Shown one piece after another: positions 1 to 33,005 of a stretch of DNA of 33,005 nt. A program made the position numbers and the translations under genes. The stretch is taken from UHGV virus genome UHGV-0323875, one strand, 5' to 3'. The number at the start of each line of letters is the position of its first letter. Positions within the stretch are counted from its first letter, which is position 1. The notes below the pieces were generated by a model. That model saw nothing but the letters and a program-made list of their open reading frames with translations, was not told the origin of the DNA and searched no databases. This stretch comes from a virus.

Positions 1-812
1 TAGCCATCAAGTTCAATTTCTGATATCTCACCTTCGATCAGCACGATTTTGGCTGTCTGATTACTGGATACCGTAGTAGATTTTGACTTGAGTGTCTTAC
101 GTCCTTTAATCAACCATGACCCGCCACCATCTTTGACCCAGTCAACAAGAGTCTCAGCCCAATGAGAACCTTTGAGTTTCAAATTGCCATCTTTGTTTTC
201 AAAAATAGTGGTCACAGTATTTGCATTGGTATCTTTTTCAAGCTTCCGTAAATCATTGGTTAACGCTTGCTTACTGCTTCCGAAGATATTCGGAGTAATC
301 AGCGTAAAGCTGACTTTGTCGATAAATTGAAGCCTATGGTATTCTGACCAAAAATCTTCCATTTCAAGACAAGGCTCTATAAATATTCTAAGTCCTAACT
401 GAGCCAAATAGTCGTTATTGGCTAGATCTTCAAACGCTTTAGCAACTTGTTGCGCATCCTTGAAAACAGCGGTTTTCCTCTCAACCAGTAACACCTGCTC
501 TACTTTGTCCCAAATCCATACGATAGGTGGATAGTTGTCTACATCGTACTCTCGAAAGTCTTTATCATGTCCTTTAATCTTTTGCAGCTTTGATATGACT
601 CCAGCCATAACACCATCAGTAGGTTTTATGCTCAATTTCAGGGTGTAACTAGTTTTCTTATGAACGGAAGGTGTTGATGACGTCATGTGTAAATTTTTTG
701 CAGCGATAACCATAGCATTTTCAAAATGAGAGATATCTTTCTGAACAGTTCCTTTCGAAAAGAGGTCTGGATCGCGCGGTCTCATTAACACACGTAAGGC
801 ATACAACTGCAT
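1..812 (-). CDS. Hypothetical protein, runs off the window (more than 270 aa); AT-rich; N-terminus MQLYALRVLMRPRDPDLFSK
   Basis: ATG at 812 (minus) preceded by AGGAG with a 7 nt spacer; the minus-strand frame stays open to position 1; GC content clearly lower than the prophage core; no family recognised by eye. Not in the ORF track because it is truncated by the window edge. Confidence 0.5.
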   Translation of the reverse strand, partial: MQLYALRVLMRPRDPDLFSKGTVQKDISHFENAMVIAAKNLHMTSSTPSVHKKTSYTLKLSIKPTDGVMAGVISKLQKIKGHDKDFREYDVDNYPPIVWIWDKVEQVLLVERKTAVFKDAQQVAKAFEDLANNDYLAQLGLRIFIEPCLEMEDFWSEYHRLQFIDKVSFTLITPNIFGSSKQALTNDLRKLEKDTNANTVTTIFENKDGNLKLKGSHWAETLVDWVKDGGGSWLIKGRKTLKSKSTTVSSNQTAKIVLIEGEISEIELDG

Positions 813-890
813 AAGAAAACTCCTGTAAACTATTTGGTTTCATTATTCCATAAAACCAAGCACTTTCAAGAGCTTAATTTTCTTTCAATT

Positions 891-906
891 CTGTATGCAT
901 ATACAG
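891..906. promoter_or_regulatory. Consensus LexA (SOS) box CTGTATGCATATACAG in the promoter region of the leftward gene 1..812
   Basis: Perfect CTGT-N8-ACAG palindrome with an AT-rich spacer, about 80 nt upstream of the minus-strand ATG at 812; overlaps TTTACA/TATATG and TTGAAA/ATAATG promoter-like hexamers on the minus strand. Confidence 0.55.
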
Positions 907-1515
907 TATCATTCAATTTTGTAAAATTCAAACCTTGATTTTTGCCCATTCCTTACCACGATCATCATGGTATTTAGCTGTCTGGTTAGGCGATTTATGT
1001 CCCAGAAGTTTTTGGGTGTCGACGCCCTGAGCTTCGTAAAGTCGCTCAGATAAAGATCTTTGTTCATGGAATGTGGCGGGCGAACCTTCACCCCAGTCAA
1101 TGCCTGCTAAATCCCTCGCTTTACTGAAATTCATCGTCAATGTATTGGCTTTTACTTGCGCGCCACGTTCAGCCTGTGAAGTAGTACGAAAAAAATGTAC
1201 AAGGTATGGGCTGACTGCATAGTCACGGCAGCGGGCTACTACATCGCGTAAACTCCAGTTAATTGCATTGAGGCGAAGGGAAAGCGGGATGGCGATTTTG
1301 CTCCCGGTTTTTTCTTGGATGACGTGAAGATGATCATCCCAAATATCGCTAAATTTCATACGTGAGATATCACCTAACCGTTGGCCGGTAACCAGTGCTA
1401 ACAGCATGGCATTCCCCATATAACGATGGCGGGCATCTGCGATATCAAAGATTTTTTGCCATTCTTCAAGACTTAACCGTTGTCGGGTAATTTTTCTTCT
1501 GGGTTGTTTGGTTGC

Positions 1516-1552
1516 CAGTGCTGGATTATAGCCCGGAGGTACTTCCCCATAG
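1516..1552. repeat. Left arm of a 37 bp inverted repeat (1 mismatch) bounding the inverted int segment
   Basis: The reverse complement of 1516..1552 equals 1843..1879 except for one A/C difference; encodes GEVPPGYNPA on the minus strand. Confidence 0.85.
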
Positions 1553-1842
1553 GACAGGATCGCAACCAGCAAAGGAAAAGCAATCACAACGTCAACCTGG
1601 TTAGATCGCTATCAAGCAATCCAGGATGACAGACTGGAAAGTGGCGATATAAAGCTAAACACCTATAAACAGAAAGCCAAACCAGTATCCTTGCTCAGGG
1701 AACGAGCAGGAATGAAATTAATTTCATCAGTTGATGTAAGGGATATAGCACAATTACTTGACGAGTATATCACTGCCGGGCAACCGAGGATGGCGCAAGT
1801 AGTCCGCTCCGTTCTAATTGATGTATTCAAGGAGGCACAACA

Positions 1843-1879
1843 CTATGGGGAAGTCCCTCCGGGCTATAATCCAGCACTG
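1843..1879. repeat. Right arm of the 37 bp inverted repeat in int
   Basis: CTATGGGGAAGTCCCTCCGGGCTATAATCCAGCACTG; encodes GEVPPGYNPA on the plus strand. Confidence 0.85.
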
Positions 1880-2054
1880 CCGGGTTCTTTGCTCAGCCAG
1901 GCGTGAATTTGCCTCAGTGGCAATAGCAATGGCTTCAGCTTCGTTTGTGCCTAAAGAATGAAACTTCCCGGTCACTGGATGTTTATATCGCCAATAGACT
2001 TTATTTACTTTTCTACTATAAAGCGGATACAAGTTCGGGACTGAAACATTATTT

Positions 2055-2300
2055 TTACGTGGTCTGGCTGCCATTACTTAAAATCCTTTGTAGAATAATA
2101 GAATCATTTTTCTTGATGACAGGAGTAACTAATTCCCCAACTAACTCTGCGTCCTCACGCACTCGCCATAGTCGACCTTGTTTCATTGCCGGTGGACAAA
2201 ATAAATTCTGCTTAGCATAACGACGCAATGTGGACACGCTTGGAGGATTACTTCTGTATTTTTCCGCAGCCCATTCCTCAAGTGTCAGCATTTGAAGCAT
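2055..2300 (-). CDS. xis: Excisionase (lambda Xis-like)
   Basis: LTLEEWAAEKYRSNPPSVSTLRRYAKQNLFCPPAMKQGRLWRV parallels the lambda Xis N-terminus; overlaps the int start as in lambda; start chosen at the internal ATG with a GAGG RBS (ORF track extends to 2315). Confidence 0.7.
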   Translation of the reverse strand: MLQMLTLEEWAAEKYRSNPPSVSTLRRYAKQNLFCPPAMKQGRLWRVREDAELVGELVTPVIKKNDSIILQRILSNGSQTT

Positions 2301-2343
2301 TTTTGATAACCTCATTTCTTTTGCTACAAAACTATTTCACTAG

Positions 2344-2892
2344 TTAATTTCGCTGTCTGGATTGTTTATGCATCTTATGCAGCTCTTTAAAGCGTTCCAT
2401 AAACATCCCGTAGGCATGGCCCGGTGCCAGTGGAATCACGTTGAACATCTCTGTTGCCGGGATGCCTTCCAGTACAGGCCAGAAAGAGCCATCATCAAGC
2501 CCGAGATCGCGGCGTTCGGTTGCCAGCATGATGAGATCGGCATATTTCACGGGCGTACTCATAACCGGGGGTAACCCGTATTTCTCACGGATTACGGCGT
2601 CTATTTTTTCTTCCATCTGTTTATAGTCAGGAAGAAGGCGTTTCAGTGGAGCGGGGATGTCCTGGCAATACACTTCTGTTGCATCATGCATTAACGCTTC
2701 AAAAGCAAATTCCTGCGGTACCAGTTGGCTGCAAAGAACCGCATGTTGGGCGACGCTGTAGAAGTGTGAAAGATGTCCTGCAAAGCGACAGATATTTGAA
2801 AGGGAAAACGCGATATCGTTAATAACGATATCGTCTTTATTTATCCTGTCATAATAAAAATGCTTCCCAGAAAAAGTTTTAATAAATGACAT
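2344..2892 (-). CDS. HD-domain phosphohydrolase (YfbR/YfdR-like 5'-deoxynucleotidase family)
   Basis: H..H and HD motifs (FAGHLSHFYSVAQHAV...ALMHDATEVYCQDIPAPLK) align with the YfbR HD domain; start MSFIKTF with a GGAGAA RBS. Confidence 0.6.
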   Translation of the reverse strand: MSFIKTFSGKHFYYDRINKDDIVINDIAFSLSNICRFAGHLSHFYSVAQHAVLCSQLVPQEFAFEALMHDATEVYCQDIPAPLKRLLPDYKQMEEKIDAVIREKYGLPPVMSTPVKYADLIMLATERRDLGLDDGSFWPVLEGIPATEMFNVIPLAPGHAYGMFMERFKELHKMHKQSRQRN

Positions 2893-3020
2893 TTTGTTCT
2901 CCACGTTATTTGCGCTGCACCGCACTGAATTCTGGTAAAAGGAAGCCCTCACCATCCGGCGATTATTGAGTTAATTACGTTTCCATAAATGCCCCCGCAG
3001 GGGCATTTGCAGTAATCAAA

Positions 3021-3845
3021 TCAGGCGGTGAAAGTACCAATAAAGGTTTCTACTTTGCTGTCTTTGAATTTCTCAACAAGCAGATCGCGAAATTCGTTAG
3101 CCATTTCTTCCTGCACCGCCTCCAGCTGAATAATGCGCAGAACAAGTACAGGACGATCGCCAGTGATAATGCTGAGGCGTAATTTAAAAGAACGTTCTTT
3201 CAGACCTTCAAACGGAACGCATTTAAATTCAAATGCCACTGGCATAATGTCTTTGGTCTTCGCTTCGACAGACTCCATCAGGGAGCGTTTGCCGCTGAAG
3301 TCATTGTCTTCAAAATCAGCAGTCTGGTTCGCTTCAATTGTGATTTTACGGATCGCCGCAGCCGCTTTGGTTGCCTGAATGGCGTCACCATTAGCATCAA
3401 AGCCCACAAGGTTGTCGGCCCAGTCTTCAATCCATTCTGCCAGTGATTTCTGGGAGTTACGCTCGCCGTGAACAGACAACAGAGCAGAGAACGGTGCTGT
3501 CTTTTTCAGTTTGAGAGTGGCGGTGTTATCTGCGTGGCCTGGTTCATCAATAGTACCCAGGTTAAGCACACTGACGGCACGCATATTATCAGCATCGATA
3601 AAGCAGCGGGTGCCTTCATCTGCAAGATCTTTAGAATAACGGGTAAAGTCATCAATGCTGGCAGTGGAAAGCGCACCACGGAAACGGAAGCGATTTAAAT
3701 TAAATTTTTCCAGGTCATGAATGCGGAAATTCTCAGGCAATGCCACAGCATCGGCACCAATCTTACTGATAATTTCATTAACACCCTGAGCAGAAATAAG
3801 GGCATGGATTTGATTAATTGCGGTTGCGTCTAAGTTCTGAGACAT
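3021..3845 (-). CDS. Hypothetical prophage protein, 274 aa (YfdQ/DUF2303-like)
   Basis: Long ORF with ordinary composition; size and position match the YfdQ family of KplE1-type prophages (from memory, not searched). Confidence 0.5.
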
Positions 3846-3910
3846 AATAAGTCCTCACTATATAAAGATATTCAGTGATGAGATAAATAATCAGTTAATT
3901 AAAAACGATA

Positions 3911-4273
3911 TTAACGACCTGCTGCGCGGAGTTTTCCGTCAGGTTCACCGGCAAGAGTCAGTAACTGTCCCTGGTCTTCCTGCAGAATAGTCAGGCGACC
4001 ACCGCGATTGACATACATCGGCGTTTCGGTGGTGTCTTCTTCGGAAATTTTCCCGCGGTTAGTCGGGCGAACATATGAGAGTTTGTGTTTGATTTTCACA
4101 CGGTTCTCATCAAATGGTTCGATTTCCAGGTTGAGTGAGACCTTACCTTTGGTTTTCGTGTTCATCACACCGGAAGCGACTTCACTGAGAACTGCGCCGA
4201 TTTTGGTTTCAAATACGCCGCCGTCCAGCTCCCCGATAAATGCCTGCACATCAGTACTGCGTTCGCTAGCCAT
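3911..4273 (-). CDS. Hypothetical prophage protein, 120 aa (YfdP-like)
   Basis: Start MASERSTD preceded by a GAGGAG RBS; the upstream extension to 4591 in the ORF track is GC-rich non-coding-looking sequence. Confidence 0.5.
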   Translation of the reverse strand: MASERSTDVQAFIGELDGGVFETKIGAVLSEVASGVMNTKTKGKVSLNLEIEPFDENRVKIKHKLSYVRPTNRGKISEEDTTETPMYVNRGGRLTILQEDQGQLLTLAGEPDGKLRAAGR

Positions 4274-4710
4274 TTTGCTGCTCCTCATCATATCGACCCT
4301 GCAAGGCCGATTAGTTTCTCCACAAAACAGAGAAGAACACCTGCGGTGGCAGCCGCCCGGATGGATTGGGTTATGAGCCCGTCGTCCGGTGATGCTCTTC
4401 TCTGTTTTGTAAAAAGGACGGTACCAGCCGGAAGCAAGGGTACAAACTGGTACCGCCAGGACTACACACAGCATAAAGTTGTGGTGCCGGGTGCCTCCCG
4501 GTGCCTGGCGAAGGTTGCACACCAGACGGGTGGGTATCCACAGAAGGTCGACTGTCAGCCTCAACCTTAACCCGCGTGCGCTGAGCCGCATTCACCACAA
4601 CGCTAAGGATTCTCTCTGGTTGAAAATACTTAGCTGTTATGTGCCTGTCTTTTCACCACTTCAGGCTCGGTGGTATCCTTTTAAGCCCGTATACATAAAA
4701 GGAAAATCAA

Positions 4711-4860
4711 ATGACTTTTGATGAAAAAGAACTTGATAATGCAATTAATAAAATCATCGTAACGTCGCTCTTTTCCTGTCTCAGCGACACTCAGCAGAAA
4801 CAGTTCTACGAATCGGCTTTCAACATGATCGAGCGTTGTTGTTTCTGCGATGCCGACTAG
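4711..4860 (+). CDS. Small hypothetical protein, 49 aa
   Basis: ATG with an AAGGA RBS; MTFDEKELDNAINKII...; below the ORF-track size cut-off. Confidence 0.35.
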   Translation: MTFDEKELDNAINKIIVTSLFSCLSDTQQKQFYESAFNMIERCCFCDAD

Positions 4861-4873
4861 TTACCTGAAAAAA

Positions 4874-5149
4874 TCAGGAAACAGTTGGCTGATGCTCTTC
4901 GAGTGCGACTTTCTGACCAATTTTCTGAAATGTGCTCTCCGAATTTGGACAAATAGAAAAAGGCCATTTCCATTCAGGGTCTGATGGAAATACTTCAGCC
5001 TGTTCCAAAGCACGGCGTAAAGAGAACACAACTCCAGCCATAATCTGATGTTTCCCATTGGCCCAGCTATCGCCGCTCTGATCTACATGGGCGGCTATGT
5101 CGTATGACCAAACGACTTCACCACTATTGTTTAAAATCTGGACTTTCAT
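4874..5149 (-). CDS. Hypothetical protein, about 91 aa, first gene of the leftward operon downstream of cI
   Basis: ORF 4874..5170; an AGGTG RBS favours the internal start MKVQILNN. Confidence 0.4.
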   Translation of the reverse strand: MKVQILNNSGEVVWSYDIAAHVDQSGDSWANGKHQIMAGVVFSLRRALEQAEVFPSDPEWKWPFSICPNSESTFQKIGQKVALEEHQPTVS

Positions 5150-5275
5150 TTCATACACCTGCTTTAACATGAGTGCCTAGTGGCACAACATGACTCAACG
5201 AATCATCCTGGACTTCATATGCCCCAGGCGGCTACTTCGTGGGCGTCCTGCCTGTTCGTTATTTTTGATATAAAA

Positions 5276-5289
5276 TCTAACTTAACTTA
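5276..5289. promoter_or_regulatory. Putative repressor operator (OL-like), palindrome CTAACTTAACTTAG
   Basis: Same CTAA(G/C)-N4-CTTAG architecture as the two sites between cI and cro. Confidence 0.45.
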
Positions 5290-5355
5290 GTTATTATGGC
5301 AAGAGAAAACACCAAACTTTTCTTAGTTCGGTGCCTTAGTTAGAGAAGAGAGGTC

Positions 5356-5982
5356 TTAGAGTTCGTATTGAACTCCTTTGACTACACCAATGATAAGGCA
5401 ATTACCATTGATAGGGATGTTGGGATACCGAGGATTTAATGGCACTAAAAACTTTTGAGGGCCATCGATGACTAATTTTTTTACTGTAGCTTCGTTTGTT
5501 CCATCAAGTCGAGCGATGACTATTTTTCCATGACGAGGTTCTGCATCTGGATCTACAATCACTGTTGCGCCTTCTGGTATTGTTGGGAGGCCATTAGGGT
5601 TAGTCATGGAGTCACCTTTAACCTCTAATGCAAATGAGTTATCACCAATCTTTAATGATGTATCTACCCACTTGTCCACTTCACTAAACACTTCTGCTGC
5701 CCTGCACTCAGTAAACTGCCCAGCCTGAACCCACGATATTACAGGAACTCTGCGCATGTTTGTGACGAGTTTGCCTTCAAACTCAGCACCATAAAGAATG
5801 TAATCTATTGACGTATTGAAGAACTTCGCTAATTTCGAAAGTGCCTCCCCACCAGGGGTATTGATGTCTTTCTCCCAGTACCCCACAGCAACGTCGCTTA
5901 CTCCACAAAATTTACCCAATTCTTTCTGGGACGTTCCGGTAACTCTTCTCAGAGCTTTTATACGCTGACCAACCGTTTCCAT
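5356..5982 (-). CDS. cI: CI-type prophage repressor (N-terminal HTH, C-terminal S24 LexA-like peptidase domain)
   Basis: HTH segment TSQKELGKFCGVSDVAVGYWE; C-terminal GDSM...G.TV.VD...G.IV.AR motifs typical of S24 autocleaving repressors; divergent to cro. Confidence 0.9.
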   Translation of the reverse strand: METVGQRIKALRRVTGTSQKELGKFCGVSDVAVGYWEKDINTPGGEALSKLAKFFNTSIDYILYGAEFEGKLVTNMRRVPVISWVQAGQFTECRAAEVFSEVDKWVDTSLKIGDNSFALEVKGDSMTNPNGLPTIPEGATVIVDPDAEPRHGKIVIARLDGTNEATVKKLVIDGPQKFLVPLNPRYPNIPINGNCLIIGVVKGVQYEL

Positions 5983-6004
5983 AGGAGCACCATTTCTTGA
6001 ATTG

Positions 6005-6067
6005 CTAAGTAATCTTAGTTTTTATTGACCAAAGATAGATTTGTAATTAGCATCTAATAAAACTTAG
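6005..6067. promoter_or_regulatory. OR-like region: two 14 bp palindromic operators (6005..6018 CTAAGTAATCTTAG; 6054..6067 CTAATAAAACTTAG) with a TTGACC -35-like hexamer for rightward transcription
   Basis: Repeated inverted half-sites CTAAG/CTTAG in the cI-cro intergenic region; the site at 6054 sits just upstream of the cro RBS. Confidence 0.5.
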
Positions 6068-6079
6068 TTTGGAGGGCGT

Positions 6080-6280
6080 ATGACAACTGACGATATCGAA
6101 AGCTACTTCGGCAGTATTGAGAAAGTTGCTGCTTTTTTCGGCATAACAACTGAAGCCGTTTATCAGTGGCGAAACCGTCCGGGCCAGTTAATTCCAAAAG
6201 GACGTGCAGCAGAAGCTGCATATAGAACTTGCGGACGGTTGCCATTTAAACCTGAGCTTTATGAAAAATCTAATGGATAA
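6080..6280 (+). CDS. cro: Cro-like HTH regulator (YdaS/Cro family)
   Basis: 66 aa; GGAGGG RBS; ITTEAVYQWRNRPGQLIP is a Cro/YdaS-like HTH; divergent from cI. Confidence 0.75.
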   Translation: MTTDDIESYFGSIEKVAAFFGITTEAVYQWRNRPGQLIPKGRAAEAAYRTCGRLPFKPELYEKSNG

Positions 6281-6869
6281 ATCGATTAACAGAAACCACA
6301 GAACGATGAGGCTAACCGTGGGTAAGCATCACTGGAAAGTAGAAAAACAGCCTGAGTGGTACGTGAAAGCTGTCAGAAAAACTATCGCAGCGTTGCCGGG
6401 TGGTTACGCTGAAGCAGCTGACTGGCTGGATGTAACAGAAAACGCATTATTTAACCGCCTTCGTGCCGATGGCGATCAGATTTTCCCGCTGGGATGGGCA
6501 ATGATTTTGCAACGTGCTGGTGGAACTCACTTCATTGCTGACGCTGTGGCGCAGTCTGCAAATGGCGTCTTTGTGTCTCTTCCTGACGTCGAGGATGTGG
6601 ACAACGCCGATATTAACCAGCGCCTGCTGGAAGTCATTGAACAGATTGGCAGTTATTCCAGACAGATTCGTTCGGCAATCGAAGACGGTGTGGTGGAACC
6701 GCATGAGAAGACAGCAATTAACGACGAGCTGTATCTCTCAATTTCGAAGCTGCAGGAGCATGCAGCACTGGTCTACAAAATCTTTTGCATTTCAGAAAGT
6801 AATGACGCCCGCGAGTGTGCAGCTCCGGGCGCCGTGGCGTGTCGTGACTGTGGAGAAACTAACGCATGA
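6261..6869 (+). CDS. CII-like regulatory protein (putative)
   Basis: Position immediately after cro; about 200 aa; start ambiguous (ATG at 6261 or 6273, ORF track 6204). Confidence 0.45.
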
Positions 6870-7204
6870 ACAGTTTAACAACACACTACCGTCGCTCGCA
6901 ACTGATTGCGCTTCCTGTACCGGGTGGAAAAGCGAAGGTGGAGTATTGCTATGCAGTTAATGTACCAGGTGACAGGGAAATTGTAACCCACAGCTTTGCT
7001 GAGTGGGCTGTGGGTGATTTCAACCGGCAGAAGGAGACAGTCCTTTGCGACAAGTTAACCGCTGGTTCAAAGATCACTACGGAGTGCCCGTCAGAGTCAT
7101 TCGTTGGGAGCCGGAAACACAACGAGTTATCTACCTCCGCGAAGGCTATGAGCATGAGTGCTTCAGCCCGCTCGAACAGTTTCGTCGTAAATTCAGGGAA
7201 ATAG
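6866..7204 (+). CDS. Hypothetical protein; only the first ~60 codons look protein-like and a second frame (7045..7224, AAGGAG + TTG) looks more coding downstream
   Basis: Frame-2 [13 protein letters not shown]...; frame-1 ORF encodes [54 protein letters not shown]; possible frameshift or two overlapping small genes. Confidence 0.35.
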
Positions 7205-7213
7205 AGGTCGGTC

Positions 7214-8155
7214 ATGAGCACTAAATTAACCGGCTATGTATGGGATGGTTGCGCTGCATCAGGCATGAAATTATCCAGCGTGGCAATTATGGCCCGCCTG
7301 GCTGATTTCAGTAATGACGAAGGTGTGTGCTGGCCATCAATTGAAACTATTGCCCGTCAGATTGGCGCGGGGATGAGTACCGTCAGGACGGCTATCGCAC
7401 GGCTGGAAGCAGAAGGCTGGTTAACGCGTAAGGCGCGTCGCCAGGGTAACCGCAATGCGTCGAATGTTTATCAGCTTAACGTTGCGAAGCTTCAGGCAGC
7501 GGCATTTTCTCAACTGTCAGATTCTGACCCGTCAAAATCTGACGCATCAAAATCTGACCCGTCAAAATTTGATGCGTCGAAATCTGGCAAAAAAGCGGGT
7601 TTTCACCCGTCAGAATCTGGCGGGGATCCGTCAGTAAAATCAAAACATGATCCGTCAGATAAAAAACCTTCTCGTCCGGACGCTTCGCAACCGGACACGC
7701 AGACGGATGAACAGGATTTTTTAACTCGCCATCCTGATGCGGTTGTATTCAGCCCTAAAAAGCGCCAGTGGGGAACGCAGGATGATTTGACCTGCGCACA
7801 GTGGCTCTGGAAAAAAATCATCGCCCTGTACGAGCAAGCCGCCGAATGTGACGGCGAGGTGGTTCGTCCCAAAGAACCGAACTGGACAGCCTGGGCAAAC
7901 GAAATTCGCCTGATGTGTGTGCAGGATGGTCGTACTCACAAACAAATCTGCGAGATGTACAGCCGCGTCAGCCGCGATCCGTTCTGGTGCCGTAACGTGC
8001 TCAGCCCGTCGAAGTTGCGGGAAAAATGGGATGAGCTTTCCCTGCGCTTATCGCCGTCCGTCAGCACGCACACAGAAAAACGCGAAGACCCGTACTTCAA
8101 AGCCAGTTACGACAATGTGGACTACAGCCAGATCCCGGCGGGATTCAGGGGGTGA
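7214..8155 (+). CDS. Replication initiation protein (lambda O-like, N-terminal winged HTH)
   Basis: Position after cro/cII; N-terminal HTH; internal low-complexity linker (DPSKSDASKSDPSKFDASKS) encoded by iteron-like repeats, as in lambda O. Confidence 0.7.
   Translation: MSTKLTGYVWDGCAASGMKLSSVAIMARLADFSNDEGVCWPSIETIARQIGAGMSTVRTAIARLEAEGWLTRKARRQGNRNASNVYQLNVAKLQAAAFSQLSDSDPSKSDASKSDPSKFDASKSGKKAGFHPSESGGDPSVKSKHDPSDKKPSRPDASQPDTQTDEQDFLTRHPDAVVFSPKKRQWGTQDDLTCAQWLWKKIIALYEQAAECDGEVVRPKEPNWTAWANEIRLMCVQDGRTHKQICEMYSRVSRDPFWCRNVLSPSKLREKWDELSLRLSPSVSTHTEKREDPYFKASYDNVDYSQIPAGFRG
7513..7660. repeat. Iteron-like ~15 bp tandem repeats (CCGTCAAAATCTGAC variants) inside the O-like gene, followed by an A-rich stretch: putative phage replication origin
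   Basis: At least 5 tandem or near-tandem copies, plus further CCGTCAG motifs. Confidence 0.6.
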
Positions 8156-8646
8156 TCATGAGTCTTTTGAATGACGTTCAGAAATTCATTGAAGCCCATC
8201 CGGGCTGTTCTTCCGGAGACATTGCGGATGCTTTTGCAGGTTACTCACGGCTGCGCGTTCTGCAGTCAGCAAGCAAGTTACGTCAGAGTGGGCGTGTGGC
8301 TCACCGTTGTGAAGGAGATACACGCAGACATTTCCCGCGCCTGACTGAGAGAGCGCAGGAGCCGGAACCACAACCAGTTCGTGAAACCAGACCTGTGCGC
8401 AATTTCTATGTCGGCACTAACGATCCCCGGGTGATTTTGTGCCTGACCCGCCAGGCTGAAGAACTGGAGTCCAGGGGCTTATACCGTCGTGCTGCAACGG
8501 TGTGGATGGCGGCATTCCGTGAAAGCCACTCCCAGCCAGAACGAAACAATTTTCTGGCGCGTCGTGAGCAGTGCTTACAGAAAAGCAGCAAGCGCGCTGC
8601 ATCGGGTGAAGAGTGGTATCTGTCAGGGAATTACGTGGGGGCGTAA
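8152..8646 (+). CDS. Hypothetical protein, 164 aa (possible PerC/YfdN-like regulator)
   Basis: Start and stop overlap the neighbouring genes; C-terminal LYRRAATVWMAAFRES segment resembles PerC/ANR-type helices (weak, from memory). Confidence 0.45.
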   Translation: MIMSLLNDVQKFIEAHPGCSSGDIADAFAGYSRLRVLQSASKLRQSGRVAHRCEGDTRRHFPRLTERAQEPEPQPVRETRPVRNFYVGTNDPRVILCLTRQAEELESRGLYRRAATVWMAAFRESHSQPERNNFLARREQCLQKSSKRAASGEEWYLSGNYVGA

Positions 8647-8972
8647 TGACGACGTTAACTCAATGCCAGCATCAGGTGCTGGATATGCTGATTTCTTACC
8701 AGAAAGAGCGTGGCTTTCCGCCAACCAATCAGGAGGTGGCAACCATGCTGGGATACCGTTCAGTGAATGCAGCGGTAGAGCATCTTCGTGCACTGGAGAA
8801 AAAAGGCGTCATCACGATAAAGCGTGGCGTGGCCCGGGGGATCACGCTTCATACCACAGTGAAGGACGACGACAGCGAGGCAGCCGGGATTATCCGCGCA
8901 CTGCTTGCCGGTGAGGAAAACGCCAGACTGCGTGCAGCCCACTGGTTACATGAGAGGGGCCTGAAAGTATGA
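8646..8972 (+). CDS. LexA-like DNA-binding-domain protein with no S24 peptidase domain
   Basis: LTQCQHQVLDMLISYQKERGFPPTNQEVATMLGYRSVNAAVEHLRALEKKGVITIKRGVARGITL parallels the E. coli LexA N-terminal winged HTH nearly residue for residue; the protein ends after about 108 aa. Confidence 0.7.
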   Translation: MTTLTQCQHQVLDMLISYQKERGFPPTNQEVATMLGYRSVNAAVEHLRALEKKGVITIKRGVARGITLHTTVKDDDSEAAGIIRALLAGEENARLRAAHWLHERGLKV

Positions 8973-9358
8973 AGCTGATCCTGCCTTTCCCGCCCAGCGT
9001 GAACACGTACTGGCGACACCCCAACAAAGGGGCGTTTGCTGGTAAGAGTCTGATAAGCGCAGCGGGGCGCAAATTCCAGAGCGCGGCATGCGCAGCAATA
9101 GTTGAGCAGTTACGTCGTCTGCCGAAACCAACGTCGGCACCTGCTTCAGTGGAGATCGTGTTGTTTCCTCCGGATAACCGGATCCGCGATCTGGACAACT
9201 ATAACAAGGCGCTGTTTGACGCCCTGACCCACGCGGGTGTGTGGGAAGACGACAGACAGGTGAAAAGAATGCTGGTGGAGTGGGGACCGGTTATCCCGGA
9301 AGGGAAGGTCGAGATCACTATCAGTAAGTATGAGAAACCGGCGGGTGCAGCCGCCTGA
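8969..9358 (+). CDS. rusA: Holliday junction resolvase RusA
   Basis: LPFPPSVNTYWRH...RDLDNYNKALFDALTHAGVWEDDRQV matches the RusA signature. Confidence 0.85.
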   Translation: MKLILPFPPSVNTYWRHPNKGAFAGKSLISAAGRKFQSAACAAIVEQLRRLPKPTSAPASVEIVLFPPDNRIRDLDNYNKALFDALTHAGVWEDDRQVKRMLVEWGPVIPEGKVEITISKYEKPAGAAA

Positions 9359-9377
9359 TTAAGAGGAGAAACGAAGT

Positions 9378-10175
9378 ATGAATAATCTGATGGTTATTGA
9401 TGGTATTGAAGTTCGTCGTGATGCTTATGGGCGTTACAGCCTGAACGATCTGCACAGGGCTGCCGGTTCTCTGGATAAGCATAAGCCTGCATTCTGGCTC
9501 CGTAATGAGCAAACTGAACGTTTAATAAGCGAGTTGCAGATTTGCAACTCGGTCAATATAGAGCCAGTTAACGTTATTCGTGGCGGAAATAACCAGGGGA
9601 CGTATGTCTGCAAAGAACTGGTGTATGCCTATGCAATGTGGATCAGCCCGTCATTCCATCTGAAGGTGATCCGTACTTTCGATATGGTAACCAGCACACC
9701 GGAAAAATTATCCGGGCAGGCTGCTGACAAGATGCAGGCTGGCGTGATCCTGCTGGACTTTATGCGCCGGGAGTTAAACCTGTCTAACTCTTCAGTGCTT
9801 GGTGCCTGTCAGAAACTCCAGGAGGCTGTTGGCTTACCGAATCTGGCTCCGCGCTATGCCATTGATGCTCCTGCTGACGCGCCTGATGGCTCAAGCCGCC
9901 CCACGCTGTCACTGAGTGCACTGCTGAAGCAGTATGGTATCTGCCTGACAGCTAATCAGGCATATCACCAGATGGCGAAGCTGGGGATCGTTGAACAACG
10001 CGAACGATACAGCCGTACCGCGATTAACAACATCAAAAAATTCTGGTCGCTGACGGCGAAAGGCTGCATGTTCGGCAAGAACATCACCAGTCCTGCAAAT
10101 CCGCGCGAGACGCAGCCGCATTTCTTCGAATCCCGATTCCCTGAGCTGTTAAAGCTGCTCGATACCGTTCATTGA
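9378..10175 (+). CDS. KilA-N domain protein (antirepressor-like)
   Basis: N-terminal YSLNDLHRAAG...KP.FWLR motif of the KilA-N domain; GAGGAG RBS. Confidence 0.65.
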   Translation: MNNLMVIDGIEVRRDAYGRYSLNDLHRAAGSLDKHKPAFWLRNEQTERLISELQICNSVNIEPVNVIRGGNNQGTYVCKELVYAYAMWISPSFHLKVIRTFDMVTSTPEKLSGQAADKMQAGVILLDFMRRELNLSNSSVLGACQKLQEAVGLPNLAPRYAIDAPADAPDGSSRPTLSLSALLKQYGICLTANQAYHQMAKLGIVEQRERYSRTAINNIKKFWSLTAKGCMFGKNITSPANPRETQPHFFESRFPELLKLLDTVH

Positions 10176-10176
10176 G

Positions 10177-11172
10177 GTGACCGTGAGAGCACTACTGACC
10201 CCTGAAATTGCCCCGCGTATGGGGATCGTATTGTTCAGACCAGGTTCAGAGCTGATGCCCCTGTTTATGCAGGGGCGTGTCCTGCTGGAGCCTGAGCCGG
10301 AACGTTATTCATCTTTCGCCAGTGGTGCCGTTCCGGCGGCATCACAACCGCTGGCGGATGATCCTGCCGTTCAGGCCGTGTTCCGCAATGAGGCAGTGAT
10401 CCGTCGTGCTGGTGGCGTGGAATGTCTTGAAAGCTGGTTACTTCGTGAAAAAGGCTGCCAGTGGCCTCATTCCGACTGGCACAGCGAGAACATGACCACA
10501 ATGCGACACGCTCCGGGCGCAATCCGTCTGTGCTGGCACTGCGATAACCAGCTGCGCGATCAGTTCACGGAACGGCTGGAATCAATGGCAACGGATAACT
10601 GTGCCCGCTGGGTGTTGTCTGTTGTGCGTCGGGATCTCGGTTTTGATGACAGTCACGTTGTGACAATGCCGGAACTGTGCTGGTGGCTGATTCGTAATGA
10701 CCTGGCGGATGCCTTACCGGAAAGTGCAGCCCGTAAGGCACTTAGATTACCGAAGCCTGTTGTGCCGTCTGTCACCCGGGAAAGTGACCTTGTGCCTTCG
10801 GTTCCTGCCACCAGCATCATCCAGGATAAGGCGAAAAAGGTGCTGGCGCTGAAAGTGGATCCGGAGTCGCCGGAGTCTTTTATGTTACGCCCAAAACGTC
10901 GCCGCTGGGTTAATGAAAAGTACACGCGCTGGGTTAAGACACAGCCGTGTGCATGTTGTGGAAAGCCTGCTGATGATCCCCACCACTTGATAGGCCACGG
11001 TCAGGGGGGAATGGGTACAAAAGCGCATGACCTCTTTGTGTTGCCTTTGTGCAGAAAGCATCACGACGAGCTGCATGCGGATACCGTGGCATTTGAAGAG
11101 AAGTATGGCTCCCAGCTGGAGCTGATATTTCGTTTTATCGATCGTGCGCTGGCAATAGGCGTACTGGCGTAA
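10177..11172 (+). CDS. DUF968-like protein with a C-terminal Cys/His (HNH-like) motif
   Basis: C-terminal CACCGKPADDPHHLIGHGQGG...LCRKHHDELH; GTG start directly after the KilA-N stop. Confidence 0.45.
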   Translation: MTVRALLTPEIAPRMGIVLFRPGSELMPLFMQGRVLLEPEPERYSSFASGAVPAASQPLADDPAVQAVFRNEAVIRRAGGVECLESWLLREKGCQWPHSDWHSENMTTMRHAPGAIRLCWHCDNQLRDQFTERLESMATDNCARWVLSVVRRDLGFDDSHVVTMPELCWWLIRNDLADALPESAARKALRLPKPVVPSVTRESDLVPSVPATSIIQDKAKKVLALKVDPESPESFMLRPKRRRWVNEKYTRWVKTQPCACCGKPADDPHHLIGHGQGGMGTKAHDLFVLPLCRKHHDELHADTVAFEEKYGSQLELIFRFIDRALAIGVLA

Positions 11173-11185
11173 GTGGAGAATGAGC

Positions 11186-11938
11186 ATGAACCTTGAAGCC
11201 TTACCAAAATATTACTCCCCAAAATCTCCAAAATTGAGCGATGACGCACCGGCGACAGGCTCTGGTGGTTTAACGATTACGGATGTGATGGCTGCGCAGG
11301 GGATGGTGCAGTCGAAAGCACCACTGGGTTTTGCCTTATTCCTGGCAAAAGTTGGTGTTCAGGATCCTCAGTTTGCGATTGAAGGTCTGCTCAATTACGC
11401 GATGGCACTGGATAACCCGACATTGAATAAATTGAGTGAAGAAACCCGGTTACAGATCATCCCTTACCTTGTGAATTTTGCCTTTGCTGATTATTCCAGG
11501 TCTGCGGCAAGTAAGGCTCGCTGTGAGCATTGTGCTGGTACTGGATTTCATAATGTATTGCGCGAAGTGGTGAAACACTCCAGAAGCGGTGAATCTGTTA
11601 TCAAGGAGGAGTGGGTGAAGGAACTATGTCAGCATTGTCATGGTAAGGGAGAAGTCAGCACAGCGTGCAGAGGGTGTAAGGGTAAAGGTATTGTCCTGGA
11701 TGAAAAAAGGACCCGGCTTCATGGCACGCCTGTTTATAAGATTTGTGGGCGTTGCAATGGAAACCGGTTTAGCCGTTTACCAACCACACTGGCGCGGCAT
11801 CATGTCCAGAAGCTGGTACCAGACCTGACGGATTATCAGTGGTACAAAGGATATGCAGATGTCATTGATAAACTGGTTACAAAGTGCTGGCAGGAAGAAG
11901 CATATGCAGAGACACAATTGAGAAAGGTGACAAGATAA
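11186..11938 (+). CDS. Late-gene antitermination protein Q-like (zinc-binding CxxC repeats)
   Basis: Position immediately upstream of the late promoter/terminator and lysis genes; CEHCAGTG, CQHCHGKG, CRGCKGKG, CGRCNG motifs. Confidence 0.6.
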   Translation: MNLEALPKYYSPKSPKLSDDAPATGSGGLTITDVMAAQGMVQSKAPLGFALFLAKVGVQDPQFAIEGLLNYAMALDNPTLNKLSEETRLQIIPYLVNFAFADYSRSAASKARCEHCAGTGFHNVLREVVKHSRSGESVIKEEWVKELCQHCHGKGEVSTACRGCKGKGIVLDEKRTRLHGTPVYKICGRCNGNRFSRLPTTLARHHVQKLVPDLTDYQWYKGYADVIDKLVTKCWQEEAYAETQLRKVTR

Positions 11939-12045
11939 ATGATTTTCGACGAAGATGGCGACATGATACTTGCATTTTTCAAAAAATCTGGTTAGGATTC
12001 TCCTAACGATGGGCTTTATATGTCTGCCGTTAACGAAATCATAAC

Positions 12046-12076
12046 AAACCTCGCTTCGGCGGGGTTTTTGCTTTTC
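12046..12076 (+). terminator. Rho-independent terminator (tR'-like) downstream of the Q gene
   Basis: Stem ACCTCGC / GCGGGGT with a TTCG tetraloop followed by TTTTTGCTTTT. Confidence 0.6.
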
Positions 12077-12088
12077 TGGAGGTCAATA

Positions 12089-12346
12089 ATGCAGGGCGAA
12101 AAGCAGCAGCCATATTTTTTTAACCCTGGTATGACTGTTGAACAGCTTGAAGACTGGCTGGAGCAGCAAAAGCTTCATCTAAGCCGCTATAACCGTCTGG
12201 TAAAAGAAAAAGCAGAGCTTGAAGAACGGCTCAGTGATATTTCTGTGGAAATTGAACGAATGTCTGCTGGTGGTTTTAACGGAAAGTTGAGTTTCCCCTG
12301 GGAGTCAAGTTCGCTTCTGAGAAATCATCAACAGGGTAGTGTTTGA
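12089..12346 (+). CDS. Hypothetical late protein, 85 aa
   Basis: GGAGG RBS and ATG at 12089; the ORF-track start at 12020 would overlap the terminator. Confidence 0.45.
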   Translation: MQGEKQQPYFFNPGMTVEQLEDWLEQQKLHLSRYNRLVKEKAELEERLSDISVEIERMSAGGFNGKLSFPWESSSLLRNHQQGSV

Positions 12347-12425
12347 CTGAAATAATAAACAGACTGTCATTAAGATCCCTTCCCCTCATATCTGAGAGGA
12401 CCAACAGCAATTAAGAGGGGGCTAA

Positions 12426-12812
12426 ATGTCCGATCCGATTTCCGGTACTGGGCTGGCTGGTGGTGCCCTGACGGGTGCCAGTGTTTATGGACTGCTGACC
12501 GGAACTGATTACGGCGTTGTATTTGGCGCATTTGCAGGGGCTGTATTCTACATAGCAACAGCAGCAGATCTGAGTGCATCGCGCCGACTGGCATATTTTA
12601 TCGTGTCATATATTGCCGGGATTCTTTGCTCTGGGTTGGTTGGCTCCAAGCTGGCGAACTTGACCGGATACAGTGATAAACCTCTGGATGCTATTGGTGC
12701 CGTAATCGTCTCTGCTTTAGCCGTTAAAATCCTGACGTTCCTGAATAATCAGGATATCGGCTCGCTGGTGGCGCTCATAACGCGCCGGGGAGGTTCAGGT
12801 GGAGCTAAATGA
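12426..12812 (+). CDS. Holin (putative, multi-pass membrane protein)
   Basis: Gly/Ala-rich hydrophobic segments; first gene of the lysis cassette. Confidence 0.6.
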   Translation: MSDPISGTGLAGGALTGASVYGLLTGTDYGVVFGAFAGAVFYIATAADLSASRRLAYFIVSYIAGILCSGLVGSKLANLTGYSDKPLDAIGAVIVSALAVKILTFLNNQDIGSLVALITRRGGSGGAK

Positions 12813-13080
12813 CCCGACAGCAACTATAAATGCGCTGTTATGTGCTTGTGTTGTTATTACTCTGATGTTTTATCGTCGTGGTGATTCGCGGCATCGTCCT
12901 TGGGTTTCACGTTTAGCCTGGCTGATTACTGTTACATACAGTGCTGTTCCGTTGGCCTATCTCTGTGGGATTTATCCCCATTCCTCATGGCCCATTATCG
13001 TGGCGAACACTATTTTTCTTTCCGTGCTGGTGGCCGTCAGAGGCAACGTTGCACGTCTGGTTGATCATCTGAGGCACTAA
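12799..13080 (+). CDS. Small membrane protein (holin/antiholin-like)
   Basis: 93 aa with predicted transmembrane helices; lies between the holin and the endolysin. Confidence 0.5.
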   Translation: MELNDPTATINALLCACVVITLMFYRRGDSRHRPWVSRLAWLITVTYSAVPLAYLCGIYPHSSWPIIVANTIFLSVLVAVRGNVARLVDHLRH

Positions 13081-13694
13081 TGAACCAACAATTATTTCAA
13101 AAGGCGGCTGGTATTAGCGCCGGGCTGGCTGCGCGCTGGTTTCCGCACATTGATGCTGCAATGAAAGAGTTTGGAATCACAGCAGTTAACGATCAGGCCA
13201 TGTTCATTGCACAAGTTGGGCATGAATCTGCTGGTTTTACCTCGCTGGTAGAGAATTTTAACTACTCGGTTGAAGGGCTGAAGAAAACCTTTGGTAAGCG
13301 CCTGACGCCGTATCAGTGCGAAATGCTGGGGCGTGTCGATGGTAAACAGGTCGCTCACCAGCCACAAATAGCCAATCTGGTTTATGGTGACCGCATGGGG
13401 AATAACAGTCAGGGTGATGGCTGGAAATATCGCGGTCGTGGCCTGCTGCAAATCACTGGTCGTGAGAACTACACCAAATGCGGTACAGCGCTGAACCTTG
13501 ATCTGATCAGTACGCCAGAACTTTTGACGCAAGAGCGACATGCGGCCCGTTCGGCGGCATGGTACTTCACGTTACGTGGTTGCCTTCTATATTCGGGGGA
13601 TGTTGAGCGCGTCACGCAGATTATTAACGGCGGGCAGAACGGCATTAAAGACCGCCGTGAACGTTACGCCAAAGCAAAAACCGCACTGGTATGA
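13080..13694 (+). CDS. Endolysin, glycoside hydrolase family 19 (chitinase-like lysozyme)
   Basis: FIAQVGHESAGF...YRGRGLLQITGRENY...INGG motifs typical of GH19 phage endolysins. Confidence 0.8.
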   Translation: MNQQLFQKAAGISAGLAARWFPHIDAAMKEFGITAVNDQAMFIAQVGHESAGFTSLVENFNYSVEGLKKTFGKRLTPYQCEMLGRVDGKQVAHQPQIANLVYGDRMGNNSQGDGWKYRGRGLLQITGRENYTKCGTALNLDLISTPELLTQERHAARSAAWYFTLRGCLLYSGDVERVTQIINGGQNGIKDRRERYAKAKTALV

Positions 13695-13701
13695 GGTCGC
13701 A

Positions 13702-13971
13702 ATGGGACTTGAAATGATTATCGGCCTGGCTGTTGCTGTGCTGGCTGCAATTGCAGGTGCTTTTGGTCTGGGTAAATCACGCGGTACAAGCATCGCAGAA
13801 ACACAAGCGAACCAGCAACGCACTGAAGAACGCGCAGCAGCTACTGAAGCCGTTGCAGAACGCCGGGTAGAAACAACAAAAGGAGCCAGGGATGTACAGC
13901 AGACTGTTAACCATCTTCCTGATGACGATGTTGACCGTGAGTTGCGCGAAAAATTTACCCGCAAAACCTGA
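13702..13971 (+). CDS. i-spanin (Rz-like)
   Basis: N-terminal transmembrane helix followed by a charged coiled region; directly follows the endolysin. Confidence 0.6.
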   Translation: MGLEMIIGLAVAVLAAIAGAFGLGKSRGTSIAETQANQQRTEERAAATEAVAERRVETTKGARDVQQTVNHLPDDDVDRELREKFTRKT

Positions 13972-14134
13972 AGTAACGGACACGGCCTGTGACTGGGTAA
14001 GCATCATCTACCTTACTGAGCACGATATTGCCGTGCTGGATAAACAGACGAAGCGGGACATATTGGCGCACAACAAATCAGTGCAGGCTAACTGCATGAA
14101 GGATCCAGGTCGTGAACGTAGAGAACCTAAGTAA
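13892..14134 (+). CDS. o-spanin (Rz1-like lipoprotein), overlapping the end of Rz in another frame
   Basis: Signal peptide MYSRLLTIFLMTMLTVSC with a lipobox Cys; overlaps the Rz 3' end. Confidence 0.6.
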   Translation: MYSRLLTIFLMTMLTVSCAKNLPAKPEVTDTACDWVSIIYLTEHDIAVLDKQTKRDILAHNKSVQANCMKDPGRERREPK

Positions 14135-14342
14135 CGCGCATTACATCTATAACGAGATGAAAGAGCTACAGCGACAGAAAACCATACTGGAAAGTGGTGC
14201 TGGGCTTGGTGTGACAATCCAGTCTACCTATCAAGACGATGCCTTTCTTGAGGCCATACGCCCGCATGCTGTTGCTGAGCTTGATCACCGCATAGAGAAA
14301 AAGAAAGCTGTGCTGGTTGATTTGGGTATCTCCTTCTCCTAA
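14112..14342 (+). CDS. Small hypothetical protein (uncertain)
   Basis: 76 aa ORF with a GTG start overlapping the Rz1 end; no recognisable family. Confidence 0.3.
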   Translation: MNVENLSNAHYIYNEMKELQRQKTILESGAGLGVTIQSTYQDDAFLEAIRPHAVAELDHRIEKKKAVLVDLGISFS

Positions 14343-14416
14343 TGAATTAGGAGCTACAGCAGGTTTTAATTATGTGCTTATGATATTCTTCCCTAGTTAA
14401 TTAACTGGGGGAGTAA

Positions 14417-14980
14417 ATGCAAATGCTTGAATTTGTTGAGTCAGTAAGAAAATCTTTATTAGATGAAAATTATGAGGCTGCATTGTTTATTGCCTTATCT
14501 CTTCCTGATATATGTGGGAAACTTGAAACTCCTGAAGAGCGGAACGGGCCAAGAGCAAAAAGATGGTTTAAGGATAACCTTAAGGATAAATATTTTGCAG
14601 ATAATCTTTATGAGACGTTTTTGGCTAACTTTCCCGAGCAATTAGATAAAATGCCTCAATACTTAATCGATGATTTAAAAACAAAAAAACCATTGGTAAG
14701 CTTTGACCATGAAAGCTACTGGGCTTTAAGAAATGCATTTTTGCATGAGGCATCTGATAGTACTAAGTTACAAAAAATTCAACTTACGCACTCTTCTGCG
14801 CACATGAATATGTTTAACGGTGTGCTTCAGTTAAGTGTTATTAATTTATCTAATGATATCTGCGATGCGGTAGTTAAGTGGGTTGAGCGGATGAAGGATA
14901 ATAATGATGTATGCCAGAGGATAAATTCGAGGGCAAAAATCAAAAATGAAATGTTGGGTGGCGCTATTCGATTTGGGTAG
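14417..14980 (+). CDS. AT-rich moron protein of unknown function, 187 aa, with an R-x4-H motif (possible HEPN-like)
   Basis: Marked drop in GC content relative to both flanks; GGGGGAG RBS; motif WALRNAFLHE; followed by a strong terminator. Confidence 0.5.
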   Translation: MQMLEFVESVRKSLLDENYEAALFIALSLPDICGKLETPEERNGPRAKRWFKDNLKDKYFADNLYETFLANFPEQLDKMPQYLIDDLKTKKPLVSFDHESYWALRNAFLHEASDSTKLQKIQLTHSSAHMNMFNGVLQLSVINLSNDICDAVVKWVERMKDNNDVCQRINSRAKIKNEMLGGAIRFG

Positions 14981-15041
14981 TCTTACAAATTATCAAATCA
15001 TTCCTACATGTTATCTCTAAATTTTAGAGTTACATAAGAAT

Positions 15042-15072
15042 AAAAAAACACCAGCTTTGGCTGGTGTTTTTG
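15042..15072 (+). terminator. Rho-independent terminator after the moron gene
   Basis: A-run, stem ACACCAGC / GCTGGTGT with a TTTG loop, then TTTTT. Confidence 0.7.
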
Positions 15073-15082
15073 CGGAGCATGT

Positions 15083-15433
15083 ATGCCAACTTTAATACCC
15101 CGCGCATGTCGCAAACGTGGTTGTCCTGGCACGACTACGGACCGTTCAGGCTACTGTGAGCAGCATCGCAATGAGGGCTGGCAGCAGCATCAGCAGGGTA
15201 AGAGTCGCCATGAGCGTGGCTACGGCAGCAAGTGGGATATCAAACGCGCCCGCATCCTGAAGCGTGATAATCATCTGTGTCAGAACTGCCTGCGTACTGG
15301 ACGTGCTGTCGCAGCCACAACCGTTGACCACATCAAGGCGAAGGCCCACGGCGGTACTGATGAAGACAGCAACCTTGAGAGCCTGTGCTGGTCGTGTCAC
15401 GCAGCGAAGACCGCGCGCGAGCGGCTCAAGTGA
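15083..15433 (+). CDS. HNH endonuclease (terminase-associated)
   Basis: CxxC...H.H...N...CWSCHAAK motifs; directly upstream of the terminase small subunit. Confidence 0.75.
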   Translation: MPTLIPRACRKRGCPGTTTDRSGYCEQHRNEGWQQHQQGKSRHERGYGSKWDIKRARILKRDNHLCQNCLRTGRAVAATTVDHIKAKAHGGTDEDSNLESLCWSCHAAKTARERLK

Positions 15434-15559
15434 GAATTAATGTCATCATCAGCCTGGGGAGGGGGAGGTCAAATCTCTGCGACCGCGCGCCTTCCGGACC
15501 GCCCGCCCCATCGTTTTTTTATACCCGCGAAAAATGAAATTTAACCAGGAGTGCCGCAT

Positions 15560-16054
15560 ATGGCTGGAACGGCGGGGCGTTCCGGGCGTCGCCCCAAGCC
15601 AACGGCGCGCAAGGCGCTGGCCGGAAATCCCGGCAAGCGAGCCCTGAACAAAGATGAACCTGTTTTTACGCCCATCAAAGGTGTTGAGCCACCGGAGTGG
15701 TTCGCTGAAGAAGATCTCCCTCTCGCCACGATCATGTGGCAACTGACAACCAAAGAACTCTGCGGTCAGGGCCTGCTGTGCGTGACTGACCTCGCGGTGC
15801 TTGAGCGGTGGTGCGTGGCCTACGAGTTCTGGCGACGTGCCGTGAAAAATATTGCCAGACAGGGCAACACCATCACCGGTGCAATGGGCGGTATGGTCAA
15901 AAATCCTGAGCTGACCGCCAAAAAAGAACAGGAGTCCGAGATGAGCAGTACGGGGGCAATGCTCGGACTCGACCCCAGCAGCCGCCAGCGTCTGATTGGC
16001 CTGGCGGGGCAGAAGAAAGCCACTAACCCGTTTCTGAAAATTATCGAATCATGA
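15560..16054 (+). CDS. Terminase small subunit (P27 family)
   Basis: N-terminus [14 protein letters not shown]...[10 protein letters not shown] typical of P27-family TerS; AGGAG RBS. Confidence 0.75.
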
Positions 16055-17784
16055 GCCGGAAATCTTACCCCAACGTAAATGCTGCCAATCAGTATGCCCG
16101 GGATGTCGTGCGCGGAAAGATTGTGGCCTGCCAGTTTGTGATTCAGGCCTGCCAGCGCCATCTTGATGACCTGATGGCGGAAAAAAGTAAGTCGTTTCGT
16201 TACCGCTTCGACAAGGATCTGGCTGAACGGGCCGCCAAATTTATTCAGCTGTTGCCGCACACCAAGGGTGAGTGGGCATTTAAACGGATGCCCATCACGC
16301 TGGAGCCGTGGCAGCTCTTTGTGATCTGCTGCGCGTTTGGCTGGGTCAATAAAGGCTCCCGGCTGCGCCGCTTCCGGGAGGTGTATACCGAAATCCCCCG
16401 TAAGAACGGCAAATCGGCAATCTCTGCCGGTGTTGCCCTGTATTGTTTTGCCTGTGATAACGAGTTTGGCGCGGAAGTGTATTCCGGTGCCACGACAGAG
16501 AAACAGGCGTGGGAAGTCTTTCGCCCGGCGCGACTGATGTGTAAACGCACACCCATGCTGACGGAAGCGTTCGGGATTGAGGTTAACGCCTCAAACATGA
16601 ACCGTCCGGAGGATGGGGCGCGGTTTGAACCGCTGATTGGTAACCCCGGTGATGGTTCATCACCCCACTGTGCGGTGGTGGATGAATATCACGAGCACGC
16701 CACAGATGCGCTTTACACCACGATGCTTACCGGGATGGGGGCGCGACGTCAGCCACTGATGTGGGCCATTACCACCGCCGGGTACAACATTGAGGGGCCG
16801 TGCTACGACAAACGGCGGGAAGTCATCGAGATGCTCAACGGCTCGGTGCCCAACGATGAACTGTTCGGGATCATCTATACCGTTGACGAAGGCGACGACT
16901 GGACCGACCCGCAGGTACTTGAAAAAGCTAACCCGAATATCGGTGTGTCGGTTTATCGCGAGTTTTTGTTAAGCCAGCAGCAACGTGCGAAAAATAACGC
17001 CCGTCTGGCAAACGTCTTTAAAACAAAACACCTCAATATCTGGGTGTCGGCGCGTTCGGCGTATTTCAACCTGGTGAGCTGGCAGAGCTGCGAGGATAAA
17101 TCACTGACTCTTGAGCAGTTCGAGGGGCAGCCGTGCATTCTGGCCTTTGACCTGGCGCGTAAGCTGGATATGAACAGCATGGCGCGACTTTATACCCGCG
17201 AGATTGACGGTAAAACGCATTACTACAGTGTGGCCCCGCGTTTCTGGGTACCGTATGACACGGTGTACAGCGTCGAGAAAAATGAAGATCGCCGGACAGC
17301 CGAACGCTTTCAGAAATGGGTGGAAATGGGCGTCCTGACCGTTACCGATGGTGCAGAGGTGGATTATCGCTACATCCTCGAAGAGGCCAAAGCGGCGAAC
17401 AAAATCAGCCCGGTCAGCGAGTCACCCATCGACCCCTTCGGGGCGACCGGGCTGTCACATGACCTTGCTGATGAAGACCTGAACCCCATCACCATCATTC
17501 AGAACTACACCAACATGTCCGATCCGATGAAAGAGCTGGAAGCGGCAATTGAATCGGGGCGCTTTCATCATGATGGCAATCCCATCATGACCTGGTGTAT
17601 CGGCAACGTGGTCGGCAAAACTATTCCGGGTAACGATGATGTGGTGAAGCCCGTCAAAGAGCAGGCGGAAAACAAAATTGACGGTGCAGTTGCGCTGATT
17701 ATGGCGGTTGGCAGAGCCATGCTGTATGAGAAAGAAGACACGCTGTCTGACCACATTGAGTCCTACGGGATCCGCTCGCTTTAA
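16051..17784 (+). CDS. Terminase large subunit (HK97-like)
   Basis: 577 aa; P-loop-like PRKNGKS; immediately downstream of TerS. Confidence 0.8.
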
Positions 17785-17795
17785 CTGAGGTAATT

Positions 17796-17978
17796 ATGAT
17801 CATGCTGATTCTCGCGCCTCTGGTGGGCGTGCTGGGGGCGCTTTTGCTGGCGTATGGTGCCTGGCTGATTTATCCCCCGGCGGGGTTTGTTGTTGCCGGG
17901 GCGTTGTGTCTGTTCTGGTCGTGGCTGGTGGCGCGATATCTCGACCGTACACAGCTGTCTGTCGGCGGAGGTAAATAG
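17796..17978 (+). CDS. Small hydrophobic protein, 60 aa
   Basis: Two predicted transmembrane helices; between terL and the portal gene. Confidence 0.35.
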
Positions 17979-19219
17979 TGTTCTTTTCGGGATTATTTCA
18001 ACGAAAAAGTGACGCGCCGGTGACCACCCCAGCAGAGCTGGCGGATGCTATAGGGCTGTCATATGACACCTATACCGGAAAGCAGATCAGCAGCCAGCGG
18101 GCCATGCGACTGACGGCGGTTTTTTCCTGCGTCAGGGTGCTGGCAGAGTCGGTCGGGATGTTGCCCTGCAATCTGTATCACCTGAACGGCAGCCTGAAAC
18201 AGAGAGCCACCGGCGAACGTCTGCATAAGCTGATCTCCACGCATCCCAATAGCTATATGACGCCGCAGGAGTTCTGGGAGCTGGTGGTCACCTGTCTGTG
18301 CCTGCGGGGAAACTTTTACGCCTACAAAGTGAAAGCATTTGGCGAAGTGGCTGAACTGCTGCCCGTCGATCCTGGCTGTGTGGTACCGAAGCTTAACAGT
18401 AGCTGGGAGCCGGTCTATCAGGTCACATTCCCGGACGGCTCCACGGATGTGCTGACCCAGGAGGATATCTGGCATGTGCGCACGCTGACGCTGGACGGTC
18501 TGGTGGGGCTGAATCCCATCGCCTATGCCCGCGAGGCAATATCGCTGGCAGCTGCGACCGAAGAGCACGGGGCCAGACTGTTCAGCAATGGTGCGGTGAC
18601 GTCGGGTGTGTTGCGTACAGAGCAGACGCTGTCAGATCAGGCTTACGAGCGCCTGAAGAAAGATTTTGAGGAGCGTCACACCGGGCTTGGTAATGCTCAC
18701 CGCCCGATGATCCTTGAGATGGGGCTGGACTGGAAGTCGATGGCGCTGAACGCCGAGGACAGCCAGTTCCTGGAAACCCGCAAGTTTCAGCTTGAAGAAA
18801 TTTGTCGTCTGTTCCGTGTGCCATTGCACATGGTGCAGAACACCGATCGCGCCACCTTCAACAATATCGAAGAGCTGGGGCTCGGATTTATCAACTATTC
18901 ACTGGTGCCGTATCTGACCCGCATTGAGCAGCGGATCAACACCGGACTGGTACGAAAAAGTAAGCAGGGTGTTTATTACGCCAAATTTAACGCCGGGGCG
19001 TTACTGCGCGGGGATATGAAGTCCCGTTTTGAAGCCTACGCCACCGGGATTAACTGGGGAATTTACTCTCCCAATGACTGCCGCGACCTGGAAGATATGA
19101 ATCCGCGTCCCGGTGGTGATGTCTATCTCACACCGATGAACATGACCACGAAACCCTCCGATGGCAGTAAAGCCGGTAAGCAGAAGGATAACGCCAATGC
19201 AGACGAAACAACGTCTTGA
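17978..19219 (+). CDS. Portal protein (HK97 family)
   Basis: 413 aa; position between terminase and prohead protease. Confidence 0.75.
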   Translation: MFFSGLFQRKSDAPVTTPAELADAIGLSYDTYTGKQISSQRAMRLTAVFSCVRVLAESVGMLPCNLYHLNGSLKQRATGERLHKLISTHPNSYMTPQEFWELVVTCLCLRGNFYAYKVKAFGEVAELLPVDPGCVVPKLNSSWEPVYQVTFPDGSTDVLTQEDIWHVRTLTLDGLVGLNPIAYAREAISLAAATEEHGARLFSNGAVTSGVLRTEQTLSDQAYERLKKDFEERHTGLGNAHRPMILEMGLDWKSMALNAEDSQFLETRKFQLEEICRLFRVPLHMVQNTDRATFNNIEELGLGFINYSLVPYLTRIEQRINTGLVRKSKQGVYYAKFNAGALLRGDMKSRFEAYATGINWGIYSPNDCRDLEDMNPRPGGDVYLTPMNMTTKPSDGSKAGKQKDNANADETTS

Positions 19220-19847
19220 TGTACCGCTGAGTCTGAAATCTGTCAGTGACTCCGGTGAGTTTGAAGGATATGGCTCCGTCTTTGGTGTAAAGGACAGTCA
19301 CGATGATGTGGTGATGTCCGGGGCATTTGCTGCGTCCCTGCGGGCGTGGAGTGACAGAAAAGCGTTACCTGCGCTGCTCTGGCAGCACCGCATGGATGAG
19401 CCCATCGGTGTTTACACCGAAATGAAGGAAGACGATGTCGGGCTTTACGTCAGAGGGCGGTTGCTCATTGATGATGATCCCCTGGCAAAACGCGCACATG
19501 CACACATGAAGGCCGGTTCGTTAACCGGCCTTTCTATTGGGTACGTCCTGAAGGACTGGGAATACGACCGGACGAAAGAAGCCTTTCTGCTGAAAGAAAT
19601 CGACCTCTGGGAAGTCAGTCTGGTGACGTTTCCGTCTAACGACGAGGCGCGGATCAGCGACGTCAAGAACGCACTGGCCCGCGGGGAAATCCCCGAACAG
19701 AAAAAAATCGAAAGAGTCCTGCGTGATGTCGGACTCTCCCGTACCCAGGCCAAAGCATTCATGGCCGGGGGCTATGGCGCACTGTCCCTGCGCGACGCTG
19801 AGGATGTGGGCTCTGCACTGAATGCACTGAAAAATCTGAACTTCTAA
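19197..19847 (+). CDS. Prohead maturation protease (HK97 family)
   Basis: Follows the portal gene; AAGGA RBS; size about 216 aa. Confidence 0.7.
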   Translation: MQTKQRLDVPLSLKSVSDSGEFEGYGSVFGVKDSHDDVVMSGAFAASLRAWSDRKALPALLWQHRMDEPIGVYTEMKEDDVGLYVRGRLLIDDDPLAKRAHAHMKAGSLTGLSIGYVLKDWEYDRTKEAFLLKEIDLWEVSLVTFPSNDEARISDVKNALARGEIPEQKKIERVLRDVGLSRTQAKAFMAGGYGALSLRDAEDVGSALNALKNLNF

Positions 19848-19861
19848 TCAGGAGAAATACG

Positions 19862-21067
19862 ATGGCGGTTGATATTAAAGATGTCGAACAGGTCGCGCAG
19901 GAGCTGCAGCAGAAGTTTGACGACTTCAAAGCAAAGAACGACAAGCGCGTGGATGCGATTGAGCAGGAAAAAGGCAAACTTGCCGGGCAGGTGGAAACCC
20001 TGAACGGGAAACTCAGCGAGCTGGAAAACCTCAAAAGCGATCTTGAAAAAGAGCTGCTTGAGCTGAAACGTCCGGCAGGTGGTGCGCAAAATAAACTGGC
20101 CACCGAGCATAAAGAAGCGTTTGTGGGCTTCCTGCGTAAAGGCCGTGAAGATGGCCTGCGCGATCTGGAGCGCAAGGCATTACAGGTGGGCACCGATGAA
20201 GACGGCGGCTATGCCGTGCCGGAAGCACTGGATCGCAACATTCTCACCCTGCTGAAAGATGAAGTGGTGATGCGCCAGGAAGCCACGGTGATCACCGTTG
20301 GTGGTTCCGACTACAAAAAACTGGTGAATCTGGGCGGCACGGCTTCCGGATGGGTTGGCGAGACTGACGCGCGCTCCCAGACTGCCACCTCAAAACTGGG
20401 CCTGATTGAACCTTTCATGGGGGAAATCTACGGTAACCCGCAGGCCACCCAGAAAATGCTGGATGATGCCTTTTTCAACGTGGAAGCATGGATCAACAGC
20501 GAGCTGGCAACCGAATTTGCCGAACAGGAAGAAATTGCCTTTACCACCGGCGATGGTACCAAGAAGCCGAAAGGGTTCCTGGCGTATGAATCCACTGATG
20601 AAACCGATAAGGTCCGGGCGTTCGGCAAACTTCAGCATATTGTATCCGGCGAAGCGACGGGGGTGACCGCAGACGCCATTATCAAACTGATTTACACGCT
20701 GCGAAAGGCACACCGCACTGGCGCGAAGTTCATGATGAACAACAACAGCCTGTTTGCCATCCGTCTGCTTAAAGACAGCGAGGGTAACTATCTGTGGCGT
20801 CCGGGGCTGGAACTGGGACAGCCGTCCTCTCTGGCGGGTTACGGTATCGCTGAAAACGAACAGATGCCGGATATCGCCGCTGATGCGAAAGCCATTGCAT
20901 TTGGTAACTTCAAACGGGGTTACACCATCGTTGACCGTATCGGCACCCGCATTCTGCGTGACCCGTACACCAATAAACCGTTTGTCGGTTTTTATACCAC
21001 CAAGCGCACCGGCGGGATGCTGGTCGATTCGCAGGCCATCAAACTGCTGAAGATTGCAGCGGCGTAA
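19862..21067 (+). CDS. Major capsid protein (HK97 fold) with an N-terminal coiled-coil delta domain
   Basis: 401 aa; N-terminal coiled coil followed by a capsid-like body; followed by a stem-loop. Confidence 0.8.
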   Translation: MAVDIKDVEQVAQELQQKFDDFKAKNDKRVDAIEQEKGKLAGQVETLNGKLSELENLKSDLEKELLELKRPAGGAQNKLATEHKEAFVGFLRKGREDGLRDLERKALQVGTDEDGGYAVPEALDRNILTLLKDEVVMRQEATVITVGGSDYKKLVNLGGTASGWVGETDARSQTATSKLGLIEPFMGEIYGNPQATQKMLDDAFFNVEAWINSELATEFAEQEEIAFTTGDGTKKPKGFLAYESTDETDKVRAFGKLQHIVSGEATGVTADAIIKLIYTLRKAHRTGAKFMMNNNSLFAIRLLKDSEGNYLWRPGLELGQPSSLAGYGIAENEQMPDIAADAKAIAFGNFKRGYTIVDRIGTRILRDPYTNKPFVGFYTTKRTGGMLVDSQAIKLLKIAAA

Positions 21068-21074
21068 TCACTCA

Positions 21075-21094
21075 GGGGCGCGGAACCGCGCCCC
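21075..21094 (+). other. GC-rich stem-loop (GGGGCGCG-GAAC-CGCGCCCC) immediately after the capsid gene; possible attenuator or RNA-stability element
   Basis: Perfect 8 bp stem; no strong T-tract. Confidence 0.45.
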
Positions 21095-21116
21095 CTGTTC
21101 TGACGGGTGAAGAATC

Positions 21117-21317
21117 ATGATCCTGAAACAAGATCTGAAATGGTCACCGGACGGTATGCGTGTTGAGGTCATTCAGGCCGGTGAGTATGACGACGGGGCG
21201 CTTCCTGCCCGGGTGCAGGAGATTGCACTTCAGGCCGGGTTAGCAGAGCGCGGAATCAGTGCAAAAAGCAGTAAAGCGGCAAAAGAGAAAAAAGCCACGA
21301 CCAGTAAAGAGGGATGA
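21117..21317 (+). CDS. Small hypothetical head-module protein
   Basis: 66 aa ORF between the capsid and connector genes. Confidence 0.35.
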   Translation: MILKQDLKWSPDGMRVEVIQAGEYDDGALPARVQEIALQAGLAERGISAKSSKAAKEKKATTSKEG

Positions 21318-21643
21318 GTATGCTTCTGACAATGGAAGAGATTAAAGCCCAACTCCGGCTGGATGAGGATTTCGATACTGATGACCGCCATCTGCAACTG
21401 CTGGCATGTGCGGCACAAAAGCGGACGGAAACGTATCTGAACCGGAAGCTCTATGCACCGGATGAAACCATTCCGGACAGCGATCCGGACGGGCTGCACC
21501 TGCCGGATGATATTCGTCTGGGGATGCTGATGCTTATCAGCCATTTTTACGAAAACCGCTCGTCGGTTACGGAAGTGGAGAAACTCGACATGCCGCAGAG
21601 TTTTGGCTGGCTTGTCGGCCCGTACAGGTACTTTCCTCAATGA
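21314..21643 (+). CDS. Head-tail connector protein (gp6-like)
   Basis: About 109 aa; conserved position after the capsid gene. Confidence 0.5.
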   Translation: MSMLLTMEEIKAQLRLDEDFDTDDRHLQLLACAAQKRTETYLNRKLYAPDETIPDSDPDGLHLPDDIRLGMLMLISHFYENRSSVTEVEKLDMPQSFGWLVGPYRYFPQ

Positions 21644-22050
21644 AAATTCGTCAGGCGCAGACCAGCGCAACCTACATTCTGCCGGACCCCGGTGAACTGA
21701 ATAAACGCGTCCTGATCCGCCTGCGGGTGGATATGCCCGCGGATAACTTTGGCGTGGAGCCTCAATACCCGGTTACGTTCCGGACATGGGCGAAGGTTAT
21801 CCAGACCAGTGCCACCACCTGGCAGGAAACCGCGCAGACCGGGGACGCCATCACCCATTACATCACCATTCGTTACCGCCGGGGGATCACCGCTGATTAT
21901 GAGGTGGTCTGCGGTGACAGTGTGTACCGGGTGAAACGTCAGCGCGATCTGAACGGGGCGCGGCGCTTTCTGCTGCTGGAGTGTACGGAGCTGGGCGAAT
22001 GTAGGCAGAGTCACGGAGGCAACAATGACGACTTCCTTTTTACACGTTGA
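21640..22050 (+). CDS. Head closure / head-tail joining protein
   Basis: Position and size. Confidence 0.45.
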   Translation: MKIRQAQTSATYILPDPGELNKRVLIRLRVDMPADNFGVEPQYPVTFRTWAKVIQTSATTWQETAQTGDAITHYITIRYRRGITADYEVVCGDSVYRVKRQRDLNGARRFLLLECTELGECRQSHGGNNDDFLFTR

Positions 22051-22531
22051 TTTTCAGCAGCCCGCGGAGATGCGCTTTAACCGCGCCCGTGTCCGGCGGG
22101 CGTTTGTCACGATTGGTCAGCGTCATATGCGTGATGCCCGTCGGCTGGTGATGCGCCGTGCGCGGTCGGCACCGGGTGAAAACCCCGGTTATCAGACCGG
22201 ACGCCTGGCTCGTTCGATTGGTTACATGGTGCCGAGAGCCAGTAAAAAGCGAGCCGGTTTTATGACACGCATTGCCCCTAACCAGCGCAACGGGAAGGGG
22301 AACCGGATGATCTCTGGTGACTTCTATCCGGCGTTTCTGTTTTTTGGTGTCCGGGGAGGAGCAAAACGTCGTCGTAGTCATCATCGTGGTGCATCCGGTG
22401 GCAGCGGCTGGCGACTGGCTCCACGTAATAACTTCATGGTGGAAACGCTTGAAAAGAACCGCAGCTGGACACGCTATTTTCTGGCGCGGGAATTGCGTAA
22501 ATCACTGAAGCCGGAGCGACGACACAGATGA
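22025..22531 (+). CDS. HK97 gp10-like tail-attachment protein (putative)
   Basis: Basic protein of about 168 aa in the conserved position. Confidence 0.4.
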   Translation: MTTSFLHVDFQQPAEMRFNRARVRRAFVTIGQRHMRDARRLVMRRARSAPGENPGYQTGRLARSIGYMVPRASKKRAGFMTRIAPNQRNGKGNRMISGDFYPAFLFFGVRGGAKRRRSHHRGASGGSGWRLAPRNNFMVETLEKNRSWTRYFLARELRKSLKPERRHR

Positions 22532-23088
22532 AACTGACGCCTGTTATTGCTGCACTGCGTGCCCGCTGTCCGTATTTTGAAAACCGGGTGGCAGGCGCGG
22601 CCCAGTTCAAAAATCTGCCGGAGGTCGGAAAGCTGAGACTCCCGGCGGCGTATGTGGTACCGGGTGATGACTCTCCGGGAGAAAACAAAAGCCAGACCGA
22701 CTACTGGCAGGAGCTGAAAGAGGGCTTCTCCGTGGTTGTCATACTGAGTAACGGGCGTGATGAGCGCGGTCAGTTTGCCTCGTATGATGTGGTGGACGAT
22801 GTCCGGCAGATGCTCTTTAAGGCTCTGCTGGGCTGGAACCCGGAGGCGTGCGGTAACCCGATTACCTATGACGGCGGCACGCTGCTGGATCTGAATCGTC
22901 ATGAGCTGATTTATCAGTTCGATTTTTCGGTCATCAGCGAGCTGACTGAAGACGATACCCGCCAGCAGGATGATCTGAACAGTCTGGATGAACTGCAAAC
23001 GCTGGCGATTGATGTTGATTATCTCGAGCCCGGTAACGGGCCTGACGGCGATATCGAACATCACACCGAAATAACCCTTCCTTCCTGA
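22528..23088 (+). CDS. Tail terminator / virion morphogenesis protein (putative)
   Basis: Position just before the sheath gene. Confidence 0.4.
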   Translation: MKLTPVIAALRARCPYFENRVAGAAQFKNLPEVGKLRLPAAYVVPGDDSPGENKSQTDYWQELKEGFSVVVILSNGRDERGQFASYDVVDDVRQMLFKALLGWNPEACGNPITYDGGTLLDLNRHELIYQFDFSVISELTEDDTRQQDDLNSLDELQTLAIDVDYLEPGNGPDGDIEHHTEITLPS

Positions 23089-23096
23089 GGATCCTC

Positions 23097-23267
23097 ATGT
23101 TTGTCAAACCTGTTAAAGGGCGGTCAGTTCCTGACCCTGCCCGCGGCGACCTTTTGCCCGCCGAAGGGCGAAATGTTGACGAGAACAACTACTGGCTGCG
23201 CCGTGAAGCAGCGGGTGATATCCGGCGCGTGAATAAAAAGGTGAATACCGATGACGATAAGCTTTAA
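23097..23267 (+). CDS. Small conserved tail-module protein (DUF2635-like), 56 aa
   Basis: ATG at 23097 with a GAGGA RBS; MFVKPVKGRSVPDPARGDLLPAEGRNVDENNYW; below the ORF-track cut-off. Confidence 0.45.
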   Translation: MFVKPVKGRSVPDPARGDLLPAEGRNVDENNYWLRREAAGDIRRVNKKVNTDDDKL

Positions 23268-24747
23268 CACCATTCCGTCGAATACGCTGGTTCCGTTGTT
23301 TTATGCGGAAATGGATAACCAGGCGGCGAATACTGCACAGGACAGCGGAGCATCGCTGCTGATTGGTCATGCCAATAACGGTGCAGAGATTGTTGCCAAC
23401 AGTCTGGTACTGATGCCGTCGGCAGACTATGCACGCCAGATTTGTGGTGCGGGAAGTCAGCTGGCGCGTATGGTCGAGGCTTATCGCCAGACTGACCCGT
23501 TTGGCGAGCTGTATGTGATTGCCGTTCCTGAATCCACAGGCGCGGCGGCAACGGTTACGCTGACGGTGACCGGGGCGGCAACCGAAACCGGCACGGTGAA
23601 TGTGTATGTGGGACGTACCCGCGTGCAGGCACCGGTGACTAACGGCGATAACGTCACGATGATTGCCAGCAGTATCCAGGATGCCATCAATGCCGTTCCG
23701 GCCCTGCCGTTTACGGCTTCATCTTCGGCAGGCGTGGTTACACTGACCGCGCGTCATAAGGGGCTTTGCGGGAATGAAATTCCTGTCAGCCTCAATTACT
23801 ACGGCTTTGGTGGGGGCGAAGTGCTGCCAGCGGGCGTACAGATTGCCGTGGCGACGGGTACCGCCGGAACGGGTGCTCCGGTTCTCACCGGCGCGGTGGC
23901 TGCAATGGCGGATGAGCCGTTTGATTATATCGGCCTGCCGTTCAACGACACGGCCTCCGTTAACACGCTGGTGACCGAGATGAACGATACCAGCGGTCGC
24001 TGGAGCTATGCGCGTCAGCTGTATGGTCATGTGTATACGGCAAAGATCGGCACGCTGTCAGAACTGGTGACCGCAGGTGACCAGTTTAACCAGCAGCACA
24101 TTACCCTGGCGGGGTACGAAAAAGACACCCAGACGCCTGCCGACGAGCTGGCGGCAAGCCGTACCGCCCGCGCAGCGGTGTTTATCCGCAACGATCCGGC
24201 ACGTCCCACGCAGACCGGTGAGCTGGTGGGTATGCTGCCTGCGCCGAAGGGGAAACGGTTCACGATGACCGAACAACAGACCCTGCTGTCTCATGGCGTG
24301 GCAACGGCGTATGTCGAAAGCGGGGTACTGCGCATTCAGCGTGATGTCACCACGTACAGGAAAAACGCTTACGGGGTTGCGGATAACAGCTACCTCGACA
24401 GCGAGACGCTGCATAGCAGTGCGTATGTACTGCGCAAACTGAAATCCGTCATTACCAGTAAGTACGGGCGTCACAAGCTTGCCAGCGACGGTACCCGCTT
24501 TGGTCCCGGTCAGGCGATTGTCACCCCGGCGGTGATCAAAGGGGAACTGCTGGCAACCTACCGTCAGCTTGAGCGTGCGGGGATCGTGGAAAACTACGAA
24601 CTGTTTAAGCAGTACCTGGTTGTGGAGCGTGATGCCAGCGATCCGAACCGCCTGAACACGCTGTTCCCGCCTGACTATGTTAACCAGTTGCGTGTCTTTG
24701 CCGTGGTTAACCAGTTCCGTCTTCAGTATTCAGAGGAGTCTGCATAA
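23251..24747 (+). CDS. Tail sheath protein (Mu gpL-like)
   Basis: 498 aa; followed by tube, chaperone and tape-measure genes. Confidence 0.75.
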   Translation: MTISFNTIPSNTLVPLFYAEMDNQAANTAQDSGASLLIGHANNGAEIVANSLVLMPSADYARQICGAGSQLARMVEAYRQTDPFGELYVIAVPESTGAAATVTLTVTGAATETGTVNVYVGRTRVQAPVTNGDNVTMIASSIQDAINAVPALPFTASSSAGVVTLTARHKGLCGNEIPVSLNYYGFGGGEVLPAGVQIAVATGTAGTGAPVLTGAVAAMADEPFDYIGLPFNDTASVNTLVTEMNDTSGRWSYARQLYGHVYTAKIGTLSELVTAGDQFNQQHITLAGYEKDTQTPADELAASRTARAAVFIRNDPARPTQTGELVGMLPAPKGKRFTMTEQQTLLSHGVATAYVESGVLRIQRDVTTYRKNAYGVADNSYLDSETLHSSAYVLRKLKSVITSKYGRHKLASDGTRFGPGQAIVTPAVIKGELLATYRQLERAGIVENYELFKQYLVVERDASDPNRLNTLFPPDYVNQLRVFAVVNQFRLQYSEESA

Positions 24748-25103
24748 TGGCCCGTATCGGGGGAACCTGTTATTTCAAAATTGACGGTCAGCAGCTATCG
24801 CTGACCGGCGGCATTGAGGTGCCCATGAACAGGACGGTCAATGATGACATCATCGGCCTGGACGGTTCAGTGGACCGCAAGGAAACTCACCGTGCGCCTT
24901 ATGTTAAAGGGACCTTCAAGGTGCCGAAGAATTTTCCGGTGAGCAAAATCACCTCGTCTGATGAGATGACCATCACTGCCGAGCTGGCGAACGGTCAGGT
25001 CTATGTACTGTCGTCTGCCTGGCTGCACGGCGAAGCGAACCATAATGCCGAAGAAGGGACGGTTGATCTTGAGTTCCACGGTGAAGAAGGGGATTACCAG
25101 TAA
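24747..25103 (+). CDS. Tail tube protein (Mu gpM-like)
   Basis: 118 aa; directly after the sheath gene. Confidence 0.65.
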   Translation: MARIGGTCYFKIDGQQLSLTGGIEVPMNRTVNDDIIGLDGSVDRKETHRAPYVKGTFKVPKNFPVSKITSSDEMTITAELANGQVYVLSSAWLHGEANHNAEEGTVDLEFHGEEGDYQ

Positions 25104-25372
25104 TGAAAGAGCTTGAGTTAAAGAAACCGATTACTGCTCATGGCGAGACACTCTCCGTACTGGAGTTTGATGAGCCCACCGGGAAAGATGTCCGCGAGCT
25201 GGGGTATCCCTACCAGATGAATCAGGATGAGTCCGTCAGACTTCTGGCGCATGTGGTATCGAAATACATTGTGCGGCTGGCGAAAGTGCCGCAAAACTCT
25301 GTCGACCAGATGTCTCCGGCAGACCTGAATGCTGCGGCGTGGCTTGTGGCTGGTTTTTTCCTCCAGGCCTGA
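25103..25372 (+). CDS. Tail assembly chaperone; a -1 frameshift would extend the product to 25521
   Basis: Conserved position before the tape-measure gene; slippery heptamer at the 3' end; ORF 25339..25521 lies in the -1 frame. Confidence 0.65.
   Translation: MKELELKKPITAHGETLSVLEFDEPTGKDVRELGYPYQMNQDESVRLLAHVVSKYIVRLAKVPQNSVDQMSPADLNAAAWLVAGFFLQA
25354..25360 (+). promoter_or_regulatory. Putative -1 programmed ribosomal frameshift site T_TTT_TTC
   Basis: X_XXY_YYZ heptamer in the zero frame of the chaperone gene, five codons before its stop. Confidence 0.6.
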
Positions 25373-25513
25373 CGGCTGAATACCTCACTGATCGCTTCTT
25401 TGACTGCGCCAGCTACTGGCGCATTAATCCCTTCGAATTGCTGAATATGCCGATCAGTGAAATTCCCTTGCTGGTCAGTCAGGCAAACAGGATAGAGCAG
25501 GAGAAACGCACAC

Positions 25514-27349
25514 ATGGCTGAATTTGAGCTTAAGGCGTTGATCACCGGTGTCGACAGACTTTCTCCCGCGCTGTCGAAAATGCAAAAGAAAATCCGGGGA
25601 TTTAAACGCCAGGCGGAAGAAGCATCACAGGGTGGGCTGGCGCTTGGTGGCGGACTGGCAGCGGGTCTGACGCTTTCCCTGAAATCTTATGCCGATCAGG
25701 AAAACGCCGCCACCGGGCTGAAAGTCGCCATGATGGATGCGAACGGCGAGGTCGGAAAGAGCTTTCAGGACATCAATAAACTGGCTATTGGCCTGGGTAA
25801 CCAGCTACCCGGTACAACGGCTGATTTCCAGAACATGATGCAGATGCTGGTGCGTCAGGGGATCCCGGCAGAAAACATTCTTGGTGGTGTGGGTAAAGCG
25901 ACAGCTTATCTTGCGGTACAACTGAAAAAAACACCGGAAGCGGCTGCTGAGTTTGCTGCAAAGATGCAGGATGCTACCGGAACGGCGTCAGAAGACATGA
26001 TGGGGCTGTTCGACACTATCCAGAAGGCGTTTTATCTGGGCGTTGACGATACCAACATGTTGTCCTTCTTCACTAAAACCAGTTCTGTTCTGAAGATGGT
26101 GAACAAGGACGGTCTTCAGGCTGCACAGAGCCTTGCCCCTATCAGCGTCATGATGGATCAGATGGGGATGAACGGGGAGTCGGCAGGTAATGCCCTGCGA
26201 AAAGTTATCCAGTCCGGATTAAGCGTTAAGAAAATCAGGGACGTCAATAAAGTCATGGCCCGCCAGAAACTCGGAGTGCAGCTCGATTTTACTGACGGCA
26301 AAGGGAGTTTTGGCGGTCTTGATAACATGTTCAGGCAACTGGCAAAGCTGCGAAAACTGACCGACGTTAAGCGAACAGGTGTACTTAAGGCAATATTTGG
26401 TGATGATGCCGAAACCCTTCAGGTGGTCAATGCTCTGATCGATAAAGGAAAGGATGGTTACGATCAGATCCAGCAGAAGATGAATAAACAGGCCAGCCTG
26501 AATAAACGTGTTCAGGCACAGCTTGGTACGCTGTCCAACCTGTGGGAGGCAATGACGGGGACCGCAACTAACGGTCTTGCAGCTATTGGCGGCGCATTTT
26601 CTGGTGACGCTAAAAATATCACGCAATGGCTGGGGGAGTTGGGGGAAAAATTCACGAAGTTTGCGGATGAAAATCCCCGGGTTATTCGCGGCGTCGTCGG
26701 GCTTGCTGCCGGTCTTGCGATTCTGAAACTGGGATTGATGGGCGTGGGCAGTGCCATCAGTATCGTCAGCAGGATCATGTCGATGACGCCGATTGGCATG
26801 ATTGCGACGGCGATTGCCCTGGCTGCGGGATTAATTATCACTAACTGGGATGTTGTCGGACCTTATTTTAAGAAACTCTGGGAAACCATTAGTCCTTATT
26901 TTGAGGCTGGCTGGGAACTTCTGAAGAAGGTTTTTGCCTGGTCGCCGCTGGGGATGGTGATCAATAACTGGGGACCGGTTGTTAAGTGGTTTCAGCATAT
27001 GTGGGATAAGCTGAAGCCGATTATTGAATGGTTTACCGACAGTTCCGGTGACACGGTCGATGCCATTAACTCGGCGCAGTGGGGCGCGGGTGCTTATGAT
27101 GCTTATGGGACGGGAATACCGGCACGGGGATACACTCCTTATCCGGCGGTGGATCCGGCTCAGGCAAACAACGCCTCCGATGCCACAGGCTCGAATCCCT
27201 TCATGATTAACAAAGCTTCTGCGCCAAAAGTTGATGGTGAGATCAAGGTCTCTTTTGTGAATTCGCCTCCGGGTATGCGGGTTATGGAAACGCGATCCAG
27301 CGGTTTTGATGTCAGCCATGATGTTGGCTATACGCGCTTTGGCAGGTAA
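25514..27349 (+). CDS. Tail tape measure protein
   Basis: 611 aa, Ala/Gly-rich with central hydrophobic segments; conserved position. Confidence 0.75.
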   Translation: MAEFELKALITGVDRLSPALSKMQKKIRGFKRQAEEASQGGLALGGGLAAGLTLSLKSYADQENAATGLKVAMMDANGEVGKSFQDINKLAIGLGNQLPGTTADFQNMMQMLVRQGIPAENILGGVGKATAYLAVQLKKTPEAAAEFAAKMQDATGTASEDMMGLFDTIQKAFYLGVDDTNMLSFFTKTSSVLKMVNKDGLQAAQSLAPISVMMDQMGMNGESAGNALRKVIQSGLSVKKIRDVNKVMARQKLGVQLDFTDGKGSFGGLDNMFRQLAKLRKLTDVKRTGVLKAIFGDDAETLQVVNALIDKGKDGYDQIQQKMNKQASLNKRVQAQLGTLSNLWEAMTGTATNGLAAIGGAFSGDAKNITQWLGELGEKFTKFADENPRVIRGVVGLAAGLAILKLGLMGVGSAISIVSRIMSMTPIGMIATAIALAAGLIITNWDVVGPYFKKLWETISPYFEAGWELLKKVFAWSPLGMVINNWGPVVKWFQHMWDKLKPIIEWFTDSSGDTVDAINSAQWGAGAYDAYGTGIPARGYTPYPAVDPAQANNASDATGSNPFMINKASAPKVDGEIKVSFVNSPPGMRVMETRSSGFDVSHDVGYTRFGR

Positions 27350-27410
27350 TGAAAAATTAATCTGTTAATGAGTCCCACTCCGGTGGGATTTTTTATGTAC
27401 GGAGTTTATA

Positions 27411-28759
27411 TGACGTGGAAAGACAGACTTCAGGACGCGTCATTTCGCGGTGTGCCGTTTAAGGTTGAAGAAGAAAGTACGGGAACCGGTCGTCGTGTGG
27501 AAACGCACGAATACCCGAACCGCGACAAACCCTATACCGAAGACCTGGGGAAAATCACTTTCCGCCCGTCCATCACGGCTTATGTGGTGGGAGATGACTG
27601 CTTTGACCAGCGCGATCGCCTGATTGACGCGCTGAATAAACCCGGTCCCGGCACGCTTGTCCATCCGACTTACGGTGAGCTGAAAGTCTGTGTTGACGGA
27701 GAGGTTCGGGTCAGCACATCGAAGAGTGAAGGGCGTATTGTCCGCTTTGACCTGAAGTTTGTCGAAGCGGGAGAACTCTCTTACCCCACTTCAGGTGCGG
27801 CGACGGCGCAGACGCTGATGTCATCCTGTTCTGCACTGGATGACTGCATCAGTGACAGCTTCAGCGGTTTCAGTATCGATGGCGTGGCGGATTTCGTGCA
27901 GAACGACGTTATTGGTAATGCCAGCATAATGCTGGGGTATGTTTCTGATGCGATGAAAGTGGTGGATTCTGCCGTATCGGATGCCGCCAGGCTGTTGCAG
28001 GGGGATATCTCGGTACTTCTGCCGCCGCCATCGTCAGGCAAAAATTTCGTTGAGCAGGTGCAGAAAATGTGGCGTACCGGGAAACGCCTTTATGGTAACG
28101 CCAGCGATCTGGTCACCATGATCAAAACGCTTTCCGGTGTCAGCCTCGGCAGTGATCTGCAACCGCGCGGCGTCTGGAAAACGGACAGTAAAATCCGCAT
28201 TCAGATCTGCTTTCACCCGGCGCAGCGCCAGAAACAGCGCATCACTGGTTGTACGGGACAACTCCTTATCAATTGCCGTATTCAGTGTGTCGCGAATGTC
28301 AGTCAGTTCTTCCCACGTCGGCAGATCAACCGTGTTTTTCATCGCCGGTGCATTGTTCAGTGCCGGATGCGTGACGGAAGGCCAGCCGGTGCTCTGTGCA
28401 GCTGTTGTTGCCTGCCCCACTGCGGCATTCTGCATCACCGCGGAAGTTGTTGGCGCAGGCAATCGGGTGACGGCATACGCCGCTTCGCTGATTGCGGTCG
28501 TACGAAGGGTGCTGGCAACCACGTTACGCTGCTGCGTCGCCGTAGCGGTGGTTTTACTGTCCGTTTTCCAGACGCCAACACGCGCCTTGAACAGTCTGCA
28601 CGGATCATTCAGCGCACACCGGATGAGGTTTTACCCGCGCTGGTGCTGGCGGCGACCTGGTTTGATAACGCGACGCGTGACGCGGACATTATCCGGCGTA
28701 ATGCCATTACGCATCCCGGCTTTGTGCCGGTGATCCCTCTGAAGGTGCCAGTGCAATGA
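27411..28759 (+). CDS. DNA circulation protein (Mu gpN/gp43-like); carries an internal 358 bp segment in inverted orientation but remains one open frame
   Basis: N-terminus MTWKDRLQDASFRGVPFKVEEESTGTGRRVETHEYPNR; residues encoded by 28194..28551 are Cys/Arg-rich junk on the plus strand while the minus strand reads TTATATQQRNVVASTLRTT...KADLNAD. Confidence 0.65.
28169..28193. repeat. Left arm of a perfect 25 bp inverted repeat (GGCGTCTGGAAAACGGACAGTAAAA) inside the DNA circulation gene
   Basis: Exact reverse complement of 28552..28576. Confidence 0.9.
28552..28576. repeat. Right arm of the perfect 25 bp inverted repeat (TTTTACTGTCCGTTTTCCAGACGCC)
   Basis: Exact reverse complement of 28169..28193. 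Confidence 0.9.
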
Positions 28760-29835
28760 ACGATAACGTCACGCTACGGGTAAATGGCCGGGAGTGGAAT
28801 GGCTGGACATCGGTGCGCATCGGTGCCGGTATTGAACGGCTGGCGCGGGATTTCAGTGTGGAGATCACCCGCCAGTGGCCGGGAGATGAGGGTATCACCA
28901 CGCTTCAGCCGCGCATTAAAAACGGTTCAAAAGTGGAAGTGCTGATTGGTGATGAGCGGGTGATCACCGGCTGGGTGGAGGCGACTCCCGTTCGTTACGA
29001 TGCCCGTTCGGTCAGCACCGGTATTGCCGGACGCAGTCTGACCGCTGACCTGATTGACTGTGCAGCCGAACCGACACAGTTTAACGGACGATCGCTGGTA
29101 CAGATTGCGCAGGCGCTTGCTGCGCCTTTCGGCATTGAGGTGGTGAACAGCGGTGCGCCGTCGGGTGTTATTCCTGATGTCCAGCCTGATCACGGTGAAA
29201 CGGTGATTGAGGTAATCAACAAAATACTCGGTCAGCAGCAGGCACTGGCTTACGACGATCCGCACGGCAGGCTGGTGATTGGCGGTATTGGCTCAACGCG
29301 GGCACATACCGCGCTGGTACTTGGGGAAAACATCCTTTCCTGCGATACGGAGAAGAGTATCCGGGAGCGGTTTTCTGTTTACCAGGTGGCGGGGCAGCGT
29401 GCCGGAAACGACGATGATTTCGGTGAGGCCACCACCACCGCGCTGCGGGCCCGCACAGAGGACGCATTTATTGCCCGTTACCGTCCGATGTATATCAGGC
29501 AGACAGGGCAGGCTACGGGGGCAGGCTGTATTGCGCGTGCTGACTTTGAAGCCCGGCAACGGGCGGCGCGGACGGATGAAACCACCTATGTGGTGCAGGG
29601 CTGGCGACAGGGTAACGGTACGCTGTGGCAACCCAACCAGCGGGTGATTGTCTTTGATCCGGTCTGTGGTTTTGACAATACCGAACTGCTTGTTTCGGAA
29701 GTCACGTTTACTCAGGACCAGAACGGCACCCTGACGGAAATCCGTGTCGGCCCGCCTGATGCTTATCTGCCTGAACCTGAAGACCCCGGCGCGCGGAAAA
29801 AGAAAAAAGCCAGAGTACAGGAGGACCCGTTCTGA
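28756..29835 (+). CDS. Baseplate hub protein (Mu gpP/gp44-like)
   Basis: 359 aa; position after the DNA circulation gene. Confidence 0.65.
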   Translation: MNDNVTLRVNGREWNGWTSVRIGAGIERLARDFSVEITRQWPGDEGITTLQPRIKNGSKVEVLIGDERVITGWVEATPVRYDARSVSTGIAGRSLTADLIDCAAEPTQFNGRSLVQIAQALAAPFGIEVVNSGAPSGVIPDVQPDHGETVIEVINKILGQQQALAYDDPHGRLVIGGIGSTRAHTALVLGENILSCDTEKSIRERFSVYQVAGQRAGNDDDFGEATTTALRARTEDAFIARYRPMYIRQTGQATGAGCIARADFEARQRAARTDETTYVVQGWRQGNGTLWQPNQRVIVFDPVCGFDNTELLVSEVTFTQDQNGTLTEIRVGPPDAYLPEPEDPGARKKKKARVQEDPF

Positions 29836-30383
29836 TGAGGACGATTGAAGCCATGCAGCGACAACTTCTCGGCCTGATTGGGCGGGCAGTGGTGAAAAGC
29901 ATCAGTGCCGCCACGAAATGTCAGACCGTGGATGTGTCCCTGATTGCCGGTGAACCCAAAGCCGGGGTTGAACATCTTGAACCCTACGGTTTTACCGCAA
30001 GGGCAAACAGCGGTGCGGAAGCGGTGGTGTTGTTTCCGGATGGCGACCGTTCTCATGCGGTGGTTGTTACGGTGTCGGACCGGCGCTACCGCCTGAAAGG
30101 GCTGCATACGGGGGAGGTGGCTGTCTATGACGATCAGGGGCAGTCCGTGACGCTGACCCGGGAGGGGATCGTGGTGGACGGTGCAGGTAAAACAATCACG
30201 TTTCGCAATGCGCCTAAGGCTCGTTTTGAAATGGACCTGGAAGTGACCGGACAGGTGAAAGACCTGTGCGACTCCACCGGCACCACCATGTCAGCGATGC
30301 GGCTTGCCTATAACGGGCATCGTCACAGAGAGAACGGTCAGGGCAGTAACACCGACAAACCTGATAAAGCGATGGAGGCATGA
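29835..30383 (+). CDS. Baseplate assembly / spike protein (gpV, Mu gp45-like)
   Basis: 182 aa; conserved order. Confidence 0.6.
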   Translation: MRTIEAMQRQLLGLIGRAVVKSISAATKCQTVDVSLIAGEPKAGVEHLEPYGFTARANSGAEAVVLFPDGDRSHAVVVTVSDRRYRLKGLHTGEVAVYDDQGQSVTLTREGIVVDGAGKTITFRNAPKARFEMDLEVTGQVKDLCDSTGTTMSAMRLAYNGHRHRENGQGSNTDKPDKAMEA

Positions 30384-30808
30384 TGGAACTGTGGCTGACG
30401 GTGAACGGTAAACGCACCTGCGCCAGCGCACCGCTGGATCCGCTGACCCGTGCCGTGGTGATTTCCCTGTTCACCTGGCGGCGGGCTGAACCTGATGACA
30501 ATGCCGACGTCCCGATGGGATGGTGGGGGGATACCTGGCCTGCGGTACAGAATGACCGTTACGGCTCCCGACTGTGGCTGCTTCAGCGCAGCAAACTGAC
30601 CAATCAGCTGGTGCAGACGGTAAGGGGATATATCCGCGAATGCCTGCAATGGATGATTGATGACGGCGTGGTGTCCCGTATTGATCTGGATATCCGCCGC
30701 ACCGGGATTAATGAGCTGGGTAACAGTATCACCCTCTGGCGTCGTGACGGACCGGTAATGATTTCTTTTGATGATCTGTGGAGTGCGATAACGCATGGCG
30801 GACAGTGA
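30380..30808 (+). CDS. Baseplate wedge protein (GPW/gp25-like, Mu gp46)
   Basis: 142 aa; conserved order. Confidence 0.6.
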   Translation: MMELWLTVNGKRTCASAPLDPLTRAVVISLFTWRRAEPDDNADVPMGWWGDTWPAVQNDRYGSRLWLLQRSKLTNQLVQTVRGYIRECLQWMIDDGVVSRIDLDIRRTGINELGNSITLWRRDGPVMISFDDLWSAITHGGQ

Positions 30809-31853
30809 ATTTCAACGCCCGACGCTGGCAGAAAATATCAGTATGCTCCGTAACGATTTATTCGCCAGGCTGGACGTCAGCGACACGCTCCGGCGCATGG
30901 ATGAAGACGTGCGGGCAAAGGTGTATGCGGCGGCGCTGCATACGGTTTACGGTTACATCGATTATCTGGCAATGAACATGCTGCCTGACCTGTGCGATGA
31001 GTCCTGGCTGGCGCGACATGCTGCGATGAAACGGTGTCCGCGCAAGGGGGCCACGTCTGCCAGCGGGTATATGCGCTGGGAAGGTGTCAGCGATGGCCTG
31101 AAGGTGACCGCCGGGAGTGTTATTCAGCGCGATGACCTGGTTCAGTACACGACAACTGACGATGCAACCAGCTCCGGTGGTGTCCTGCGCGTGCCGATCG
31201 CCTGCTCAAGTGCAGGTGCGGTCGGTAACGCTGACGACGGTACGGCATTAATCCTGGTCACGCCGGTGAATGGTCTGCCGTCTTCCGGTGTGGCTGACAC
31301 CATTACAGGCGGATTTGATACTGAAGAGCTGGAAACGTGGCGCGCCCGCGTCATTGAGCGGTATTACTGGACGCCGCAGGGCGGGGCTGACGGGGACTAT
31401 GTCGTTTGGGCTAAAGAAGTGCCCGGCATTACCCGCGCATGGACATACCGTCACTGGATGGGAACGGGAACTGTCGGTGTGATGATTGCCAGCAGTGACC
31501 TGATTAATCCCATTCCGGAAGAATCAACGGAAACGGCAGCAAGACAACATATCGGGCCACTGGCCCCGGTGGCAGGCTCTGATTTGTATGTATTCAGGCC
31601 GGTGGCACATACGGTGGATTTTCATATCCGCGTGACGCCGGACACACCAGAAATACGGGCTGCCATTACCGCGGAGTTGCGTTCGTTCCTGCTGCGTGAT
31701 GGTTATCCGCAGGGAGAACTGAAGGTATCGCGTATCAGTGAGGCGATTTCCGGTGCGAACGGGGAATACAGCCATCAGTTGCTTGCACCGGTGGACAATA
31801 TCTCCATTGCGAAAAACGAACTGGCGGTACTGGGGACGATTTCATGGACGTGA
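30795..31853 (+). CDS. Baseplate J-like protein (Mu gp47-like)
   Basis: 352 aa; conserved order. Confidence 0.65.
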
Positions 31854-32428
31854 CAAACGATGATTACATCCGCCTGTTATCGGCACTGTTGCCGCCCGGT
31901 CCGGCGTGGTCAGCCAGCGATCCGGCGATTGCCGGTGCGGCACCGTCATTAACCCGTGTTCATCAGCGTGCGGATGCCCTGATGCGGGAGCTGGATCCGC
32001 GCACCACCACTGAACTGATAAACCGCTGGGAGCGTCTGTGCGGTCTGCCGGATGAATGTATTCCCGCAGGGACACAGACCCTTCGTCAGCGTCAGCAACG
32101 GCTGGATGCGAAGGTTAACCTGGCGGGCAGCATCAACGAGAATTTTTATCTTGCACAGCTTGCTGCCCTGGGCAGACCAGATGCCAACATCACGCGATAC
32201 GACAAAAGCACGTTCACCTGCTCATCGGTCTGTACTGACGCGGTGAATGCGCCGGAATGGCGGTATTACTGGCAGGTCAACATGCCAGCCGCCACAAACA
32301 CCACCTGGATGACATGTGGCGATCCCTGTGATTCCGCGCTGCGTATCTGGGGCGACACCGTTGTCGAATGTGTGCTTAACAAACTCTGCCCGTCGCATAC
32401 CTACGTAATTTTTAAATATCCGGAGTAA
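31844..32428 (+). CDS. Tail protein (Mu gp48 / YmfQ-like, DUF2313)
   Basis: 194 aa; immediately precedes the tail-fibre gene. Confidence 0.6.
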
Positions 32429-32431
32429 TCC

Positions 32432-33005
32432 ATGCATCGTATAGACACGAAAACCGCGCAGAAGGATAAGTTCGGCGCGGGTAAGAACGGTTTTACCCGT
32501 GGTAACCCCCAGACCGGCACACCTGCCACCGATCTGGATGATGACTACTTTGACATGTTGCAGGAGGAACTTTGCAGTGTTGTGGAGGCATCCGGTGCCA
32601 GCCTAGAGAAGGGGCGGCATGACCAGCTGCTTACAGCGCTTCGTGCGCTGCTGTTAAGCCGCAAGAATCCGTTTGGCGATATCAAATCGGATGGCACGGT
32701 GAAAACGGCTCTCGAAAACCTTGGTTTGGGAGAAGCGGCAAAACGAAATGTGGGAACAGGGGAAAATCAGATACCTGATATGTCATCATATGCATCAGGT
32801 TCAGGCTGGCGAAAAATGCCAGATGGTTCAATTGAACAGTGGGGACGAATTAGTTTTCCTGGTGATTACTTCGTCTATATCAACACCTTTTTCTTCAGGC
32901 CATTCACCTTTTTCAACATAAAGAGACTGAAGTTCGTAAGGATATGCCAGGTTGTTTACGTACAGATATTTCATCATTACCAGCCCTTAGCGAAAAACGC
33001 ACCAC
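32432..33005 (+). CDS. Side tail fibre protein, N-terminal part (StfP/StfE-like); the reading frame becomes antisense junk after about residue 143
   Basis: [48 protein letters not shown] is a conserved tail-fibre N-terminus; a [14 protein letters not shown] motif follows; downstream [17 protein letters not shown] is F-rich and antisense to a minus-strand gene start. Confidence 0.6.
32828..32977 (-). CDS. Tail-fibre-assembly-like gene start ([37 protein letters not shown]), apparently truncated after about 38 codons
   Basis: ATG with an AAGGG RBS and an in-frame upstream stop; the N-terminal pattern (AYPYEL...G.WPEE) resembles Tfa proteins; the remainder is antisense of the tail-fibre gene. 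Confidence 0.4.

What the first reader, a model, noticed from the sequence alone, without database searches (positions are those of the whole stretch)
928..33005. Prophage carrying several independent inversion lesions: likely defective, possibly through a recurrent mechanism
Integrase, the DNA circulation gene and the tail fibre each show a few-hundred-bp sense/antisense switch (290 bp, 358 bp, third unresolved), and two have short inverted-repeat boundaries. Either the element is decaying through repeated repeat-mediated inversions, or the segments are actively invertible, or the assembly contains systematic fold-back artefacts.
Basis: inference. Interest (0 to 1): 0.55.

Follow-up and report, generated by a model that had tools for sequence, protein, structure and literature searches.

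The report
Three flipped blocks in a prophage
An ordinary E. coli SfV/e14-type prophage carries three ~0.3-kb blocks reverse-complemented in place inside genes; they occur in no other public sequence, not even a 100%-identical sister contig, and look more like errors made when the sequence was built than like biology.

Summary
W1553-1879 (intE), W28193-28576 (DNA-circulation gene) and W32866-33005 (tail fibre / fibre-assembly genes, cut by the window end) are reverse-complemented relative to every relative. The two best inverted repeats in the window flank the first two blocks: 37 nt with 290 nt between, and 25 nt with 358 nt between.

A public sister contig (GCA_019147615.1) is 100% identical over the rest of the window. 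It has intact collinear genes and only the left repeat arm. The right arms are therefore scars: inverted duplications of 37 and 25 nt of left flank, paired with 15- and 2-nt losses on the right.

This is the known Pin crossover site at W32716-32735.

The flips are private. They are absent from 5,426 complete E. coli genomes, the phage, viral, metagenome and species-representative genome collections, and a 15-billion protein set. Junction overlaps are at chance level (0, 3, 1, 1, 1 nt). No hairpins or Pin-like sites lie at the breakpoints. The only point difference in 33 kb sits 12 nt from a junction.

Most likely (~0.6) these are sequence-construction or editing artefacts. The main rival (~0.25) is a real near-reciprocal non-homologous inversion of the kind seen in starving E. 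coli. Interest is low.

The parts
928..2074 (-). intE tyrosine integrase, 375 aa in the sister contig. Here it is split into a C-terminal catalytic fragment (928-1587), an antisense middle part, and an N-terminal arm-binding fragment (1814-2074). The net change is +19 nt.
   Evidence: Pfam gives Phage_integrase, Arm-DNA-bind_1 and Phage_int_M on the three pieces. The intact 375-aa gene is in L023, L012 and L001.
1516..1552 (.). Left (native) arm of the 37-nt inverted repeat. It carries the window's only private point change, W1540 G>T, a synonymous Val codon 12 nt from junction A.
   Evidence: No genome among the 165 that hold this stretch has the T. The duplicated arm keeps the ancestral base.
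1553..1879 (.). Lesion 1 flipped block, 327 nt. It consists of 290 nt of inverted gene interior plus a 37-nt inverted duplicate of the left flank (1843-1879). 15 nt of ancestral sequence are missing at the right junction. Junction overlaps are 0 and 3 nt.
27410..28759 (+). DNA-circulation (Mu gp43-like tail) gene, 442 aa in the sister contig. Here it is a 449-aa ORF that stays open (+21 nt, in frame), but roughly residues 262-389 are antisense-coded.
   Evidence: Translation is. Only DNA_circ_N at residues 7-93 is recognised. The sister gene is L004 11897-13225. Two of the three frames of the flipped block are stop-free.
28193..28576 (.). Lesion 2 flipped block, 384 nt. It consists of 358 nt of inverted interior plus a 25-nt inverted duplicate of the left flank (28552-28576; the native arm is 28169-28193). 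2 nt are missing at the right junction. Junction overlaps are 1 and 1 nt.
32432..33005 (+). Tail-fibre gene, variable-end type. It runs through the Pin crossover site and is then broken by lesion 3.
   Evidence: Translation is. The L006 gene calls are 16898-17521 (207 aa, Gp53-like_C) and 17521-17964 (Caudo_TAP).
32712..32737 (.). Pin (serine invertase) crossover site of the invertible P segment. The window has the orientation found in L006, opposite to the sister contig L004.
   Evidence: The 20-nt shared overlap is 32716-32735. The site sequences of both copies are. pinE lies next to the segment in relatives. Both orientations occur naturally (L004/L005 versus L006).
32866..33005 (.). Lesion 3 flipped block, partial. 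It equals the reverse complement of L006 17493-17633. The left junction is L006 17331|17633, with a 1-nt overlap. The predicted block is at least 302 nt and spans the tail-fibre 3' end and the fibre-assembly 5' end. The far junction lies beyond the window.

Best explanation
The window is an otherwise intact SfV/e14-family prophage inserted at icd. It has one genuine, known programmed switch, the Pin-invertible tail-fibre segment, with its crossover at 32716-32735.

On top of this, three short blocks (327 nt, 384 nt and at least 302 nt) have been cut, flipped and pasted back at their own loci. In both fully resolved lesions (1 and 2) the block overlaps the left flank by 25-37 nt. That overlap is why a short inverted repeat now brackets it. 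The block also falls 2-15 nt short on the right. The joins are sequence-independent.

I judge these flips most likely to have been introduced when the sequence was constructed, not in a cell. That means short pieces placed in the wrong orientation during assembly, finishing or scaffolding, or some later editing of the record.

What is shown: the anatomy, the private status of the lesions, and the scar nature of the repeats. What is inferred: the non-biological origin.
For: (1) One public contig, GCA_019147615.1 JAEABD010000002.1, matches W1-1552 with 1 mismatch. It matches W1880-28193 and W28576-32735 with 0 mismatches, and the flipped blocks themselves at 100%. It has collinear, intact intE and DNA-circulation genes.

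(2) No other sequence carries the flips:
- 0 of 494 and 0 of 1,099 matching E. coli records span them.
- 0 phage records span lesion 2.
- The junction 26-28-mers are absent from the collections scanned: junction 1 from viral, genome and metagenome contigs, junction 2 from metagenome and genome contigs, junction 3 from viral contigs. The ancestral junction-2 27-mer is in 23 viral contigs.
- The four lesion-specific ORF products are absent from the gene-position index.
- They are also absent from the 15-billion protein set.
- Intact neighbouring proteins are in 419-2,414 blocks.

(3) Three such events sit in 33 kb against zero ordinary substitutions. At that density across a genome there would be about 450 gene-breaking lesions, which is not viable if real but is unproblematic for an artefact (inference).

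(4) Junction overlaps of 0, 3, 1, 1 and 1 nt fit random joins, for which the expected mean is 0.67 and P(at least 1) is 0.44. They do not fit polymerase re-priming.

(5) The only point difference is private. It lies 12 nt from a junction, in the flank copy but not in the duplicated copy. An error at the end of a sequence piece would look like this.

(6) The overlap-on-one-side, gap-on-the-other geometry is what a mis-oriented piece gives.
Against: The rest of the sequence is flawless, so this is not a generally poor assembly.

De Bruijn-graph assemblers cannot make such joins without reads that span them. A specific faulty step (finishing, scaffolding or editing) must therefore be assumed, and I cannot name it.

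The same anatomy, a near-reciprocal non-homologous inversion with tens-of-bp gains and losses at the ends, has been documented in living E. coli (PMC3161906). All three lesions have the polarity expected for a leading strand moving from icd into the prophage.

I have no reads and no view of the rest of the source genome.
Confidence: 0.6

Rival explanations
1. The lesions are physically real events in the cell. They would be near-reciprocal, non-homologous inversions made inside a replication fork or during break-induced replication. The nascent leading strand runs to p and jumps 290-360 nt ahead onto the lagging-strand template. It copies back 25-37 nt past p, then returns 2-15 nt beyond its first landing site. 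The three could be one multi-switch episode that crippled the prophage.
For: The anatomy matches the two inversions (1.5 and 2.4 kb) with small duplications and deletions at both ends, and the within-fork double-switch model, described for starving E. coli (PMC3161906). All three lesions share one polarity, which agrees with fork direction at icd in K-12 (own knowledge). A private substitution lies 12 nt before a switch point, while the second copy is ancestral. That fits error-prone synthesis. The flanks are otherwise perfect, so any junction reads would have had to be the majority.
Against: Junction overlaps are at chance level. Published E. coli template-switch junctions show 2-30 nt. None of the six ancestral breakpoints folds better than shuffles (z from -1.1 to +1.2), so the hairpin-stall version has no support. 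Three rare events in 33 kb with no other divergence have no precedent. No sibling carries any one of them singly.
Confidence: 0.25
2. The lesions are chimeras made in vitro by a strand-displacing polymerase (multiple displacement amplification of low-input DNA) and carried into the consensus.
For: In the Lasken and Stockwell single-cell MDA data set, MDA produced about one chimera per 22 kb of read sequence. 85% of them were inverted joins, mostly between points less than 10 kb apart (PMC1855051). That density and orientation resemble three flips in 33 kb.
Against: 93.5% of proximal inverted MDA junctions have at least 2 nt of complementarity. Here only 1 of 5 does. MDA chimeras are single joins with an intervening deletion, not paired joins that return within 2-15 nt of the first landing site. 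A chromosomal E. coli prophage with an otherwise error-free consensus does not suggest a single-cell or low-input sample.
Confidence: 0.07
3. The lesions are programmed invertible segments. They would be intragenic invertons, or Pin acting at secondary sites, caught in the flipped state.
For: Each resolved block is bracketed by an inverted repeat. Lesion 2 keeps the reading frame open. A serine invertase, Pin, belongs to this prophage family. Intragenic invertons are a described class (PMC10028968).
Against: The un-flipped state with both arms exists nowhere. All relatives have one arm and an intact gene. The change is not conservative: +37/-15 nt and +25/-2 nt. Flipping back between the arms would leave a +19-nt frameshift in intE. 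The breakpoints match the Pin site no better than background, 11-15 of 26 positions against a mean of 12.3.
Confidence: 0.03
4. The lesions are homologous (RecA-type) inversions between pre-existing short inverted repeats.
For: Inverted repeats of 37 and 25 nt sit exactly at the block boundaries.
Against: The right-hand arm is absent from the sister contig and from every relative. 15 or 2 nt of unrelated sequence sit there instead. Recombination between repeats cannot create a repeat.
Confidence: 0.01

Closest known systems
Near-reciprocal non-homologous inversions in starving E. coli (Lin et al. 2011, PLoS Genet 7:e1002223; PMC3161906)
   Same: An in-place inversion without pre-existing repeats. 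The two exchanges are not quite at the same position, so small duplications and deletions flank the inverted segment. It is explained by two inverted template switches within one fork.
   Different: The published cases are 1.5 and 2.4 kb, single events, with 2-30 nt of junction microhomology and predicted hairpins at the junctions. Here the blocks are 0.3-0.4 kb, there are three in 33 kb, the overlaps are at chance level, and no hairpins are predicted. Physical reality is unproven.
Pin / P-segment of e14 and the Gin, Cin and Hin family of serine-invertase tail-fibre switches
   Same: The switch at W32716-32735 is exactly this. It has inverted crossover sites in the tail-fibre gene, alternative fibre ends and assembly genes, pinE next to it in relatives, and both orientations in nature.
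   Different: The three lesions are not. They have no sites, are not conservative, and do not resemble the crossover site.
Intragenic invertons (Chanin, West et al.; PMC10028968)
   Same: A few-hundred-bp segment inside a coding region, bracketed by inverted repeats. One of them keeps the frame open.
   Different: Invertons have both repeat arms in both states and flip reversibly in a population. Here the second arm is new, and the un-flipped two-arm state exists nowhere.
Multiple-displacement-amplification chimeras (Lasken and Stockwell 2007; PMC1855051)
   Same: Inverted joins between nearby points at roughly one per 20 kb.
   Different: MDA joins are single, carry an intervening deletion, and nearly always have at least 2 nt of complementarity. 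These joins are paired, near-reciprocal and essentially blunt.
SfV / SfII / SfIV / e14-type temperate phages with Mu-like contractile tails
   Same: The gene order runs int-xis-...-repressor/cro-replication-lysis-terminase-portal-capsid-sheath-tube-tape measure-DNA circulation-baseplate-fibre-pin. The insertion site is next to icd. The lesion-2 block of the DNA-circulation gene is 96-98% identical to SfV, SfII and SfIV.
   Different: Nothing of note apart from the lesions.

Membership tests
Serine-invertase (Pin/Gin/Hin/Cin) invertible segment | A pair of pre-existing inverted ~26-bp crossover sites at the segment ends | tested here: not met
   For lesions 1-3, the ancestral sequence has no second arm, and the breakpoints match the Pin site at background level. 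The feature is met only by the separate P-segment switch at 32716-32735.
Serine-invertase (Pin/Gin/Hin/Cin) invertible segment | Conservative exchange with no gain or loss of bases | tested here: not met
   Lesion 1 gains 37 nt, loses 15 nt and shares 3 nt. Lesion 2 gains 25 nt and loses 2 nt. The net changes are +19 and +21 nt.
Serine-invertase (Pin/Gin/Hin/Cin) invertible segment | Both orientations found among relatives or in a population | tested here: not met
   The flipped state occurs only in this window. For the P segment both orientations are found (L004/L005 versus L006).
Intragenic inverton | Inverted repeats flank the segment in the reference (un-flipped) state as well | tested here: not met
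   The sister contig and all relatives hold the left arm only.
Intragenic inverton | Reads of both orientations in one sample | not testable with these tools
   No reads are available.
Repeat-mediated (homologous) inversion | Inverted repeats present before the event | tested here: not met
   The right arms are new inverted duplicates of the left flank.
Near-reciprocal template-switch inversion (Lin et al. 2011 type; FoSTeS/MMBIR-like) | In-place inversion with non-homologous junctions and small duplications or deletions at the ends | tested here: met
   compared with PMC3161906 Figure 4 and the text.
Near-reciprocal template-switch inversion (Lin et al. 2011 type; FoSTeS/MMBIR-like) | Junction microhomology that could prime synthesis (typically at least 2 nt) | tested here: not met
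   The overlaps are 0, 3, 1, 1 and 1 nt, so only one of five reaches 2 nt. This is consistent with chance. Published junctions have 2-30 nt.
Near-reciprocal template-switch inversion (Lin et al. 2011 type; FoSTeS/MMBIR-like) | Stall-prone secondary structure at the switch points | tested here: not met
   60-nt ssDNA folds at the six ancestral breakpoints give z from -1.10 to +1.21 against shuffles.
Near-reciprocal template-switch inversion (Lin et al. 2011 type; FoSTeS/MMBIR-like) | The rearranged molecule exists in the cell | not testable with these tools
   This needs reads or PCR from the source isolate.
MDA chimera | At least 2 nt of complementarity at proximal inverted junctions (93.5% of cases) | tested here: not met
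   1 of 5 junctions qualifies.
MDA chimera | A single inverted join with an intervening deletion | tested here: not met
   The joins are paired and return within 2-15 nt of the first landing site.
SfV/e14-type prophage at icd | A lambda-type integrase and excisionase beside icd, Mu-like tail and baseplate genes, and a fibre switch with pin | tested here: met
   Annotated relatives and the sister contig show this. Pfam supports it for window ORFs. The lesion-2 region of the DNA-circulation gene is 96-98% identical to SfV, SfII and SfIV. pin itself lies beyond the window end.

The most novel reading that the evidence does not exclude
The three flips are physically real and arose together in one replicative accident: repeated strand switching while a broken fork was rebuilt across the prophage. 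That single step would have locked the prophage in (integrase broken) and disarmed it (tail genes broken). As a by-product, each event created a new pair of 25-37-nt inverted repeats around a gene-internal segment. This would be a way in which intragenic invertible cassettes could be born.
Probability: 0.12. Interest if true: 0.65.

Novelty: not a real feature. Interest (0 to 1): 0.2.

Why it matters
As it stands this is mainly a caution. A flipped block that overlaps its flank creates its own bracketing inverted repeat. Repeat-plus-inversion scanners, and human readers, will then call it an inverton or a repeat-mediated inversion. Comparison with a sister sequence shows the repeat is a scar.

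If the lesions proved physically real, they would be a rare natural example of clustered near-reciprocal non-homologous inversions in E. coli. They would also show a one-step route to prophage domestication. That would need reads from the source isolate.

Tried and rejected
1. Finding the source record.
- Junction 26-28-mers were searched in viral, species-representative genome and metagenome contigs, with no match.
- The four lesion-specific ORF products were looked up in the gene-position index and the 15-billion protein set. None is present.
- The nearest sequence found is a lesion-free sister contig.

2. Pin acting at secondary sites. The breakpoints resemble the crossover site no more than random window positions do, and the exchanges are not conservative.

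3. Hairpin-stall template switching. There is no excess folding at any breakpoint.

4. MDA chimeras. The microhomology and the paired-junction geometry do not fit.

5. Selection for an open frame. Lesion 2 stays open, but two of the three frames of that block lack stops anyway, and lesion 1 frameshifts. This is no evidence of recoding.

6. The missing Dam methyltransferase gene at about W8646 as a fourth lesion. The sister contig and several relatives lack it too, so it is a natural module difference.

7. The W1540 change as a natural polymorphism. It is absent from all 165 genomes that hold this stretch.

8. An EcoRV site (GATATC) sits at one breakpoint of lesion 2. No restriction-site pattern appears at the other breakpoints, so I treat it as coincidence.


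Full report
**What the window is**

The window is an E. coli chromosomal prophage next to icd. It belongs to the SfV/e14 family.
- Annotated relatives show, in order: intE, xisE, yfdR/Q/P, a LexA-like repressor and cro, replication genes, lysis genes, terminase, portal, capsid, sheath, tube, tape measure, a DNA-circulation protein, Mu-like baseplate proteins, and a tail fibre with alternative ends. pinE and mcrA lie just past the window end.
- Pfam on window ORFs agrees.
- The lesion-2 region of the DNA-circulation gene is 96-98% identical to phages SfV, SfII and SfIV.

**Checking the observation**

BLAST of the window against relatives shows three places where a short block matches the opposite strand while both flanks stay collinear.
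- Lesion 1 is W1553-1879, inside intE.
- Lesion 2 is W28193-28576, inside the DNA-circulation gene.
- Lesion 3 starts at W32866 and runs to the window end.

An independent repeat scan ranks the arms around lesions 1 and 2 as the two best inverted repeats in the window.
- The first pair is 37 nt long, 97% complementary, with 290 nt between the arms.
- The second pair is 25 nt long, 100% complementary, with 358 nt between the arms.

Protein domains confirm the strand switch in the integrase. The arm-binding domain and the catalytic domain read on the minus strand, and the central domain reads on the plus strand.

**A sister sequence**

Exact-protein look-ups found one public draft contig, GCA_019147615.1 JAEABD010000002.1, held here as loci L023, L019 and L004.
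- It matches W1-1552 with one mismatch.
- It matches W4417-24980 at 20,564 of 20,564 bases.
- It matches W15514-28193 and W28576-32735 with no mismatch.
- It matches both flipped blocks at 100%.
- That contig has an intact 375-aa integrase and an intact 442-aa DNA-circulation gene.

The window therefore differs from a clone-mate by only four things: three flips, one point change, and the orientation of the Pin segment.

**The repeats are scars, not causes**

Exact-match extension against the sister sequence gives the anatomy of each lesion. The window follows the ancestor up to position p. It then continues with the reverse complement of the ancestor from q back to p-k+1. It then resumes at q+d+1.

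| | Block length | k (duplicated) | d (lost) | Junction overlaps | Net change |
|---|---|---|---|---|---|
| Lesion 1 | 327 nt | 37 nt | 15 nt | 0 and 3 nt | +19 nt |
| Lesion 2 | 384 nt | 25 nt | 2 nt | 1 and 1 nt | +21 nt |

The right-hand repeat arm is a new inverted copy of the left flank. The ancestor has unrelated bases there. Recombination between pre-existing repeats is excluded. So is any conservative site-specific inversion.

**The third lesion and the Pin switch are separate things**

- At W32716-32735 the window crosses from the constant part of the tail-fibre gene into the alternative variable end. This happens at a 20-nt stretch shared by two inverted sites. By my recollection these are the pix sites of e14.
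- Relatives occur in both orientations: L004 and L005 one way, L006 the other. This is the known Pin/P-segment switch.
- L006 stays collinear with the window for a further 130 nt, to W32865. Then the window jumps to the reverse complement of L006 17633 downwards.
- That jump is lesion 3. It has a 1-nt overlap and a predicted block of at least 302 nt. The block covers the end of the fibre gene and the start of the fibre-assembly gene. Its far end is outside the window.

**The lesions are private**

- No complete E. coli genome spans either resolved lesion in one piece: 0 of 494 and 0 of 1,099 matching records.
- No phage record spans lesion 2 in one piece.
- The junction 26-28-mers are absent from the collections scanned. 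Junction 1 was searched in viral, species-representative genome and metagenome contigs. Junction 2 was searched in metagenome and genome contigs. Junction 3 was searched in viral contigs only.
- As a control, the ancestral junction-2 27-mer occurs in 23 viral contigs.
- The four ORF products that exist only because of the lesions are absent from the gene-position index and from the 15-billion protein set.
- The neighbouring intact proteins are common.
- The one point change, W1540 G>T, is also private. It is a synonymous valine codon.
- It lies 12 nt from junction A of lesion 1, in the flank copy of the 37-mer. The duplicated copy keeps the ancestral base.
- A lone random change would fall within 12 nt of one of the five junctions about 0.4% of the time. 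It is therefore tied to the event.

**How the lesions arose**

The anatomy is that of a block cut, flipped and re-joined at its own locus. Equivalently, a copying process switched strands twice.

A published in-vivo precedent exists. In starving E. coli, Lin et al. found 1.5- and 2.4-kb inversions whose exchanges were "almost, but not quite, reciprocal". They carried small duplications and deletions at the ends. The authors explained them by a leading strand that switches onto the lagging-strand template and back (PMC3161906).

Three tests count against that origin here.
- The junction overlaps (0, 3, 1, 1, 1 nt) are what sequence-independent joins give by chance. The expected mean is 0.67, and at least one shared base is expected at 44% of joins. 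Published E. coli junctions carry 2-30 nt.
- None of the six ancestral breakpoints folds better than shuffled sequence.
- Three such rare events in 33 kb, with no ordinary divergence from a clone-mate and no sibling carrying any one of them, is far outside known rates.

The same microhomology argument, and the paired near-reciprocal geometry, count against amplification chimeras. In MDA, 93.5% of proximal inverted joins have at least 2 nt of complementarity, and the joins are single (PMC1855051).

The breakpoints do not resemble the Pin site.

**Verdict on origin**

What remains most likely is a non-biological origin. Short pieces were placed in the wrong orientation, with an overlap on one side and a small gap on the other, and an error near one piece end. 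This could have happened in assembly finishing, scaffolding or later editing.

I cannot name the exact step. Graph assemblers cannot make such joins without reads that span them, and the rest of the sequence is flawless. I therefore hold this at about 0.6. I keep a real in-vivo event at about 0.25.

**Consequences if the sequence is physically true**

- intE is split and frameshifted, so the prophage could not excise.
- The DNA-circulation protein keeps its N-terminal domain. About 128 residues are replaced by antisense-coded sequence. The frame stays open, but two of three frames of that block are stop-free anyway.
- The fibre and its assembly gene are broken.
- Flipping back between the new repeat arms would not restore intE, because 19 extra bases would remain.

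**Comparison and novelty**

- The prophage and the Pin switch are known.
- The lesions work like the near-reciprocal inversions of Lin et al. They fail two of that class's usual features, microhomology and secondary structure. Their physical existence is untested.
- They imitate intragenic invertons (PMC10028968) but fail the defining test, because the un-flipped state with both arms does not exist.
- I rate the finding as most likely not a real biological feature, with low interest. Its main value is as a warning that in-place flips create their own flanking inverted repeats.

Noticed in passing
window 1-927 (full genes in L023 14340-15236 and 15211-15675): This is a low-GC (38%) pair of overlapping ORFs of 298 and 154 aa, between icd/attL and intE. 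K-12 e14 carries ymfD-ymfE-lit in that slot (own knowledge). Neither ORF has a Pfam or PADLOC match, so this is unannotated prophage cargo, possibly a defence or moron module.
   Followed up: partly
window 14417-14980: A 187-aa ORF sits in a 39% GC island between the lysis genes and the HNH/terminase genes. It has no Pfam or PADLOC match, yet the exact protein is widespread (864 blocks of the collection).
   Followed up: partly
window ~8640-8650: The phage Dam-type N6-adenine methyltransferase gene sits between the perC/yfdN-like and LexA-like genes in many relatives (L003, L008-L011, L022). It is absent here. It is also absent from the sister contig and from L018, L020 and L021. This is a natural module polymorphism, not a lesion.
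   Followed up: yes
window 7518-7619: A cluster of short inverted and palindromic repeats (20-nt arms 62 nt apart; 18-nt arms 2 nt apart) lies inside the replication-initiator-like gene at 7214-8155. It is probably the phage origin with its iterons.
   Followed up: no
window 995-1196 vs L001 2016-2217: The 3' part of intE is 76% identical to an integrase pseudogene remnant that lies closer to icd in relatives. This is a trace of an earlier or tandem integration at the same site.
   Followed up: no
window 32716-32735: This is the Pin crossover site. The window has the P segment in the orientation opposite to its 100%-identical sister contig. One metagenome scaffold (L007) ends exactly at this site, which is a typical assembly break at an invertible segment.
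   Followed up: yes
L018 14689-20564 (relative, not the window): In one relative (GCA_024629355.1), called genes with Mu repressor-, transposase- and MuB-type domains start about 1.1 kb after the last shared gene (the 60-aa ORF downstream of terminase). The window's match to that locus ends within the start of the portal gene. This suggests a Mu-like insertion into a prophage of this family.
   Followed up: no

What the first reader, a model, noticed from the sequence alone, without database searches (positions are those of the whole stretch)
1516..1879. Integrase gene scrambled by an inversion bounded by 37 bp inverted repeats
The int N-terminus (minus strand, 2074..1880) and the catalytic C-terminus (minus strand, 1515..928) are separated by a 290 bp segment whose integrase-coding sense is on the plus strand (TWLDRYQAI...FKEAQHY). 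It is bounded by 37 bp inverted repeats with one mismatch, each encoding GEVPPGYNPA. Flipping restores mid-to-C-terminal continuity, but the left repeat is a 37 bp addition that leaves the N-terminal junction out of frame, so int is inactive either way. The architecture (A, inverted copy of the boundary, inverted segment, boundary, C) mirrors the DNA circulation gene event and resembles template-switch inversions.
Basis: seen in the sequence. Interest (0 to 1): 0.75.

Follow-up and report, generated by a model that had tools for sequence, protein, structure and literature searches.

The report
Integrase gene broken by strand-switch inversion
The middle third of a prophage integrase gene is flipped and flanked by a 37-base duplicated scar, which is the footprint of a DNA-copying error (or an artefact) rather than a genetic switch; it kills the gene and is one of three such lesions found only in this sequence.

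Summary
Arms 1516-1552 and 1843-1879 form a 37-nt inverted repeat with one mismatch (chance expectation 3e-12). They bound integrase sequence that reads on the wrong strand.

Against intact relatives (375-aa e14-type IntE, lambda family):
- Codons 72-180, the core-binding domain, are reverse-complemented.
- Codons 169-180 are present twice. That duplication is the inverted repeat.
- Codons 66-71 are lost.
- The net change is +19 nt, so int is dead in either orientation.

The repeats are a scar of the event. No relative has a second arm. This is the "3-1-2-4" double strand-switch footprint.

The same footprint, with the same polarity, occurs at 28169-28576 (DNA circularization gene). A third, truncated copy starts at 32865 (tail fibre gene).

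Every other base of the window is 100% identical to public E. coli prophages, except T1540, which lies 12 nt from a junction. None of the junctions is found in any collection searched.

Junction microhomology (0, 3, 1, 1, 1 nt) is at chance level. That is atypical of known template switching in E. coli and of amplification chimeras.

The origin is unresolved: in-cell copying error, in-vitro artefact or edited sequence. It is a known kind of lesion and of modest interest.

The parts
1880..2074 (-). int N-terminal piece, codons 1-65 (arm-type DNA-binding domain), colinear with intact relatives
   Evidence: Pfam Arm-DNA-bind_1 at 120.7 bits in the 86-aa ORF 1814..2074
1553..1879 (+). inverted piece: reverse complement of ancestral int codons 72-180 (327 nt, essentially the core-binding domain), 100% identical to relatives
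   Evidence: the lambda Int core-binding domain structure 2oxo aligns to residues 83-181
928..1552 (-). int C-terminal piece, codons 169-375 plus stop (catalytic domain; R, K, H-x-x-R, H and Y all present)
   Evidence: Phage_integrase 69.5 bits; alignment to lambda Int 1z1b
1516..1552 (.). left arm of the inverted repeat: the colinear copy of codons 169-180, carrying the private substitution T1540
1843..1879 (.). right arm of the inverted repeat: the extra, inverted copy of codons 169-180, with the ancestral base at the mismatch position
1552..1553 (.). junction 1: ancestral position 2460 (+) joined to 2750 (-) in L002 coordinates; 0 nt microhomology
1877..1880 (.). junction 2: ancestral 2424 (-) joined to 2766/2769 (+); 3 nt microhomology (CTG); ancestral 2751-2765/8 deleted (codons 66-71)
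1540..1540 (.). private G>T substitution (synonymous), 12 nt from junction 1; the only point difference between the window and public relatives
   Evidence: chance of such proximity 0.004
1814..2074 (-). 86-aa ORF left by the event: 65 native residues plus 21 junk residues, with its start overlapping the end of xis
28169..28576 (.). event 2, same architecture and polarity, in the DNA circularization gene: 25-nt perfect inverted repeat (28169-28193 / 28552-28576), 384-nt inverted piece, 2-4 nt lost, net +21 nt, 1 nt overlap at each junction
32865..33005 (.). event 3, truncated by the window end, in the tail-fibre gene: colinear to 32865, then reverse complement of sequence starting 302 nt ahead; 1 nt overlap

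Best explanation
The e14-type integrase gene (intE, lambda-family tyrosine recombinase of a prophage that sits next to icd) was destroyed by a one-off, non-programmed duplication-inversion-deletion. The lesion has the exact footprint of two consecutive strand switches by a DNA-copying process (four-point type '3-1-2-4'). Copying ran along the + strand to window 1552. It then continued on the opposite strand 290 nt ahead and ran back 327 nt. That is 37 nt past the point of departure, which creates the inverted repeat. It then resumed on the original strand 16-19 nt beyond the first landing point, which deletes codons 66-71. The inverted repeats are therefore a scar of the event and not a recombination site. 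The result is a dead int gene: an 86-aa arm-binding fragment may still be made, while the core-binding domain is antisense and the catalytic domain is stranded. The prophage cannot excise with its own integrase. Two more lesions with the same footprint and polarity lie in the same 33 kb, so I infer one burst of strand switching. Shown: the structure, its privacy to this sequence, and the loss of function. Inferred: that a polymerase did it, and where. I lean weakly to an in-cell replication error (about 0.4) over in-vitro amplification (about 0.2).
For: The base-level mapping to intact relatives gives 100% identity of the inverted piece, a 37-nt duplication and a 15-18 nt loss. No relative has a second arm: 0 of 502 complete genomes with a match, and 11 of 11 fetched loci have an intact 375-aa int. 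The ancestral sequence shows no inverted homology at the switch points. The breakpoints do not resemble the Pin crossover site. Events 2 and 3 have the same anatomy and polarity. [quoted passage not shown] It also matches the 'almost but not quite reciprocal' inversions with small duplications or deletions seen in starving E. coli, which were explained by an intra-fork switch (PMC3161906). The only private point mutation in 33 kb lies 12 nt from junction 1 (p = 0.004), as expected of error-prone synthesis at a switch. From memory of the K-12 map, the window's + strand runs with the replication fork at icd/e14, so the polarity fits a leading strand jumping ahead onto the lagging-strand template.
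Against: Junction microhomology is 0, 3, 1, 1, 1 nt, no more than random joins give (null mean 0.68; P(sum>=6) = 0.16). The E. coli template-switch junctions seen in Table 1 of PMC3161906 all have >=2 nt, although the table was only partly read and 1-4 bp is reported for some deletions. Of proximal inverted MDA chimeras, 93.5% have >=2 nt; at that rate, seeing <=1 of 5 has probability 8e-5. No unusual DNA secondary structure is found at the breakpoints (z -0.64 to +1.30), so the stalling trigger proposed in PMC3161906 is not supported. Three events in 33 kb with no other divergence is a rate no whole genome could survive. It is also far above the background: 0 in-place small inversions in 476 kb of relatives. 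The junctions and junction-crossing ORFs are absent from every collection searched. No reads are available.
Confidence: 0.6

Rival explanations
1. The lesions are not biological. The sequence was edited or simulated (for example with a four-point template-switch or 'inverted segment with inverted-repeat boundaries' generator) starting from a public prophage, or otherwise corrupted after sequencing.
For: Apart from the three events and one SNP inside an arm, every base of the window is 100% identical to public assemblies. Junction microhomology is exactly at the random-join expectation. All events share one polarity and narrow parameter ranges: jumps of 290, 359 and 302 nt, arms of 37 and 25 nt, inverted pieces of 327 and 384 nt. 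The junctions and five junction-crossing ORF products are absent from NCBI, ENA, JGI and Logan gene records and from viral, genome and metagenome contig scans. Those same collections hold hundreds of copies of the intact neighbouring genes. The event density is implausible for a viable genome.
Against: The details are not those of a naive edit. Losses are unequal (15-18 nt versus 2-4 nt), one junction has 3-nt microhomology, and the mismatch sits in the native colinear arm rather than in the added copy. Nothing in the sequence proves editing. A non-public isolate would give the same absence from the databases.
Confidence: 0.3
2. Two staggered double-strand breaks about 300 nt apart were followed by fill-in and homology-independent end joining of the flipped fragment. 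This is a breakage-rejoining model with no template switching.
For: Blunt or near-blunt junctions are what end joining gives. A 37-nt 5' stagger that is filled in would duplicate the arm in inverted orientation, and resection at the other break would give the small deletion.
Against: From general knowledge, E. coli lacks Ku/LigD end joining, and its alternative end joining is rare and deletion-prone. The model needs four nicks with specific staggers, three times over, always with the same polarity.
Confidence: 0.05
3. It is a programmed invertible segment (an inverton or shufflon-like switch) flipped by the prophage's Pin invertase or by the integrase itself, with the 37-nt repeats as recombination sites.
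For: Inverted repeats flank an inverted segment of roughly 300 nt, and a Pin-type invertase system operates in the same prophage family.
Against: The second arm is absent from all relatives. The event gained 37 nt and lost 15-18 nt, whereas site-specific inversion is conservative. Neither orientation gives a functional gene. The breakpoints do not resemble the natural Pin crossover site AAACCTTGGTTTGGGAGAAG.
Confidence: 0.02
4. Homologous (RecA-type) recombination between pre-existing inverted repeats inverted the segment.
For: Inversion between inverted repeats is the textbook route to inversion.
Against: The ancestral gene has only one copy of the 37-mer, and there is no inverted homology at the breakpoints beyond chance. 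The repeat is a product of the event.
Confidence: 0.01

Closest known systems
Near-reciprocal non-homologous inversions with small junction duplications or deletions in starving E. coli (Lin, Gibson, ... Hastings 2011, PMC3161906), explained by an intra-fork leading-to-lagging template switch and back
   Same: Same organism. An inversion whose two exchanges are 'almost, but not quite, reciprocal', leaving tens of bp duplicated or deleted at the ends. The dimensions fit within one replication fork. No long homology is involved.
   Different: Their two inversions are 1.5 and 2.4 kb with 2-30 nt junction microhomology and predicted hairpins at the junctions. Here the inverted pieces are 0.33-0.38 kb, microhomology is at chance level and no secondary structure is detected. 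Three events cluster in 33 kb.
Four-point template-switch model, event type '3-1-2-4' / '1-3-4-2' (Loytynoja & Goldman 2017, PMC5453318)
   Same: [quoted passage not shown] A single event explains all differences from the ancestor.
   Different: That work concerns short mutation clusters in primate genomes (its examples have spacers of a few bp). Here the copied fragments are 327-384 nt and lie in a bacterial prophage.
FoSTeS/MMBIR complex rearrangements (Hastings et al. 2009, PMC2621351); 'dupINVdel'-type complex inversions of human structural-variant catalogues (from memory)
   Same: An inversion with a duplication at one breakpoint and a deletion at the other; several switches in one locus; a point mutation next to a junction.
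   Different: MMBIR is defined by microhomology-primed switches, and that feature is not seen here. MMBIR events are usually kb to Mb in scale.
Multiple displacement amplification chimeras (Lasken & Stockwell 2007, PMC1855051)
   Same: Strand-inverting joins between nearby segments at about one per 10-22 kb of product. That is the same order as the 5 junctions in 33 kb seen here.
   Different: 93.5% of proximal inverted MDA junctions have >=2 nt complementarity, against 1 of 5 here. MDA junctions are single switches with intervening deletions, not paired switches that return within 2-19 nt of the landing point. A consensus assembly should not fix three of them.
Programmed DNA inversion systems (Pin/P segment of e14, Gin, Hin, fimS)
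   Same: An inverted segment of a few hundred bp between inverted repeats. A real Pin crossover site lies in the same window (32716-32735).
   Different: Programmed systems are conservative, conserved across genomes, site-specific and functional in both orientations. None of these properties holds for this lesion.
IntE of prophage e14 / lambda Int (tyrosine recombinase with an arm-binding domain)
   Same: The ancestral gene is a full-length member (E = 4.7e-58 to lambda Int 1z1b), annotated intE in RefSeq relatives.
   Different: In the window it is a pseudogene in three pieces.

Membership tests
Lambda-family tyrosine integrase (IntE type) | N-terminal arm-type DNA-binding domain | tested here: met
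   Pfam Arm-DNA-bind_1 at 120.7 bits in the window's 86-aa N-terminal fragment and 125.7 bits in the intact relative
Lambda-family tyrosine integrase (IntE type) | Catalytic domain with R, K, H-x-x-R, H and the Tyr nucleophile | tested here: met
   Phage_integrase at 69.5 bits in ORF 928..1587. The alignment to lambda Int 1z1b shows TGQRLGD, EKTGSK, FHEQRS, LGHKS and AKYHDD opposite the lambda motifs.
Lambda-family tyrosine integrase (IntE type) | One continuous reading frame joining the arm-binding, core-binding and catalytic domains | tested here: not met
   Codons 72-180 lie on the opposite strand and codons 66-71 are deleted, for a net +19 nt. Stop codons follow residue 86 as the sequence stands, and the gene is still frameshifted after a flip. 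It is a pseudogene of this family.
Four-point template-switch event, type 3-1-2-4 | The replaced stretch equals the reverse complement of nearby ancestral sequence | tested here: met
   Window 1553-1879 is the reverse complement of L002 2424-2750 at 100% identity
Four-point template-switch event, type 3-1-2-4 | Switch-point order 3 < 1 < 2 < 4, producing an inverted repeat plus an inverted spacer | tested here: met
   Points are 2424 < 2460 < 2750 < 2769; definition taken from PMC5453318
MMBIR / microhomology-primed template switching | Microhomology (typically >=2 nt) at each switch junction | tested here: not met
   Observed 0, 3, 1, 1, 1 nt. The random-join null has mean 0.68 and P(sum>=6) = 0.16.
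Intra-fork switch model of Lin et al. 2011 | Secondary-structure-forming sequence at the junction sites that stalls synthesis | tested here: not met
   DNA folding of six ancestral breakpoint regions gives z = -0.64 to +1.30 against shuffles
Intra-fork switch model of Lin et al. 2011 | All switch points lie within the dimensions of one fork (about 1.5-2 kb), with near-reciprocal exchanges | tested here: met
   The four points span 345 nt (event 1) and 386 nt (event 2). The ends are offset by 37 and 15-18 nt, and by 25 and 2-4 nt.
Programmed invertible segment (site-specific inversion) | Inverted-repeat sites conserved in related genomes | tested here: not met
   0 of 502 genomes with a match carry the arrangement. 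All 45 genomes with this int allele, and all 11 loci, have a single arm.
Programmed invertible segment (site-specific inversion) | Conservative exchange with no gain or loss of bases, at a recombinase recognition site | tested here: not met
   +37 nt and -15 to -18 nt; no similarity to the Pin crossover site
MDA / strand-displacement amplification chimera | Sample amplified before sequencing; chimeric junctions present in only some of the molecules | not testable with these tools
   No reads or metadata are available. The junction complementarity rule (>=2 nt in 93.5% of proximal inverted chimeras) is met by only 1 of 5 junctions.

The most novel reading that the evidence does not exclude
The three lesions are real and arose in vivo in a single burst. 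One error-prone copying pass through the prophage switched strands at least five times, always with the same polarity and without using microhomology. That would be a small-scale bacterial counterpart of chromoanasynthesis. It might work by a homology-independent joining step (for example a nascent lagging-strand fragment ligated into the leading strand) rather than by annealing-primed template switching. It would have disabled excision (int) and tail assembly in one stroke.
Probability: 0.2. Interest if true: 0.65.

Novelty: new member of a known kind. Interest (0 to 1): 0.3.

Why it matters
If real, it is a clean, base-resolved example of how a prophage becomes grounded. A single replication-type rearrangement removes the integrase's core-binding domain from the reading frame, so the element can no longer excise. 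The cluster of three same-polarity events in DNA that is otherwise identical to public relatives would be a rare natural record of multi-switch copying errors in a bacterium. Their lack of microhomology would challenge the annealing-primed picture of such switches. If it is an artefact or an edit, the value is practical. Inverted repeats bounding an inverted coding segment should not be read as a switch without checking relatives. This sequence should not be used as evidence about integrase or tail-gene evolution.

Tried and rejected
1. I searched for the source or any second carrier, and every search was negative. Exact-product look-ups covered five junction-crossing ORFs of 86, 449, 463, 64 and 219 aa. 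Exact junction strings were scanned in viral, genome and metagenome contigs. Megablast was run against 5,426 complete E. coli genomes and against the phage collection.
2. I tried to reach the int region of the 100%-identical contig GCA_019147615.1 through the repressor protein. That protein is too common (18,358 blocks) and the contig was not returned. The left 4.4 kb was covered by other 100%-identical loci instead.
3. Pre-existing inverted homology at the switch points: none beyond chance.
4. Hairpin-forming sequence at the breakpoints: none.
5. Pin pseudo-sites at the breakpoints: none.
6. A possible extra defect in the large terminase gene, called as 498 aa in one relative: rejected. The window encodes the full 577 aa, so this was only a start-codon call.
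7. Codon alignment of the inverted pieces (109 and 128 whole codons) looked suspicious. Given the junction ambiguity, my hand estimate of the chance is about 0.15, so I draw no inference from it.
8. De Bruijn-graph misassembly: rejected, because the joins share only 0-3 nt, far below any k-mer overlap.

Full report
**What is in the sequence**

The repeat finder reports arms 1516-1552 and 1843-1879: 37 nt, 97% complementary, with 290 nt between them. About 3e-12 such repeats would be expected by chance in 33 kb.

The window is an e14-family prophage of E. coli lying next to icd. Its gene order is int, xisE, yfdR, yfdQ, then a P27-type terminase, Mu-like tail genes and a Pin-invertible tail-fibre region. 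The closest isolated phage in the phage collection is vB_EcoM-689R6, at 94.6% identity, and it has an intact integrase.

**Anatomy relative to intact relatives**

Complete genomes such as E. coli AH01 carry a colinear 375-aa integrase (WP_000741312.1). The base-level mapping is:

| Window | Ancestral sequence (L002) | Strand | Note |
|---|---|---|---|
| 1-1552 | 909-2460 | + | one mismatch, T1540 |
| 1553-1879 | 2750-2424 | reverse complement | 100% identical |
| 1877 onward | 2766 onward | + | |

- Ancestral 2424-2460 (37 nt) is therefore present twice, once colinear and once inverted. That duplication is the inverted repeat.
- Ancestral 2751-2765/8 (15-18 nt) is lost.
- Junction 1 has no microhomology. 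Junction 2 has 3 nt (CTG).
- The net change is +19 nt.

In protein terms:

| Int residues | State in the window | Domain |
|---|---|---|
| 1-65 | in place | arm-binding domain, Pfam 120.7 bits |
| 66-71 (QILAIS) | deleted | - |
| 72-180 | on the opposite strand | essentially the core-binding domain |
| 169-375 | in place | catalytic domain; R, K, H-x-x-R, H and Y all present |

As the sequence stands, the frame stops after 86 aa. If the segment between the arms were flipped, mid-to-C continuity returns but the N-terminal junction stays frameshifted.

**The repeats are a scar, not a site**

- No relative has a second arm. None of the 502 complete genomes with a match has the window's arrangement.
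- Ten fetched loci and AH01 all have an intact 375-aa gene with a single copy of the 37-mer.
- The ancestral sequence has no inverted homology at the switch points beyond chance.
- It has no unusual DNA secondary structure there, with z from -0.64 to +1.30.
- It has no resemblance to the natural Pin crossover site.
- The exchange is not conservative.

These results exclude a programmed inversion and recombination between pre-existing repeats.

**It is not alone**

- **Event 2.** The DNA circularization gene carries the same architecture in the same polarity. The sequence is colinear to 28193 and then reverse-complemented from 359 nt ahead back past the departure point. This leaves a 25-nt perfect inverted repeat (28169-28193 / 28552-28576). 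Copying resumes 2-4 nt beyond the landing point. The net change is +21 nt, with 1 nt of overlap at each junction.
At 32865 the window leaves colinearity with L005 and continues as the reverse complement from 302 nt ahead until the window ends at 33005. All 2,057 genomes with a match stop aligning at exactly that base.
- **Contrast with a natural site.** The natural Pin crossover at 32716-32735 shows the expected 20-nt shared site.
- **No other events.** The window's middle part is colinear with complete genomes.

**How private and how clean**

| Window region | 100%-identical public sequence |
|---|---|
| 4417-24980 (20,564 nt, no differences) | GCA_019147615.1 (L018) |
| 15514-32735, apart from event 2 | L003, L006 |
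| 1880-4500 | L007, L009, L011, L013 |
| 1-1552, apart from T1540 | nine fetched loci (11 of 11 loci carrying the flanking arm sequence have G at 1540) |

- None of the 45 complete genomes with this int allele has T1540.
- The whole window therefore equals public DNA plus three strand-switch events and one substitution 12 nt from a junction. The chance of that proximity is 0.004.
- Junction strings and junction-crossing ORF products are absent from every collection I could search.
- Among 476 kb of aligned natural relatives I found no in-place small inversion.

**Comparison with what is known**

- The switch-point order 3 < 1 < 2 < 4 is type "3-1-2-4" of the four-point template-switch model. 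[quoted passage not shown]
- In E. coli, Lin et al. 2011 found inversions that are "almost, but not quite, reciprocal", with tens of bp duplicated or deleted at the ends. They proposed that a stalled leading strand switches to the lagging-strand template ahead of it, copies backwards, and switches back (PMC3161906). That model fits the geometry here.
- From memory of the K-12 map, the window's + strand runs with the fork at icd/e14, so the polarity also fits.
- Two features do not fit. The predicted hairpins are absent. Junction microhomology (0, 3, 1, 1, 1 nt) is at the level of random joins (null mean 0.68; P(sum>=6) = 0.16). By contrast, the E. coli junctions I saw in Table 1 of PMC3161906 all have >=2 nt.
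- MDA chimeras occur at about one per 10-22 kb and are 85% inverted (PMC1855051). However, 93.5% of proximal inverted ones have >=2 nt complementarity. Seeing at most 1 of 5 under that rate has probability 8e-5.

**Origin**

The structure is certain. Where it was made is not. My estimates:

| Origin | Probability |
|---|---|
| In-cell copying error, probably one burst | about 0.4 |
| In-vitro amplification or assembly artefact | about 0.2 |
| Edited or simulated sequence | about 0.3 |
| Breakage and rejoining (0.05) plus the two refuted readings, programmed switch and repeat recombination | remainder |

- For a biological origin: the natural-looking details (unequal losses, one 3-nt microhomology, a junction-adjacent point mutation in the native arm) and the match to published E. 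coli events.
- Against a biological origin: chance-level microhomology, a density of events no whole genome could tolerate, uniform polarity and parameter ranges, and absence from very large public collections that hold hundreds of copies of the intact neighbouring genes.

**Consequences and verdict**

If real, the prophage has lost its own excision function and probably tail assembly. The circularization protein keeps its N-terminal domain, but 128 codons are replaced by antisense-derived sequence and 7 residues are added net. The tail-fibre gene is also disrupted.

An 86-aa arm-binding fragment, whose start overlaps the end of xis, may still be expressed. Any dominant-negative effect of that fragment is speculation.

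The finding is a private instance of a known kind of lesion and of modest interest. The cluster of three is the more interesting aspect, and it needs reads to be believed.

Noticed in passing
window 28169-28576: A second duplication-inversion-deletion event with the same polarity lies in the DNA circularization gene. It has a 25-nt perfect inverted repeat, a 384-nt inverted piece and a net change of +21 nt. None of the 1,096 complete genomes carrying the gene has it.
   Followed up: yes
window 32865-33005: A third strand-switch junction, not in the finding, lies in the tail-fibre gene 130 nt beyond the natural Pin crossover site. The jump is 302 nt ahead onto the other strand with 1 nt of overlap, and the event is cut off by the window end. 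All 2,057 matching genomes stop aligning at 32865.
   Followed up: yes
window 32716-32735: This is the natural Pin crossover site AAACCTTGGTTTGGGAGAAG. The window has the invertible tail-fibre segment in the orientation of L005, opposite to L003/GCA_019147615.1, which is otherwise 100% identical. This is ordinary phase variation and a useful contrast to the three lesions.
   Followed up: partly
window 27368-28759 (+): The scrambled circularization gene still reads as one open frame of 449-463 aa. The 128 codons read from the antisense of the inverted piece contain no stop codon. A gene caller would annotate an apparently intact but chimeric protein.
   Followed up: partly
window 1553-1879 and 28193-28576: Both inverted pieces are whole numbers of codons (109 and 128) and can be placed codon-aligned in their genes. 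Given the junction ambiguity, my hand estimate of the chance is about 0.15, so this is probably coincidence.
   Followed up: partly
window 1540: This is the only private point substitution in the whole window (G>T, synonymous). It lies in the colinear arm 12 nt from junction 1, while the inverted copy keeps the ancestral base.
   Followed up: yes
window about 8640-8649, versus L002 9538-10179: The window lacks the phage Dam methyltransferase gene that AH01 and several relatives carry at this point, and it has a different lysis and antitermination module at about 12-15.5 kb. This is ordinary lambdoid mosaicism.
   Followed up: no
L001 1157-1366 (outside the window, between icd and the prophage): Relatives carry an integrase pseudogene remnant and cargo genes between icd and this prophage's int. 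This suggests an older element decayed at the same attachment site.
   Followed up: no

What the first reader, a model, noticed from the sequence alone, without database searches (positions are those of the whole stretch)
4274..4710. About 430 bp GC-rich non-coding stretch with internal inverted repeats in the early-left region
No convincing ORF in any frame, yet GC-rich and with long-range complementarity (for example ACAAAACAGAGAAGAAC at 4322..4338 pairs with GTTCTTCTCTGTTTTGT-like sequence at 4395..4411). It lies between a leftward gene and a small rightward ORF. It could encode a structured regulatory RNA or hold binding sites.
Basis: seen in the sequence. Interest (0 to 1): 0.45.

Follow-up and report, generated by a model that had tools for sequence, protein, structure and literature searches.

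The report
Structured RNAs in phage early-left operon
The stretch is a real non-coding region of an SfV-like Shigella/E. coli prophage that, read on the minus strand, holds a conserved pseudoknotted RNA related to the prophage sRNA STnc100, a DicF-like terminator and a long conserved hairpin ahead of the next early gene; copies of it in other genomes, including E. coli K-12, are left blank or annotated as proteins.

Summary
Bases 4274-4710 are non-coding. The inverted repeat at 4322-4346/4386-4410 is real and beyond chance. GC is raised only against the immediate flanks.

The window is about 99.7% phage SfV. The region lies in the early-left (PL) operon, between orf33 and orf32 (yfdP-like). 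Its signal is on the minus strand, the sense of that operon. In transcript order it holds:
- a small conserved 5' module;
- a 124-nt core (4601->4478), which gives a full-length but sub-threshold match to Rfam STnc100 (41.2 bits; cut-off 47);
- a conserved single-stranded stretch;
- a DicF-like intrinsic terminator (4458->4411);
- an 89-nt hairpin (4410->4322) and a small hairpin in the orf32 leader.

Across 156 distinct relatives all the core helices covary, and so does a loop-to-junction pseudoknot. The same core lies between dicF and a dicB-like gene in Qin-type prophage contigs. It also lies upstream of kilR in Rac, under the "gene" ymfH in K-12 e14, and directly after PL in phage Lys8385Vzw.

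Most likely this is a dicBF-operon-like cassette. Termination would release a small RNA, and read-through RNA would be processed at the long hairpin. What the core itself does is unknown. A put-like antiterminator role is not excluded.

The parts
4635..4679 (-). Conserved 5' module. It has a small hairpin (CCAC/GUGG, stem-loop at 4655-4674) with a GCCUGA loop, followed by AAAAGACAGGCACAUAACA.
   Evidence: It is shared at 89-96% identity with Klebsiella phages and Rac-SA53, whose other sequence has diverged. It also aligns in phiES15 and sal3. Its fold is not significant on its own (z = -0.03). Function unknown.
4602..4634 (-). Local hairpin GCUAAGGAUUCUC / GAAAAUACUUAGC, just upstream of the core.
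   Evidence: Inverted repeat I2 and the minimum-energy fold. Present in SfV, e14, SfIV and A20; absent in Kp4882.
4478..4601 (-). Pseudoknotted core RNA, STnc100-like. Elements: P1 4593-4601 with 4478-4486; unpaired AAU 4590-4592; P2 4574-4589; segment X (AAGGUUG) 4562-4568; hairpin Y 4503-4527, whose loop holds X' (CAACCUU) at 4511-4517; P5 (CCGGG-AGGCA-CCCGG) 4487-4501.
   Evidence: Rfam RF02076 matches 4631->4409 over model positions 1-206, 41.2 bits, E = 2e-7. RNAalifold on 49 sequences gives 19 pairs, 10 of them with compensatory changes. In 121 distinct X/X' combinations, cognate duplexes average 6.8 bp against 5.07 +/- 0.10 when partners are permuted (0 of 1000 permutations reach the observed value). 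There are 72 distinct duplexes and 84 distinct Y stems.
4459..4477 (-). Single-stranded linker UUUAUGCUGUGUGUAGUCC, a candidate seed of the released small RNA.
   Evidence: AUUGCUGUGUGUAGUCUU is conserved in SfV, e14, Rac-SA53, phiNP, ST64B and phiES15, although their flanks differ. It is unpaired in the fold.
4411..4458 (-). Intrinsic terminator, DicF-like: hairpin UGGCGGUACCAG...CUGGUACCGUC at 4417-4458, then UUUUU at 4411-4415.
   Evidence: Perfect 9-nt arms (I4). The fold gives a 13-bp stem, z = -3.6. It aligns with the DicF consensus (15.7 bits) and with bona fide DicF hairpins. The simple terminator scan misses it because its loop is longer than 8 nt.
4322..4410 (-). Arms are 4386-4410 and 4322-4346, and the apical part is structured and conserved. 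It is a candidate RNase III site in the orf32 leader.
   Evidence: -51.2 kcal/mol, z = -7.8. Found in more than 120 viral contigs with 35 distinct arm pairs. RNAalifold on 21 sequences gives a 20-bp stem; 5 pairs show compensatory changes and one U-G wobble is conserved.
4294..4321 (-). Strongly conserved GGAGAAAC (4314-4321), then a small GC hairpin (4294-4309) with a UUGCAG loop.
   Evidence: GGAGAAAC is kept with few changes, and the small hairpin changes its stem sequence while mostly keeping a GCAG-type loop across the contigs.
4271..4285 (-). Shine-Dalgarno GAGGAG (4280-4285) and start codon (4271-4273) of orf32, a yfdP-like gene.
   Evidence: ORF list; SfV annotation of orf32; phrog_204 match.
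5274..5328 (-). Context: the likely PL promoter (-35 at 5297-5302, -10 at 5274-5279) overlapped by two repressor operators. It would drive orf33 and then this region.
   Evidence: Promoter-like site. The operator family CTAAG-N6-CTTAG is shared with the cI/cro intergenic region.

Best explanation
The region is the untranslated spacer of the early-left (PL) operon of an SfV-like lambdoid phage that has no N protein. It works as RNA on the minus strand and has the same build as the dicBF operon of prophage Qin.

Transcription from PL would run through orf33 and into the spacer. It would first make a 124-nt pseudoknotted core that belongs to the STnc100/PasD group of prophage RNAs, then a conserved single-stranded stretch, then a DicF-like intrinsic terminator. 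Polymerases that stop at about 4411 would release a terminated RNA of about 200-270 nt. After 5' trimming, as happens with DicF, this would leave an Hfq-type small RNA made of the UGCUGUGUGUAGUC stretch plus the terminator hairpin, which would act on host mRNAs.

Polymerases that read through would transcribe the 25-bp hairpin right after the U-tract. RNase III probably cuts there, which would separate the small RNA from the orf32 (yfdP)-orf31 message and set the 5' end of that message.

What is shown: the region is non-coding; the strand; the homology; the fold and its covariation; the terminator sequence; the operon position. What is inferred: transcription from PL, termination, processing, and action in trans. 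The role of the core itself remains open.
For: Identity and context:
- The window is 99.7% identical to SfV. The region lies between orf33 and orf32, downstream of cI and of operator-flanked promoter signals.

Non-coding:
-.

Strand:
- The minus-strand fold has z = -5.7, against -3.0 for the plus strand.
- An invariant U-G pair in P2 and wobble pairs in P1 and the long hairpin would be C-A mismatches on the other strand.
- The U-tract follows the hairpin only on the minus strand.

Homology:
- The only hit of the whole window below E = 0.1 is STnc100, and it covers the full model.
- The same sub-threshold hit appears at the same operon position in ST64B, 118970_sal3, phiES15, SfIV, mEp460_4F5, Kp4882-1 and Rac-SA53.

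Structure:
-.

dicBF parallel:
- In Qin-type contigs a bona fide DicF sequence with its terminator is followed at once by the same core and then by a dicB-like gene.
- In Rac-SA53 a DicF-like RNA (41 bits) is followed by the core and then kilR.
- The SfV terminator hairpin aligns with DicF hairpins.
- DicF is known to arise by intrinsic termination plus RNase E trimming. A 72-nt form arises by RNase III cleavage of read-through RNA (PMC9438474). By my count that cut falls inside the 18-bp P1 helix of the Qin-type core.

sRNA precedent:
- Canonical STnc100 overlaps the Hfq-bound RNA EcOnc27/sRNA103 downstream of stx2B (PMC12711010). The related PasD is an abundant Hfq-associated sRNA (bioRxiv 10.64898/2026.05.13.724894).
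- 30 of 35 canonical copies have a terminator about 30 nt after the core, the layout seen in SfV.
Against: - No expression, 3'-end or processing data exist for SfV or for the e14 copy in what I could search.
- The Rfam score is below the STnc100 cut-off, and the DicF score is far below its cut-off.
- A 124-nt core with a multi-way junction, a pseudoknot and near-invariant junction and loop bases is far more elaborate than a base-pairing sRNA needs. It also occurs without a terminator of its own, as the direct leader of kilR or dicB. So the sRNA model does not explain the part that is best conserved.
- No target of the candidate seed is known.
- Terminator strength and read-through were not measured.
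- RNase III cleavage at the long hairpin rests on analogy alone.
- The near-invariance of GGUGAAU and AGGCACC is partly forced by the search pattern I used. BLAST-derived relatives do keep GGUGAAU, though.
Confidence: 0.6

Rival explanations
1. The core is a cis-acting RNA that controls transcription elongation. Like the put RNAs of HK022, the nascent fold would bind the polymerase (or recruit a host or phage factor) and let it read through the terminator at 4411 and any later Rho-dependent or intrinsic stops. This would stand in for N/nut in these N-less phages. The terminated 'sRNA' would be the by-product of polymerases that were not modified.
For: - In Lys8385Vzw, PL (TTGACA-18-TACATT, flanked by operator copies that mirror PR) lies about 8 nt upstream of the core. 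A strong terminator follows, and only then the first gene. Nothing coding precedes the terminator. putL has this same position (PMC9378689).
- SfV has a Q-like protein but no N-like protein among the ORFs tested: those next to PL, and ten further ORFs, nine of them in the rightward PR operon.
- The fold is complex and protein-binding-grade.
- The family is always in sense orientation inside long phage operons: PL operons and late operons.
- kilR expression in Rac is reported as tightly repressed (PMC12711010). From my own knowledge, it is known to depend on Rho/NusG termination.
Against: - There is no sequence or structural likeness to HK022 putL/putR or to the annotated HK639 putL-like RNA.
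- In Rac and Qin the core lies downstream of the DicF terminator, so it cannot help polymerase pass that one.
- Canonical copies sit in Q-antiterminated late operons, where such an element would be redundant.
- There is only one copy in the window and none in the PR operon.
- No biochemical data.
Confidence: 0.15
2. The region is purely a cis-acting leader and processing region. Its dense structure would protect a 600-nt untranslated spacer from Rho and RNases, give RNase III sites, and tune translation of the next gene (orf32 here; kilR or dicB elsewhere). It would have no function in trans.
For: - 600 nt of untranslated RNA lie between the orf33 stop and the orf32 start.
- In Rac and Qin the core ends 0-50 nt before kilR or dicB, which are toxic division inhibitors.
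- The long hairpin, the GGAGAAAC motif and the small hairpin travel with yfdP/sb37-like genes in more than 120 contigs.
- RNase III processing of the dicBF read-through RNA is documented.
Against: - Passive protection does not explain the invariant unpaired bases, or the conserved single-stranded stretch next to an Hfq-type terminator.
- Relatives of the core are recovered as Hfq-bound RNAs.
- e14 keeps the whole RNA region although yfdP has been deleted.
Confidence: 0.17
3. The region codes for protein: an N-terminally extended orf32 (226 aa, as annotated in SfIV), a YmfH-like protein, or one of the 74-80-aa ORFs.
For: - The orf32 frame stays open up to 4591.
- SfIV_34 and K-12 ymfH are annotated over this sequence.
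- PHROG families exist for two of the ORFs.
Against: - No Pfam domain.
- Every frame is broken by frameshifts or stops in close relatives, and there is no codon-position bias.
- The PHROG hits are to families of unknown function built from predicted ORFs.
- Sequence change follows base pairing, not codons.
Confidence: 0.02
4. The signal is at the DNA level or on the plus strand: repressor or other protein binding sites, a promoter for the rightward ORF at 4711-4860, or an antisense RNA.
For: - A weak plus-strand terminator-like hairpin at 4655-4674 and the rightward ORF with a Shine-Dalgarno sequence.
- The plus strand also folds better than shuffles (z = -3.0).
Against: - Operator repeats are confined to 5275-5328 and 6005-6070.
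- No promoter-like site lies inside 4274-4710 on either strand.
- Conserved G-U pairs fit only the minus strand.
- The plus-strand z-score is what a mirror image of a structured minus strand would give.
Confidence: 0.04

Closest known systems
STnc100 (Rfam RF02076), with its relatives PasD and the Hfq-bound RNA EcOnc27/sRNA103
   Same: - Full-length alignment to the model.
- The same architecture: a closing helix around GGUG...CACC, the AAU junction, hairpin P2, a variable insert, the penultimate hairpin, and CCGGG-AGGCA-CCCGG.
- A linker and an intrinsic terminator follow the core.
- Prophage-borne, in Enterobacterales.
   Different: - It scores 41.2 bits, below the 47-bit cut-off.
- P2 belongs to the 'GCGG' sequence class rather than 'CCCC'.
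- It lies in the early-left (PL) operon, not downstream of stx2B or the Q region of the late operon.
- Its terminator module is DicF-like.
- The loop-to-junction pseudoknot does not appear in the nested structure line that cmscan prints for the family.
DicF and the dicBF operon of prophage Qin (ydfABC-dicF-dicB)
   Same: - An intra-operonic small RNA that ends at an intrinsic terminator inside the repressor-controlled leftward operon of a defective or temperate lambdoid phage.
- The hairpin base UGGCGGUAYCAGUU...CCGCCCUUUUU is shared.
- Read-through is needed for the downstream genes.
- A long double-stranded helix lies next to the terminator.
- The same pseudoknotted core is present in the operon.
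   Different: - The 5' single-stranded part differs: UGCUGUGUGUAGUC here, UUUCUGGUGACGUU in DicF.
- The DicF model scores only 15.7 bits.
- The order is core then terminator in SfV, but terminator then core in Qin and Rac.
- The downstream gene is yfdP-like, not a division inhibitor.
put RNAs of HK022 and HK639 (RNA-only processive antiterminators)
   Same: - A structured RNA made just downstream of PL in a lambdoid phage without N.
- It lies upstream of terminators that precede the early-left genes.
- HK639 also has a single left-operon copy.
   Different: - No sequence similarity.
- A different fold: two stems of about 70 nt in put, against a multi-way junction with a pseudoknot of about 125 nt here.
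- No functional data here.
Lambda nutL, the RNase III site in the N leader, and tL1 (from my own knowledge)
   Same: By position, both are RNA signals in the PL leader that govern terminator read-through and the processing of the first early messages.
   Different: - There is no N-like gene among the ORFs tested.
- The boxA-like UGYUCUU in the 3' arm of the long hairpin varies together with its pairing partner, so it is stem and not a conserved NusB/E site.
- P5 has a 5-bp stem and a 5-nt loop like boxB, but the loop AGGCA is not GNRA-like.

Membership tests
STnc100 (Rfam RF02076) | Covariance-model score at or above the curated gathering score of 47 bits. | tested here: not met
   41.2 bits, E = 2e-7 on 801 nt and 8.4e-6 on the whole window. 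A search at the gathering threshold returns nothing. A canonical copy scores 207.7 bits.
STnc100 (Rfam RF02076) | Full-length match with the family's helices and conserved motifs (GGUGAAU; CACCGGGAGGCACCCGGCACC). | tested here: met
   Model positions 1-206 are all aligned. The 23-mer is identical to the consensus. P1, P2 and P5 covary jointly across both sequence classes.
STnc100 (Rfam RF02076) | Expressed, Hfq-associated small RNA. | not testable with these tools
   Only the canonical stx2-linked copy (EcOnc27) and PasD have published Hfq data.
DicF (Rfam RF00039) | Score at or above 48 bits, including the ftsZ-pairing 5' region. | tested here: not met
   15.7 bits, E = 1.5. Only the terminator hairpin aligns, and the 5' stretch differs. 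Rac-SA53 reaches 41.1 bits.
Intrinsic (Rho-independent) terminator | GC-rich hairpin followed directly by a U-tract on the transcribed strand. | tested here: met
   A 13-bp stem at 4417-4458 followed by UUUUU at 4411-4415 on the minus strand. Its efficiency was not measured.
put antiterminator RNA (HK022/HK639) | Sequence and two-stem structure similar to putL/putR. | tested here: not met
   The put sequences of HK022 and the annotated putL-like RNA of HK639 resemble each other but not this core. BLAST of the region against the fetched loci, which were meant to include the HK022 immunity region (L002), gave no HK022 hit.
put antiterminator RNA (HK022/HK639) | Suppresses termination in cis without protein factors; blocked by mutations in the zinc-binding domain of the RNA polymerase beta' subunit. 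| not testable with these tools
   Needs transcription assays.
nut site (boxA + boxB) of N-dependent lambdoid phages | A conserved single-stranded boxA, a boxB hairpin with a GNRA-like pentaloop, and an N protein encoded downstream of PL. | tested here: not met
   The boxA-like bases covary as part of a stem. No N-like family is found among the PL-proximal ORFs or the ten further ORFs scanned.
RNase III processing hairpin | About 20 bp or more of nearly continuous double-stranded RNA, cleaved in vivo. | tested here: inconclusive
   A conserved stem of 20-25 bp is present. Cleavage was not tested. The analogy is to the 72-nt RNase III form of DicF.

The most novel reading that the evidence does not exclude
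The pseudoknotted core would be a new class of transcription-control RNA of N-less lambdoid prophages such as SfV, ST64B, e14, Rac and Qin. It would be a nascent-RNA element that acts on the elongating polymerase, in function like put but unrelated in fold, and would decide whether PL transcription passes the terminators that guard toxic or recombination genes (kilR, dicB, the yfdP operon, xis/int). The RNAs catalogued as the sRNAs STnc100, PasD and EcOnc27 would then be the terminated leaders of such switches.
Probability: 0.15. Interest if true: 0.85.

Novelty: new variant of a known kind. Interest (0 to 1): 0.55.

Why it matters
First, it corrects annotation. The SfV record carries no feature over most of this stretch, only a doubtful 'putative terminator' at its right edge. 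SfIV annotates overlapping ORFs over it. E. coli K-12 names a protein gene, ymfH, over the same RNA sequence. RefSeq shows 'hypothetical protein' or nothing in the E. coli genomes sampled.

Second, it ties together things that have been treated separately: the prophage sRNAs STnc100, PasD and EcOnc27; the dicF-dicB spacer; the kilR leader; and the early-left leader of SfV-type phages. All share one elaborate, covarying fold. The Rac/Qin-type DicF-plus-core segment matches about 85% of complete E. coli genomes. The SfV-type region matches about half of them, in part or in full.

Third, it gives a concrete candidate for an open question. How phages such as SfV, ST64B, e14 and Rac, which have no N protein, get polymerase past the terminators of their early-left operon is not known. 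The same question applies to how expression of the division inhibitors KilR and DicB is gated. The compensatory pseudoknot variants listed here make both questions directly testable.

Tried and rejected
- **Protein coding.** The four ORFs, ymfH and the extended orf32 are rejected.
- **Member of the put family.** Rejected after reading HK022 putL/putR and the annotated HK639 putL-like RNA.
- **nut site.** The boxA-like UGCUCUU in the 3' arm of the long hairpin changes together with its pairing partner (AAGAGC/GCUCUU, AAGAAC/GUUCUU, AAGGGC/GCCCUU). It is therefore stem, not a conserved single-stranded site.
- **A promoter of its own just upstream of the core** (AAGACA-17-TATTTT at about 4647-4619). 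It matches only 8 of 12 positions, the scan does not report it, and the -10 part is missing in Kp4882. Left as unlikely.
- **A second copy in the window** (a 'putR-like' partner). None found.
- **Other Rfam families.** The ftsZ-DE, hairpin-ribozyme and cyano-S1 hits have E > 0.8 and are chance.
- **Other strong intrinsic terminators in the early-left operon.** None found by the simple scan, which also misses the real one because of its long loop.
- **tRNA-like insertion in phage 118970_sal3.** No tRNA is called.
- **Taxonomic spread beyond Enterobacterales.** The matches in Gemmataceae, Arthrobacter, Acidobacteria and similar genomes fail the P5 pairing test. By my estimate about 130 such matches are expected by chance for this pattern in 596 Gb.
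- **A covariance model of my own.** Not built. MAFFT could not put hairpin Y and the pseudoknot in register across the classes. I tested those elements with a permutation procedure instead.
- **Literature on an e14 or ymfH RNA.** Nothing found.
Full report
**What the window is**

Bases 4200-4900 are 99.7% identical to Shigella flexneri phage SfV. In the SfV record the finding lies between orf32 and orf33, both 'unknown', in the leftward arm that runs from the repressor cI to xis and int. In window coordinates, reading leftward on the minus strand:
- cI at 5982->5356;
- two operator copies of the family CTAAG-N6-CTTAG (5275-5292 and 5311-5328), which recur between cI and cro;
- a promoter-like site overlapping those operators (-35 at 5302, -10 at 5274), which I take to be PL;
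- orf33 at 5170->4874;
- about 600 nt without a credible gene;
- orf32 at 4273->3911, which PHROG groups with yfdP-like proteins;
- orf31 (DUF2303/YfdQ).

The phage has a Q-like antiterminator, a CII-like protein and an O-like protein. No N-like protein turned up among the ORFs next to PL or the ten further ORFs I scanned.

**Checking the observation**

The repeat has 25-nt arms (4322-4346 and 4386-4410) that are 84% complementary. Counting only Watson-Crick pairs, 21 of 25 positions match. In 100 dinucleotide shuffles of the region the best value was 19.

Four ORFs overlap the region: minus 4591-4274, which extends orf32; minus 4598-4371; plus 4346-4570; and plus 4479-4721. None has a Pfam domain. 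In e14, A20, mEp460_4F5, ST64B, 118970_sal3, phiNP and Lys8385Vzw they carry indels of 1, 2, 4, 5 and 20 nt and in-frame stops. Substitutions are spread evenly over the three codon positions. The region is therefore non-coding.

'GC-rich' is only a local contrast. The region is 52.4% GC against 51.8% for the whole window. The central 300 nt reach 56.8%, and the flanks are 36-50%.

**Which strand**

The signal is on the minus strand.
- The 341-nt stretch folds with z = -5.7 on the minus strand and -3.0 on the plus strand.
- The hairpin at 4417-4458 is followed by UUUUU only on the minus strand.
- Conserved wobble pairs would be C-A mismatches on the other strand. Examples are a U-G pair in P2 present in all 49 aligned sequences, G-U and U-G pairs in P1, and a U-G pair in 19 of 21 long hairpins.

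The minus strand is also the sense strand of the PL operon.

**What Rfam says**

Nothing in the window reaches a gathering score. With E-value reporting, exactly one hit stands out, both in the 801-nt search and in the whole-window search. It is STnc100 (RF02076) at 4631->4409 on the minus strand, covering model positions 1-206, at 41.2 bits against a cut-off of 47, with E = 2e-7 and 8.4e-6. A weak DicF alignment (15.7 bits) covers only the terminator hairpin.

Canonical STnc100 lies 75 nt downstream of stx2B in Stx phages, where it scores 207.7 bits. It overlaps the Hfq-bound RNA EcOnc27/sRNA103 (PMC12711010). A 2026 preprint relates it to the EPEC sRNA PasD.

**Relatives at the same operon position**

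BLAST and cmscan find the same sub-threshold STnc100-like element downstream of the repressor gene, on the repressor's strand, in:
- SfII, SfIV and mEp460_4F5;
- Salmonella phages ST64B and 118970_sal3;
- Cronobacter phage phiES15;
- Klebsiella phage Kp4882-1;
- Rac-SA53.

The homology is modular. Different phages share different pieces of the region: the 5' module, the core, or the terminator with the long hairpin.

The SfV-type region matches, in part or in full, in 2846 of 5426 complete E. coli genomes; 1850 of them cover at least 80% of it. One of the matches is the e14 prophage of K-12, at 90.8% identity. There the protein gene ymfH is annotated over the core, the terminator and the hairpin. 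SfIV annotates three overlapping ORFs over the same sequence.

**The fold of the core**

A pattern built from the two most conserved motifs pulled 120 viral contigs and 120 genome stretches.
- The genome hits that pass simple pairing checks are, apart from two probable contaminant contigs, all Enterobacterales: Escherichia, Shigella, Citrobacter, Klebsiella, Raoultella, Kosakonia, Pantoea and others.
- The hits in other phyla fail the P5 pairing test. By my estimate their number is what chance predicts for this pattern.

Two sequence classes appear:
- 'GCGG', with GGUGAAUGCGGCUNAGCGCACGCGG. This is the early-left, Rac and Qin class.
- 'CCCC', with GGUGAAUCCCCCUGUGCGGAGGGGC. This is canonical STnc100.

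RNAalifold on 49 representatives predicts the following:
- P1, with five covarying positions. Examples are GUUGUGGUG/CACCACAAC, GCAUGGUG/CACCAUGC and GAUGCGGUG/CACCGCAUC.
- P2, with three positions that switch G-C to C-G between the two classes.
- P5, CCGGG-AGGCA-CCCGG, which becomes CCUGG/CCAGG in 13 sequences.

MAFFT could not register the middle of the molecule, so I analysed it directly.
- The hairpin just before P5, which I call Y, forms in every sequence, with 84 different stem sequences.
- The loop of Y is complementary to the segment X that follows P2.
- Examples of X/X' pairs:
  - AAGGUUG/CAACCUU in SfV;
  - AAGGCUG/CAGCCUU in phiES15;
  - CAGUUAA/UUAACUG in Rac;
  - AGACUGACAAA/UUUGUCAGUCU;
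  - UAUCAGUAC/GUACUGAUA;
  - CUGGUG/CACCGG in canonical STnc100.
- Across 121 distinct X/loop combinations the cognate duplex averages 6.8 bp. When loops are reassigned at random it averages 5.07 +/- 0.10 bp, and none of 1000 permutations reached the observed value.
- There are 72 distinct duplex sequences.
- A short helix that closes the variable insert is supported in the same way.

The core is therefore a junction of several helices locked by a loop-to-junction pseudoknot, with near-invariant unpaired bases (AAU after P1, the P2 loop, AGGCA). One caveat applies: part of that invariance was imposed by my search pattern. Relatives found by BLAST keep GGUGAAU all the same.

**The terminator module**

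After the core come a 19-nt unpaired stretch and the hairpin UGGCGGUACCAG...CUGGUACCGUC plus U5.
- The stretch AUUGCUGUGUGUAGUCUU is conserved in SfV, e14, Rac-SA53, phiNP, ST64B and phiES15. A second variant, AGCCACUGCUU, occurs in A20, mEp460_4F5 and Lys8385Vzw.
- The hairpin aligns with bona fide DicF hairpins. The base of the stem and the U-tract are shared, and the stems covary.
- This combination of a single-stranded conserved stretch, a terminator hairpin and a U-tail is the usual build of an Hfq-dependent sRNA. That last point is my own knowledge.

It starts at the last base of the terminator's U-tract. It folds at -51.2 kcal/mol, z = -7.8.

A pattern from its conserved apical part found more than 120 viral contigs with 35 distinct arm pairs. 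RNAalifold on 21 of them gives a 20-bp stem with compensatory changes at five pairs, for example G-C to C-G in 10 sequences and C-G to A-U in 4.

Downstream come a strongly conserved GGAGAAAC, a small GC hairpin whose stem changes while a GCAG-type loop is mostly kept, and then the ribosome-binding site of a yfdP/sb37-like gene.

I first suspected that the boxA-like UGCUCUU in the 3' arm marked a nut site. It varies together with its pairing partner, so I dropped the idea.

**The link to dicBF**

- In Qin-type prophage contigs the sequence UUUUCUGGUGACGUUUGGCGGUAUCAGUUUUACUCCGUGACUGCUCUGCCGCCCUUUUU, which is DicF, is followed after 20 nt by the GGUGAAU motif of the same core. Its extended P1 helix begins about 10 nt after the U-tract. 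A dicB-like gene starts 33 nt after the core. In RefSeq genomes this segment lies between a DUF1482 gene and dicB.
- In Rac-SA53 a DicF-like RNA (41 bits) is followed by the core and then kilR.
- This Rac/Qin-type segment occurs in 4641 of 5426 complete E. coli genomes, including K-12 derivatives.
- In these versions P1 is an 18-bp helix.
- A review states that DicF arises by intrinsic termination plus RNase E trimming, and that RNase III processing of the full-length RNA gives a 72-nt form (PMC9438474). Counting 19 nt past the 53-nt form puts that cut inside the 5' strand of P1. This is my inference, not a published statement.

SfV has the same parts in a different order: core, then DicF-like terminator, then a separate 25-bp helix. 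For that reason I read the long hairpin as the RNase III site of this version.

**A telling arrangement**

In phage Lys8385Vzw the repressor gene is followed by its terminator and then by two operator copies that mirror those at PR. A TTGACA-18-TACATT promoter sits between and over these operators. About 8 nt after the -10 hexamer a divergent (A20-type) core begins. Then come the DicF-like terminator, the long hairpin and yfdP.

In that phage the whole promoter-proximal PL transcript is core plus terminator, and no protein can be made before the terminator. This is the position of putL in HK022 (PMC9378689). However, the put RNAs of HK022 and the annotated putL-like RNA of HK639 show no resemblance to this core.

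**Interpretation**

I am confident, at about 0.9, that the region is a composite of conserved RNA elements of the early-left transcript, and that the core is a divergent relative of STnc100.

For mechanism I commit to the dicBF-like model, at about 0.6:
- termination at about 4411 releases a small RNA, whose conserved stretch and DicF-like hairpin act through Hfq;
- read-through RNA is cut at the long hairpin, which frees and conditions the yfdP message.

This model does not account for the core. The core is too elaborate for a mere 5' extension, and in Rac and Qin it also serves as the direct leader of kilR and dicB. The main rivals are:
- a put-like, polymerase-directed antiterminator, at about 0.15;
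- a purely cis-acting protective and processing leader, at about 0.17.

None of these roles can be settled without transcript mapping and read-through assays. The natural compensatory variants catalogued here give the mutants such assays need.

**Novelty**

STnc100, PasD, EcOnc27, DicF and the RNase III processing of dicBF RNA are all known. I did not find the following described in the searchable literature:
- the early-left class of this RNA;
- its presence under ymfH, in the kilR leader and in the dicF-dicB spacer;
- the pseudoknot;
- the conserved yfdP leader hairpin.

I rate the finding as a new variant of a known kind. The caveat is that most subscription-journal papers, for instance the 1990s work on dicF-like prophage sequences, could not be read.

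Noticed in passing
L013 3082-3393 (E. coli K-12 e14; homologous to window about 4620-4300): The K-12 gene ymfH (103 aa) is annotated entirely over the e14 copy of the core, the terminator and the long hairpin. It has no Pfam domain, and the frame is broken in relatives. It is probably not a protein gene. SfIV_34, 35 and 36 are similar cases.
   Followed up: partly
L048, L130 (Qin-type contigs); L012 2640-2873 (Rac-SA53): The same pseudoknotted core fills the dicF-dicB spacer and the kilR leader, and P1 there is an 18-bp helix. The published 72-nt RNase III form of DicF would end inside that helix. The segment occurs in 4641 of 5426 complete E. coli genomes, and the rows sampled show no RNA feature for it.
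   Followed up: partly
window 4635-4679: A conserved 5' module: hairpin CCAC/GUGG with a GCCUGA loop, then AAAAGACAGGCACAUAACA. It is shared with Klebsiella phages, Rac-SA53, phiES15 and 118970_sal3, while the neighbouring sequence differs. GCCUG and CAGGC could also pair with each other. Function unknown.
   Followed up: partly
window 4711-4860 (+): A 49-aa rightward ORF with a good Shine-Dalgarno sequence matches positions 1-49 of the 81-position family phrog_3311. It may be a truncated gene. No promoter for it was found. The SfV record places a weak 'putative terminator' at window 4691-4723 on the minus strand.
   Followed up: no
window 5275-5292, 5311-5328, 6005-6021, 6054-6070: Repressor operator family CTAAG-N6-CTTAG on both sides of cI. 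It defines OL/PL and OR/PR, so orf33 is the first PL gene, in the position N has in lambda. It is not arginine-rich and belongs to a PHROG of unknown function.
   Followed up: partly
L021, L071, L120; Superficieibacter loci L280, L284, L298, L307: Two copies of the core lie 100-660 nt apart on the same strand in some prophages. Some Stx2c phages carry an early-left DicF-like terminator and long hairpin, probably preceded by an A20-type core, as well as a canonical late-operon STnc100.
   Followed up: no
L015 2501-2609 (plasmid of E. coli 2015C-3108): A truncated copy of the core, lacking P5, sits on a phage-plasmid between a tRNA array and an SPFH gene, near a Tad2 anti-Thoeris gene.
   Followed up: no
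L004 21-97, L010 128-313: The rightward arms of ST64B and Lys8385Vzw carry isrK. Lys8385Vzw also carries a C4 antisense RNA. All score above the Rfam cut-offs.
   Followed up: no
L005 about 2560-2640 (phage 118970_sal3): An insertion between the 5' module and the core contains GGTTCGATTCC, which looks like a tRNA T-arm. ARAGORN calls no tRNA there.
   Followed up: partly

What the first reader, a model, noticed from the sequence alone, without database searches (positions are those of the whole stretch)
7513..7660. Replication origin iterons embedded in the O-like initiator gene
Tandem ~15 bp repeats with a CCGTCA(A/G)AATCTGAC core, followed by an A-rich stretch, lie inside the coding linker of the initiator, mirroring lambda ori within gene O. 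This marks the likely prophage replication origin.
Basis: partly seen in the sequence, partly recalled or inferred. Interest (0 to 1): 0.4.

Follow-up and report, generated by a model that had tools for sequence, protein, structure and literature searches.

The report
Prophage replication origin inside initiator gene
A cluster of short palindromic DNA repeats followed by an easily melted A/T-rich stretch, lying inside the replication-initiator gene of an SfII/SfIV-like E. coli prophage, is very probably the phage's replication origin; this is the classical lambda arrangement with a different repeat sequence and DNA-binding domain.

Summary
Window 7516-7621 carries six copies of a 13-bp palindrome, GTCARAATCTGRC. 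Five are abutting at 15-bp phase and one is distal. Two 24-bp GATC-containing repeats follow (7625-7672); they form the least stable DNA of the gene.

The block lies inside gene 7214-8155. This gene encodes a 313-aa initiator with a winged-helix N-domain, a predicted disordered linker (aa 102-162, the repeat block) and a lambda-O-type C-domain.

The origin interpretation is supported by comparison, not by experiment:
- In 84 distinct homologous genes from many Enterobacterales genera, the repeats follow the N-domain whatever C-domain is attached.
- Synonymous sites are frozen in the repeats: Ser TCA 93% and TCT 85%, against 17% and 9% background.
- Third codon positions are as conserved as first and second ones (0.84, against 0.55 in the N-domain).
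- In two genes the distal repeat is kept in another reading frame.
- The same stability calculation recovers the known A/T-rich regions of lambda and P22.

Differences from lambda: the N-domain is Pfam HTH_36 rather than Phage_rep_O, the palindromes abut at 15 bp, a GATC pair is conserved, and no helicase-loader gene is present.

Verdict: a new member of a known kind, of modest interest.

The parts
7214..8155 (+). Initiator gene (313 aa), O-like. It has a wHTH N-domain, a disordered linker and a lambda-O-type C-domain.
   Evidence: ORF. PHROG 391, E 1e-135. Pfam HTH_36 at aa 23-70. 98.7-99.3% nt identity to phages SfII, SfIV and vB_EcoM-689R6. AF2 domain map.
7214..7516 (+). Coding region for the N-terminal winged-helix DNA-binding domain (aa 1-101), the presumed iteron reader.
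   Evidence: Pfam HTH_36, E 4e-11. AF2 helices and wing at aa 3-103. Foldseek matches to dimeric MarR/ArsR wHTH proteins. Always co-inherited with the repeats.
7516..7528 (.). Iteron 1, GTCAGATTCTGAC (perfect 13-bp palindrome).
7531..7543 (.). Iteron 2, GTCAAAATCTGAC.
7546..7558 (.). Iteron 3, ATCAAAATCTGAC.
7561..7573 (.). Iteron 4, GTCAAAATTTGAT.
7576..7588 (.). Iteron 5, GTCGAAATCTGGC (more degenerate).
   Evidence: family D1
7589..7608 (.). Spacer with an A6 tract and a T4 tract (AAAAAAGCGGGTTTTCACCC). The A-tract/T-tract pattern is conserved in homologues.
   Evidence: The minus-strand hairpin seen here is not conserved in homologues.
7609..7621 (.). Distal iteron 6, GTCAGAATCTGGC. This is the most conserved copy of the family and is kept in another reading frame in L006 and L079.
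7625..7672 (.). Two 24-bp repeats, GATCCGTCAG(T/A)(A/T)AAA.... Each starts with a Dam site (GATC at 7625 and 7649) and contains a half-iteron.
   Evidence: D8. GATC pair spaced 24 bp in 63 of 74 homologues. Three copies in L080.
7633..7673 (.). Least stable 40-bp segment of the gene (70% A+T, A-rich on the coding strand), the candidate DNA-unwinding element.
   Evidence: Same position in 67 of 74 homologues, and the method recovers the lambda and P22 A/T-rich regions.
7706..8053 (+). Coding region for the lambda-O-type C-terminal domain (aa 165-280), the presumed replisome-recruitment domain.
   Evidence: BLASTP against lambda O, E 8e-26, and against phi80 gp15, E 4e-25. Confident helical fold.
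8126..8152 (+). C-terminal motif SQIPAGFRG, matching the C-terminus of E. coli DnaT (SQIPPGFRG).

Best explanation
Window 7516-7673 is the replication origin of this SfII/SfIV-like lambdoid prophage, embedded in the linker-coding part of its own initiator gene.

Shown by the sequence and by comparison:
- Six 13-bp palindromic iterons, five abutting at 15-bp phase and one distal.
- A conserved A-tract/T-tract spacer.
- Two 24-bp GATC-bearing repeats that form the least stable DNA of the gene.
- All of this is conserved as DNA, independently of what it encodes, and is inherited together with the N-terminal winged-helix domain.

Inferred by analogy with lambda O, phi80 gp15 and P22 gp18:
- Dimers of the N-terminal wHTH domain bind each palindrome and assemble an O-some-like nucleoprotein complex.
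- That complex distorts the DNA and opens the adjacent A/T-rich segment (about 7633-7673).
- Rightward early transcription through the gene may help activation.
- The lambda-O-type C-domain then brings in the host DnaB helicase.

How the helicase is recruited is the weakest step, because no P-, DnaC- or DnaB-like gene is present. Two possibilities are direct use of host DnaB-DnaC and use of the DnaT-like C-terminal motif. Dam methylation of the conserved GATC pair may modulate firing; this is speculative.
For: 1. Repeats are real and unique in the window.
2. The host gene is an O-like initiator whose C-domain is homologous to lambda O and phi80 gp15.
3. Position matches known origins. Lambda iterons lie at gene nt 349-433, phi80 gp15 sites at nt 365-441, the P22 rep_origin at nt 353-497, and the element here at nt 303-460.
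4. 84 distinct homologues across Enterobacterales keep 3-9 phased copies right after the N-domain. The N-domain plus repeats combine with at least 3 unrelated C-domain types.
5. Codon freeze in peptide-defined units (n=229): Ser1 TCA 93% against 17% background, Ser2 TCT 85% against 9%, Lys AAA 100% against 63%, Glu GAA 97% against 57%. Conserved N-domain residues in the same genes have a mean top-codon fraction of 0.53.
6. Third codon positions are conserved 0.84 in the distal block against 0.55 in the N-domain, p 2.6e-9.
7. L006 and L079 keep the distal iteron (TTTTCACCCGTCAGAATCTGAC in L079, GTTTGACCCTTCAGAATCTGAC in L006) in a shifted frame. In L079 1-nt indels on either side of it change the peptide from FHPSESG to FTRQNLT.
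8. Symmetric covariation at the palindrome flanks: T..A 196 and C..G 40, against T..G 52 and C..A 14.
9. A 66%-identical N-domain (L092) has different 15-bp iterons, TTGACCCGTCAAATA.
10. The least stable 40-bp window of the gene is 7633-7673. It is at the same place in 67 of 74 homologues, and the calculation finds the known A/T-rich regions of lambda and P22.
11. The block codes for a predicted disordered linker, so protein constraint there should be weak.
12. SfII and SfIV, isolated and characterised as phages, carry this gene at about 99% identity, and the window holds no other recognisable replication initiator, helicase or loader gene.
Against: - No experiment exists: no binding, unwinding or autonomous-replication data for this family were found in the searchable literature.
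- The A/T-rich segment is only 68-70% A+T, against 78-80% in lambda and P22.
- No helicase loader or helicase gene is present in the early region, so the step after origin opening is unexplained.
- The 15-bp centre-to-centre spacing of abutting palindromes differs from the 20-24 bp spacing of the lambda and phi80 iterons.
- All array copies are in one reading frame, so part of their similarity could reflect recent slippage duplication.
- The plasmid collection gave no minimal replicon built on this module.
Confidence: 0.8

Rival explanations
1. The repeats are only a by-product of a repetitive, flexible peptide linker (SD[PA]SK units made by replication slippage) and have no function as DNA.
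For: All array units are in frame with a period of 15, i.e. 5 codons. Copy number varies between close relatives: L002 has 5 and L004 has 7. The region is predicted disordered.
Against: Synonymous codons are almost fixed in the units, whereas they drift in the N-domain of the same genes. Third positions are as conserved as first and second ones. The distal copy is preserved in a different reading frame, encoding a different peptide, in L006 and L079. Each unit is a palindrome with symmetric flank covariation, which a peptide repeat does not require.
Confidence: 0.04
2. The repeats are a functional DNA element bound by the initiator or another protein, but they are not the site of initiation. 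Examples would be an autoregulatory or copy-control (handcuffing) array, a SeqA/Dam-controlled regulatory site, or a conserved junction favouring recombinational module exchange. The true origin would lie elsewhere.
For: Iterons in plasmids also serve copy control. The GATC pair is conserved. The mosaic junction between N- and C-modules lies just downstream, near window 7656-7692. No loader gene sits next to the gene.
Against: No other repeat cluster or iteron copy exists anywhere in the 33-kb window. The repeats are directly followed by the least stable DNA of the gene, at the position where lambda and P22 have their unwinding regions. The arrangement matches three annotated lambdoid origins.
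Confidence: 0.12
3. The palindromes act at RNA level, as mRNA hairpins that affect translation or stability of the initiator message, or as a small RNA.
For: Palindromic units can fold. There is a weak Rfam hit (mir-5880, 30.7 bits against a gathering score of 97) and a terminator-like hairpin on the minus strand at 7609..7596.
Against: The Rfam hit is far below threshold and is to a eukaryotic miRNA family. No promoter-like site is found. The hairpin at 7596-7609 is not conserved in homologues, while the A-tract/T-tract and the iteron are. Symmetry is within 13-bp units typical of dimer binding sites.
Confidence: 0.02

Closest known systems
Bacteriophage lambda ori within gene O (four 18-bp iterons, A/T-rich region; O protein)
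   Same: The origin lies inside the initiator gene, at the junction between the N- and C-domain coding parts. The iterons are multiple and palindromic. An A-rich, least-stable segment lies immediately downstream on the coding strand. [quoted passage not shown]
   Different: The N-terminal DNA-binding domain is Pfam HTH_36, not Phage_rep_O. The iteron sequence is unrelated. Here there are six copies, five abutting at 15 bp, against four at 20-24 bp in lambda. The A/T-rich part is 70% A+T against 78%. No P gene follows, and there is an extra DnaT-like C-terminal motif.
phi80 ori within gene 15 (four annotated gp15 binding sites) and P22 / phage L ori within gene 18
   Same: Same architecture and the same relative position in the gene. 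The phi80 gp15 C-domain is homologous to the window protein (E 4e-25). The literature states that each of these initiators binds its own iterons inside its own coding region.
   Different: The N-domains of phi80 gp15 and P22 gp18 are Phage_rep_O. BLASTP finds no significant similarity to P22 gp18 (best E 0.48). Both phages have a partner gene downstream: gene 14, P-like, in phi80, and gene 12, DnaB-like, in P22.
Iteron-containing plasmid origins (RepA/RepE/pi-type winged-helix initiators)
   Same: A winged-helix initiator, an array of repeated binding sites next to an A/T-rich unwinding element, and variable copy number.
   Different: Plasmid iterons are typically direct repeats of about 19-22 bp spaced on one helical face, and they are accompanied by DnaA boxes. 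Here the units are 13-bp palindromes at 15 bp, no DnaA box lies in or near the block, and the array is inside a coding region.

Membership tests
Lambdoid origin embedded in the initiator gene (ori lambda / phi80 / P22 type) | Repeats lie inside the initiator ORF, between the DNA-binding N-domain and the C-domain coding parts. | tested here: met
   The repeats occupy gene nt 303-408, in the predicted linker aa 102-162. Lambda iterons lie at nt 349-433, phi80 sites at 365-441 and the P22 origin at 353-497.
Lambdoid origin embedded in the initiator gene (ori lambda / phi80 / P22 type) | Four or more iterons with internal dyad symmetry. | tested here: met
   Six copies of GTCARAATCTGRC. The cluster is unique in the window, with 0 of 100 shuffles reaching the count.
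Lambdoid origin embedded in the initiator gene (ori lambda / phi80 / P22 type) | An A/T-rich, easily melted segment immediately downstream of the iterons. | tested here: met
   7633-7673 is the least stable 40-bp window of the gene (70% A+T). It is at the same place in 67 of 74 homologues. The positive control on lambda and P22 worked. The segment is weaker than in lambda and P22 (78-80% A+T).
Lambdoid origin embedded in the initiator gene (ori lambda / phi80 / P22 type) | Iterons co-inherited with the N-terminal specificity domain and conserved as DNA. | tested here: met
   84 distinct genes, at least 3 C-domain types, codon freeze, third-position conservation, a frame-shifted copy, and variant iterons with a variant N-domain.
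Lambdoid origin embedded in the initiator gene (ori lambda / phi80 / P22 type) | The initiator binds the iterons, and the fragment supports initiator-dependent replication. | not testable with these tools
   This needs a footprint or EMSA and a mini-replicon assay. No such data were found in the literature searches.
Lambdoid origin embedded in the initiator gene (ori lambda / phi80 / P22 type) | A partner helicase-loader or helicase gene directly downstream (lambda P, phi80 14, P22 12). | tested here: not met
   The downstream gene is PerC-like. No P-, DnaC- or DnaB-like gene is found in the early regions. Only 5 of 84 homologues are followed by a DnaC-like gene.
Lambda O protein family | N-terminal Phage_rep_O (PF04492) origin-binding domain. 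| tested here: not met
   The window protein hits HTH_36 (E 4e-11) and not PF04492. Lambda O, P22 gp18 and phi80 gp15 all hit PF04492.
Lambda O protein family | Lambda-O-type C-terminal domain. | tested here: met
   BLASTP E 8e-26 against lambda O and 4e-25 against phi80 gp15, over aa ~169-278.
Iteron plasmid origins (Rep winged-helix type) | Direct repeats of about 19-22 bp phased with the DNA helix, plus DnaA box(es). | tested here: not met
   The units are 13-bp palindromes at 15-bp spacing. No DnaA box with at most 1 mismatch lies between 6850 and 9469.
Dam/SeqA-controlled origins (oriC-like GATC clustering) | Clustered, conserved GATC sites in the unwinding region. | tested here: inconclusive
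   There are two GATC sites 24 bp apart. That spacing is conserved in 63 of 74 homologues, and the local density is 23.6 per kb against 3.2 per kb elsewhere. There are only two sites, and they are part of a repeated motif. Methylation and SeqA binding were not testable.

The most novel reading that the evidence does not exclude
This widespread initiator family may fire its origin without any phage-encoded helicase loader. The initiator would dock onto host replication-restart or helicase-loading machinery through a portable C-terminal motif (...IPxGFRG) that copies the C-terminus of the host primosomal protein DnaT. A conserved pair of Dam sites in the unwinding element would give methylation- or SeqA-dependent control.
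Probability: 0.15. Interest if true: 0.6.

Novelty: new member of a known kind. Interest (0 to 1): 0.3.

Why it matters
The gene is present at 80% or more coverage in 1576 of 5426 complete E. coli genomes. It is also found in the serotype-converting Shigella phages SfII and SfIV and in prophages of many Enterobacterales genera. Yet the records examined annotate no origin, and the SfIV genome paper does not describe one.

Pinning the origin to 7516-7673 gives three things:
- a precise target for mini-replicon construction;
- a marker for reading induced-prophage coverage peaks;
- a basis for predicting replication specificity or incompatibility among co-resident prophages.

It also adds a fourth, non-Phage_rep_O specificity class to the textbook lambda, phi80 and P22 series. 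It supplies a clean example of DNA-level selection overriding coding constraints. The absence of a loader gene, together with the DnaT-like tail, points to a testable question about helicase recruitment.

Tried and rejected
- **Rfam scan of 6800-8400.** Only a far sub-threshold hit to a eukaryotic miRNA family, caused by the palindromes. Rejected.
- **Promoter scan of 7000-8300.** No promoter-like site. The terminator-like hairpin at 7609..7596 on the minus strand is not conserved in homologues. Rejected as a feature.
- **DnaA boxes and IHF consensus in the origin.** None found. TGATCCACA in the GATC repeats of L079 and L080 (and of L088, in its second repeat only) is an 8/9 DnaA-box match, but the window has TGATCCGTC (5/9).
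- **Plasmid collection search for a minimal replicon using this module.** It returned only prophages in large replicons, e14-like circles and a prophage fragment. This gives no functional evidence.
- **Homology of the lambda-O-type C-domain to the DnaT C-terminal domain.** Profile comparison aligns only the last 14 residues. Domain homology rejected, motif resemblance kept.
- **PDB sequence searches.** The whole protein gave only weak MarR matches. The tail gave nothing.
- **Foldseek against the PDB.** Only generic wHTH matches to the N-domain and nothing for the C-domain.
- **Degenerate iteron-like sequence at 7353-7374, inside the HTH-coding part.** Synonymous sites there are not conserved, so it is treated as chance.
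- **Literature.** The SfV genome paper (PMC134923) is not held. Searches for the motif sequence found only unrelated primers.

Full report
**What the window is.** The region is the early-right operon of a lambdoid prophage. It runs CI-like repressor (5356-5982, minus strand), Cro-like (6080-6280), CII-like (6204-6869), a small PHROG 1170 ORF of unknown function (6866-7204), a 313-aa protein (7214-8155), PerC-like (8152-8646), a LexA-DNA-binding-like protein, RusA, a KilA-N-type regulator, an HNH protein and Q. The 313-aa gene is 98.7-99.3% identical in DNA to genes of Shigella phages SfII and SfIV and of Escherichia phage vB_EcoM-689R6. It is present at 80% or more coverage in 1576 of 5426 complete E. 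coli genomes. It matches PHROG 391, 'replication initiation O-like', at E 1e-135, and Pfam HTH_36 at aa 23-70.

**The observation.**
- Tandem Repeats Finder finds a 15-bp-period array at 7523-7586 (4.3 copies; a 30-bp period scores even better). It is the best tandem repeat in the 33 kb.
- Read in the register that makes sense for the isolated copies, the unit is a 13-bp palindrome, GTCARAATCTGRC. Copies lie at 7516 (perfect: GTCAGATTCTGAC), 7531, 7546, 7561 and 7576. After a 20-bp spacer holding an A6 and a T4 tract there is a sixth copy at 7609.
- The 11-mer core with at most one mismatch occurs nowhere else in the window: 5 matches against 0.64 expected, and none of 100 shuffles reaches 5.
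- After the sixth copy come two 24-bp repeats, GATCCGTCAG(T/A)(A/T)AAA..., at 7625 and 7649.
- The 40 bp starting at 7633 are the least stable of the whole gene by nearest-neighbour free energy. They are 70% A+T, A-rich on the coding strand, and in the top 3% of the window.
The element runs from about 7516 to 7673.

**Is it DNA or peptide that is conserved?** I collected the gene from eight phages and 80 genome loci: Citrobacter, Klebsiella, Kluyvera, Yersinia, Providencia, Proteus, Pantoea, Rahnella, Tatumella and others, with N-domain identity of 52-100%. That gives 84 distinct genes. Nearly all have 3-9 phased copies of the core starting at gene nt ~298-320. Copy number differs even between close relatives: 5 in L002 against 7 in L004. 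Five lines of evidence show selection on the DNA itself.

1. *Codon usage.* Units were defined by peptide only (S[KE]S[DEG], n=229).

| Residue | Codon | In repeat units | Elsewhere in the same genes |
|---|---|---|---|
| First Ser | TCA | 93% | 17% |
| Second Ser | TCT | 85% | 9% |
| Lys | AAA | 100% | 63% |
| Glu | GAA | 97% | 57% |

   These are the codons the palindrome needs. Conserved residues of the N-domain in the same genes use their top codon only 53% of the time on average, with up to six Ser codons in use.
2. *Codon positions.* In the distal block (7597-7673) third codon positions are as conserved as first and second ones (0.84 against 0.86). In the N-domain the figures are 0.55 against 0.89 (Mann-Whitney p 2.6e-9). 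Part of the block was used to anchor the alignment, but positions outside the anchor behave the same.
3. *Reading frame.* In L079 and L006 the distal iteron and its left flank (TTTTCACCCGTCAGAATCTGAC in L079, GTTTGACCCTTCAGAATCTGAC in L006) are retained in a different reading frame. In L079 1-nt indels on either side of the iteron change the peptide from FHPSESG to FTRQNLT.
4. *Symmetric covariation.* The bases flanking the core covary symmetrically: T..A 196 and C..G 40, against T..G 52 and C..A 14. In distant members the palindrome extends to CCTCCAGAATCTGGAGG.
5. *Variant pairing.* A 66%-identical N-domain (L092) is followed by a different 15-bp unit, TTGACCCGTCAAATA. The most divergent member (L088, 52%) has different array repeats.

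The AlphaFold2 model (43-sequence alignment) shows a winged-helix N-domain (aa 1-101), a low-confidence linker (aa 102-162, window 7517-7699) and a confident helical C-domain (165-280). The conserved DNA block therefore codes for the part of the protein least likely to be constrained as protein.

**Is it an origin?**
- The N-domain plus repeat block is joined to at least three unrelated C-terminal modules: lambda-O-type in 17 genes, Phg_2220_C in 62, and a third type in 2. The mosaic junction lies just after the block. This is the modular behaviour known for lambdoid initiators and their cognate origins.
- The window's C-domain is homologous to lambda O (E 8e-26) and phi80 gp15 (E 4e-25).
- The annotated iterons of lambda (gene nt 349-433), the gp15 sites of phi80 (365-441) and the P22 rep_origin (353-497) occupy the same relative position as the block here (303-460).
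- The stability calculation, applied blind to lambda O and P22 gene 18, picks the known A/T-rich regions directly after their iterons (nt 436 and 435). In 67 of 74 homologues of the window gene it picks the segment 0-20 nt after the GGNGATCC motif that follows the distal iteron.
- A published genome analysis states the general rule that lambda O, P22 gp18 and phage L gp18 each bind distinct iterons within their own coding regions (PMC8022706).
- SfII and SfIV were isolated and characterised as phages. The window holds no other recognisable replication initiator, helicase or loader gene, and the SfIV paper describes no origin.
- The Foldseek neighbours of the N-domain are dimeric MarR/ArsR-type winged-helix regulators that read palindromes. 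The matches are weak (E 2.7e-3 or higher) but consistent with the proposal.

**Proposed mechanism.**

*Shown:* the anatomy, and DNA-level purifying selection on the iterons, the spacer tracts, the GATC repeats and the A/T-rich segment.

*Inferred:*
- N-domain dimers occupy the six palindromes.
- The packed array (15 bp centre to centre, about 1.4 helical turns) and the A-tract/T-tract spacer shape the DNA.
- The adjacent 7633-7673 segment opens.
- The C-domain recruits the helicase.

The last step is uncertain because no P-, DnaC- or DnaB-like gene is present. Only 5 of 84 family members are followed by a DnaC-like gene. 24 are followed by PerC-like genes and about 32 by DNA methyltransferase genes.

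**What does not fit lambda.**
- The N-domain is not Phage_rep_O.
- The iterons abut at 15 bp instead of 20-24 bp.
- The A/T-rich part is milder (70% against 78-80% A+T).
- A GATC pair spaced exactly 24 bp is conserved in 63 of 74 genes. Local GATC density is 23.6 per kb against 3.2 per kb elsewhere.
- No DnaA box or IHF site lies in the block.

**Rivals.** A pure peptide-repeat explanation is contradicted by the codon, third-position and frame-shift evidence. A DNA element that is regulatory rather than the initiation site cannot be excluded without experiments. It is less likely, given the adjacent unwinding-prone segment and the absence of any other repeat cluster. An RNA-level role has no support.

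**Novelty and score.** An origin inside an O-like gene is textbook, so this is a new member of a known kind. It adds a previously unannotated iteron class with a different winged-helix specificity domain, widespread in Enterobacterales prophages. Interest is modest (0.3). The most novel reading still open is loader-independent initiation through the C-terminal SQIPAGFRG motif. That motif matches the C-terminus of E. coli DnaT in 8 of 9 residues; the DnaT sequence was verified against PDB 9zbt_D. The motif recurs at the end of two unrelated C-domain types. Profile comparison shows no domain homology beyond the tail.

Noticed in passing
window 8126-8152 (last 9 codons of the initiator): The initiator ends in SQIPAGFRG, matching 8 of 9 residues of the C-terminus of E. 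coli primosomal protein DnaT (SQIPPGFRG). A terminal GFR[GSTA] motif also ends 33 of 62 homologues with an unrelated Phg_2220_C C-domain and 5 of 17 with the lambda-O-type domain. It therefore behaves as a portable short motif, and only the tail aligns with DnaT in profile comparison. Its binding partner is unknown.
   Followed up: partly
window 8152-11938 and 900-5200; loci L001-L088 downstream of the initiator: No helicase or helicase-loader gene accompanies the initiator in this prophage. Across 84 relatives the next gene is PerC-like in 24, a DNA methyltransferase in about 32, and DnaC-like in only 5.
   Followed up: partly
window 7625-7628 and 7649-7652: Two Dam sites (GATC) exactly 24 bp apart lie in the A/T-rich segment. 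The 24-bp spacing is kept in 63 of 74 homologues. Many relatives encode an adenine methyltransferase right after the initiator, but the window prophage does not.
   Followed up: partly
L089 863-886 (lambda) and L093 8781-8803 (phi80); also L064, L075 and L081 after their A/T-rich blocks: To the right of their A/T-rich regions, lambda has TCGTCAGAGAATTCTGGCGAATCC and phi80 has the related TCGTCCGAGAATTCTGACGAATCC. The lambda copy contains a near-palindrome, TCAGAgaatTCTGG, resembling this family's iteron TCAGAaTCTGG. A related segment is kept in homologues with the lambda-O-type C-module but not in the window. It could be chance or a shared ancestry of sites.
   Followed up: no
L079, L080 and L088, GATC repeats after the distal iteron: In a divergent subgroup the GATC repeat reads TGATCCACA, an 8/9 match to the DnaA box TTATCCACA (in L088 only the second repeat does). 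L080 has three such 24-bp repeats. The window has TGATCCGTC (5/9).
   Followed up: no
L063 (E. coli ECDA1023) and L091 (OR902851.1, 15-kb e14-like circle): Defective e14-like elements carry the first ~79 codons of this N-domain. In L063 they are fused to a terminase-like reading frame, a deletion remnant without the iterons.
   Followed up: partly
window 7353-7374: A degenerate copy of the distal iteron context (CCCGTCAGATTGGCGCGGGGAT, against CCCGTCAGAATCTGGCGGGGAT at 7606-7627) lies inside the helix-turn-helix coding part. Synonymous sites there are not conserved in homologues, so it is probably chance.
   Followed up: yes
L092 (NZ_CP148542.1, 15,977-bp record labelled plasmid) 1675-2700: This is a prophage fragment deposited as a circular plasmid. 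It has a variant initiator (66% N-domain identity, different iterons, internal stop in the linker) followed by an annotated ATP-binding protein. It is probably an assembly artefact or an excised fragment rather than a true replicon.
   Followed up: partly

What the first reader, a model, noticed from the sequence alone, without database searches (positions are those of the whole stretch)
8646..8972. Prophage-encoded LexA DNA-binding domain without the protease domain
The 108 aa protein parallels the LexA N-terminal winged HTH nearly residue for residue but lacks the S24 autocleavage domain, so it should be a non-cleavable SOS-box binder. It could hold SOS-box promoters (including the box at 891..906, or host SOS genes) repressed during DNA damage, or compete with host LexA. 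It is translationally coupled (overlapping start and stop codons) to its neighbours in the replication/nin-like operon.
Basis: partly seen in the sequence, partly recalled or inferred. Interest (0 to 1): 0.6.

Follow-up and report, generated by a model that had tools for sequence, protein, structure and literature searches.

The report
Prophage mini-LexA lacking the protease domain
A prophage gene found in about 40% of complete E. coli genomes encodes the DNA-binding head of the SOS repressor LexA joined to a short helical tail instead of the self-cleaving domain, so DNA damage cannot switch it off, but whether it really binds the host's SOS operators is still untested and one key contact residue is changed.

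Summary
ORF 8646..8972 (+) encodes 108 aa whose residues 1-69 are a full-length LexA winged helix-turn-helix domain: Pfam PF01726 E=7.8e-19, 48-50% identical to E. coli LexA with no gaps, and the model superposes at 0.9 A. There is no S24 protease domain. Its start and stop codons overlap the neighbouring genes in the pR early operon.

It is not new as an object. It is SfV orf42 / PHROG 362, present in 2231 of 5426 complete E. coli genomes and routinely annotated "LexA family transcriptional regulator". I found no functional study.

New here:
- A conserved C-terminal two-helix tail replaces the dimerisation/protease domain across Enterobacteriaceae relatives.
- Glu44 is present in 75/75 autoregulated full-length LexA genes but in 0/40 family members. 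Other specificity positions (42-45) vary between clades, while the backbone and wing contacts are invariant.
- Long-form relatives lie behind strong SOS boxes, twice next to dinI.

Best reading: a RecA-insensitive, LexA-derived dimeric regulator acting on SOS-like dyads, with LexA-related but modified specificity. A phage-specific operator, as for GIL01 gp6, is nearly as likely. Interest is moderate.

The parts
8646..8972 (+). mini-LexA CDS (108 aa, SfV orf42 / PHROG 362 family), stop codon included
   Evidence: 93-98% identical proteins in SfV, SfII, SfIV, cdtI, mEp460 and Stx2a/2c phages
8646..8852 (+). residues 1-69: LexA-type winged helix-turn-helix domain
   Evidence: PF01726 1-65/65; model helices 6-22, 28-35, 40-52 and strands 56-58, 66-68; 0.9 A rmsd to 3jso
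8760..8801 (+). residues 39-52: recognition helix SVNAAVEHLRALEK. LexA has SPNAAEEHLKALAR, so it differs by P40V and E44V
8865..8954 (+). residues 74-103: conserved two-helix tail (helices 74-88 and 93-103) after a low-confidence linker at 69-73; putative dimerisation module
   Evidence: A97 and L101 in 40/40; hydrophobic residues at 82, 83, 86, 87, 100; no PDB or Pfam match
8644..8648 (+). TAATG: stop of the PerC-like ORF overlaps the start of mini-LexA
8969..8972 (+). ATGA: start of RusA overlaps the stop of mini-LexA
6025..6053 (+). pR-like promoter (TTGACC-17-TAGCAT) that most likely drives the operon containing the gene; consensus match only
   Evidence: cI-type S24 repressor at 5356..5982 (-) and a cro-like ORF from 6081
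8152..8646 (+). upstream neighbour, PerC-like (YfdN-type) protein
8969..9358 (+). downstream neighbour RusA; conserved partner in synteny across clades
10177..11172 (+). DUF968/HNH protein; conserved member of the same nin-like block
11180..11938 (+). Q antiterminator, end of the early operon; pR' and tR' follow at about 11960-12067
889..908 (.). the only SOS box in the window (TTCTGTATGCATATACAGTA). It lies 77 bp upstream of the ATG (812) of a minus-strand cargo ORF; candidate but unproven target

Best explanation
The gene encodes a LexA-derived DNA-binding regulator that RecA* cannot inactivate. It consists of a LexA winged-helix head (residues 1-69), a short flexible linker, and a conserved two-helix tail that takes the place of the S24 dimerisation/protease domain.

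It is transcribed as a delayed-early gene of the pR operon, between the replication genes and Q. It is therefore made after prophage induction or infection, the time when host LexA has been or may be cleaved.

Inferred mechanism: the tail dimerises the protein. The dimer binds CTGT-type dyads, meaning SOS boxes or a variant or subset of them, and blocks those promoters regardless of the RecA* signal. This uncouples some LexA-controlled genes (host SOS genes, SOS-controlled morons such as the one behind the 889-908 box, or rival elements) from the damage signal during lytic growth.

Glu44 is replaced throughout the family, so I expect specificity that overlaps LexA's but is not identical to it.

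Shown: fold, domain loss, conservation, operon position, SOS-linked contexts of relatives. Inferred: dimerisation, DNA target, repression.
For: - Full-length LexA NTD homology and fold.
- Residues invariant or nearly so in 40 family members include the LexA DNA-contact or wing residues S39, N41, K53, R64 and G65. DNA binding is therefore the conserved property.
- In the E. coli clade the recognition helix differs from LexA only by P40V and E44V. Position 40 also varies (P/A/V) in genuine LexAs.
- Purifying selection: dN/dS 0.27 against SfV, and 0.12 in the NTD.
- The tail is conserved down to about 40% identity, with an invariant A97/L101 stripe. This fits a packing or dimerisation surface.
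- A LexA DNA-binding domain alone needs a fused dimeriser to repress sulA-lacZ (PMC7595419). LexA NTDs also form an interface with each other on the operator (PMC3159453).
- Long-form relatives lie directly behind strong SOS boxes: Klebsiella L003 26.9 bits with dinI, Scandinavium L025 25.9 bits with dinI, Enterobacter L089 20.3 bits without dinI.
- The L025 protein keeps the complete LexA-type helix SPNAAEDH.
- No + strand terminator lies between pR and Q.
Against: - Glu44 is in 75/75 autoregulated full-length LexAs and 0/40 family members.
- Position 45 is acidic in only 28/40 members, and positions 42-43 also vary (for example SVNTIAGH, SSNAVLLH). All these hosts share the same SOS box.
- R28 is not conserved.
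- Dimerisation through the tail was not tested. pTM is only 0.54, and no multimer prediction was possible.
- Only one SOS box exists in the window, and it is not linked to the gene across genomes.
- No experimental report was found.
Confidence: 0.4

Rival explanations
1. Phage-specific regulator with diverged specificity, like GIL01 gp6. The captured LexA head has drifted to recognise an operator of its own on the phage or on related phages. It would act as activator or repressor of particular phage promoters and have no effect on the host SOS regulon.
For: - Precedent: gp6 of GIL01 is a truncated LexA homologue that binds its own palindrome and activates the late promoter (PMC6182141).
- Family-wide loss of Glu44, with clade-to-clade variation at helix positions 42-45. 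Even a 63%-identical Citrobacter relative differs. This resembles diversification of specificity.
- S24-less LexA-domain proteins are common in many phage groups.
Against: - No candidate dyad operator other than the SOS box was found in intergenic DNA of the early region.
- Late genes here already have a Q antiterminator with pR' and tR'.
- The E. coli clade keeps 6 of 8 helix residues of LexA.
- SOS-box-headed operons and dinI neighbours of long-form relatives point to the SOS circuit.
Confidence: 0.3
2. Strong form of the first reader's idea: a general uncleavable LexA surrogate with the same specificity as LexA. It would shut the whole SOS regulon, or compete with LexA at every SOS box.
For: Same as the best explanation, plus two points. 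The L025 relative has a fully LexA-like helix. dinI, another SOS-damping gene, is an operon partner in two clades.
Against: - Glu44 is invariant in true LexAs but absent here.
- The dimerisation module is different.
- If the protein were expressed in lysogens it would make about 40% of E. coli strains SOS-defective, which is not known to be so (my inference).
Confidence: 0.15
3. Not primarily a DNA-site regulator. The LexA-like head or the tail would serve in protein-protein interaction. Examples are a decoy or adaptor for proteases, a partner of RusA/DUF968, or a tail mimicking the LexA cleavage-site region (ALLA-GEE aligned to VAA-GEP) that docks into an S24 active site.
For: - HMMER and TIGR00498 extend the alignment through LexA's hinge and cleavage-site region, placing A88-G89 on A84-G85.
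- Tight synteny with RusA and DUF968.
Against: - The Ala-Gly pair is not conserved in the family: A88 in 23/40, G89 in 17/40.
- The segment is predicted helical, not strand-loop.
- The invariant residues are the DNA-contact ones.
- Overlapping start/stop codons are commonplace in phage operons.
Confidence: 0.08
4. Decaying remnant of a captured lexA gene with no function.
For: It is truncated relative to LexA. Many fused or frameshifted versions exist in databases.
Against: - dN/dS is 0.27.
- Intact ORFs of constant length occur in thousands of genomes and several genera, with a conserved tail and synteny.
Confidence: 0.03

Closest known systems
E. coli LexA (SOS repressor), N-terminal domain (PDB 1lea, 3jso)
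   Same: Same winged helix-turn-helix fold, 48-50% identity over residues 2-69 without gaps. S39, N41, A42, A43, E45, H46, K53, R64 and G65 are identical.
   Different: - No S24 domain, no Ser119/Lys156, and no autoregulatory SOS box.
- E44V, P40V and R28N substitutions.
- A two-helix tail in place of the dimerisation/protease domain.
GIL01 / Bam35 gp6 (tectivirus truncated LexA homologue, activator of late promoter P3; PMC6182141)
   Same: Phage-encoded LexA DNA-binding domain without the protease domain, made from an early operon.
   Different: - gp6 ends shortly after the wing, whereas this family has an extra conserved two-helix tail.
- gp6 belongs to Gram-positive tectiviruses and binds GaCACAnnTGTGaC with a critical K38.
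- Here the hosts are Enterobacteriaceae lambdoid or SfV-like prophages, and late genes are under Q control.
- I did not compare the sequences directly.
LexA N-terminal cleavage fragment (1-84) and engineered LexA-DBD fusions used in bacterial two-hybrid assays
   Same: A LexA head that RecA* cannot inactivate further. It represses SOS operators only when dimerised by an added module (PMC7595419). Natural cleavage products are removed by ClpXP and Lon (PMC3159453).
   Different: This is a natural, conserved gene with its own tail. The C-terminus is not conserved as a degradation tag. Specificity residue 44 is changed.
SfV orf42 / PHROG 362 'transcriptional repressor' / NCBI 'LexA family transcriptional regulator'
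   Same: The window protein is a member: phrog_362 E=6e-58 over the full length, 93.5% identical to SfV orf42, with the same synteny.
   Different: Nothing structural. The names are annotation by similarity, and I found no experiment behind them.

Membership tests
LexA proper (TIGR00498 equivalog; canonical SOS repressor) | N-terminal LexA-type winged HTH (PF01726) | tested here: met
   PF01726 E=7.8e-19, 1-65/65; 0.9 A to 3jso
LexA proper (TIGR00498 equivalog; canonical SOS repressor) | C-terminal S24 peptidase domain with the Ser/Lys dyad | tested here: not met
   No PF00717 hit. The protein ends at residue 108. TIGR00498 matches only positions 1-91/203, at 66 bits against a cut-off of 111.
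LexA proper (TIGR00498 equivalog; canonical SOS repressor) | Recognition-helix signature S39-x-N41-[AS]42-A43-E44-[ED]45-H46, found in 75/75 autoregulated gamma/beta-proteobacterial LexAs | tested here: not met
   The window has SVNAAVEH, with Val at 44. Glu44 is in 0/40 family members.
LexA proper (TIGR00498 equivalog; canonical SOS repressor) | SOS box(es) directly upstream of its own gene (autoregulation) | tested here: not met
   No site of 10 bits or more anywhere in 909..33005. The gene is internal to the pR operon.
LexA proper (TIGR00498 equivalog; canonical SOS repressor) | Ala-Gly cleavage site processed on the RecA* signal | tested here: inconclusive
   A88-G89 aligns to LexA A84-G85. 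However, there is no protease in cis, the pair is not conserved in the family, and the segment is predicted helical.
LexA proper (TIGR00498 equivalog; canonical SOS repressor) | Binds CTGT-N8-ACAG | not testable with these tools
   Needs EMSA, SPR or a reporter assay.
PHROG 362 / SfV orf42 mini-LexA family | Full-length match: LexA head plus conserved two-helix tail, about 105-135 aa | tested here: met
   phrog_362 E=6e-58, 1-108 against 1-106/106; alignments A2 and A3
PHROG 362 / SfV orf42 mini-LexA family | Position in the nin-like block: replication / PerC / (Dam) - mini-LexA - RusA - (KilA-N/Ant) - DUF968 - Q | tested here: met
   window; SfV; Cronobacter, Salmonella, Enterobacter; mEp390
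GIL01 gp6-type truncated LexA activators | LexA DNA-binding domain only, phage-encoded | tested here: met
   description of gp6 in PMC6182141
GIL01 gp6-type truncated LexA activators | Own palindromic site overlapping the -35 of a late promoter; activates late genes | tested here: not met
   No dyad at the pR' region apart from a non-conserved palindrome at 11991-12007. Late control is by Q with pR' and tR'. Activation itself is not testable here.
GIL01 gp6-type truncated LexA activators | Sequence orthology to gp6 (K38 in the recognition helix) | not tested

The most novel reading that the evidence does not exclude
Prophages in roughly 40% of E. coli genomes, and relatives across Enterobacteriaceae, carry a RecA-proof LexA surrogate that re-silences part of the SOS regulon once the phage has been induced. 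In Klebsiella and Scandinavium it is co-transcribed with dinI from an SOS-box promoter, forming a two-component SOS shut-off module: DinI stops LexA cleavage and mini-LexA replaces the cleaved LexA. Family-wide loss of Glu44 would tune affinity or select a subset of boxes, for example toxins, colicins, rival prophages or SOS-controlled cargo genes.
Probability: 0.25. Interest if true: 0.7.

Novelty: new variant of a known kind. Interest (0 to 1): 0.4.

Why it matters
If the protein does bind SOS-type operators, a very common prophage gene would rewire the host DNA-damage response during induction. The gene is present in Shigella serotype-converting phages, cdt phage, and Stx2a, Stx2c and Stx2k phages. 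The effects could reach mutagenesis, toxin and colicin expression, induction of co-resident prophages, and SOS-controlled defence or cargo genes.

It would also be a natural version of the engineered LexA-DBD-plus-dimeriser design. The Glu44 contrast (75/75 in LexA, 0/40 here) gives a specific, cheap hypothesis about LexA specificity to test.

If it instead has its own operator, it is one more phage regulator built from a captured LexA head, like gp6. That would be of interest mainly to phage specialists.

Tried and rejected
- Single-sequence AlphaFold2 gave pLDDT 53 and was not used. The alignment-based run was used instead.
- The LexA-DNA structure paper (PMC2921665) is not held. Contact residues are cited from PMC13416735 and otherwise marked as memory.
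- The search for related loci in genome contigs returned mostly genuine lexA genes rather than family members. I turned them into the control set.
- The tail looked HEAT-repeat-like by eye, but Pfam gave only insignificant NIL hits, so I dropped the idea.
- GACTGAAATAATAAACAGAC at 12345-12364 resembles the SfV box TACTGTAAAAATAAACAGTG. It scores under 10 bits and sits in a different context, because the SfV box lies inside a methyltransferase gene absent here. Rejected as an SOS box.
- Scans found no second candidate operator. I tried CTGT-Nx-ACAG with x = 0-24, relaxed CTNT-N8-ANAG, and all dyads with arms of 6 bp or more in intergenic DNA of 1..14500.
- Six literature searches found no functional study of this family.
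It recovered boxes upstream of nearly all 75 control lexA genes, so I consider it adequate for locating strong boxes only.

Full report
1. WHAT IS THERE

ORF 8646..8972 (+) starts at an ATG that shares its A with the TAA of the preceding PerC-like ORF (8152..8646). It ends with a TGA that overlaps the ATG of RusA (8969..9358). A G-rich Shine-Dalgarno-like run lies 5 nt upstream.

The 108-aa product matches Pfam LexA_DNA_bind over the whole profile (E=7.8e-19). It also matches the E. coli LexA N-terminal domain in PDB, residues 2-69 aligned to 2-69 without gaps (E=4e-15).

There is no Peptidase_S24 hit. The NCBIfam lexA equivalog matches only model positions 1-91 of 203 and stays well below its cut-off.

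An AlphaFold2 model built on a 40-sequence family alignment has pLDDT 81. It shows:
- three helices and a two-strand wing;
- a low-confidence linker at residues 69-73;
- two further helices at 74-88 and 93-103.

Foldseek against PDB puts the head on the LexA-DNA complex 3jso at 0.9 A over 67-68 residues with 48-49% identity. Nothing matches the tail.

2. CONTEXT

The window is an SfV/e14-like prophage.
- Left arm: an e14-type int/xis next to icd in a near-identical strain, then YfdR/YfdQ-type genes and a cI-type HTH+S24 repressor at 5356..5982(-).
- Early-right operon: a pR-like promoter at 6025-6053, followed by cro-like, cII-like, an O-like replication protein, PerC-like, mini-LexA, RusA, KilA-N, DUF968 and Q.
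- The only strong + strand terminator in 5900-12500 is tR' at 12046-12067, after pR'.

The gene is therefore a delayed-early gene of the pR transcript. This is inferred from the layout; expression was not measured.

3. HOW COMMON AND HOW WELL KNOWN

- The gene is found at 90% nucleotide identity or more in 2231 of 5426 complete E. coli genomes, with one to four copies per genome.
- Proteins 93-98% identical occur in phages SfV (orf42), SfII, SfIV, cdtI, mEp460 and several Stx2a, Stx2c and Stx2k phages. They are annotated "LexA family transcriptional regulator", "LexA-like protein" or "transcriptional repressor".
- It is PHROG 362.
- A survey of Stx phages lists a pfam01726-only "LexA family transcriptional regulator" pham without functional comment (PMC8136144).
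- Six literature searches found no experimental study of this family.
- The nearest characterised case is gp6 of tectivirus GIL01. It is a truncated LexA homologue that binds its own palindrome and activates the late promoter (PMC6182141).
- S24-less LexA-domain proteins are frequent among predicted viral structures.

4. THE FAMILY

An exhaustive profile-free search and a profile search found full-length relatives at 40-60% identity. They occur in Citrobacter, Salmonella, Cronobacter, Klebsiella, Enterobacter, Atlantibacter and Kosakonia. All are about 105-135 aa with PF01726 only.

In a 40-sequence alignment:
- Invariant or nearly invariant head residues are S39, N41, H46, K53, R64 and G65, plus structural positions.
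- The tail keeps a hydrophobic pattern at 80, 82, 83, 86, 87 and 100, with A97 and L101 invariant and A93 nearly so.

Comparison with SfV gives dN/dS 0.27 overall, 0.12 in the head and 0.52 in the tail, based on few sites.

Synteny is stable: replication / PerC / (Dam) - mini-LexA - RusA - (KilA-N/Ant) - DUF968 - Q. This is a functional, conserved gene and not a remnant.

5. DOES IT READ SOS BOXES?

According to PMC13416735 (citing Knegtel 1995), the E. coli LexA residues involved in DNA binding are S39, N41, A42, E44 and E45. The window protein keeps four of these and has Val at 44.

As a control I used 75 full-length lexA genes from Gamma- and Betaproteobacteria that the locus search had returned. 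Each has the Ser/Lys dyad and a CTGT-N8-ACAG box upstream. In all 75 the helix reads S39-x-N41-[A/S]-A-E44-[E/D]-H46, and only position 40 varies (P/A/V).

In the mini-LexA family:
- Glu44 occurs in 0 of 40 members (13 Ala, 9 Leu, 6 Val, 5 Phe, 3 Thr, 3 Asn, 1 Tyr).
- Position 45 is acidic in 28 of 40.
- Whole-helix variants such as SVNTIAGH (a 63%-identical Citrobacter relative) and SSNAVLLH (Klebsiella) occur.

All these hosts share one SOS box. A family whose job was to copy LexA at host boxes should have kept LexA's helix. This argues for modified or diversified specificity.

The E. coli clade nevertheless differs from LexA only by P40V, which true LexAs tolerate, and by E44V. One long-form relative (Scandinavium, L025) has the complete LexA-type helix SPNAAEDH.

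From memory, not tested here: the LexA408 altered-specificity variant maps recognition of the second base of CTGT to residues 40-42, of which this protein keeps N41 and A42 (position 40 is Val). Acidic residues at 44 and 45 are thought to read cytosine amino groups.

6. LINKS TO THE SOS CIRCUIT

It recovers the boxes of the control lexA genes.

- Window: exactly one strong site, TTCTGTATGCATATACAGTA at 889-908 (20.8 bits). It lies between the int stop and the ATG (812) of a minus-strand cargo ORF with no hit in any family library.
- That int/cargo segment occurs at 99% identity or more in about 33 genomes, against 2231 for mini-LexA. There is no specific pairing.
- SfV has one strong box inside the first codons of a methyltransferase gene downstream of Q. 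mEp390 has one between dinI and humD.
- More telling are the long-form relatives, which sit directly behind strong SOS boxes:
  - Klebsiella: box (26.9 bits) - dinI - orfX - mini-LexA.
  - Scandinavium: box (25.9 bits) - dinI - ... - mini-LexA.
  - Enterobacter: terminator - box (20.3 bits) - orfX - mini-LexA - ... - Q, with no dinI.

In that clade the gene belongs to a LexA-controlled unit, twice together with another SOS damper. This supports a role in the SOS circuit, but it may reflect a single ancestral arrangement.

7. DIMERISATION

LexA binds as a dimer held by its C-terminal domain. A bare LexA DNA-binding domain represses sulA-lacZ only when a fused partner dimerises it (PMC7595419). 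The two heads also contact each other on the operator (PMC3159453).

The mini-LexA tail is a conserved amphipathic two-helix hairpin with an Ala-x3-Ala-x3-Leu stripe. It is too small to be stable alone, so a four-helix-bundle dimer is the simplest reading. This is inference only. pTM is 0.54, and I had no multimer prediction available.

Database proteins with two LexA heads in tandem and no S24 domain (P0154, P0157, P0160, P0129) show another natural route to a bivalent, uncleavable LexA-type binder.

8. SEARCH FOR A PRIVATE OPERATOR

Three scans of the intergenic DNA of the early region found nothing other than the SOS box, terminators, the cI operators and a non-conserved palindrome over the pR' -10:
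- CTGT-Nx-ACAG at all spacings from 0 to 24;
- relaxed CTNT-N8-ANAG;
- all dyads with arms of 6 bp or more.

The gp6-like model therefore has no identified target here, but it is not excluded.

9. VERDICT

The object is real and correctly described. It is already catalogued but functionally uncharacterised.

- Best explanation (0.4): a RecA-insensitive, tail-dimerised, LexA-derived repressor acting on SOS-type dyads with modified specificity, made during lytic development.
- Rival (0.3): a phage-specific regulator with a private operator.
- The strong "general LexA surrogate" reading is weakened by the Glu44 result (0.15).
- A protein-interaction role (0.08) and a dead remnant (0.03) are unlikely.

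Novelty: a new variant of a known kind, namely phage LexA-head-only regulators.

Interest is moderate (0.4). The gene is very widespread and the hypothesis is cheaply testable, but the concept has precedent and the key property is unproven.

Noticed in passing
window 1516..1879: A 327-bp segment (1553..1879) inside the e14-type integrase gene is inverted relative to the intact gene of E. coli AH01. It is bounded by 37-bp inverted repeats (1516-1552 and 1843-1879). This splits int into ORFs 928..1587(-) and 1814..2074(-). It could be a real recombinational inversion that inactivates int, or an assembly artefact.
   Followed up: partly
window 1..927: The SOS box at 889-908 (20.8 bits) lies 77 bp upstream of a minus-strand ORF of 270 aa or more (ATG at 812, running off the left end). 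The ORF has no Pfam, PHROG, NCBIfam or PADLOC hit. It sits at the int-proximal cargo position where e14 carries lit, so it is a likely LexA-controlled moron of unknown function.
   Followed up: partly
L003-L005 (Klebsiella) 1..6400: An SOS box TACTGTTTATTTATACAGTA (26.9 bits) lies 20 bp upstream of a prophage dinI, followed by orfX and the long-form mini-LexA. Immediately upstream is an AAA_15/AAA_21 ATPase plus DUF4435 pair, a PARIS-like defence pair (that name is from memory).
   Followed up: partly
L089/L090 (Enterobacter) 6500..7410 and 11164..11183: A terminator, then a -35/-10 promoter with an overlapping SOS box (20.3 bits), heads the unit orfX - mini-LexA - orf67 - RusA - DUF968 - Q. 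This implies LexA control of a unit that includes the late-gene antiterminator. A second strong box (25.3 bits) lies after the lysozyme gene.
   Followed up: no
L003 5670..5960, L089 6713..6961, L025 8144..8437: A conserved small ORF (82-97 aa, no Pfam hit) precedes the long-form mini-LexA in Klebsiella and Enterobacter. A 97-aa ORF without a Pfam hit at the corresponding position in Scandinavium was not compared, and there two further genes lie between it and mini-LexA. It is a possible partner protein.
   Followed up: no
L091 (SfV) 34170..34189; L025 13881..13900: An identical strong SOS box, TACTGTAAAAATAAACAGTG (22.6 bits), occurs in SfV and in Scandinavium. In SfV it lies inside the first codons of the DNA methyltransferase gene (orf48) downstream of Q. 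In Scandinavium it lies just inside the start of a 350-aa ORF that I did not identify.
   Followed up: partly
proteins P0154, P0157, P0160, P0129: Metagenomic proteins of about 140-165 aa consist of two LexA DNA-binding domains in tandem with no S24 domain. They would be single-chain, uncleavable LexA-type dimers.
   Followed up: no
window 11960..12100: A pR'-like promoter (TTGCAT...TAGGAT) has a palindrome GTTAGGATTCTCCTAAC over its -10, followed by tR' at 12046-12067. ORF 12020..12346 therefore probably starts at ATG 12090 behind a GGAGG (85 aa, phrog_3501, unknown function).
   Followed up: partly
L088 (Salmonella) 10373..11098: A pertussis-toxin-S1-like ADP-ribosyltransferase gene sits just downstream of Q in a Salmonella prophage that carries a 54%-identical mini-LexA.
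   Followed up: no
L092 (mEp390) 20396..21308: A single SOS box (21.9 bits) lies between divergent dinI and humD (UmuD-like) morons, in a phage that also carries a 46%-identical mini-LexA in the order replication - mini-LexA - RusA - DUF968 - Q.
   Followed up: no

What the first reader, a model, noticed from the sequence alone, without database searches (positions are those of the whole stretch)
14343..15080. AT-rich moron between the lysis cassette and the packaging module, possibly a HEPN-type protein
GC content drops sharply for one gene (14417..14980) that has its own strong RBS and terminator. The protein has no obvious phage structural role and contains WALRNAFLHE, an R-x4-H arrangement of the kind that forms HEPN RNase active sites in abortive-infection and toxin proteins. 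This is a typical location for lysogenic-conversion or defence cargo.
Basis: inference. Interest (0 to 1): 0.6.

Follow-up and report, generated by a model that had tools for sequence, protein, structure and literature searches.

The report
Stand-alone HEPN-type RNase gene, prophage cargo
A low-GC gene between the lysis and DNA-packaging genes of an E. coli prophage encodes a small protein predicted to be an RNA-cutting enzyme of the HEPN type; it belongs to a large, unnamed, mostly phage-borne family and is a good but untested candidate for an anti-phage "suicide" defence.

Summary
ORF 14417..14980 (the true start is probably 14423) lies in the lowest-GC bin of the window (0.35, against 0.49-0.59 either side). 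It has a Shine-Dalgarno site and a strong hairpin terminator. It occupies a variable slot: about 1,900 of 5,426 E. coli genomes carry the adjacent packaging genes, but only about 10 carry this gene.

No Pfam, NCBIfam, PADLOC or PDB sequence match exists. That includes HepS, the Gifsy-1 solo-HEPN defence, which I confirmed was in the searched set. The family has about 2,700 cluster representatives, all unnamed, and no conserved partner gene. Members are cargo in unrelated prophages, and one sits inside a Type I restriction-modification operon.

The most likely function is a trigger-activated abortive-infection RNase. RNase activity and defence are inferred, not shown, and no consensus promoter of its own was found. 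It is a new family of a known kind, of moderate interest.

The parts
14343..14416 (+). AT-rich 74-nt intergenic leader with a Shine-Dalgarno sequence (GGGGGAG, 14407-14413). No consensus sigma-70 promoter.
   Evidence: Sequence. The promoter scan found nothing on the + strand. A matched scan of 18 homologous loci found 1/18, against a 6% background.
14417..14980 (+). CDS for the stand-alone HEPN-like protein: 187 aa as annotated (WP_050437385.1), probably 185 aa from the ATG at 14423.
   Evidence: ORF. RefSeq annotates it as 'hypothetical protein'. Homologues start at M3. phrog_18591, E = 2.7e-29. Model pLDDT 87.3.
14504..14521 (+). The P30-D31-I32-C33-G34-K35 block in predicted helix 2. D31 is the candidate HEPN helix-2 acidic residue (D-x3-K).
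   Evidence: P30 128/129, D31 127/129 (the other 2 are Glu), C33 126/129. Helix 19-37. The HEPN criterion is from PMC3710099.
14729..14746 (+). R105-N-A-F-L-H110, the R-x4-H motif and predicted catalytic centre.
   Evidence: R and H are the only invariant columns, 129/129 each. They lie at the C-terminal end of helix 98-109, followed by a low-confidence loop at 111-116.
14777..14836 (+). Beta elements (residues 121-140) inserted directly after the motif. They carry the near-invariant H129 and precede helix 4 (141-159).
15044..15076 (.). Intrinsic terminator: a perfect 12-bp hairpin flanked by an A-run and a T-run, so formally bidirectional. It sits just before the HNH endonuclease gene.
   Evidence: dG -20.4, z -5.2. 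Terminator-like hairpins follow the homologue in 11/18 enteric loci, against 39/359 other genes, Fisher p = 1.2e-6.
13655..15130 (+). The variable cargo slot between the endolysin and the HNH-TerS-TerL packaging module. It holds the spanin genes, a 76-aa ORF (14112-14342) and the HEPN-like gene.
   Evidence: blastn break-points against SKA5, 118970_sal3 and L027. Alternative contents in other E. coli prophages.

Best explanation
The gene encodes a stand-alone protein of the HEPN superfamily, predicted to be a metal-independent endoribonuclease. It travels as low-GC accessory cargo in temperate phages, here at the lysis-packaging junction of an SfV/HK97-like prophage integrated next to a tRNA-Thr gene near proA.

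The most likely mechanism is as follows.
- The protein forms a homo-oligomer in which two R-x4-H motifs (R105/H110), helped by D31 of helix 2, make a composite RNase site.
- It is catalytically silent by default, because no antitoxin or partner gene is conserved.
- It is switched on by a component or consequence of infection by another phage.
- It then cuts tRNA or other RNA, stops translation and aborts the infection. This is abortive infection or superinfection exclusion, as shown for HepS and Tha.

Shown here: the ORF, its composition, its terminator, the variability of the slot, the conservation pattern, the HEPN-like fold and motif placement, the lack of a conserved partner, and the phage, restriction-modification and toxin-antitoxin contexts of relatives.

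Inferred: RNase activity, oligomerisation, trigger-dependent activation, expression in lysogens, and the defence phenotype.
For: Conservation.
- R105 and H110 are the only invariant columns in 129 relatives of 25-61% identity.
- D31, P30, C33, W50, H129 and W155 are each at least 90% conserved.

Fold.
- The AF2 model has pLDDT 87.3 and pTM 0.83.
- Foldseek's top hit is AbiV, though it is not significant.

Topology. It matches the published HEPN definition:
- there is an insert between helices 2 and 3, variable from 4 to 67 residues across the family;
- an acidic residue sits in helix 2;
- Asn follows the Arg;
- there is a Csx1-like beta insertion after the motif.

Cargo behaviour.
- The gene has lower GC than its flanks in 52/52 loci.
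- All 18 loci of the enteric clade that I tabulated (39-100% identity) place it just after lysis genes. Those lysis genes belong to three unrelated endolysin families, and where the downstream genes were identified they are unrelated terminase types.
- Terminators of its own are enriched.
- It is rare at a common slot.

No conserved neighbour, so a solo system.

Defence-type contexts of relatives.
- One sits between hsdS and hsdR of a Type I restriction-modification operon.
- One is next to a methylase plus ResIII helicase pair.
- One is in an islet rich in toxin-antitoxin genes.
- One is on the opposite strand between the antiterminator Q and the holin of lambdoid prophages.
- One relative is fused to TPR repeats.

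Precedent. HepS and Tha are prophage-encoded HEPN abortive-infection proteins that are silent until a phage tail protein activates them.
Against: - No sequence-profile link to any HEPN family in Pfam or NCBIfam, to any PADLOC model, or to any PDB chain. This holds for the single sequence and for two family profiles.
- I had no coordinates. So I could not check that R105/H110 superpose on catalytic residues, nor that D31 is close to them.
- In 114/129 relatives the residue after Arg is Cys, not the usual N/D/H.
- No consensus promoter was found upstream. The gene is co-oriented with the late operon, so expression in lysogens is unproven and it may be mainly a late lytic gene.
- In some lambdoid relatives the lysis-terminase slot carries anti-defence genes (Tad2-like, Acb2/Tad1-like), so the position alone does not imply defence.
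- No experimental data exist for any member.
Confidence: 0.55

Rival explanations
1. It is a late-expressed RNase that serves the phage itself, made together with the lysis and packaging genes. It could be a counter-defence enzyme, for example one that degrades host immune RNAs or cyclic-oligonucleotide signals. It could also be a weapon against co-resident or competing phages, rather than a defence expressed in the lysogen.
For: - The gene has the same orientation as the Q-dependent late operon and follows it directly, with only a 74-nt gap and no consensus promoter, here or in 17/18 homologous loci.
- In lambdoid prophages L088/L089 the lysis-terminase slot carries Tad2-like and Acb2/Tad1-hairpin anti-defence genes.
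Against: - Relatives occur in settings with no late operon: inside a Type I restriction-modification operon, in an islet rich in toxin-antitoxin genes, beside an integrase or a repressor, and on the strand opposite to the late genes.
- The recurrent terminator right after the gene makes most sense for a transcript that is not Q-antiterminated, which implies a local promoter.
- All characterised prophage HEPN solo proteins are defences.
Confidence: 0.2
2. It is a HEPN-fold protein that is not a nuclease toxin but a regulatory, RNA- or ligand-binding, or immunity-type subunit. This would be comparable to non-catalytic HEPN domains, or to DzbB of the Dazbog system, whose deletion is reported as apparently toxic.
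For: - 9 of 129 relatives give weak PADLOC hits to DzbB (best E = 0.0012).
- The one hit I inspected covers exactly the motif region, P0066 residues 65-95 (NDCYALRCAILHSG), matched to DzbB profile positions 286-316 of 341.
- A dzbB deletion could not be transformed, 'possibly due to toxicity'.
- Cys follows Arg in most of the family, and no antitoxin is present although HEPN toxins usually need one.
Against: - Absolute invariance of both R and H, with nothing else invariant, is the signature of catalysis. HEPN domains that lost activity have lost the motif.
- No DUF262 (DzbA-like) or other conserved partner lies next to any sampled member.
- HepS shows that a solo HEPN nuclease can be harmless without an antitoxin.
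- The DzbB match is short and weak.
Confidence: 0.1
3. It is the toxin of a toxin-antitoxin or addiction module that stabilises the prophage. The antitoxin would be an unrecognised small neighbour, such as the 76-aa ORF at 14112-14342, or an RNA.
For: - Many HEPN proteins are toxin-antitoxin toxins (HepT/MntA).
- The 76-aa ORF lies immediately upstream and co-occurs with the gene in the E. coli clade (cluster c18).
- One relative lies among toxin-antitoxin genes.
Against: - The 76-aa ORF occurs in only 3 of 51 analysed loci. It also persists, as a pseudogene, in a prophage where the HEPN gene is replaced by a YfbU-family gene.
- No MNT or other neighbour is conserved.
- No positionally conserved antisense ORF and no Rfam element was found.
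Confidence: 0.07
4. It is not a HEPN protein at all. On this view, the R-x4-H and the four-helix similarity are coincidental in an unrelated helical protein, for example a DinB-like metal-binding bundle that uses His, Cys and Asp.
For: - Foldseek finds nothing significant in the PDB.
- The near-invariant D31, C33 and H129, plus H110, could in principle bind a metal.
Against: - C106 and C101 are lost in the enteric clade, while R and H never vary.
Confidence: 0.05

Closest known systems
HepS (STM14_3211), the solo HEPN abortive-infection protein of Salmonella prophage Gifsy-1 (PDB 9OIJ/9OIK; Sargen et al., Nature 2026, PMC13043305)
   Same: - Both are small stand-alone proteins with a HEPN domain and an R-N-x3-H motif at a similar position (R100/N101/H105 against R105/N106/H110).
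- Both are encoded as accessory cargo of enterobacterial temperate phages.
- Both have no conserved partner or inhibitor gene, and their homologues are often on prophages.
- HepS is the best model for how this protein may work: silent oligomer, phage-protein trigger, tRNA anticodon cleavage.
   Different: - No detectable sequence relationship. 9OIK is in the PDB copy that was searched, yet the protein and two family profiles give no hit at E <= 10.
[quoted passage not shown]
- The resident phage here has a contractile tail (sheath and tube genes), not a siphovirus tail.
- Oligomeric state, trigger and target are unknown here.
Tha-1/Tha-2, the tail-activated HEPN systems of Staphylococcus aureus prophages (Rostol et al. 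2024, PMC11087260)
   Same: It is a prophage-encoded HEPN RNase with an R-N-x3-H motif that acts as an abortive-infection defence activated by phage structural proteins.
   Different: - Tha is 301 aa, with an N-terminal region of unknown fold.
- Tha is controlled by an overlapping antisense gene (ith) located next to the integrase.
- Here the protein is 185-187 aa and HEPN-only, and no conserved antisense ORF exists.
Csx1/Csm6-type HEPN domains of type III CRISPR-Cas (for example 8y7f, Csx1-Crn2)
   Different: There is no CARF sensor domain, no CRISPR context and no sequence similarity.
HepT toxins of HepT/MntA (HEPN-MNT) toxin-antitoxin systems (7ae2, 5yep)
   Different: There is no adjacent MNT nucleotidyltransferase or any conserved neighbour. 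This protein also has extra beta elements and a C-terminal extension.
PrrC-type and other HEPN genes linked to restriction-modification systems (Anantharaman et al. 2013)
   Same: One distant but verified family member sits between hsdS and hsdR of a Type I operon, as PrrC does.
   Different: The window gene is not linked to any restriction-modification system, and the family lacks the ABC-ATPase domain of PrrC/RloC.
DzbB of the Dazbog system (PADLOC model PDLC03836)
   Same: This is the only recurrent hit to any library of known families. 9/129 members match it weakly, and in the one case inspected the match lies over the R-x4-H segment.
   Different: - The best E is only 0.0012, over about 31 residues.
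- The window protein itself does not hit it.
- The DzbB model is 341 positions long.
- No DzbA/DUF262 partner lies near any sampled member.

Membership tests
HEPN superfamily | Four-helix up-down bundle core (two alpha-hairpins) | tested here: met
HEPN superfamily | [quoted passage not shown] | tested here: met
   R105 and H110 are invariant in 129/129 relatives. They lie at the C-terminal end of helix 98-109 and are followed by a flexible loop at 111-116.
HEPN superfamily | Polar residue (N/D/H) immediately after the Arg | tested here: met
   It is N106 in this protein and its enteric clade (15/129). The rest of the family has Cys (114/129), which is atypical.
HEPN superfamily | Conserved acidic residue in helix 2 (E-x3-[KR]) close to the motif | tested here: inconclusive
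   D31 (127 Asp and 2 Glu of 129) lies in helix 19-37, as D-x3-K in this protein. Spatial proximity to R105/H110 could not be checked, because no coordinates were available.
HEPN superfamily | [quoted passage not shown] | tested here: met
   The segment between residues 59 and 98 varies from 4 to 67 residues across the family, with a median of 15 (it is 38 in this protein).
HEPN superfamily | Sequence-profile match to a curated HEPN-clan family | tested here: not met
   No Pfam or NCBIfam hit for the protein or for 129 relatives, and no recurrent weak hit. No PDB sequence hit. HHpred-type profile-profile searching against Pfam was not available.
HEPN superfamily | Metal-independent endoribonuclease activity that depends on the motif His/Arg, usually in a dimeric composite site | not testable with these tools
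   This needs biochemistry. Multimer modelling was not available.
HepS family (Gifsy-1 solo HEPN) | Detectable homology to STM14_3211 / 9OIJ | tested here: not met
HepT/MntA type VII toxin-antitoxin system | Adjacent MNT nucleotidyltransferase antitoxin | tested here: not met
   No conserved neighbour in 51 loci or in 7 further sampled contexts.
Tha system | About 300-aa protein with an N-terminal domain, plus an overlapping antisense inhibitor gene | tested here: not met
   The protein is 185-187 aa and HEPN-only. Antisense ORFs are not positionally conserved.
Dazbog (DzbA/DzbB) | Match to the DzbB model and a neighbouring DzbA (DUF262) | tested here: not met
   The window protein has no PADLOC hit. 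Only 9/129 relatives hit weakly. No DUF262 neighbour was seen.
Phage moron (autonomous cargo unit) | Atypical composition, and present or absent between genes that are adjacent in related phages | tested here: met
   GC 0.356 against 0.524. The slot is empty in strain 98191 and holds other genes in PEC422, MINF_2E and SKA5. 10 genomes have the gene, against about 1,900 with the packaging module.
Phage moron (autonomous cargo unit) | Its own terminator | tested here: met
   11/18 homologous loci against 39/359 control genes.
Phage moron (autonomous cargo unit) | Its own promoter, active in the lysogen | tested here: inconclusive
   No consensus sigma-70 site. Weak or non-canonical promoters, or H-NS or other control, cannot be excluded. 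There are no expression data.

The most novel reading that the evidence does not exclude
The family may not be a host-protecting abortive-infection toxin. It may instead be a phage-side HEPN enzyme, expressed with the late genes, that disarms bacterial immunity or rival phages, for example by cutting immune RNAs, tRNAs needed by competitors, or cyclic-oligonucleotide second messengers. On this reading, its preferred place at the lysis-packaging junction marks that slot as a counter-defence locus. That slot carries Tad2-like and Acb2/Tad1-like genes in related lambdoid phages.
Probability: 0.12. Interest if true: 0.75.

Novelty: new member of a known kind. Interest (0 to 1): 0.45.

Why it matters
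Prophage-encoded single-protein HEPN nucleases have only recently been shown to be self-sufficient sensors and effectors of abortive infection (Tha in 2024, HepS in 2026).

This gene typifies a separate and much larger family of that kind. It has about 2,700 clusters at 50% identity across many phyla, and 54 viral contigs were recovered in a single scan. The family is invisible to Pfam, NCBIfam and PADLOC, and every source calls it "hypothetical".

If it is confirmed as a defence, three things follow:
- it would add a common solo system to defence-annotation tools;
- it would give a second or third case for studying how a solo HEPN stays silent without an antitoxin, and what triggers it;
- it would mark the lysis-packaging junction of enterobacterial prophages as a slot worth mining.

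For E. coli biology the immediate consequence is small, because only about 10 of 5,426 complete genomes carry it.

Tried and rejected
Searches that found nothing.
- Sequence-family searches of the protein, and of 22 and 129 relatives, gave nothing usable. This covers Pfam, NCBIfam, PADLOC and PDB; only phrog_18591, of unknown function, matched.
- Foldseek against the PDB found nothing significant. BFVD found only two uncharacterised family members. The afdb50 library was unavailable.
- No hit for phrog_18591 or WP_050437385 in the paper library, and no prior description of this family in the other literature searches.

HepS identity: rejected.
- The Gifsy-1 record from LT2 has no HepS-like ORF.
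- The paper's supplements are not held.
- I confirmed that 9OIK was in the searched PDB set by using the lambda J trigger peptide as a query. The negative sequence searches therefore count.

Conserved partner or antitoxin: rejected. All-against-all clustering of +-5 neighbours in 51 loci found none. The recurrent neighbours are lysis genes, terminases or umuDC.

Tha-like antisense inhibitor and known RNA elements: rejected.

Own promoter: not found.

DzbB lead.
- I followed it with my last two family searches.
- Only one representative hit, over the motif segment.
- It is too weak for membership and is kept as a lead.

DUF262 neighbours were looked for and not seen.

The first search for related loci attempt, with the wide alignment, failed for lack of a conserved block. 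The narrower alignment worked.

Full report
**1. The observation**

The ORF at 14417..14980 (+) encodes 187 aa and contains SYWALRNAFLHEASD. GC falls to 0.34-0.36 over 14300-15050. Upstream it is 0.48-0.53 and downstream 0.55-0.62. The 14401-15000 bin is the lowest of 55 bins in the window.

A Shine-Dalgarno sequence (GGGGGAG, 14407-14413) precedes the gene. A perfect 12-bp hairpin with a T-run at 15044-15076 follows it. The hairpin folds at -20.4 kcal/mol, z = -5.2 against shuffles.

- The start is probably the second ATG, at 14423. 118 of 129 homologues have Met at the column aligned with M3, and 20 of the 21 close homologues begin there. GGAG is 9 nt from that ATG but only 3 nt from 14417.
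- No sigma-70 consensus promoter lies in the 74-nt gap upstream. Only 1 of 18 homologous loci has one, against 6% for control genes.
- Against the nearest phages that lack the gene, the non-homologous segment is about 13655-15130, which is wider than the gene.

**2. Where it sits**

The window is an SfV/HK97-like temperate phage with a contractile tail. In E. coli F9792 it is integrated beside a tRNA-Thr gene near proA. RefSeq calls the gene product WP_050437385.1, 'hypothetical protein'.

The gene order is holins, GH19 endolysin, two small spanin-like ORFs, a 76-aa ORF, this gene, the terminator, HNH endonuclease, TerS, TerL.

Parts of this region, mostly the HNH-TerS-TerL module, occur in 1,908 of 5,426 complete E. 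coli genomes. The gene itself is in only 10.

The slot has several other states:
- empty in strain 98191;
- a reverse-strand 112-aa ORF in PEC422;
- a reverse-strand YfbU-family gene in MINF_2E;
- a 106-aa ORF in phage SKA5.

The exact protein is seen on 871 contigs from E. coli, Salmonella and Citrobacter. It is always unnamed.

**3. What the protein is**

No curated family matches it in Pfam, NCBIfam, PADLOC or PDB sequences. It belongs to phrog_18591, of unknown function.

A word-index search found 22 relatives. The exhaustive profile search found 2,699 cluster representatives at E <= 1e-3. Most are 160-200 aa. None of the 325 relatives listed with metadata carries a name or a Pfam tag.

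In an alignment of 129 representatives (25-61% identity to the query) the only invariant columns are R105 and H110. P30, D31, C33, W50, H129 and W155 are each at least 90% conserved.

The AlphaFold model is confident (pLDDT 87.3, pTM 0.83). Its elements run in this order:
- helices 2-15 and 19-37;
- a variable helical insert;
- helix 98-109, ending in R105...H110;
- a flexible loop;
- a small beta unit at 121-140;
- helix 141-159;
- a short C-terminal extension.

This is the HEPN layout as defined by Anantharaman et al. 2013. [quoted passage not shown] Csx1 additionally has a beta-hairpin right after the motif.

One atypical feature stands out. The residue after Arg is Cys in 114/129 relatives and Asn only in the enteric clade.

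**4. Relation to known systems**

The closest functional analogues are HepS (Gifsy-1) and Tha (S. aureus phages). Both are prophage-encoded HEPN RNases that stay silent until a phage tail protein activates them.

HepS is also a solo protein with R-N-x3-H at residues 100-105, so I tested whether the two are the same family. The HepS complex 9OIK is in the PDB copy that was searched; I verified this with the lambda J trigger peptide. Yet the protein and both family profiles find nothing at E <= 10. HepS is also absent from the top fold matches. This is therefore a different HEPN lineage.

The only recurrent hit to a known defence component is weak. 9 of 129 relatives match DzbB of the Dazbog system (best E = 0.0012). 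In the one case I could inspect, the match covers exactly the motif segment. No DzbA/DUF262 neighbour was seen, so I keep this as a lead only.

**5. Context of relatives**

I fetched 54 viral-contig loci and 11 genome loci, plus a further 13 through exact protein look-ups. Clustering the +-5 neighbours in 51 loci shows no conserved partner.

In all 18 loci of the enteric clade that I tabulated (39-100% identity), the gene lies within five genes downstream of holin, endolysin or spanin genes. In most it follows them directly. The endolysins belong to three unrelated families (GH19, GH108, phage lysozyme). Where the downstream genes were identified, they are unrelated terminase types. A 33%-identical homologue, unannotated in its record, sits in the same slot in phage ECP1.

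A second clade, in hosts of about 32% GC, follows umuD-umuC.

Other members lie in these settings:
- between hsdS and hsdR of a Type I restriction-modification operon, with membership verified by hhalign at 99.8%;
- next to a methylase plus ResIII helicase pair;
- in an islet rich in toxin-antitoxin genes;
- beside an integrase or a repressor;
- on the opposite strand between the antiterminator Q and the holin of lambdoid prophages.

One relative is fused to TPR repeats.

The gene is poorer in GC than its +-4 kb flanks in all 52 loci. Terminator-like hairpins with unrelated stems follow it in 11/18 enteric loci, against 39/359 control genes (Fisher p = 1.2e-6).

**6. Mechanism**

The best-supported explanation (confidence 0.55 as a whole, about 0.8 for 'HEPN-fold RNase') is a solo abortive-infection or superinfection-exclusion effector that needs a trigger. 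A homo-oligomer would form composite R-x4-H sites and stay inactive without an antitoxin, as HepS does. On infection it would be activated and cleave tRNA or other RNA.

Shown here: the anatomy, the conservation, the fold-level assignment, the mobility, the lack of a partner, and defence-type contexts of relatives.

Inferred: catalysis, oligomerisation, the trigger, lysogenic expression and the phenotype.

The main rival (0.2) is a late-expressed enzyme that benefits the phage itself, including counter-defence. Three points favour it:
- the gene is co-oriented with the late operon;
- no promoter was found;
- Tad2-like and Acb2/Tad1-like genes occupy the same slot in related lambdoid phages.

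Lesser rivals are a non-catalytic or regulatory HEPN-like subunit (0.1), a toxin-antitoxin toxin with an unrecognised antitoxin (0.07), and a chance resemblance (0.05).

**7. Verdict**

The gene is a new, unnamed and widespread family within a well-known kind: HEPN nucleases carried as prophage cargo. It is not a new kind of system.

It is a sound candidate for a defence screen and for trigger discovery. A specialist would not be surprised by it. Interest is 0.45.

Noticed in passing
window 14417-14425: The annotated start (ATG 14417) is probably wrong. Homologues begin at the second ATG (14423), and the Shine-Dalgarno spacing fits that codon, which gives a 185-aa protein.
   Followed up: yes
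L076 5001-5477 (NC_049926.1, Escherichia phage ECP1, about 8614-9090): An intact 33%-identical family member lies between the Rz-like spanin and the terminase genes. It is not annotated in either the RefSeq or the GenBank record.
   Followed up: partly
L068 2431-11620 (IMGVR_UViG_3300029129_000090): A family member lies between hsdS and hsdR of a Type I restriction-modification operon, the position PrrC occupies. An integrase/invertase gene lies just upstream of hsdS, which suggests a phase-variable specificity subunit.
   Followed up: partly
L088 3221-4005 and L089 3346-4062: Lambdoid prophages carry Tad2-like and Acb2/Tad1-hairpin (anti-Thoeris/anti-CBASS type) genes in the lysis-terminase slot. 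The HEPN-family gene is on the opposite strand, between the antiterminator Q and the holin. The same phages thus seem to pair putative defence and counter-defence cargo around the lysis cassette.
   Followed up: no
alignment A2; P0066 residues 65-95: 9 of 129 family members give weak PADLOC hits to DzbB (Dazbog). The one inspected aligns the R-x4-H segment to DzbB profile positions 286-316 of 341. This hints that DzbB may carry a related C-terminal HEPN-like motif.
   Followed up: partly
alignment A2, columns of residues 33, 101, 106: Most of the family has Cys directly after the catalytic Arg (114/129), a further Cys at position 101 (80/129), and a near-invariant C33 beside D31. The enteric clade has replaced 101 and 106 (with Y and N) but keeps C33. 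This could be a redox or metal site in the ancestral form, but I have no explanation for it.
   Followed up: no
window 14112-14342: A 76-aa ORF of unknown function lies directly upstream and co-occurs with the gene only in the E. coli clade. In strain MINF_2E it is a pseudogene (internal stop), and there a reverse-strand YfbU-family gene replaces the HEPN-like gene.
   Followed up: partly
window 13702-14134: Two small overlapping ORFs follow the endolysin. One has an N-terminal membrane helix. The other starts with the lipoprotein-like signal MYSRLLTIFLMTMLTVSC. They look like a separate i-spanin/o-spanin pair that differs from the Rz/DUF2570 type in the closest phages. This is inferred from the sequence only.
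   Followed up: no
L008 7313-8657; L085 451-2359: In two non-phage loci the family member is immediately preceded by unrelated genes of unknown function. One is a 221-aa protein with predicted membrane helices. The other is a 217-aa and 234-aa pair that overlaps the start codon. These may be lineage-specific partners.
   Followed up: no

What the first reader, a model, noticed from the sequence alone, without database searches (positions are those of the whole stretch)
28169..28576. Perfect 25 bp inverted repeats flank a 358 bp inverted segment inside the DNA circulation gene, open in frame in both orientations
Arms 28169..28193 and 28552..28576 are exact reverse complements. Between them the plus-strand frame continues without a stop but encodes Cys/Arg-rich sequence, while the minus strand encodes ordinary Thr/Ala-rich protein. 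Flipping the segment in silico gives one continuous plausible protein: ...LQPR-GVWKTDSK-TTATATQQRNVVASTLRTT...KADLNAD-FTVRFPDA-NTRLEQ... The arms plus segment total 408 bp, a multiple of 3. A perfect 25 bp inverted repeat encoding two unrelated peptides is not expected by chance. This looks like an intragenic invertible element caught in the alternate orientation, or a recent repeat-mediated inversion. No invertase gene is visible in the window.
Basis: seen in the sequence. Interest (0 to 1): 0.85.

Follow-up and report, generated by a model that had tools for sequence, protein, structure and literature searches.

The report
Private inversion scar, not a switch
The perfect 25-bp inverted repeat around a flipped 358-bp piece of a phage tail gene is really in the sequence, but it is a one-off rearrangement scar, one of three in this window and absent from more than 1000 related prophages, so it is not a working genetic switch and is probably a technical artefact or a gene-killing accident.

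Summary
Arms 28169-28193 and 28552-28576 are exact reverse complements, the 358 bp between them is inverted relative to every homologue, and the ORF stays open. The invertible-element reading is not supported. Only the left arm is native sequence. The right arm is absent from all about 1,090 E. coli genomes and 12 phages that carry this gene, including a contig identical to the window over 13.2 kb. The window allele is reproduced exactly from the native gene as native[..826] + reverse complement of native[801..1184] + native[1188..]. That is an inversion with a 25-nt inverted duplication and a 4-nt deletion (dupINVdel, template-switch type 3-1-2-4). The repeat is therefore a product of the event, not its substrate. 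Two more private events with the same signature lie in the window: 1516-1879 in the integrase gene (out of frame) and a junction at 32865 in the tail-fibre region. The prophage's real Pin site (32712-32731) behaves quite differently: it is dyad-symmetric, conservative, and found in both orientations among relatives. Three such events in 33 kb, with no point differences over 13.2 kb, suggest one common error process. My estimates are technical origin about 0.55, in vivo about 0.3, engineered about 0.1. Interest is low.

The parts
27368..28759 (+). Mu gp43/N-like 'DNA circularization' tail/baseplate gene carrying the rearrangement. The start annotated in relatives corresponds to 27410, giving 449 aa here against 442 aa native.
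   Evidence: ORF; Pfam DNA_circ_N E=6e-34; annotation of homologues.
28169..28193 (+). Left arm. This is native sequence (codons for GVWKTDSK) in its native place, spanning switch point 3 (start) to point 1 (end).
   Evidence: Present and colinear in JB2 and SfI; all E. coli matches run up to 28193 and stop there.
28194..28551 (-). Inverted spacer of 358 nt. The native coding sense is now on the minus strand, and the plus strand reads the codon-aligned antisense (Arg/Cys-rich).
28552..28576 (-). Right arm. This is a new inverted duplicate of the left arm and is absent from every homologue. It replaces native TATC, for a net gain of 21 nt.
   Evidence: Alignment; 1,095 of 1,095 records show the 21-nt gap; exact four-point reconstruction.
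1516..1879 (.). Second event of the same architecture, in the intE-type integrase gene. Arms 1516-1552 and 1843-1879 (37 nt, 1 mismatch, private G>T at 1540), 290-nt inverted spacer, 15-18 nt deleted, net +19 nt (frameshift).
32865..33005 (.). Left junction of a third private inversion (about 302 nt in relatives) at the end of the tail-fibre variable part and the start of tfa. The right junction lies beyond the window end.

Best explanation
This is a private, non-programmed rearrangement scar, not a switch. SHOWN: the ancestral gene, still present unchanged in a 100%-identical relative, has only the left 25-mer. The window allele equals native[..826] + reverse complement of native[801..1184] + native[1188..], in gene offsets. 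That is an inversion of 358 nt with a 25-nt inverted duplication at one junction and a 4-nt deletion at the other, with 1 nt of microhomology at each junction. This is the dupINVdel form, or template-switch type '3-1-2-4'. The perfect inverted repeat is therefore a by-product of copying or joining the piece backwards, which explains why it is perfect and why it 'encodes two unrelated peptides'. The result replaces 121 native residues of a tail/baseplate protein with 128 residues of antisense translation, which almost certainly destroys function. It stays in frame by luck: the sister event in the integrase gene is out of frame. INFERRED: the window holds three such private events (1516-1879, 28169-28576 and 32865 onwards) with similar piece sizes (327, 383 and about 300 nt) in DNA that has no point differences from its nearest relative over 13.2 kb. 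They probably share one error process outside normal evolution. I think a technical origin is most likely (about 0.55): for example, short read-sized pieces joined in the wrong orientation, or polymerase strand-switch chimeras in the sequenced material. A real burst of inter-strand template switching in the source clone is about 0.3, and deliberate editing about 0.1. The confidence given below is for the core claim, that the scar is non-programmed and the repeat is a product of the event.
For: The right arm is absent in JB2 and SfI and in all 1,095 matching E. coli records, which span 113 of 134 nt with a maximum identity of 83.6%. No record crosses the left junction. None of 1,097 genomes or 12 phages has the window's orientation. 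L003 (GCA_019147615.1) is identical to the flipped window over 13,201 bp except for the 21-nt indel. The four-point reconstruction reproduces the 1,392-bp window gene exactly. The exact protein is not on record in the 153-billion-position gene index used by the look-up of encoding contigs, for three alternative starts. No protein among 5.8 billion spans the junction peptides. The junction 24-mer is absent from the genome, metagenome and viral collections. Two further private events share the signature: E1 and E3. As a control, a natural structural variant in the same window is shared by 761 genomes. [quoted passage not shown] Supporting a technical origin: the private base change at 1540 sits 12 nt from the end of the left flank, in the copy that overlaps the inverted piece. 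This is where contig-end errors would fall, although an error-prone polymerase would also explain it.
Against: No reads are available, so the split between technical origin and in vivo origin rests only on the improbability of three rare events in 33 kb. The sequence is otherwise of perfect quality (0 mismatches in 13.2 kb), which is unusual for a poor assembly. The overlaps (25 and 37 nt) are not a constant k-mer length, so a simple de Bruijn-graph joining error does not fit. The copied fragments (327-383 nt) are far longer than the tens of bases typical of described template-switch mutations. Microhomology at the junctions is minimal (0-3 nt). The motif GGAAAAC, which resembles a Pin half-site, lies at two of the three first switch points and is unexplained.
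Confidence: 0.87

Rival explanations
1. These are real in vivo mutations: a burst of inter-strand template switches at stalled or uncoupled replication forks in the source clone. The leading strand leaves its template at point 1 and copies the single-stranded lagging template backwards from near the fork junction (point 2) to just behind where it left (point 3). It then returns to the leading template at the fork junction (point 4). This inactivates the integrase, gpN-like and tail-fibre genes of the prophage.
For: The geometry fits exactly. Point 2 lies close to point 4 and point 3 just behind point 1 in both complete events, as one fork would give. Both events have the same polarity. There is a private substitution near one junction, as reported for error-prone replicative repair (from my own knowledge, not checked here). 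The mutation class is documented (PMC5453318; dupINVdel is named in PMC5338099). The sequence is otherwise flawless.
Against: Three very rare events in 33 kb, with zero point mutations in 13.2 kb, would imply hundreds genome-wide if the process were not prophage-specific. No such allele was seen in any other assembly. The fragments are about ten times longer than typical events of this class.
Confidence: 0.3
2. This is a programmed intragenic invertible element (a phase-variable or domain-swapping switch) caught in its alternate orientation.
For: A perfect 25-bp inverted repeat, total length a multiple of 3, and an ORF open in both orientations. A Pin-family invertase probably belongs to this prophage, just outside the window.
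Against: The right arm is absent in all homologues. Only one orientation is seen in over 1,000 genomes and 12 phages. The junctions are non-conservative, +25/-4 nt. The arms lack the dyad symmetry of pix sites. The alternate 'product' is antisense translation with no full-length homologue among 5.8 billion proteins. The open frame is expected in about 22% of comparable events. Sister events in the integrase and tail-fibre genes rule out a gene-specific design.
Confidence: 0.02
3. This is an inversion by homologous (RecA) or slipped recombination between pre-existing inverted repeats.
For: 25 bp is close to the minimal length for RecBCD-dependent recombination in E. coli (from my own knowledge, not tested here).
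Against: The ancestral sequence has no second copy. At the right junction the relatives read GAT-ATC-AAC, with only 1 nt of microhomology.
Confidence: 0.01
4. This is aberrant action of the prophage's Pin invertase on pseudo-sites.
For: GTCTGGAAAACG in the arm matches 9 of 12 positions of the pix half-site CTCTCGAAAACC by my own visual alignment of the sequences. GTTTTCC also lies 6 nt before the 32865 junction. pinE is present in relatives.
Against: Serine invertases exchange strands conservatively at a 2-bp core (established knowledge), whereas here 23-37 nt are duplicated and 2-18 nt lost. There is no second half-site or dyad. The junctions do not fall at the putative core. The integrase-gene event has no such motif. 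None of the events uses the true pix site as a partner.
Confidence: 0.02
5. The sequence was deliberately edited or simulated, with structural variants introduced into a real prophage sequence.
For: Three same-type private events in otherwise identical DNA. The source was not found in any collection searched.
Against: The junctions are untidy in an enzymatic way, with variable duplication (25 or 37 nt), variable deletion (4 or 18 nt) and a point change in one arm. A simple 'plant an inverted repeat' routine would give either no net length change or a net gain equal to the arm length. The P segment is in a different, natural orientation from the identical relative L003, so the window is not simply that record edited.
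Confidence: 0.1

Closest known systems
Template-switch mutation, four-point model type '3-1-2-4' (Loytynoja and Goldman 2017, PMC5453318); its classical bacterial special case is quasipalindrome template switching (Ripley; Dutra and Lovett, as cited in that paper)
   Same: The mutant is reproduced exactly as F1 + reverse complement of a nearby fragment + F3, with switch points in the order 3<1<2<4. It creates a new perfect inverted repeat flanking an inverted spacer, and the ancestor lacks the repeat.
   Different: The copied fragment is 327-383 nt rather than tens of bases. There was no pre-existing quasi-palindrome. Microhomology is only 0-3 nt. There are three events in 33 kb. An in vivo origin is not shown.
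dupINVdel complex inversions of human genomes (Collins et al. 2017, PMC5338099)
   Same: An inversion flanked by a duplication on one side and a deletion on the other. The term is used in that paper. That such variants are generally attributed to replication-based mechanisms is from my own knowledge; I did not read the paper beyond the search hit.
   Different: From my own knowledge, the human cases are kilobase-to-megabase in scale and eukaryotic. Here the event is 0.4 kb, lies inside a prophage gene, and is possibly not biological at all.
Pin/P-segment tail-fibre inversion system of e14-type prophages (Hin/Gin/Cin/Pin family)
   Same: It is in the same prophage: DNA inversion between inverted repeats that alters a tail gene. 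The window contains one true crossover site at 32712-32731.
   Different: The true system has dyad-symmetric 12-2-12 sites present in all relatives. Both orientations occur among genomes (L004 and the window versus JB2). Exchange is conservative and pinE lies adjacent. The 28169-28576 element fails every one of these criteria.
Inversions with inverted duplications at breakpoints from staggered breaks (Drosophila; e.g. PMC3355041)
   Same: The same end product: an inverted duplication of breakpoint sequence flanking an inversion. Point 1 lies close to point 3 and point 2 close to point 4, as break-and-rejoin would give.
   Different: Those are megabase-scale events repaired by eukaryotic end-joining. 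From my own knowledge, E. coli lacks canonical NHEJ, and no enzyme is known to make 25-37-nt staggered cuts.

Membership tests
Programmed invertible DNA segment (serine-invertase switch / inverton) | Both inverted repeats are present at the segment ends in related elements | tested here: not met
   The right arm is absent in 1,095 of 1,095 E. coli records, in SfI and JB2, and in the 100%-identical L003.
Programmed invertible DNA segment (serine-invertase switch / inverton) | Both orientations are found among relatives or within populations | tested here: not met
   0 of 1,097 genomes and 0 of 12 phages have the window's orientation. Within-sample heterogeneity is not testable without reads.
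Programmed invertible DNA segment (serine-invertase switch / inverton) | Conservative exchange, with no nucleotides gained or lost | tested here: not met
   23-25 nt duplicated and 2-4 nt deleted, for a net gain of 21 nt.
Programmed invertible DNA segment (serine-invertase switch / inverton) | Crossover sites with the dyad-symmetric 12-2-12 architecture of pix/gix/hix | tested here: not met
   Searching for TCNNAAACCNNGGTTTNNGA with up to 3 mismatches finds the true site at 32712-32731 (0 mismatches) and one 3-mismatch hit at 11359-11378, which is at chance level (1.43 expected). It does not find the arms. Only one half-site-like motif is present.
Programmed invertible DNA segment (serine-invertase switch / inverton) | A cognate recombinase is encoded nearby | tested here: inconclusive
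   None lies in the window. pinE lies about 2.5 kb beyond the window end in relatives JB2 and fEC.1, but its sites bracket the tail-fibre P segment, not this gene.
Programmed invertible DNA segment (serine-invertase switch / inverton) | Each orientation gives a meaningful product or expression state | tested here: not met
   The current orientation encodes codon-aligned antisense sequence (22 R and 13 C in 128 aa). The only database matches are 9 short spurious antisense ORFs.
Template-switch mutation type 3-1-2-4 / dupINVdel | The derived sequence is reproduced exactly from the ancestral one by F1 + reverse complement (point 2 to point 3) + F3 | tested here: met
   Exact match of the 1,392-bp gene using L003 as ancestor. 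Equivalent solutions are enumerated. E1 is reproduced with 1 mismatch.
Template-switch mutation type 3-1-2-4 / dupINVdel | Switch points in the order 3<1<2<4, giving a new inverted repeat around an inverted spacer that the ancestor lacks | tested here: met
   801<826<1184<1188. Definition from PMC5453318. The ancestor lacks the repeat.
Template-switch mutation type 3-1-2-4 / dupINVdel | Short range: copied fragment of tens of bases, as in the described cases | tested here: not met
   The copied fragments are 383 and 327 nt.
Template-switch mutation type 3-1-2-4 / dupINVdel | Arose in vivo during DNA replication | not testable with these tools
   This needs the source reads or culture. The clustering of three events argues against ordinary mutation.
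Recombination between pre-existing inverted repeats | The inverted repeat is present in the un-inverted ancestor | tested here: not met
Assembly or library artefact (misoriented piece or chimera) | The junctions are private to one assembly and absent from independent assemblies of identical DNA; several same-type events occur in the same sequence | tested here: met
   0 of 1,090, 0 of 499 and 0 of 96 genomes carry the three junctions. L003 is identical apart from the event. A natural variant used as a control is shared by 761 genomes.
Assembly or library artefact (misoriented piece or chimera) | Raw reads fail to support the junctions | not testable with these tools
   The source record and its reads could not be located.

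The most novel reading that the evidence does not exclude
The three events are genuine in vivo products of replication-fork uncoupling in an E. coli lysogen. In this reading the leading strand copied 300-380 nt of the lagging template backwards and returned at the fork junction, possibly after stalling at protein-bound Pin-half-site-like motifs (GGAAAAC at two of the three first switch points). This would be a natural record of unusually long-range template-switch mutation in bacteria. It would also show how perfect inverted repeats flanking a segment, the raw material of invertible elements, can arise de novo in a single step inside a gene.
Probability: 0.15. Interest if true: 0.55.

Novelty: not a real feature. 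Interest (0 to 1): 0.15.

Why it matters
As a biological switch it does not hold up, so its main value is as a caution. A perfect inverted repeat flanking an in-frame inverted segment looks exactly like an inverton to PhaseFinder-style scans or to the eye, yet it can be the by-product of a single copy-backwards event. Comparison with close relatives tells the two apart in minutes. The checks are whether both arms are ancestral, whether both orientations exist, and whether the exchange is conservative. The window conveniently contains a true Pin site as an internal positive control. If the events proved to be real in vivo, they would document 300-400-nt inter-strand template switching in bacteria and the de novo birth of inverted repeats. 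They would also mark a prophage disabled at its integrase, baseplate and tail-fibre genes.

Tried and rejected
1. I looked for the same allele elsewhere. The exact protein was not found with three alternative starts. The minus-strand chimeric ORF and the private ORFs created by the integrase event were not found. The junction 24-mer was absent from genome contigs, metagenome contigs and viral contigs. A protein search with only the scrambled stretch found 9 short antisense ORFs on the native arrangement and nothing spanning the junctions. The source record could not be identified.

2. Pin-mediated inversion was considered because relatives carry pinE and the arm has a pix-like half-site. It was rejected because the arms have no dyad, the junctions are non-conservative, they do not fall at the core, and the true pix site is not a partner.

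3. Homologous recombination between pre-existing repeats was rejected because the ancestor has no second copy.

4. 'Open in frame in both orientations implies design' was rejected by simulation and by the out-of-frame sister event.

5. An IS or transposon origin was rejected because the window is colinear with relatives at all junctions, with no foreign DNA.

6. A simple de Bruijn-graph repeat ambiguity was rejected because the right arm is itself novel and the overlaps differ (25 versus 37 nt).

7. I checked whether the rest of the window hides more events. The inverted-repeat scan and colinearity with relatives found none. The 640-bp difference at about 8645 is a common natural variant.

8. 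I did not run structure prediction or the representative-protein search, because they would not bear on the question.

Full report
OBSERVATION. The reported repeat is real. Arms 28169-28193 and 28552-28576 are 25 nt, 100% complementary, and 358 nt apart. The chance expectation is about 3e-8 such pairs in the window. They lie inside ORF 27368..28759 (+), which reads through without a stop. The left arm begins on a codon boundary and the unit is 408 nt. The gene is the Mu gp43/N-like 'DNA circularization' tail/baseplate gene of an SfV/SfI-like tail module (Pfam DNA_circ_N E=6e-34; annotations). It is followed by gp44/P-, gp45-, gp46-, gp47- and gp48-like baseplate genes. The plus-strand translation of the rearranged block is Arg/Cys-rich, and the minus strand gives the Ala/Thr-rich native sequence.

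ALL HOMOLOGUES HAVE THE OTHER ORIENTATION. The gene matches 1,097 of 5,426 complete E. coli genomes and 12 phages (SfI, SfII, SfIV, SfV and others). In every case it matches only as two same-strand pieces covering 73%, with the middle on the other strand. No record covers 80% or more. A 141-nt probe across the left junction is crossed by no record: all matches stop at the last base of the left arm.

THE REPEAT IS A PRODUCT OF THE EVENT, NOT ITS SUBSTRATE. I aligned the in-silico-flipped window with E. coli JB2 and phage SfI. The left arm is ordinary native coding sequence (GVWKTDSK), but the right arm does not exist in the homologues. They read ...AATGCGGAT-ATC-AACACG..., where the flipped window reads ...AATGCGGAT-TTTACTGTCCGTTTTCCAGACGCC-AACACG.... 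A probe for that configuration finds 1,095 records, and every one has the 21-nt gap (113 of 134 nt spanned, maximum identity 83.6%). A draft contig, L003 (GCA_019147615.1), is identical to the flipped window at all 13,201 aligned bases (window 19514-32735) apart from this 21-nt indel, so the ancestral state is known essentially exactly. Applying to its gene the operation native[..826] + reverse complement(native[801..1184]) + native[1188..] reproduces the window's 1,392-bp gene base for base. Allowing for 1 nt of ambiguity at each junction, 23-25 nt are duplicated in inverted orientation, 358-360 nt are inverted and 2-4 nt are lost. [quoted passage not shown] In structural-variant terms it is a dupINVdel (PMC5338099). 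It explains why the repeat is perfect and why its two copies 'encode unrelated peptides': one is simply the reverse complement of real codons.

THE OPEN FRAME IS NOT EVIDENCE OF DESIGN. The inversion happens to place the codon-aligned antisense frame in register. That frame is stop-free for 191 codons in this gene, because only 5 of 456 codons are TTA, CTA or TCA. In simulations, about 22% of comparable local events (3.5% gene-wide) remain open and in frame. Flipping the segment back would not restore the wild type; it would give a +7-aa allele (Ile382 replaced by FTVRFPDA). The present allele keeps 261 N-terminal and 60 C-terminal native residues around 128 residues of antisense translation. 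A search of 5.8 billion proteins with that stretch returned only nine short spurious antisense ORFs called on the native arrangement, and none spans either junction.

IT IS ONE OF THREE. Comparison of the whole window with relatives revealed two more private events of the same kind.

(E1) Window 1553-1879 matches the intE-type integrase gene of strain fEC.1 in reverse. It overlaps 37 nt already present in the forward part (arms 1516-1552 and 1843-1879, 290-nt inverted spacer), with 15-18 nt lost and a net gain of 19 nt, which splits the integrase ORF. None of the 499 genomes with this integrase crosses the junction. The single arm mismatch is a private G>T at 1540, 12 nt before the junction, while the inverted copy keeps the ancestral base.

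(E3) At 32865/32866 the window jumps to the reverse complement of sequence that lies about 300 nt downstream in L004 and JB2. All 96 genomes with this region break there. The other junction is beyond the window end.

No further events exist. The whole-window inverted-repeat scan finds only these, and the rest is colinear with relatives. As a control, the one other structural difference from fEC.1, about 640 bp missing at about 8645, is an ordinary mosaic variant shared by 761 genomes.

THE PROPHAGE'S REAL INVERSION SYSTEM IS A CONTRAST. The window contains a dyad-symmetric pix-type site, CTCTCGAAAACC-TT-GGTTTGGGAGAA, at about 32709-32734 (pattern match 32712-32731 with 0 mismatches). Colinearity with L003 and JB2 ends exactly at its outer edge, whereas L004 continues through it. 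JB2 has the expected inverted pair of sites bracketing a fibre/tfa P segment next to pinE, and fEC.1 has the equivalent recombinase. A programmed inversion here therefore has sites conserved in all relatives, both orientations found among genomes, conservative exchange and an adjacent invertase. The 28169-28576 element fails each of these tests, and its arms are not found by the pix pattern even with 3 mismatches allowed.

HOW IT AROSE. What is shown is the sequence operation: two strand switches or joins. What is inferred is where it happened. Three otherwise very rare events in 33 kb, with piece sizes of 327, 383 and about 300 nt, sit in DNA with no point difference from its nearest relative over 13.2 kb. 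Independent mutations would not be expected to give this; a single error process would. None of the junctions, junction peptides or private ORFs occurs in any collection searched.

I lean towards a technical origin (about 0.55). One candidate is short, read-sized pieces that overlap one neighbour by less than a typical minimum overlap, fall a few bases short of the other neighbour, and are joined in the wrong orientation. This would give exactly C1 + rc(C2) + C3, and it would place a contig-end error where the private 1540 change sits. The other candidate is polymerase strand-switch chimeras in amplified DNA.

An in vivo origin (about 0.3) is mechanistically coherent. In an uncoupled fork the leading strand could copy the exposed lagging template backwards from the fork junction to just behind its departure point and then return at the fork junction. 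That would naturally give point 2 close to point 4 and point 3 just behind point 1, as observed in both complete events.

Deliberate editing (about 0.1) cannot be excluded, but it fits poorly with the irregular duplication and deletion sizes and with the natural P-segment orientation difference from L003. A programmed switch, recombination between pre-existing repeats, and Pin action at pseudo-sites are each at or below about 0.02.

VERDICT. The feature is best filed as a non-programmed dupINVdel scar, probably not a biological feature of the organism. If it is biological, it is a gene-inactivating accident of a known mutational class. Interest is low (0.15). The residual novel reading, a genuine burst of long-range template switching that creates inverted repeats de novo, has a probability of about 0.15.

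Noticed in passing
window 1516-1879: A second private inversion with inverted duplication lies in the intE-type integrase gene: 37-nt arms with one mismatch (private G>T at 1540), a 290-nt inverted spacer, 15-18 nt deleted, net +19 nt. It splits the integrase into ORFs 1814..2074 and 928..1587 on the minus strand. It is absent from all 499 E. coli genomes with this integrase.
   Followed up: yes
window 32865-33005: A third private inversion breakpoint lies 130 bp past the pix site, at the end of the tail-fibre variable part and the start of tfa. The window continues as the reverse complement of sequence about 300 nt downstream in relatives L004 and JB2. The right junction lies beyond the window end. 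It is absent from all 96 genomes with this region.
   Followed up: partly
window 32709-32734 (pattern match 32712-32731): A genuine Pin-type crossover site (CTCTCGAAAACC TT GGTTTGGGAGAA) lies about 280 nt into the tail-fibre gene. Relatives differ in P-segment orientation exactly at this site, and they carry pinE or a 'recombinase family protein' about 2.5 kb beyond the window's right end. The prophage therefore almost certainly has a real invertible tail-fibre segment, only partly inside the window.
   Followed up: partly
window 28176-28182, 32853-32859 (and the duplicate at 28563-28569): GGAAAAC/GTTTTCC, which resembles the pix half-site core, lies inside the 25-nt arm of the finding and 6 nt before the 32865 junction. 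There are 12 occurrences in the whole window. It is at two of the three first switch points. This may be coincidence, or a hint that a protein-bound site stalls replication. It is unexplained.
   Followed up: partly
L005 (GCA_052645715.1, contig JBQXXQ010007219.1, 286 bp): A tiny contig from the Escherichia sp. SS-MK2 assembly (contig accession JBQXXQ010007219) is a fold-back chimera of this same gene region. It runs antisense through the native arm, then switches to sense about 45 nt upstream at an ACCGG microhomology, so it contains both the arm and its reverse complement. This shows that strand-switch chimeras of this locus do enter public assemblies as artefacts.
   Followed up: partly
P0001-P0006 (antisense of the gpN-like gene in other genomes): Public protein collections contain several 100-195-aa 'proteins' that are codon-aligned antisense ORFs of this gene (Arg/Cys-rich). 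They are called because the antisense frame is unusually free of stops.
   Followed up: no
window about 8640-8649: Relative to strain fEC.1 the window lacks a 640-bp N-6-adenine-methyltransferase gene between yfdN and a LexA-family gene. The two matches to fEC.1 on either side of the missing block overlap by 10 nt in the window (8640-8649). This arrangement is shared by 761 E. coli genomes, so it is an ordinary mosaic variant.
   Followed up: yes
window 1-33005: The window is a mosaic prophage. It has an e14-like integration and immunity module (intE, xis, yfdR/Q/P, S24 repressor) joined to an HK97-like head and a Mu/SfV-like contractile tail and baseplate module. The best complete-genome relatives are only 97-99% identical, but a draft contig (GCA_019147615.1) is 100% identical over the tail region.
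   Followed up: partly
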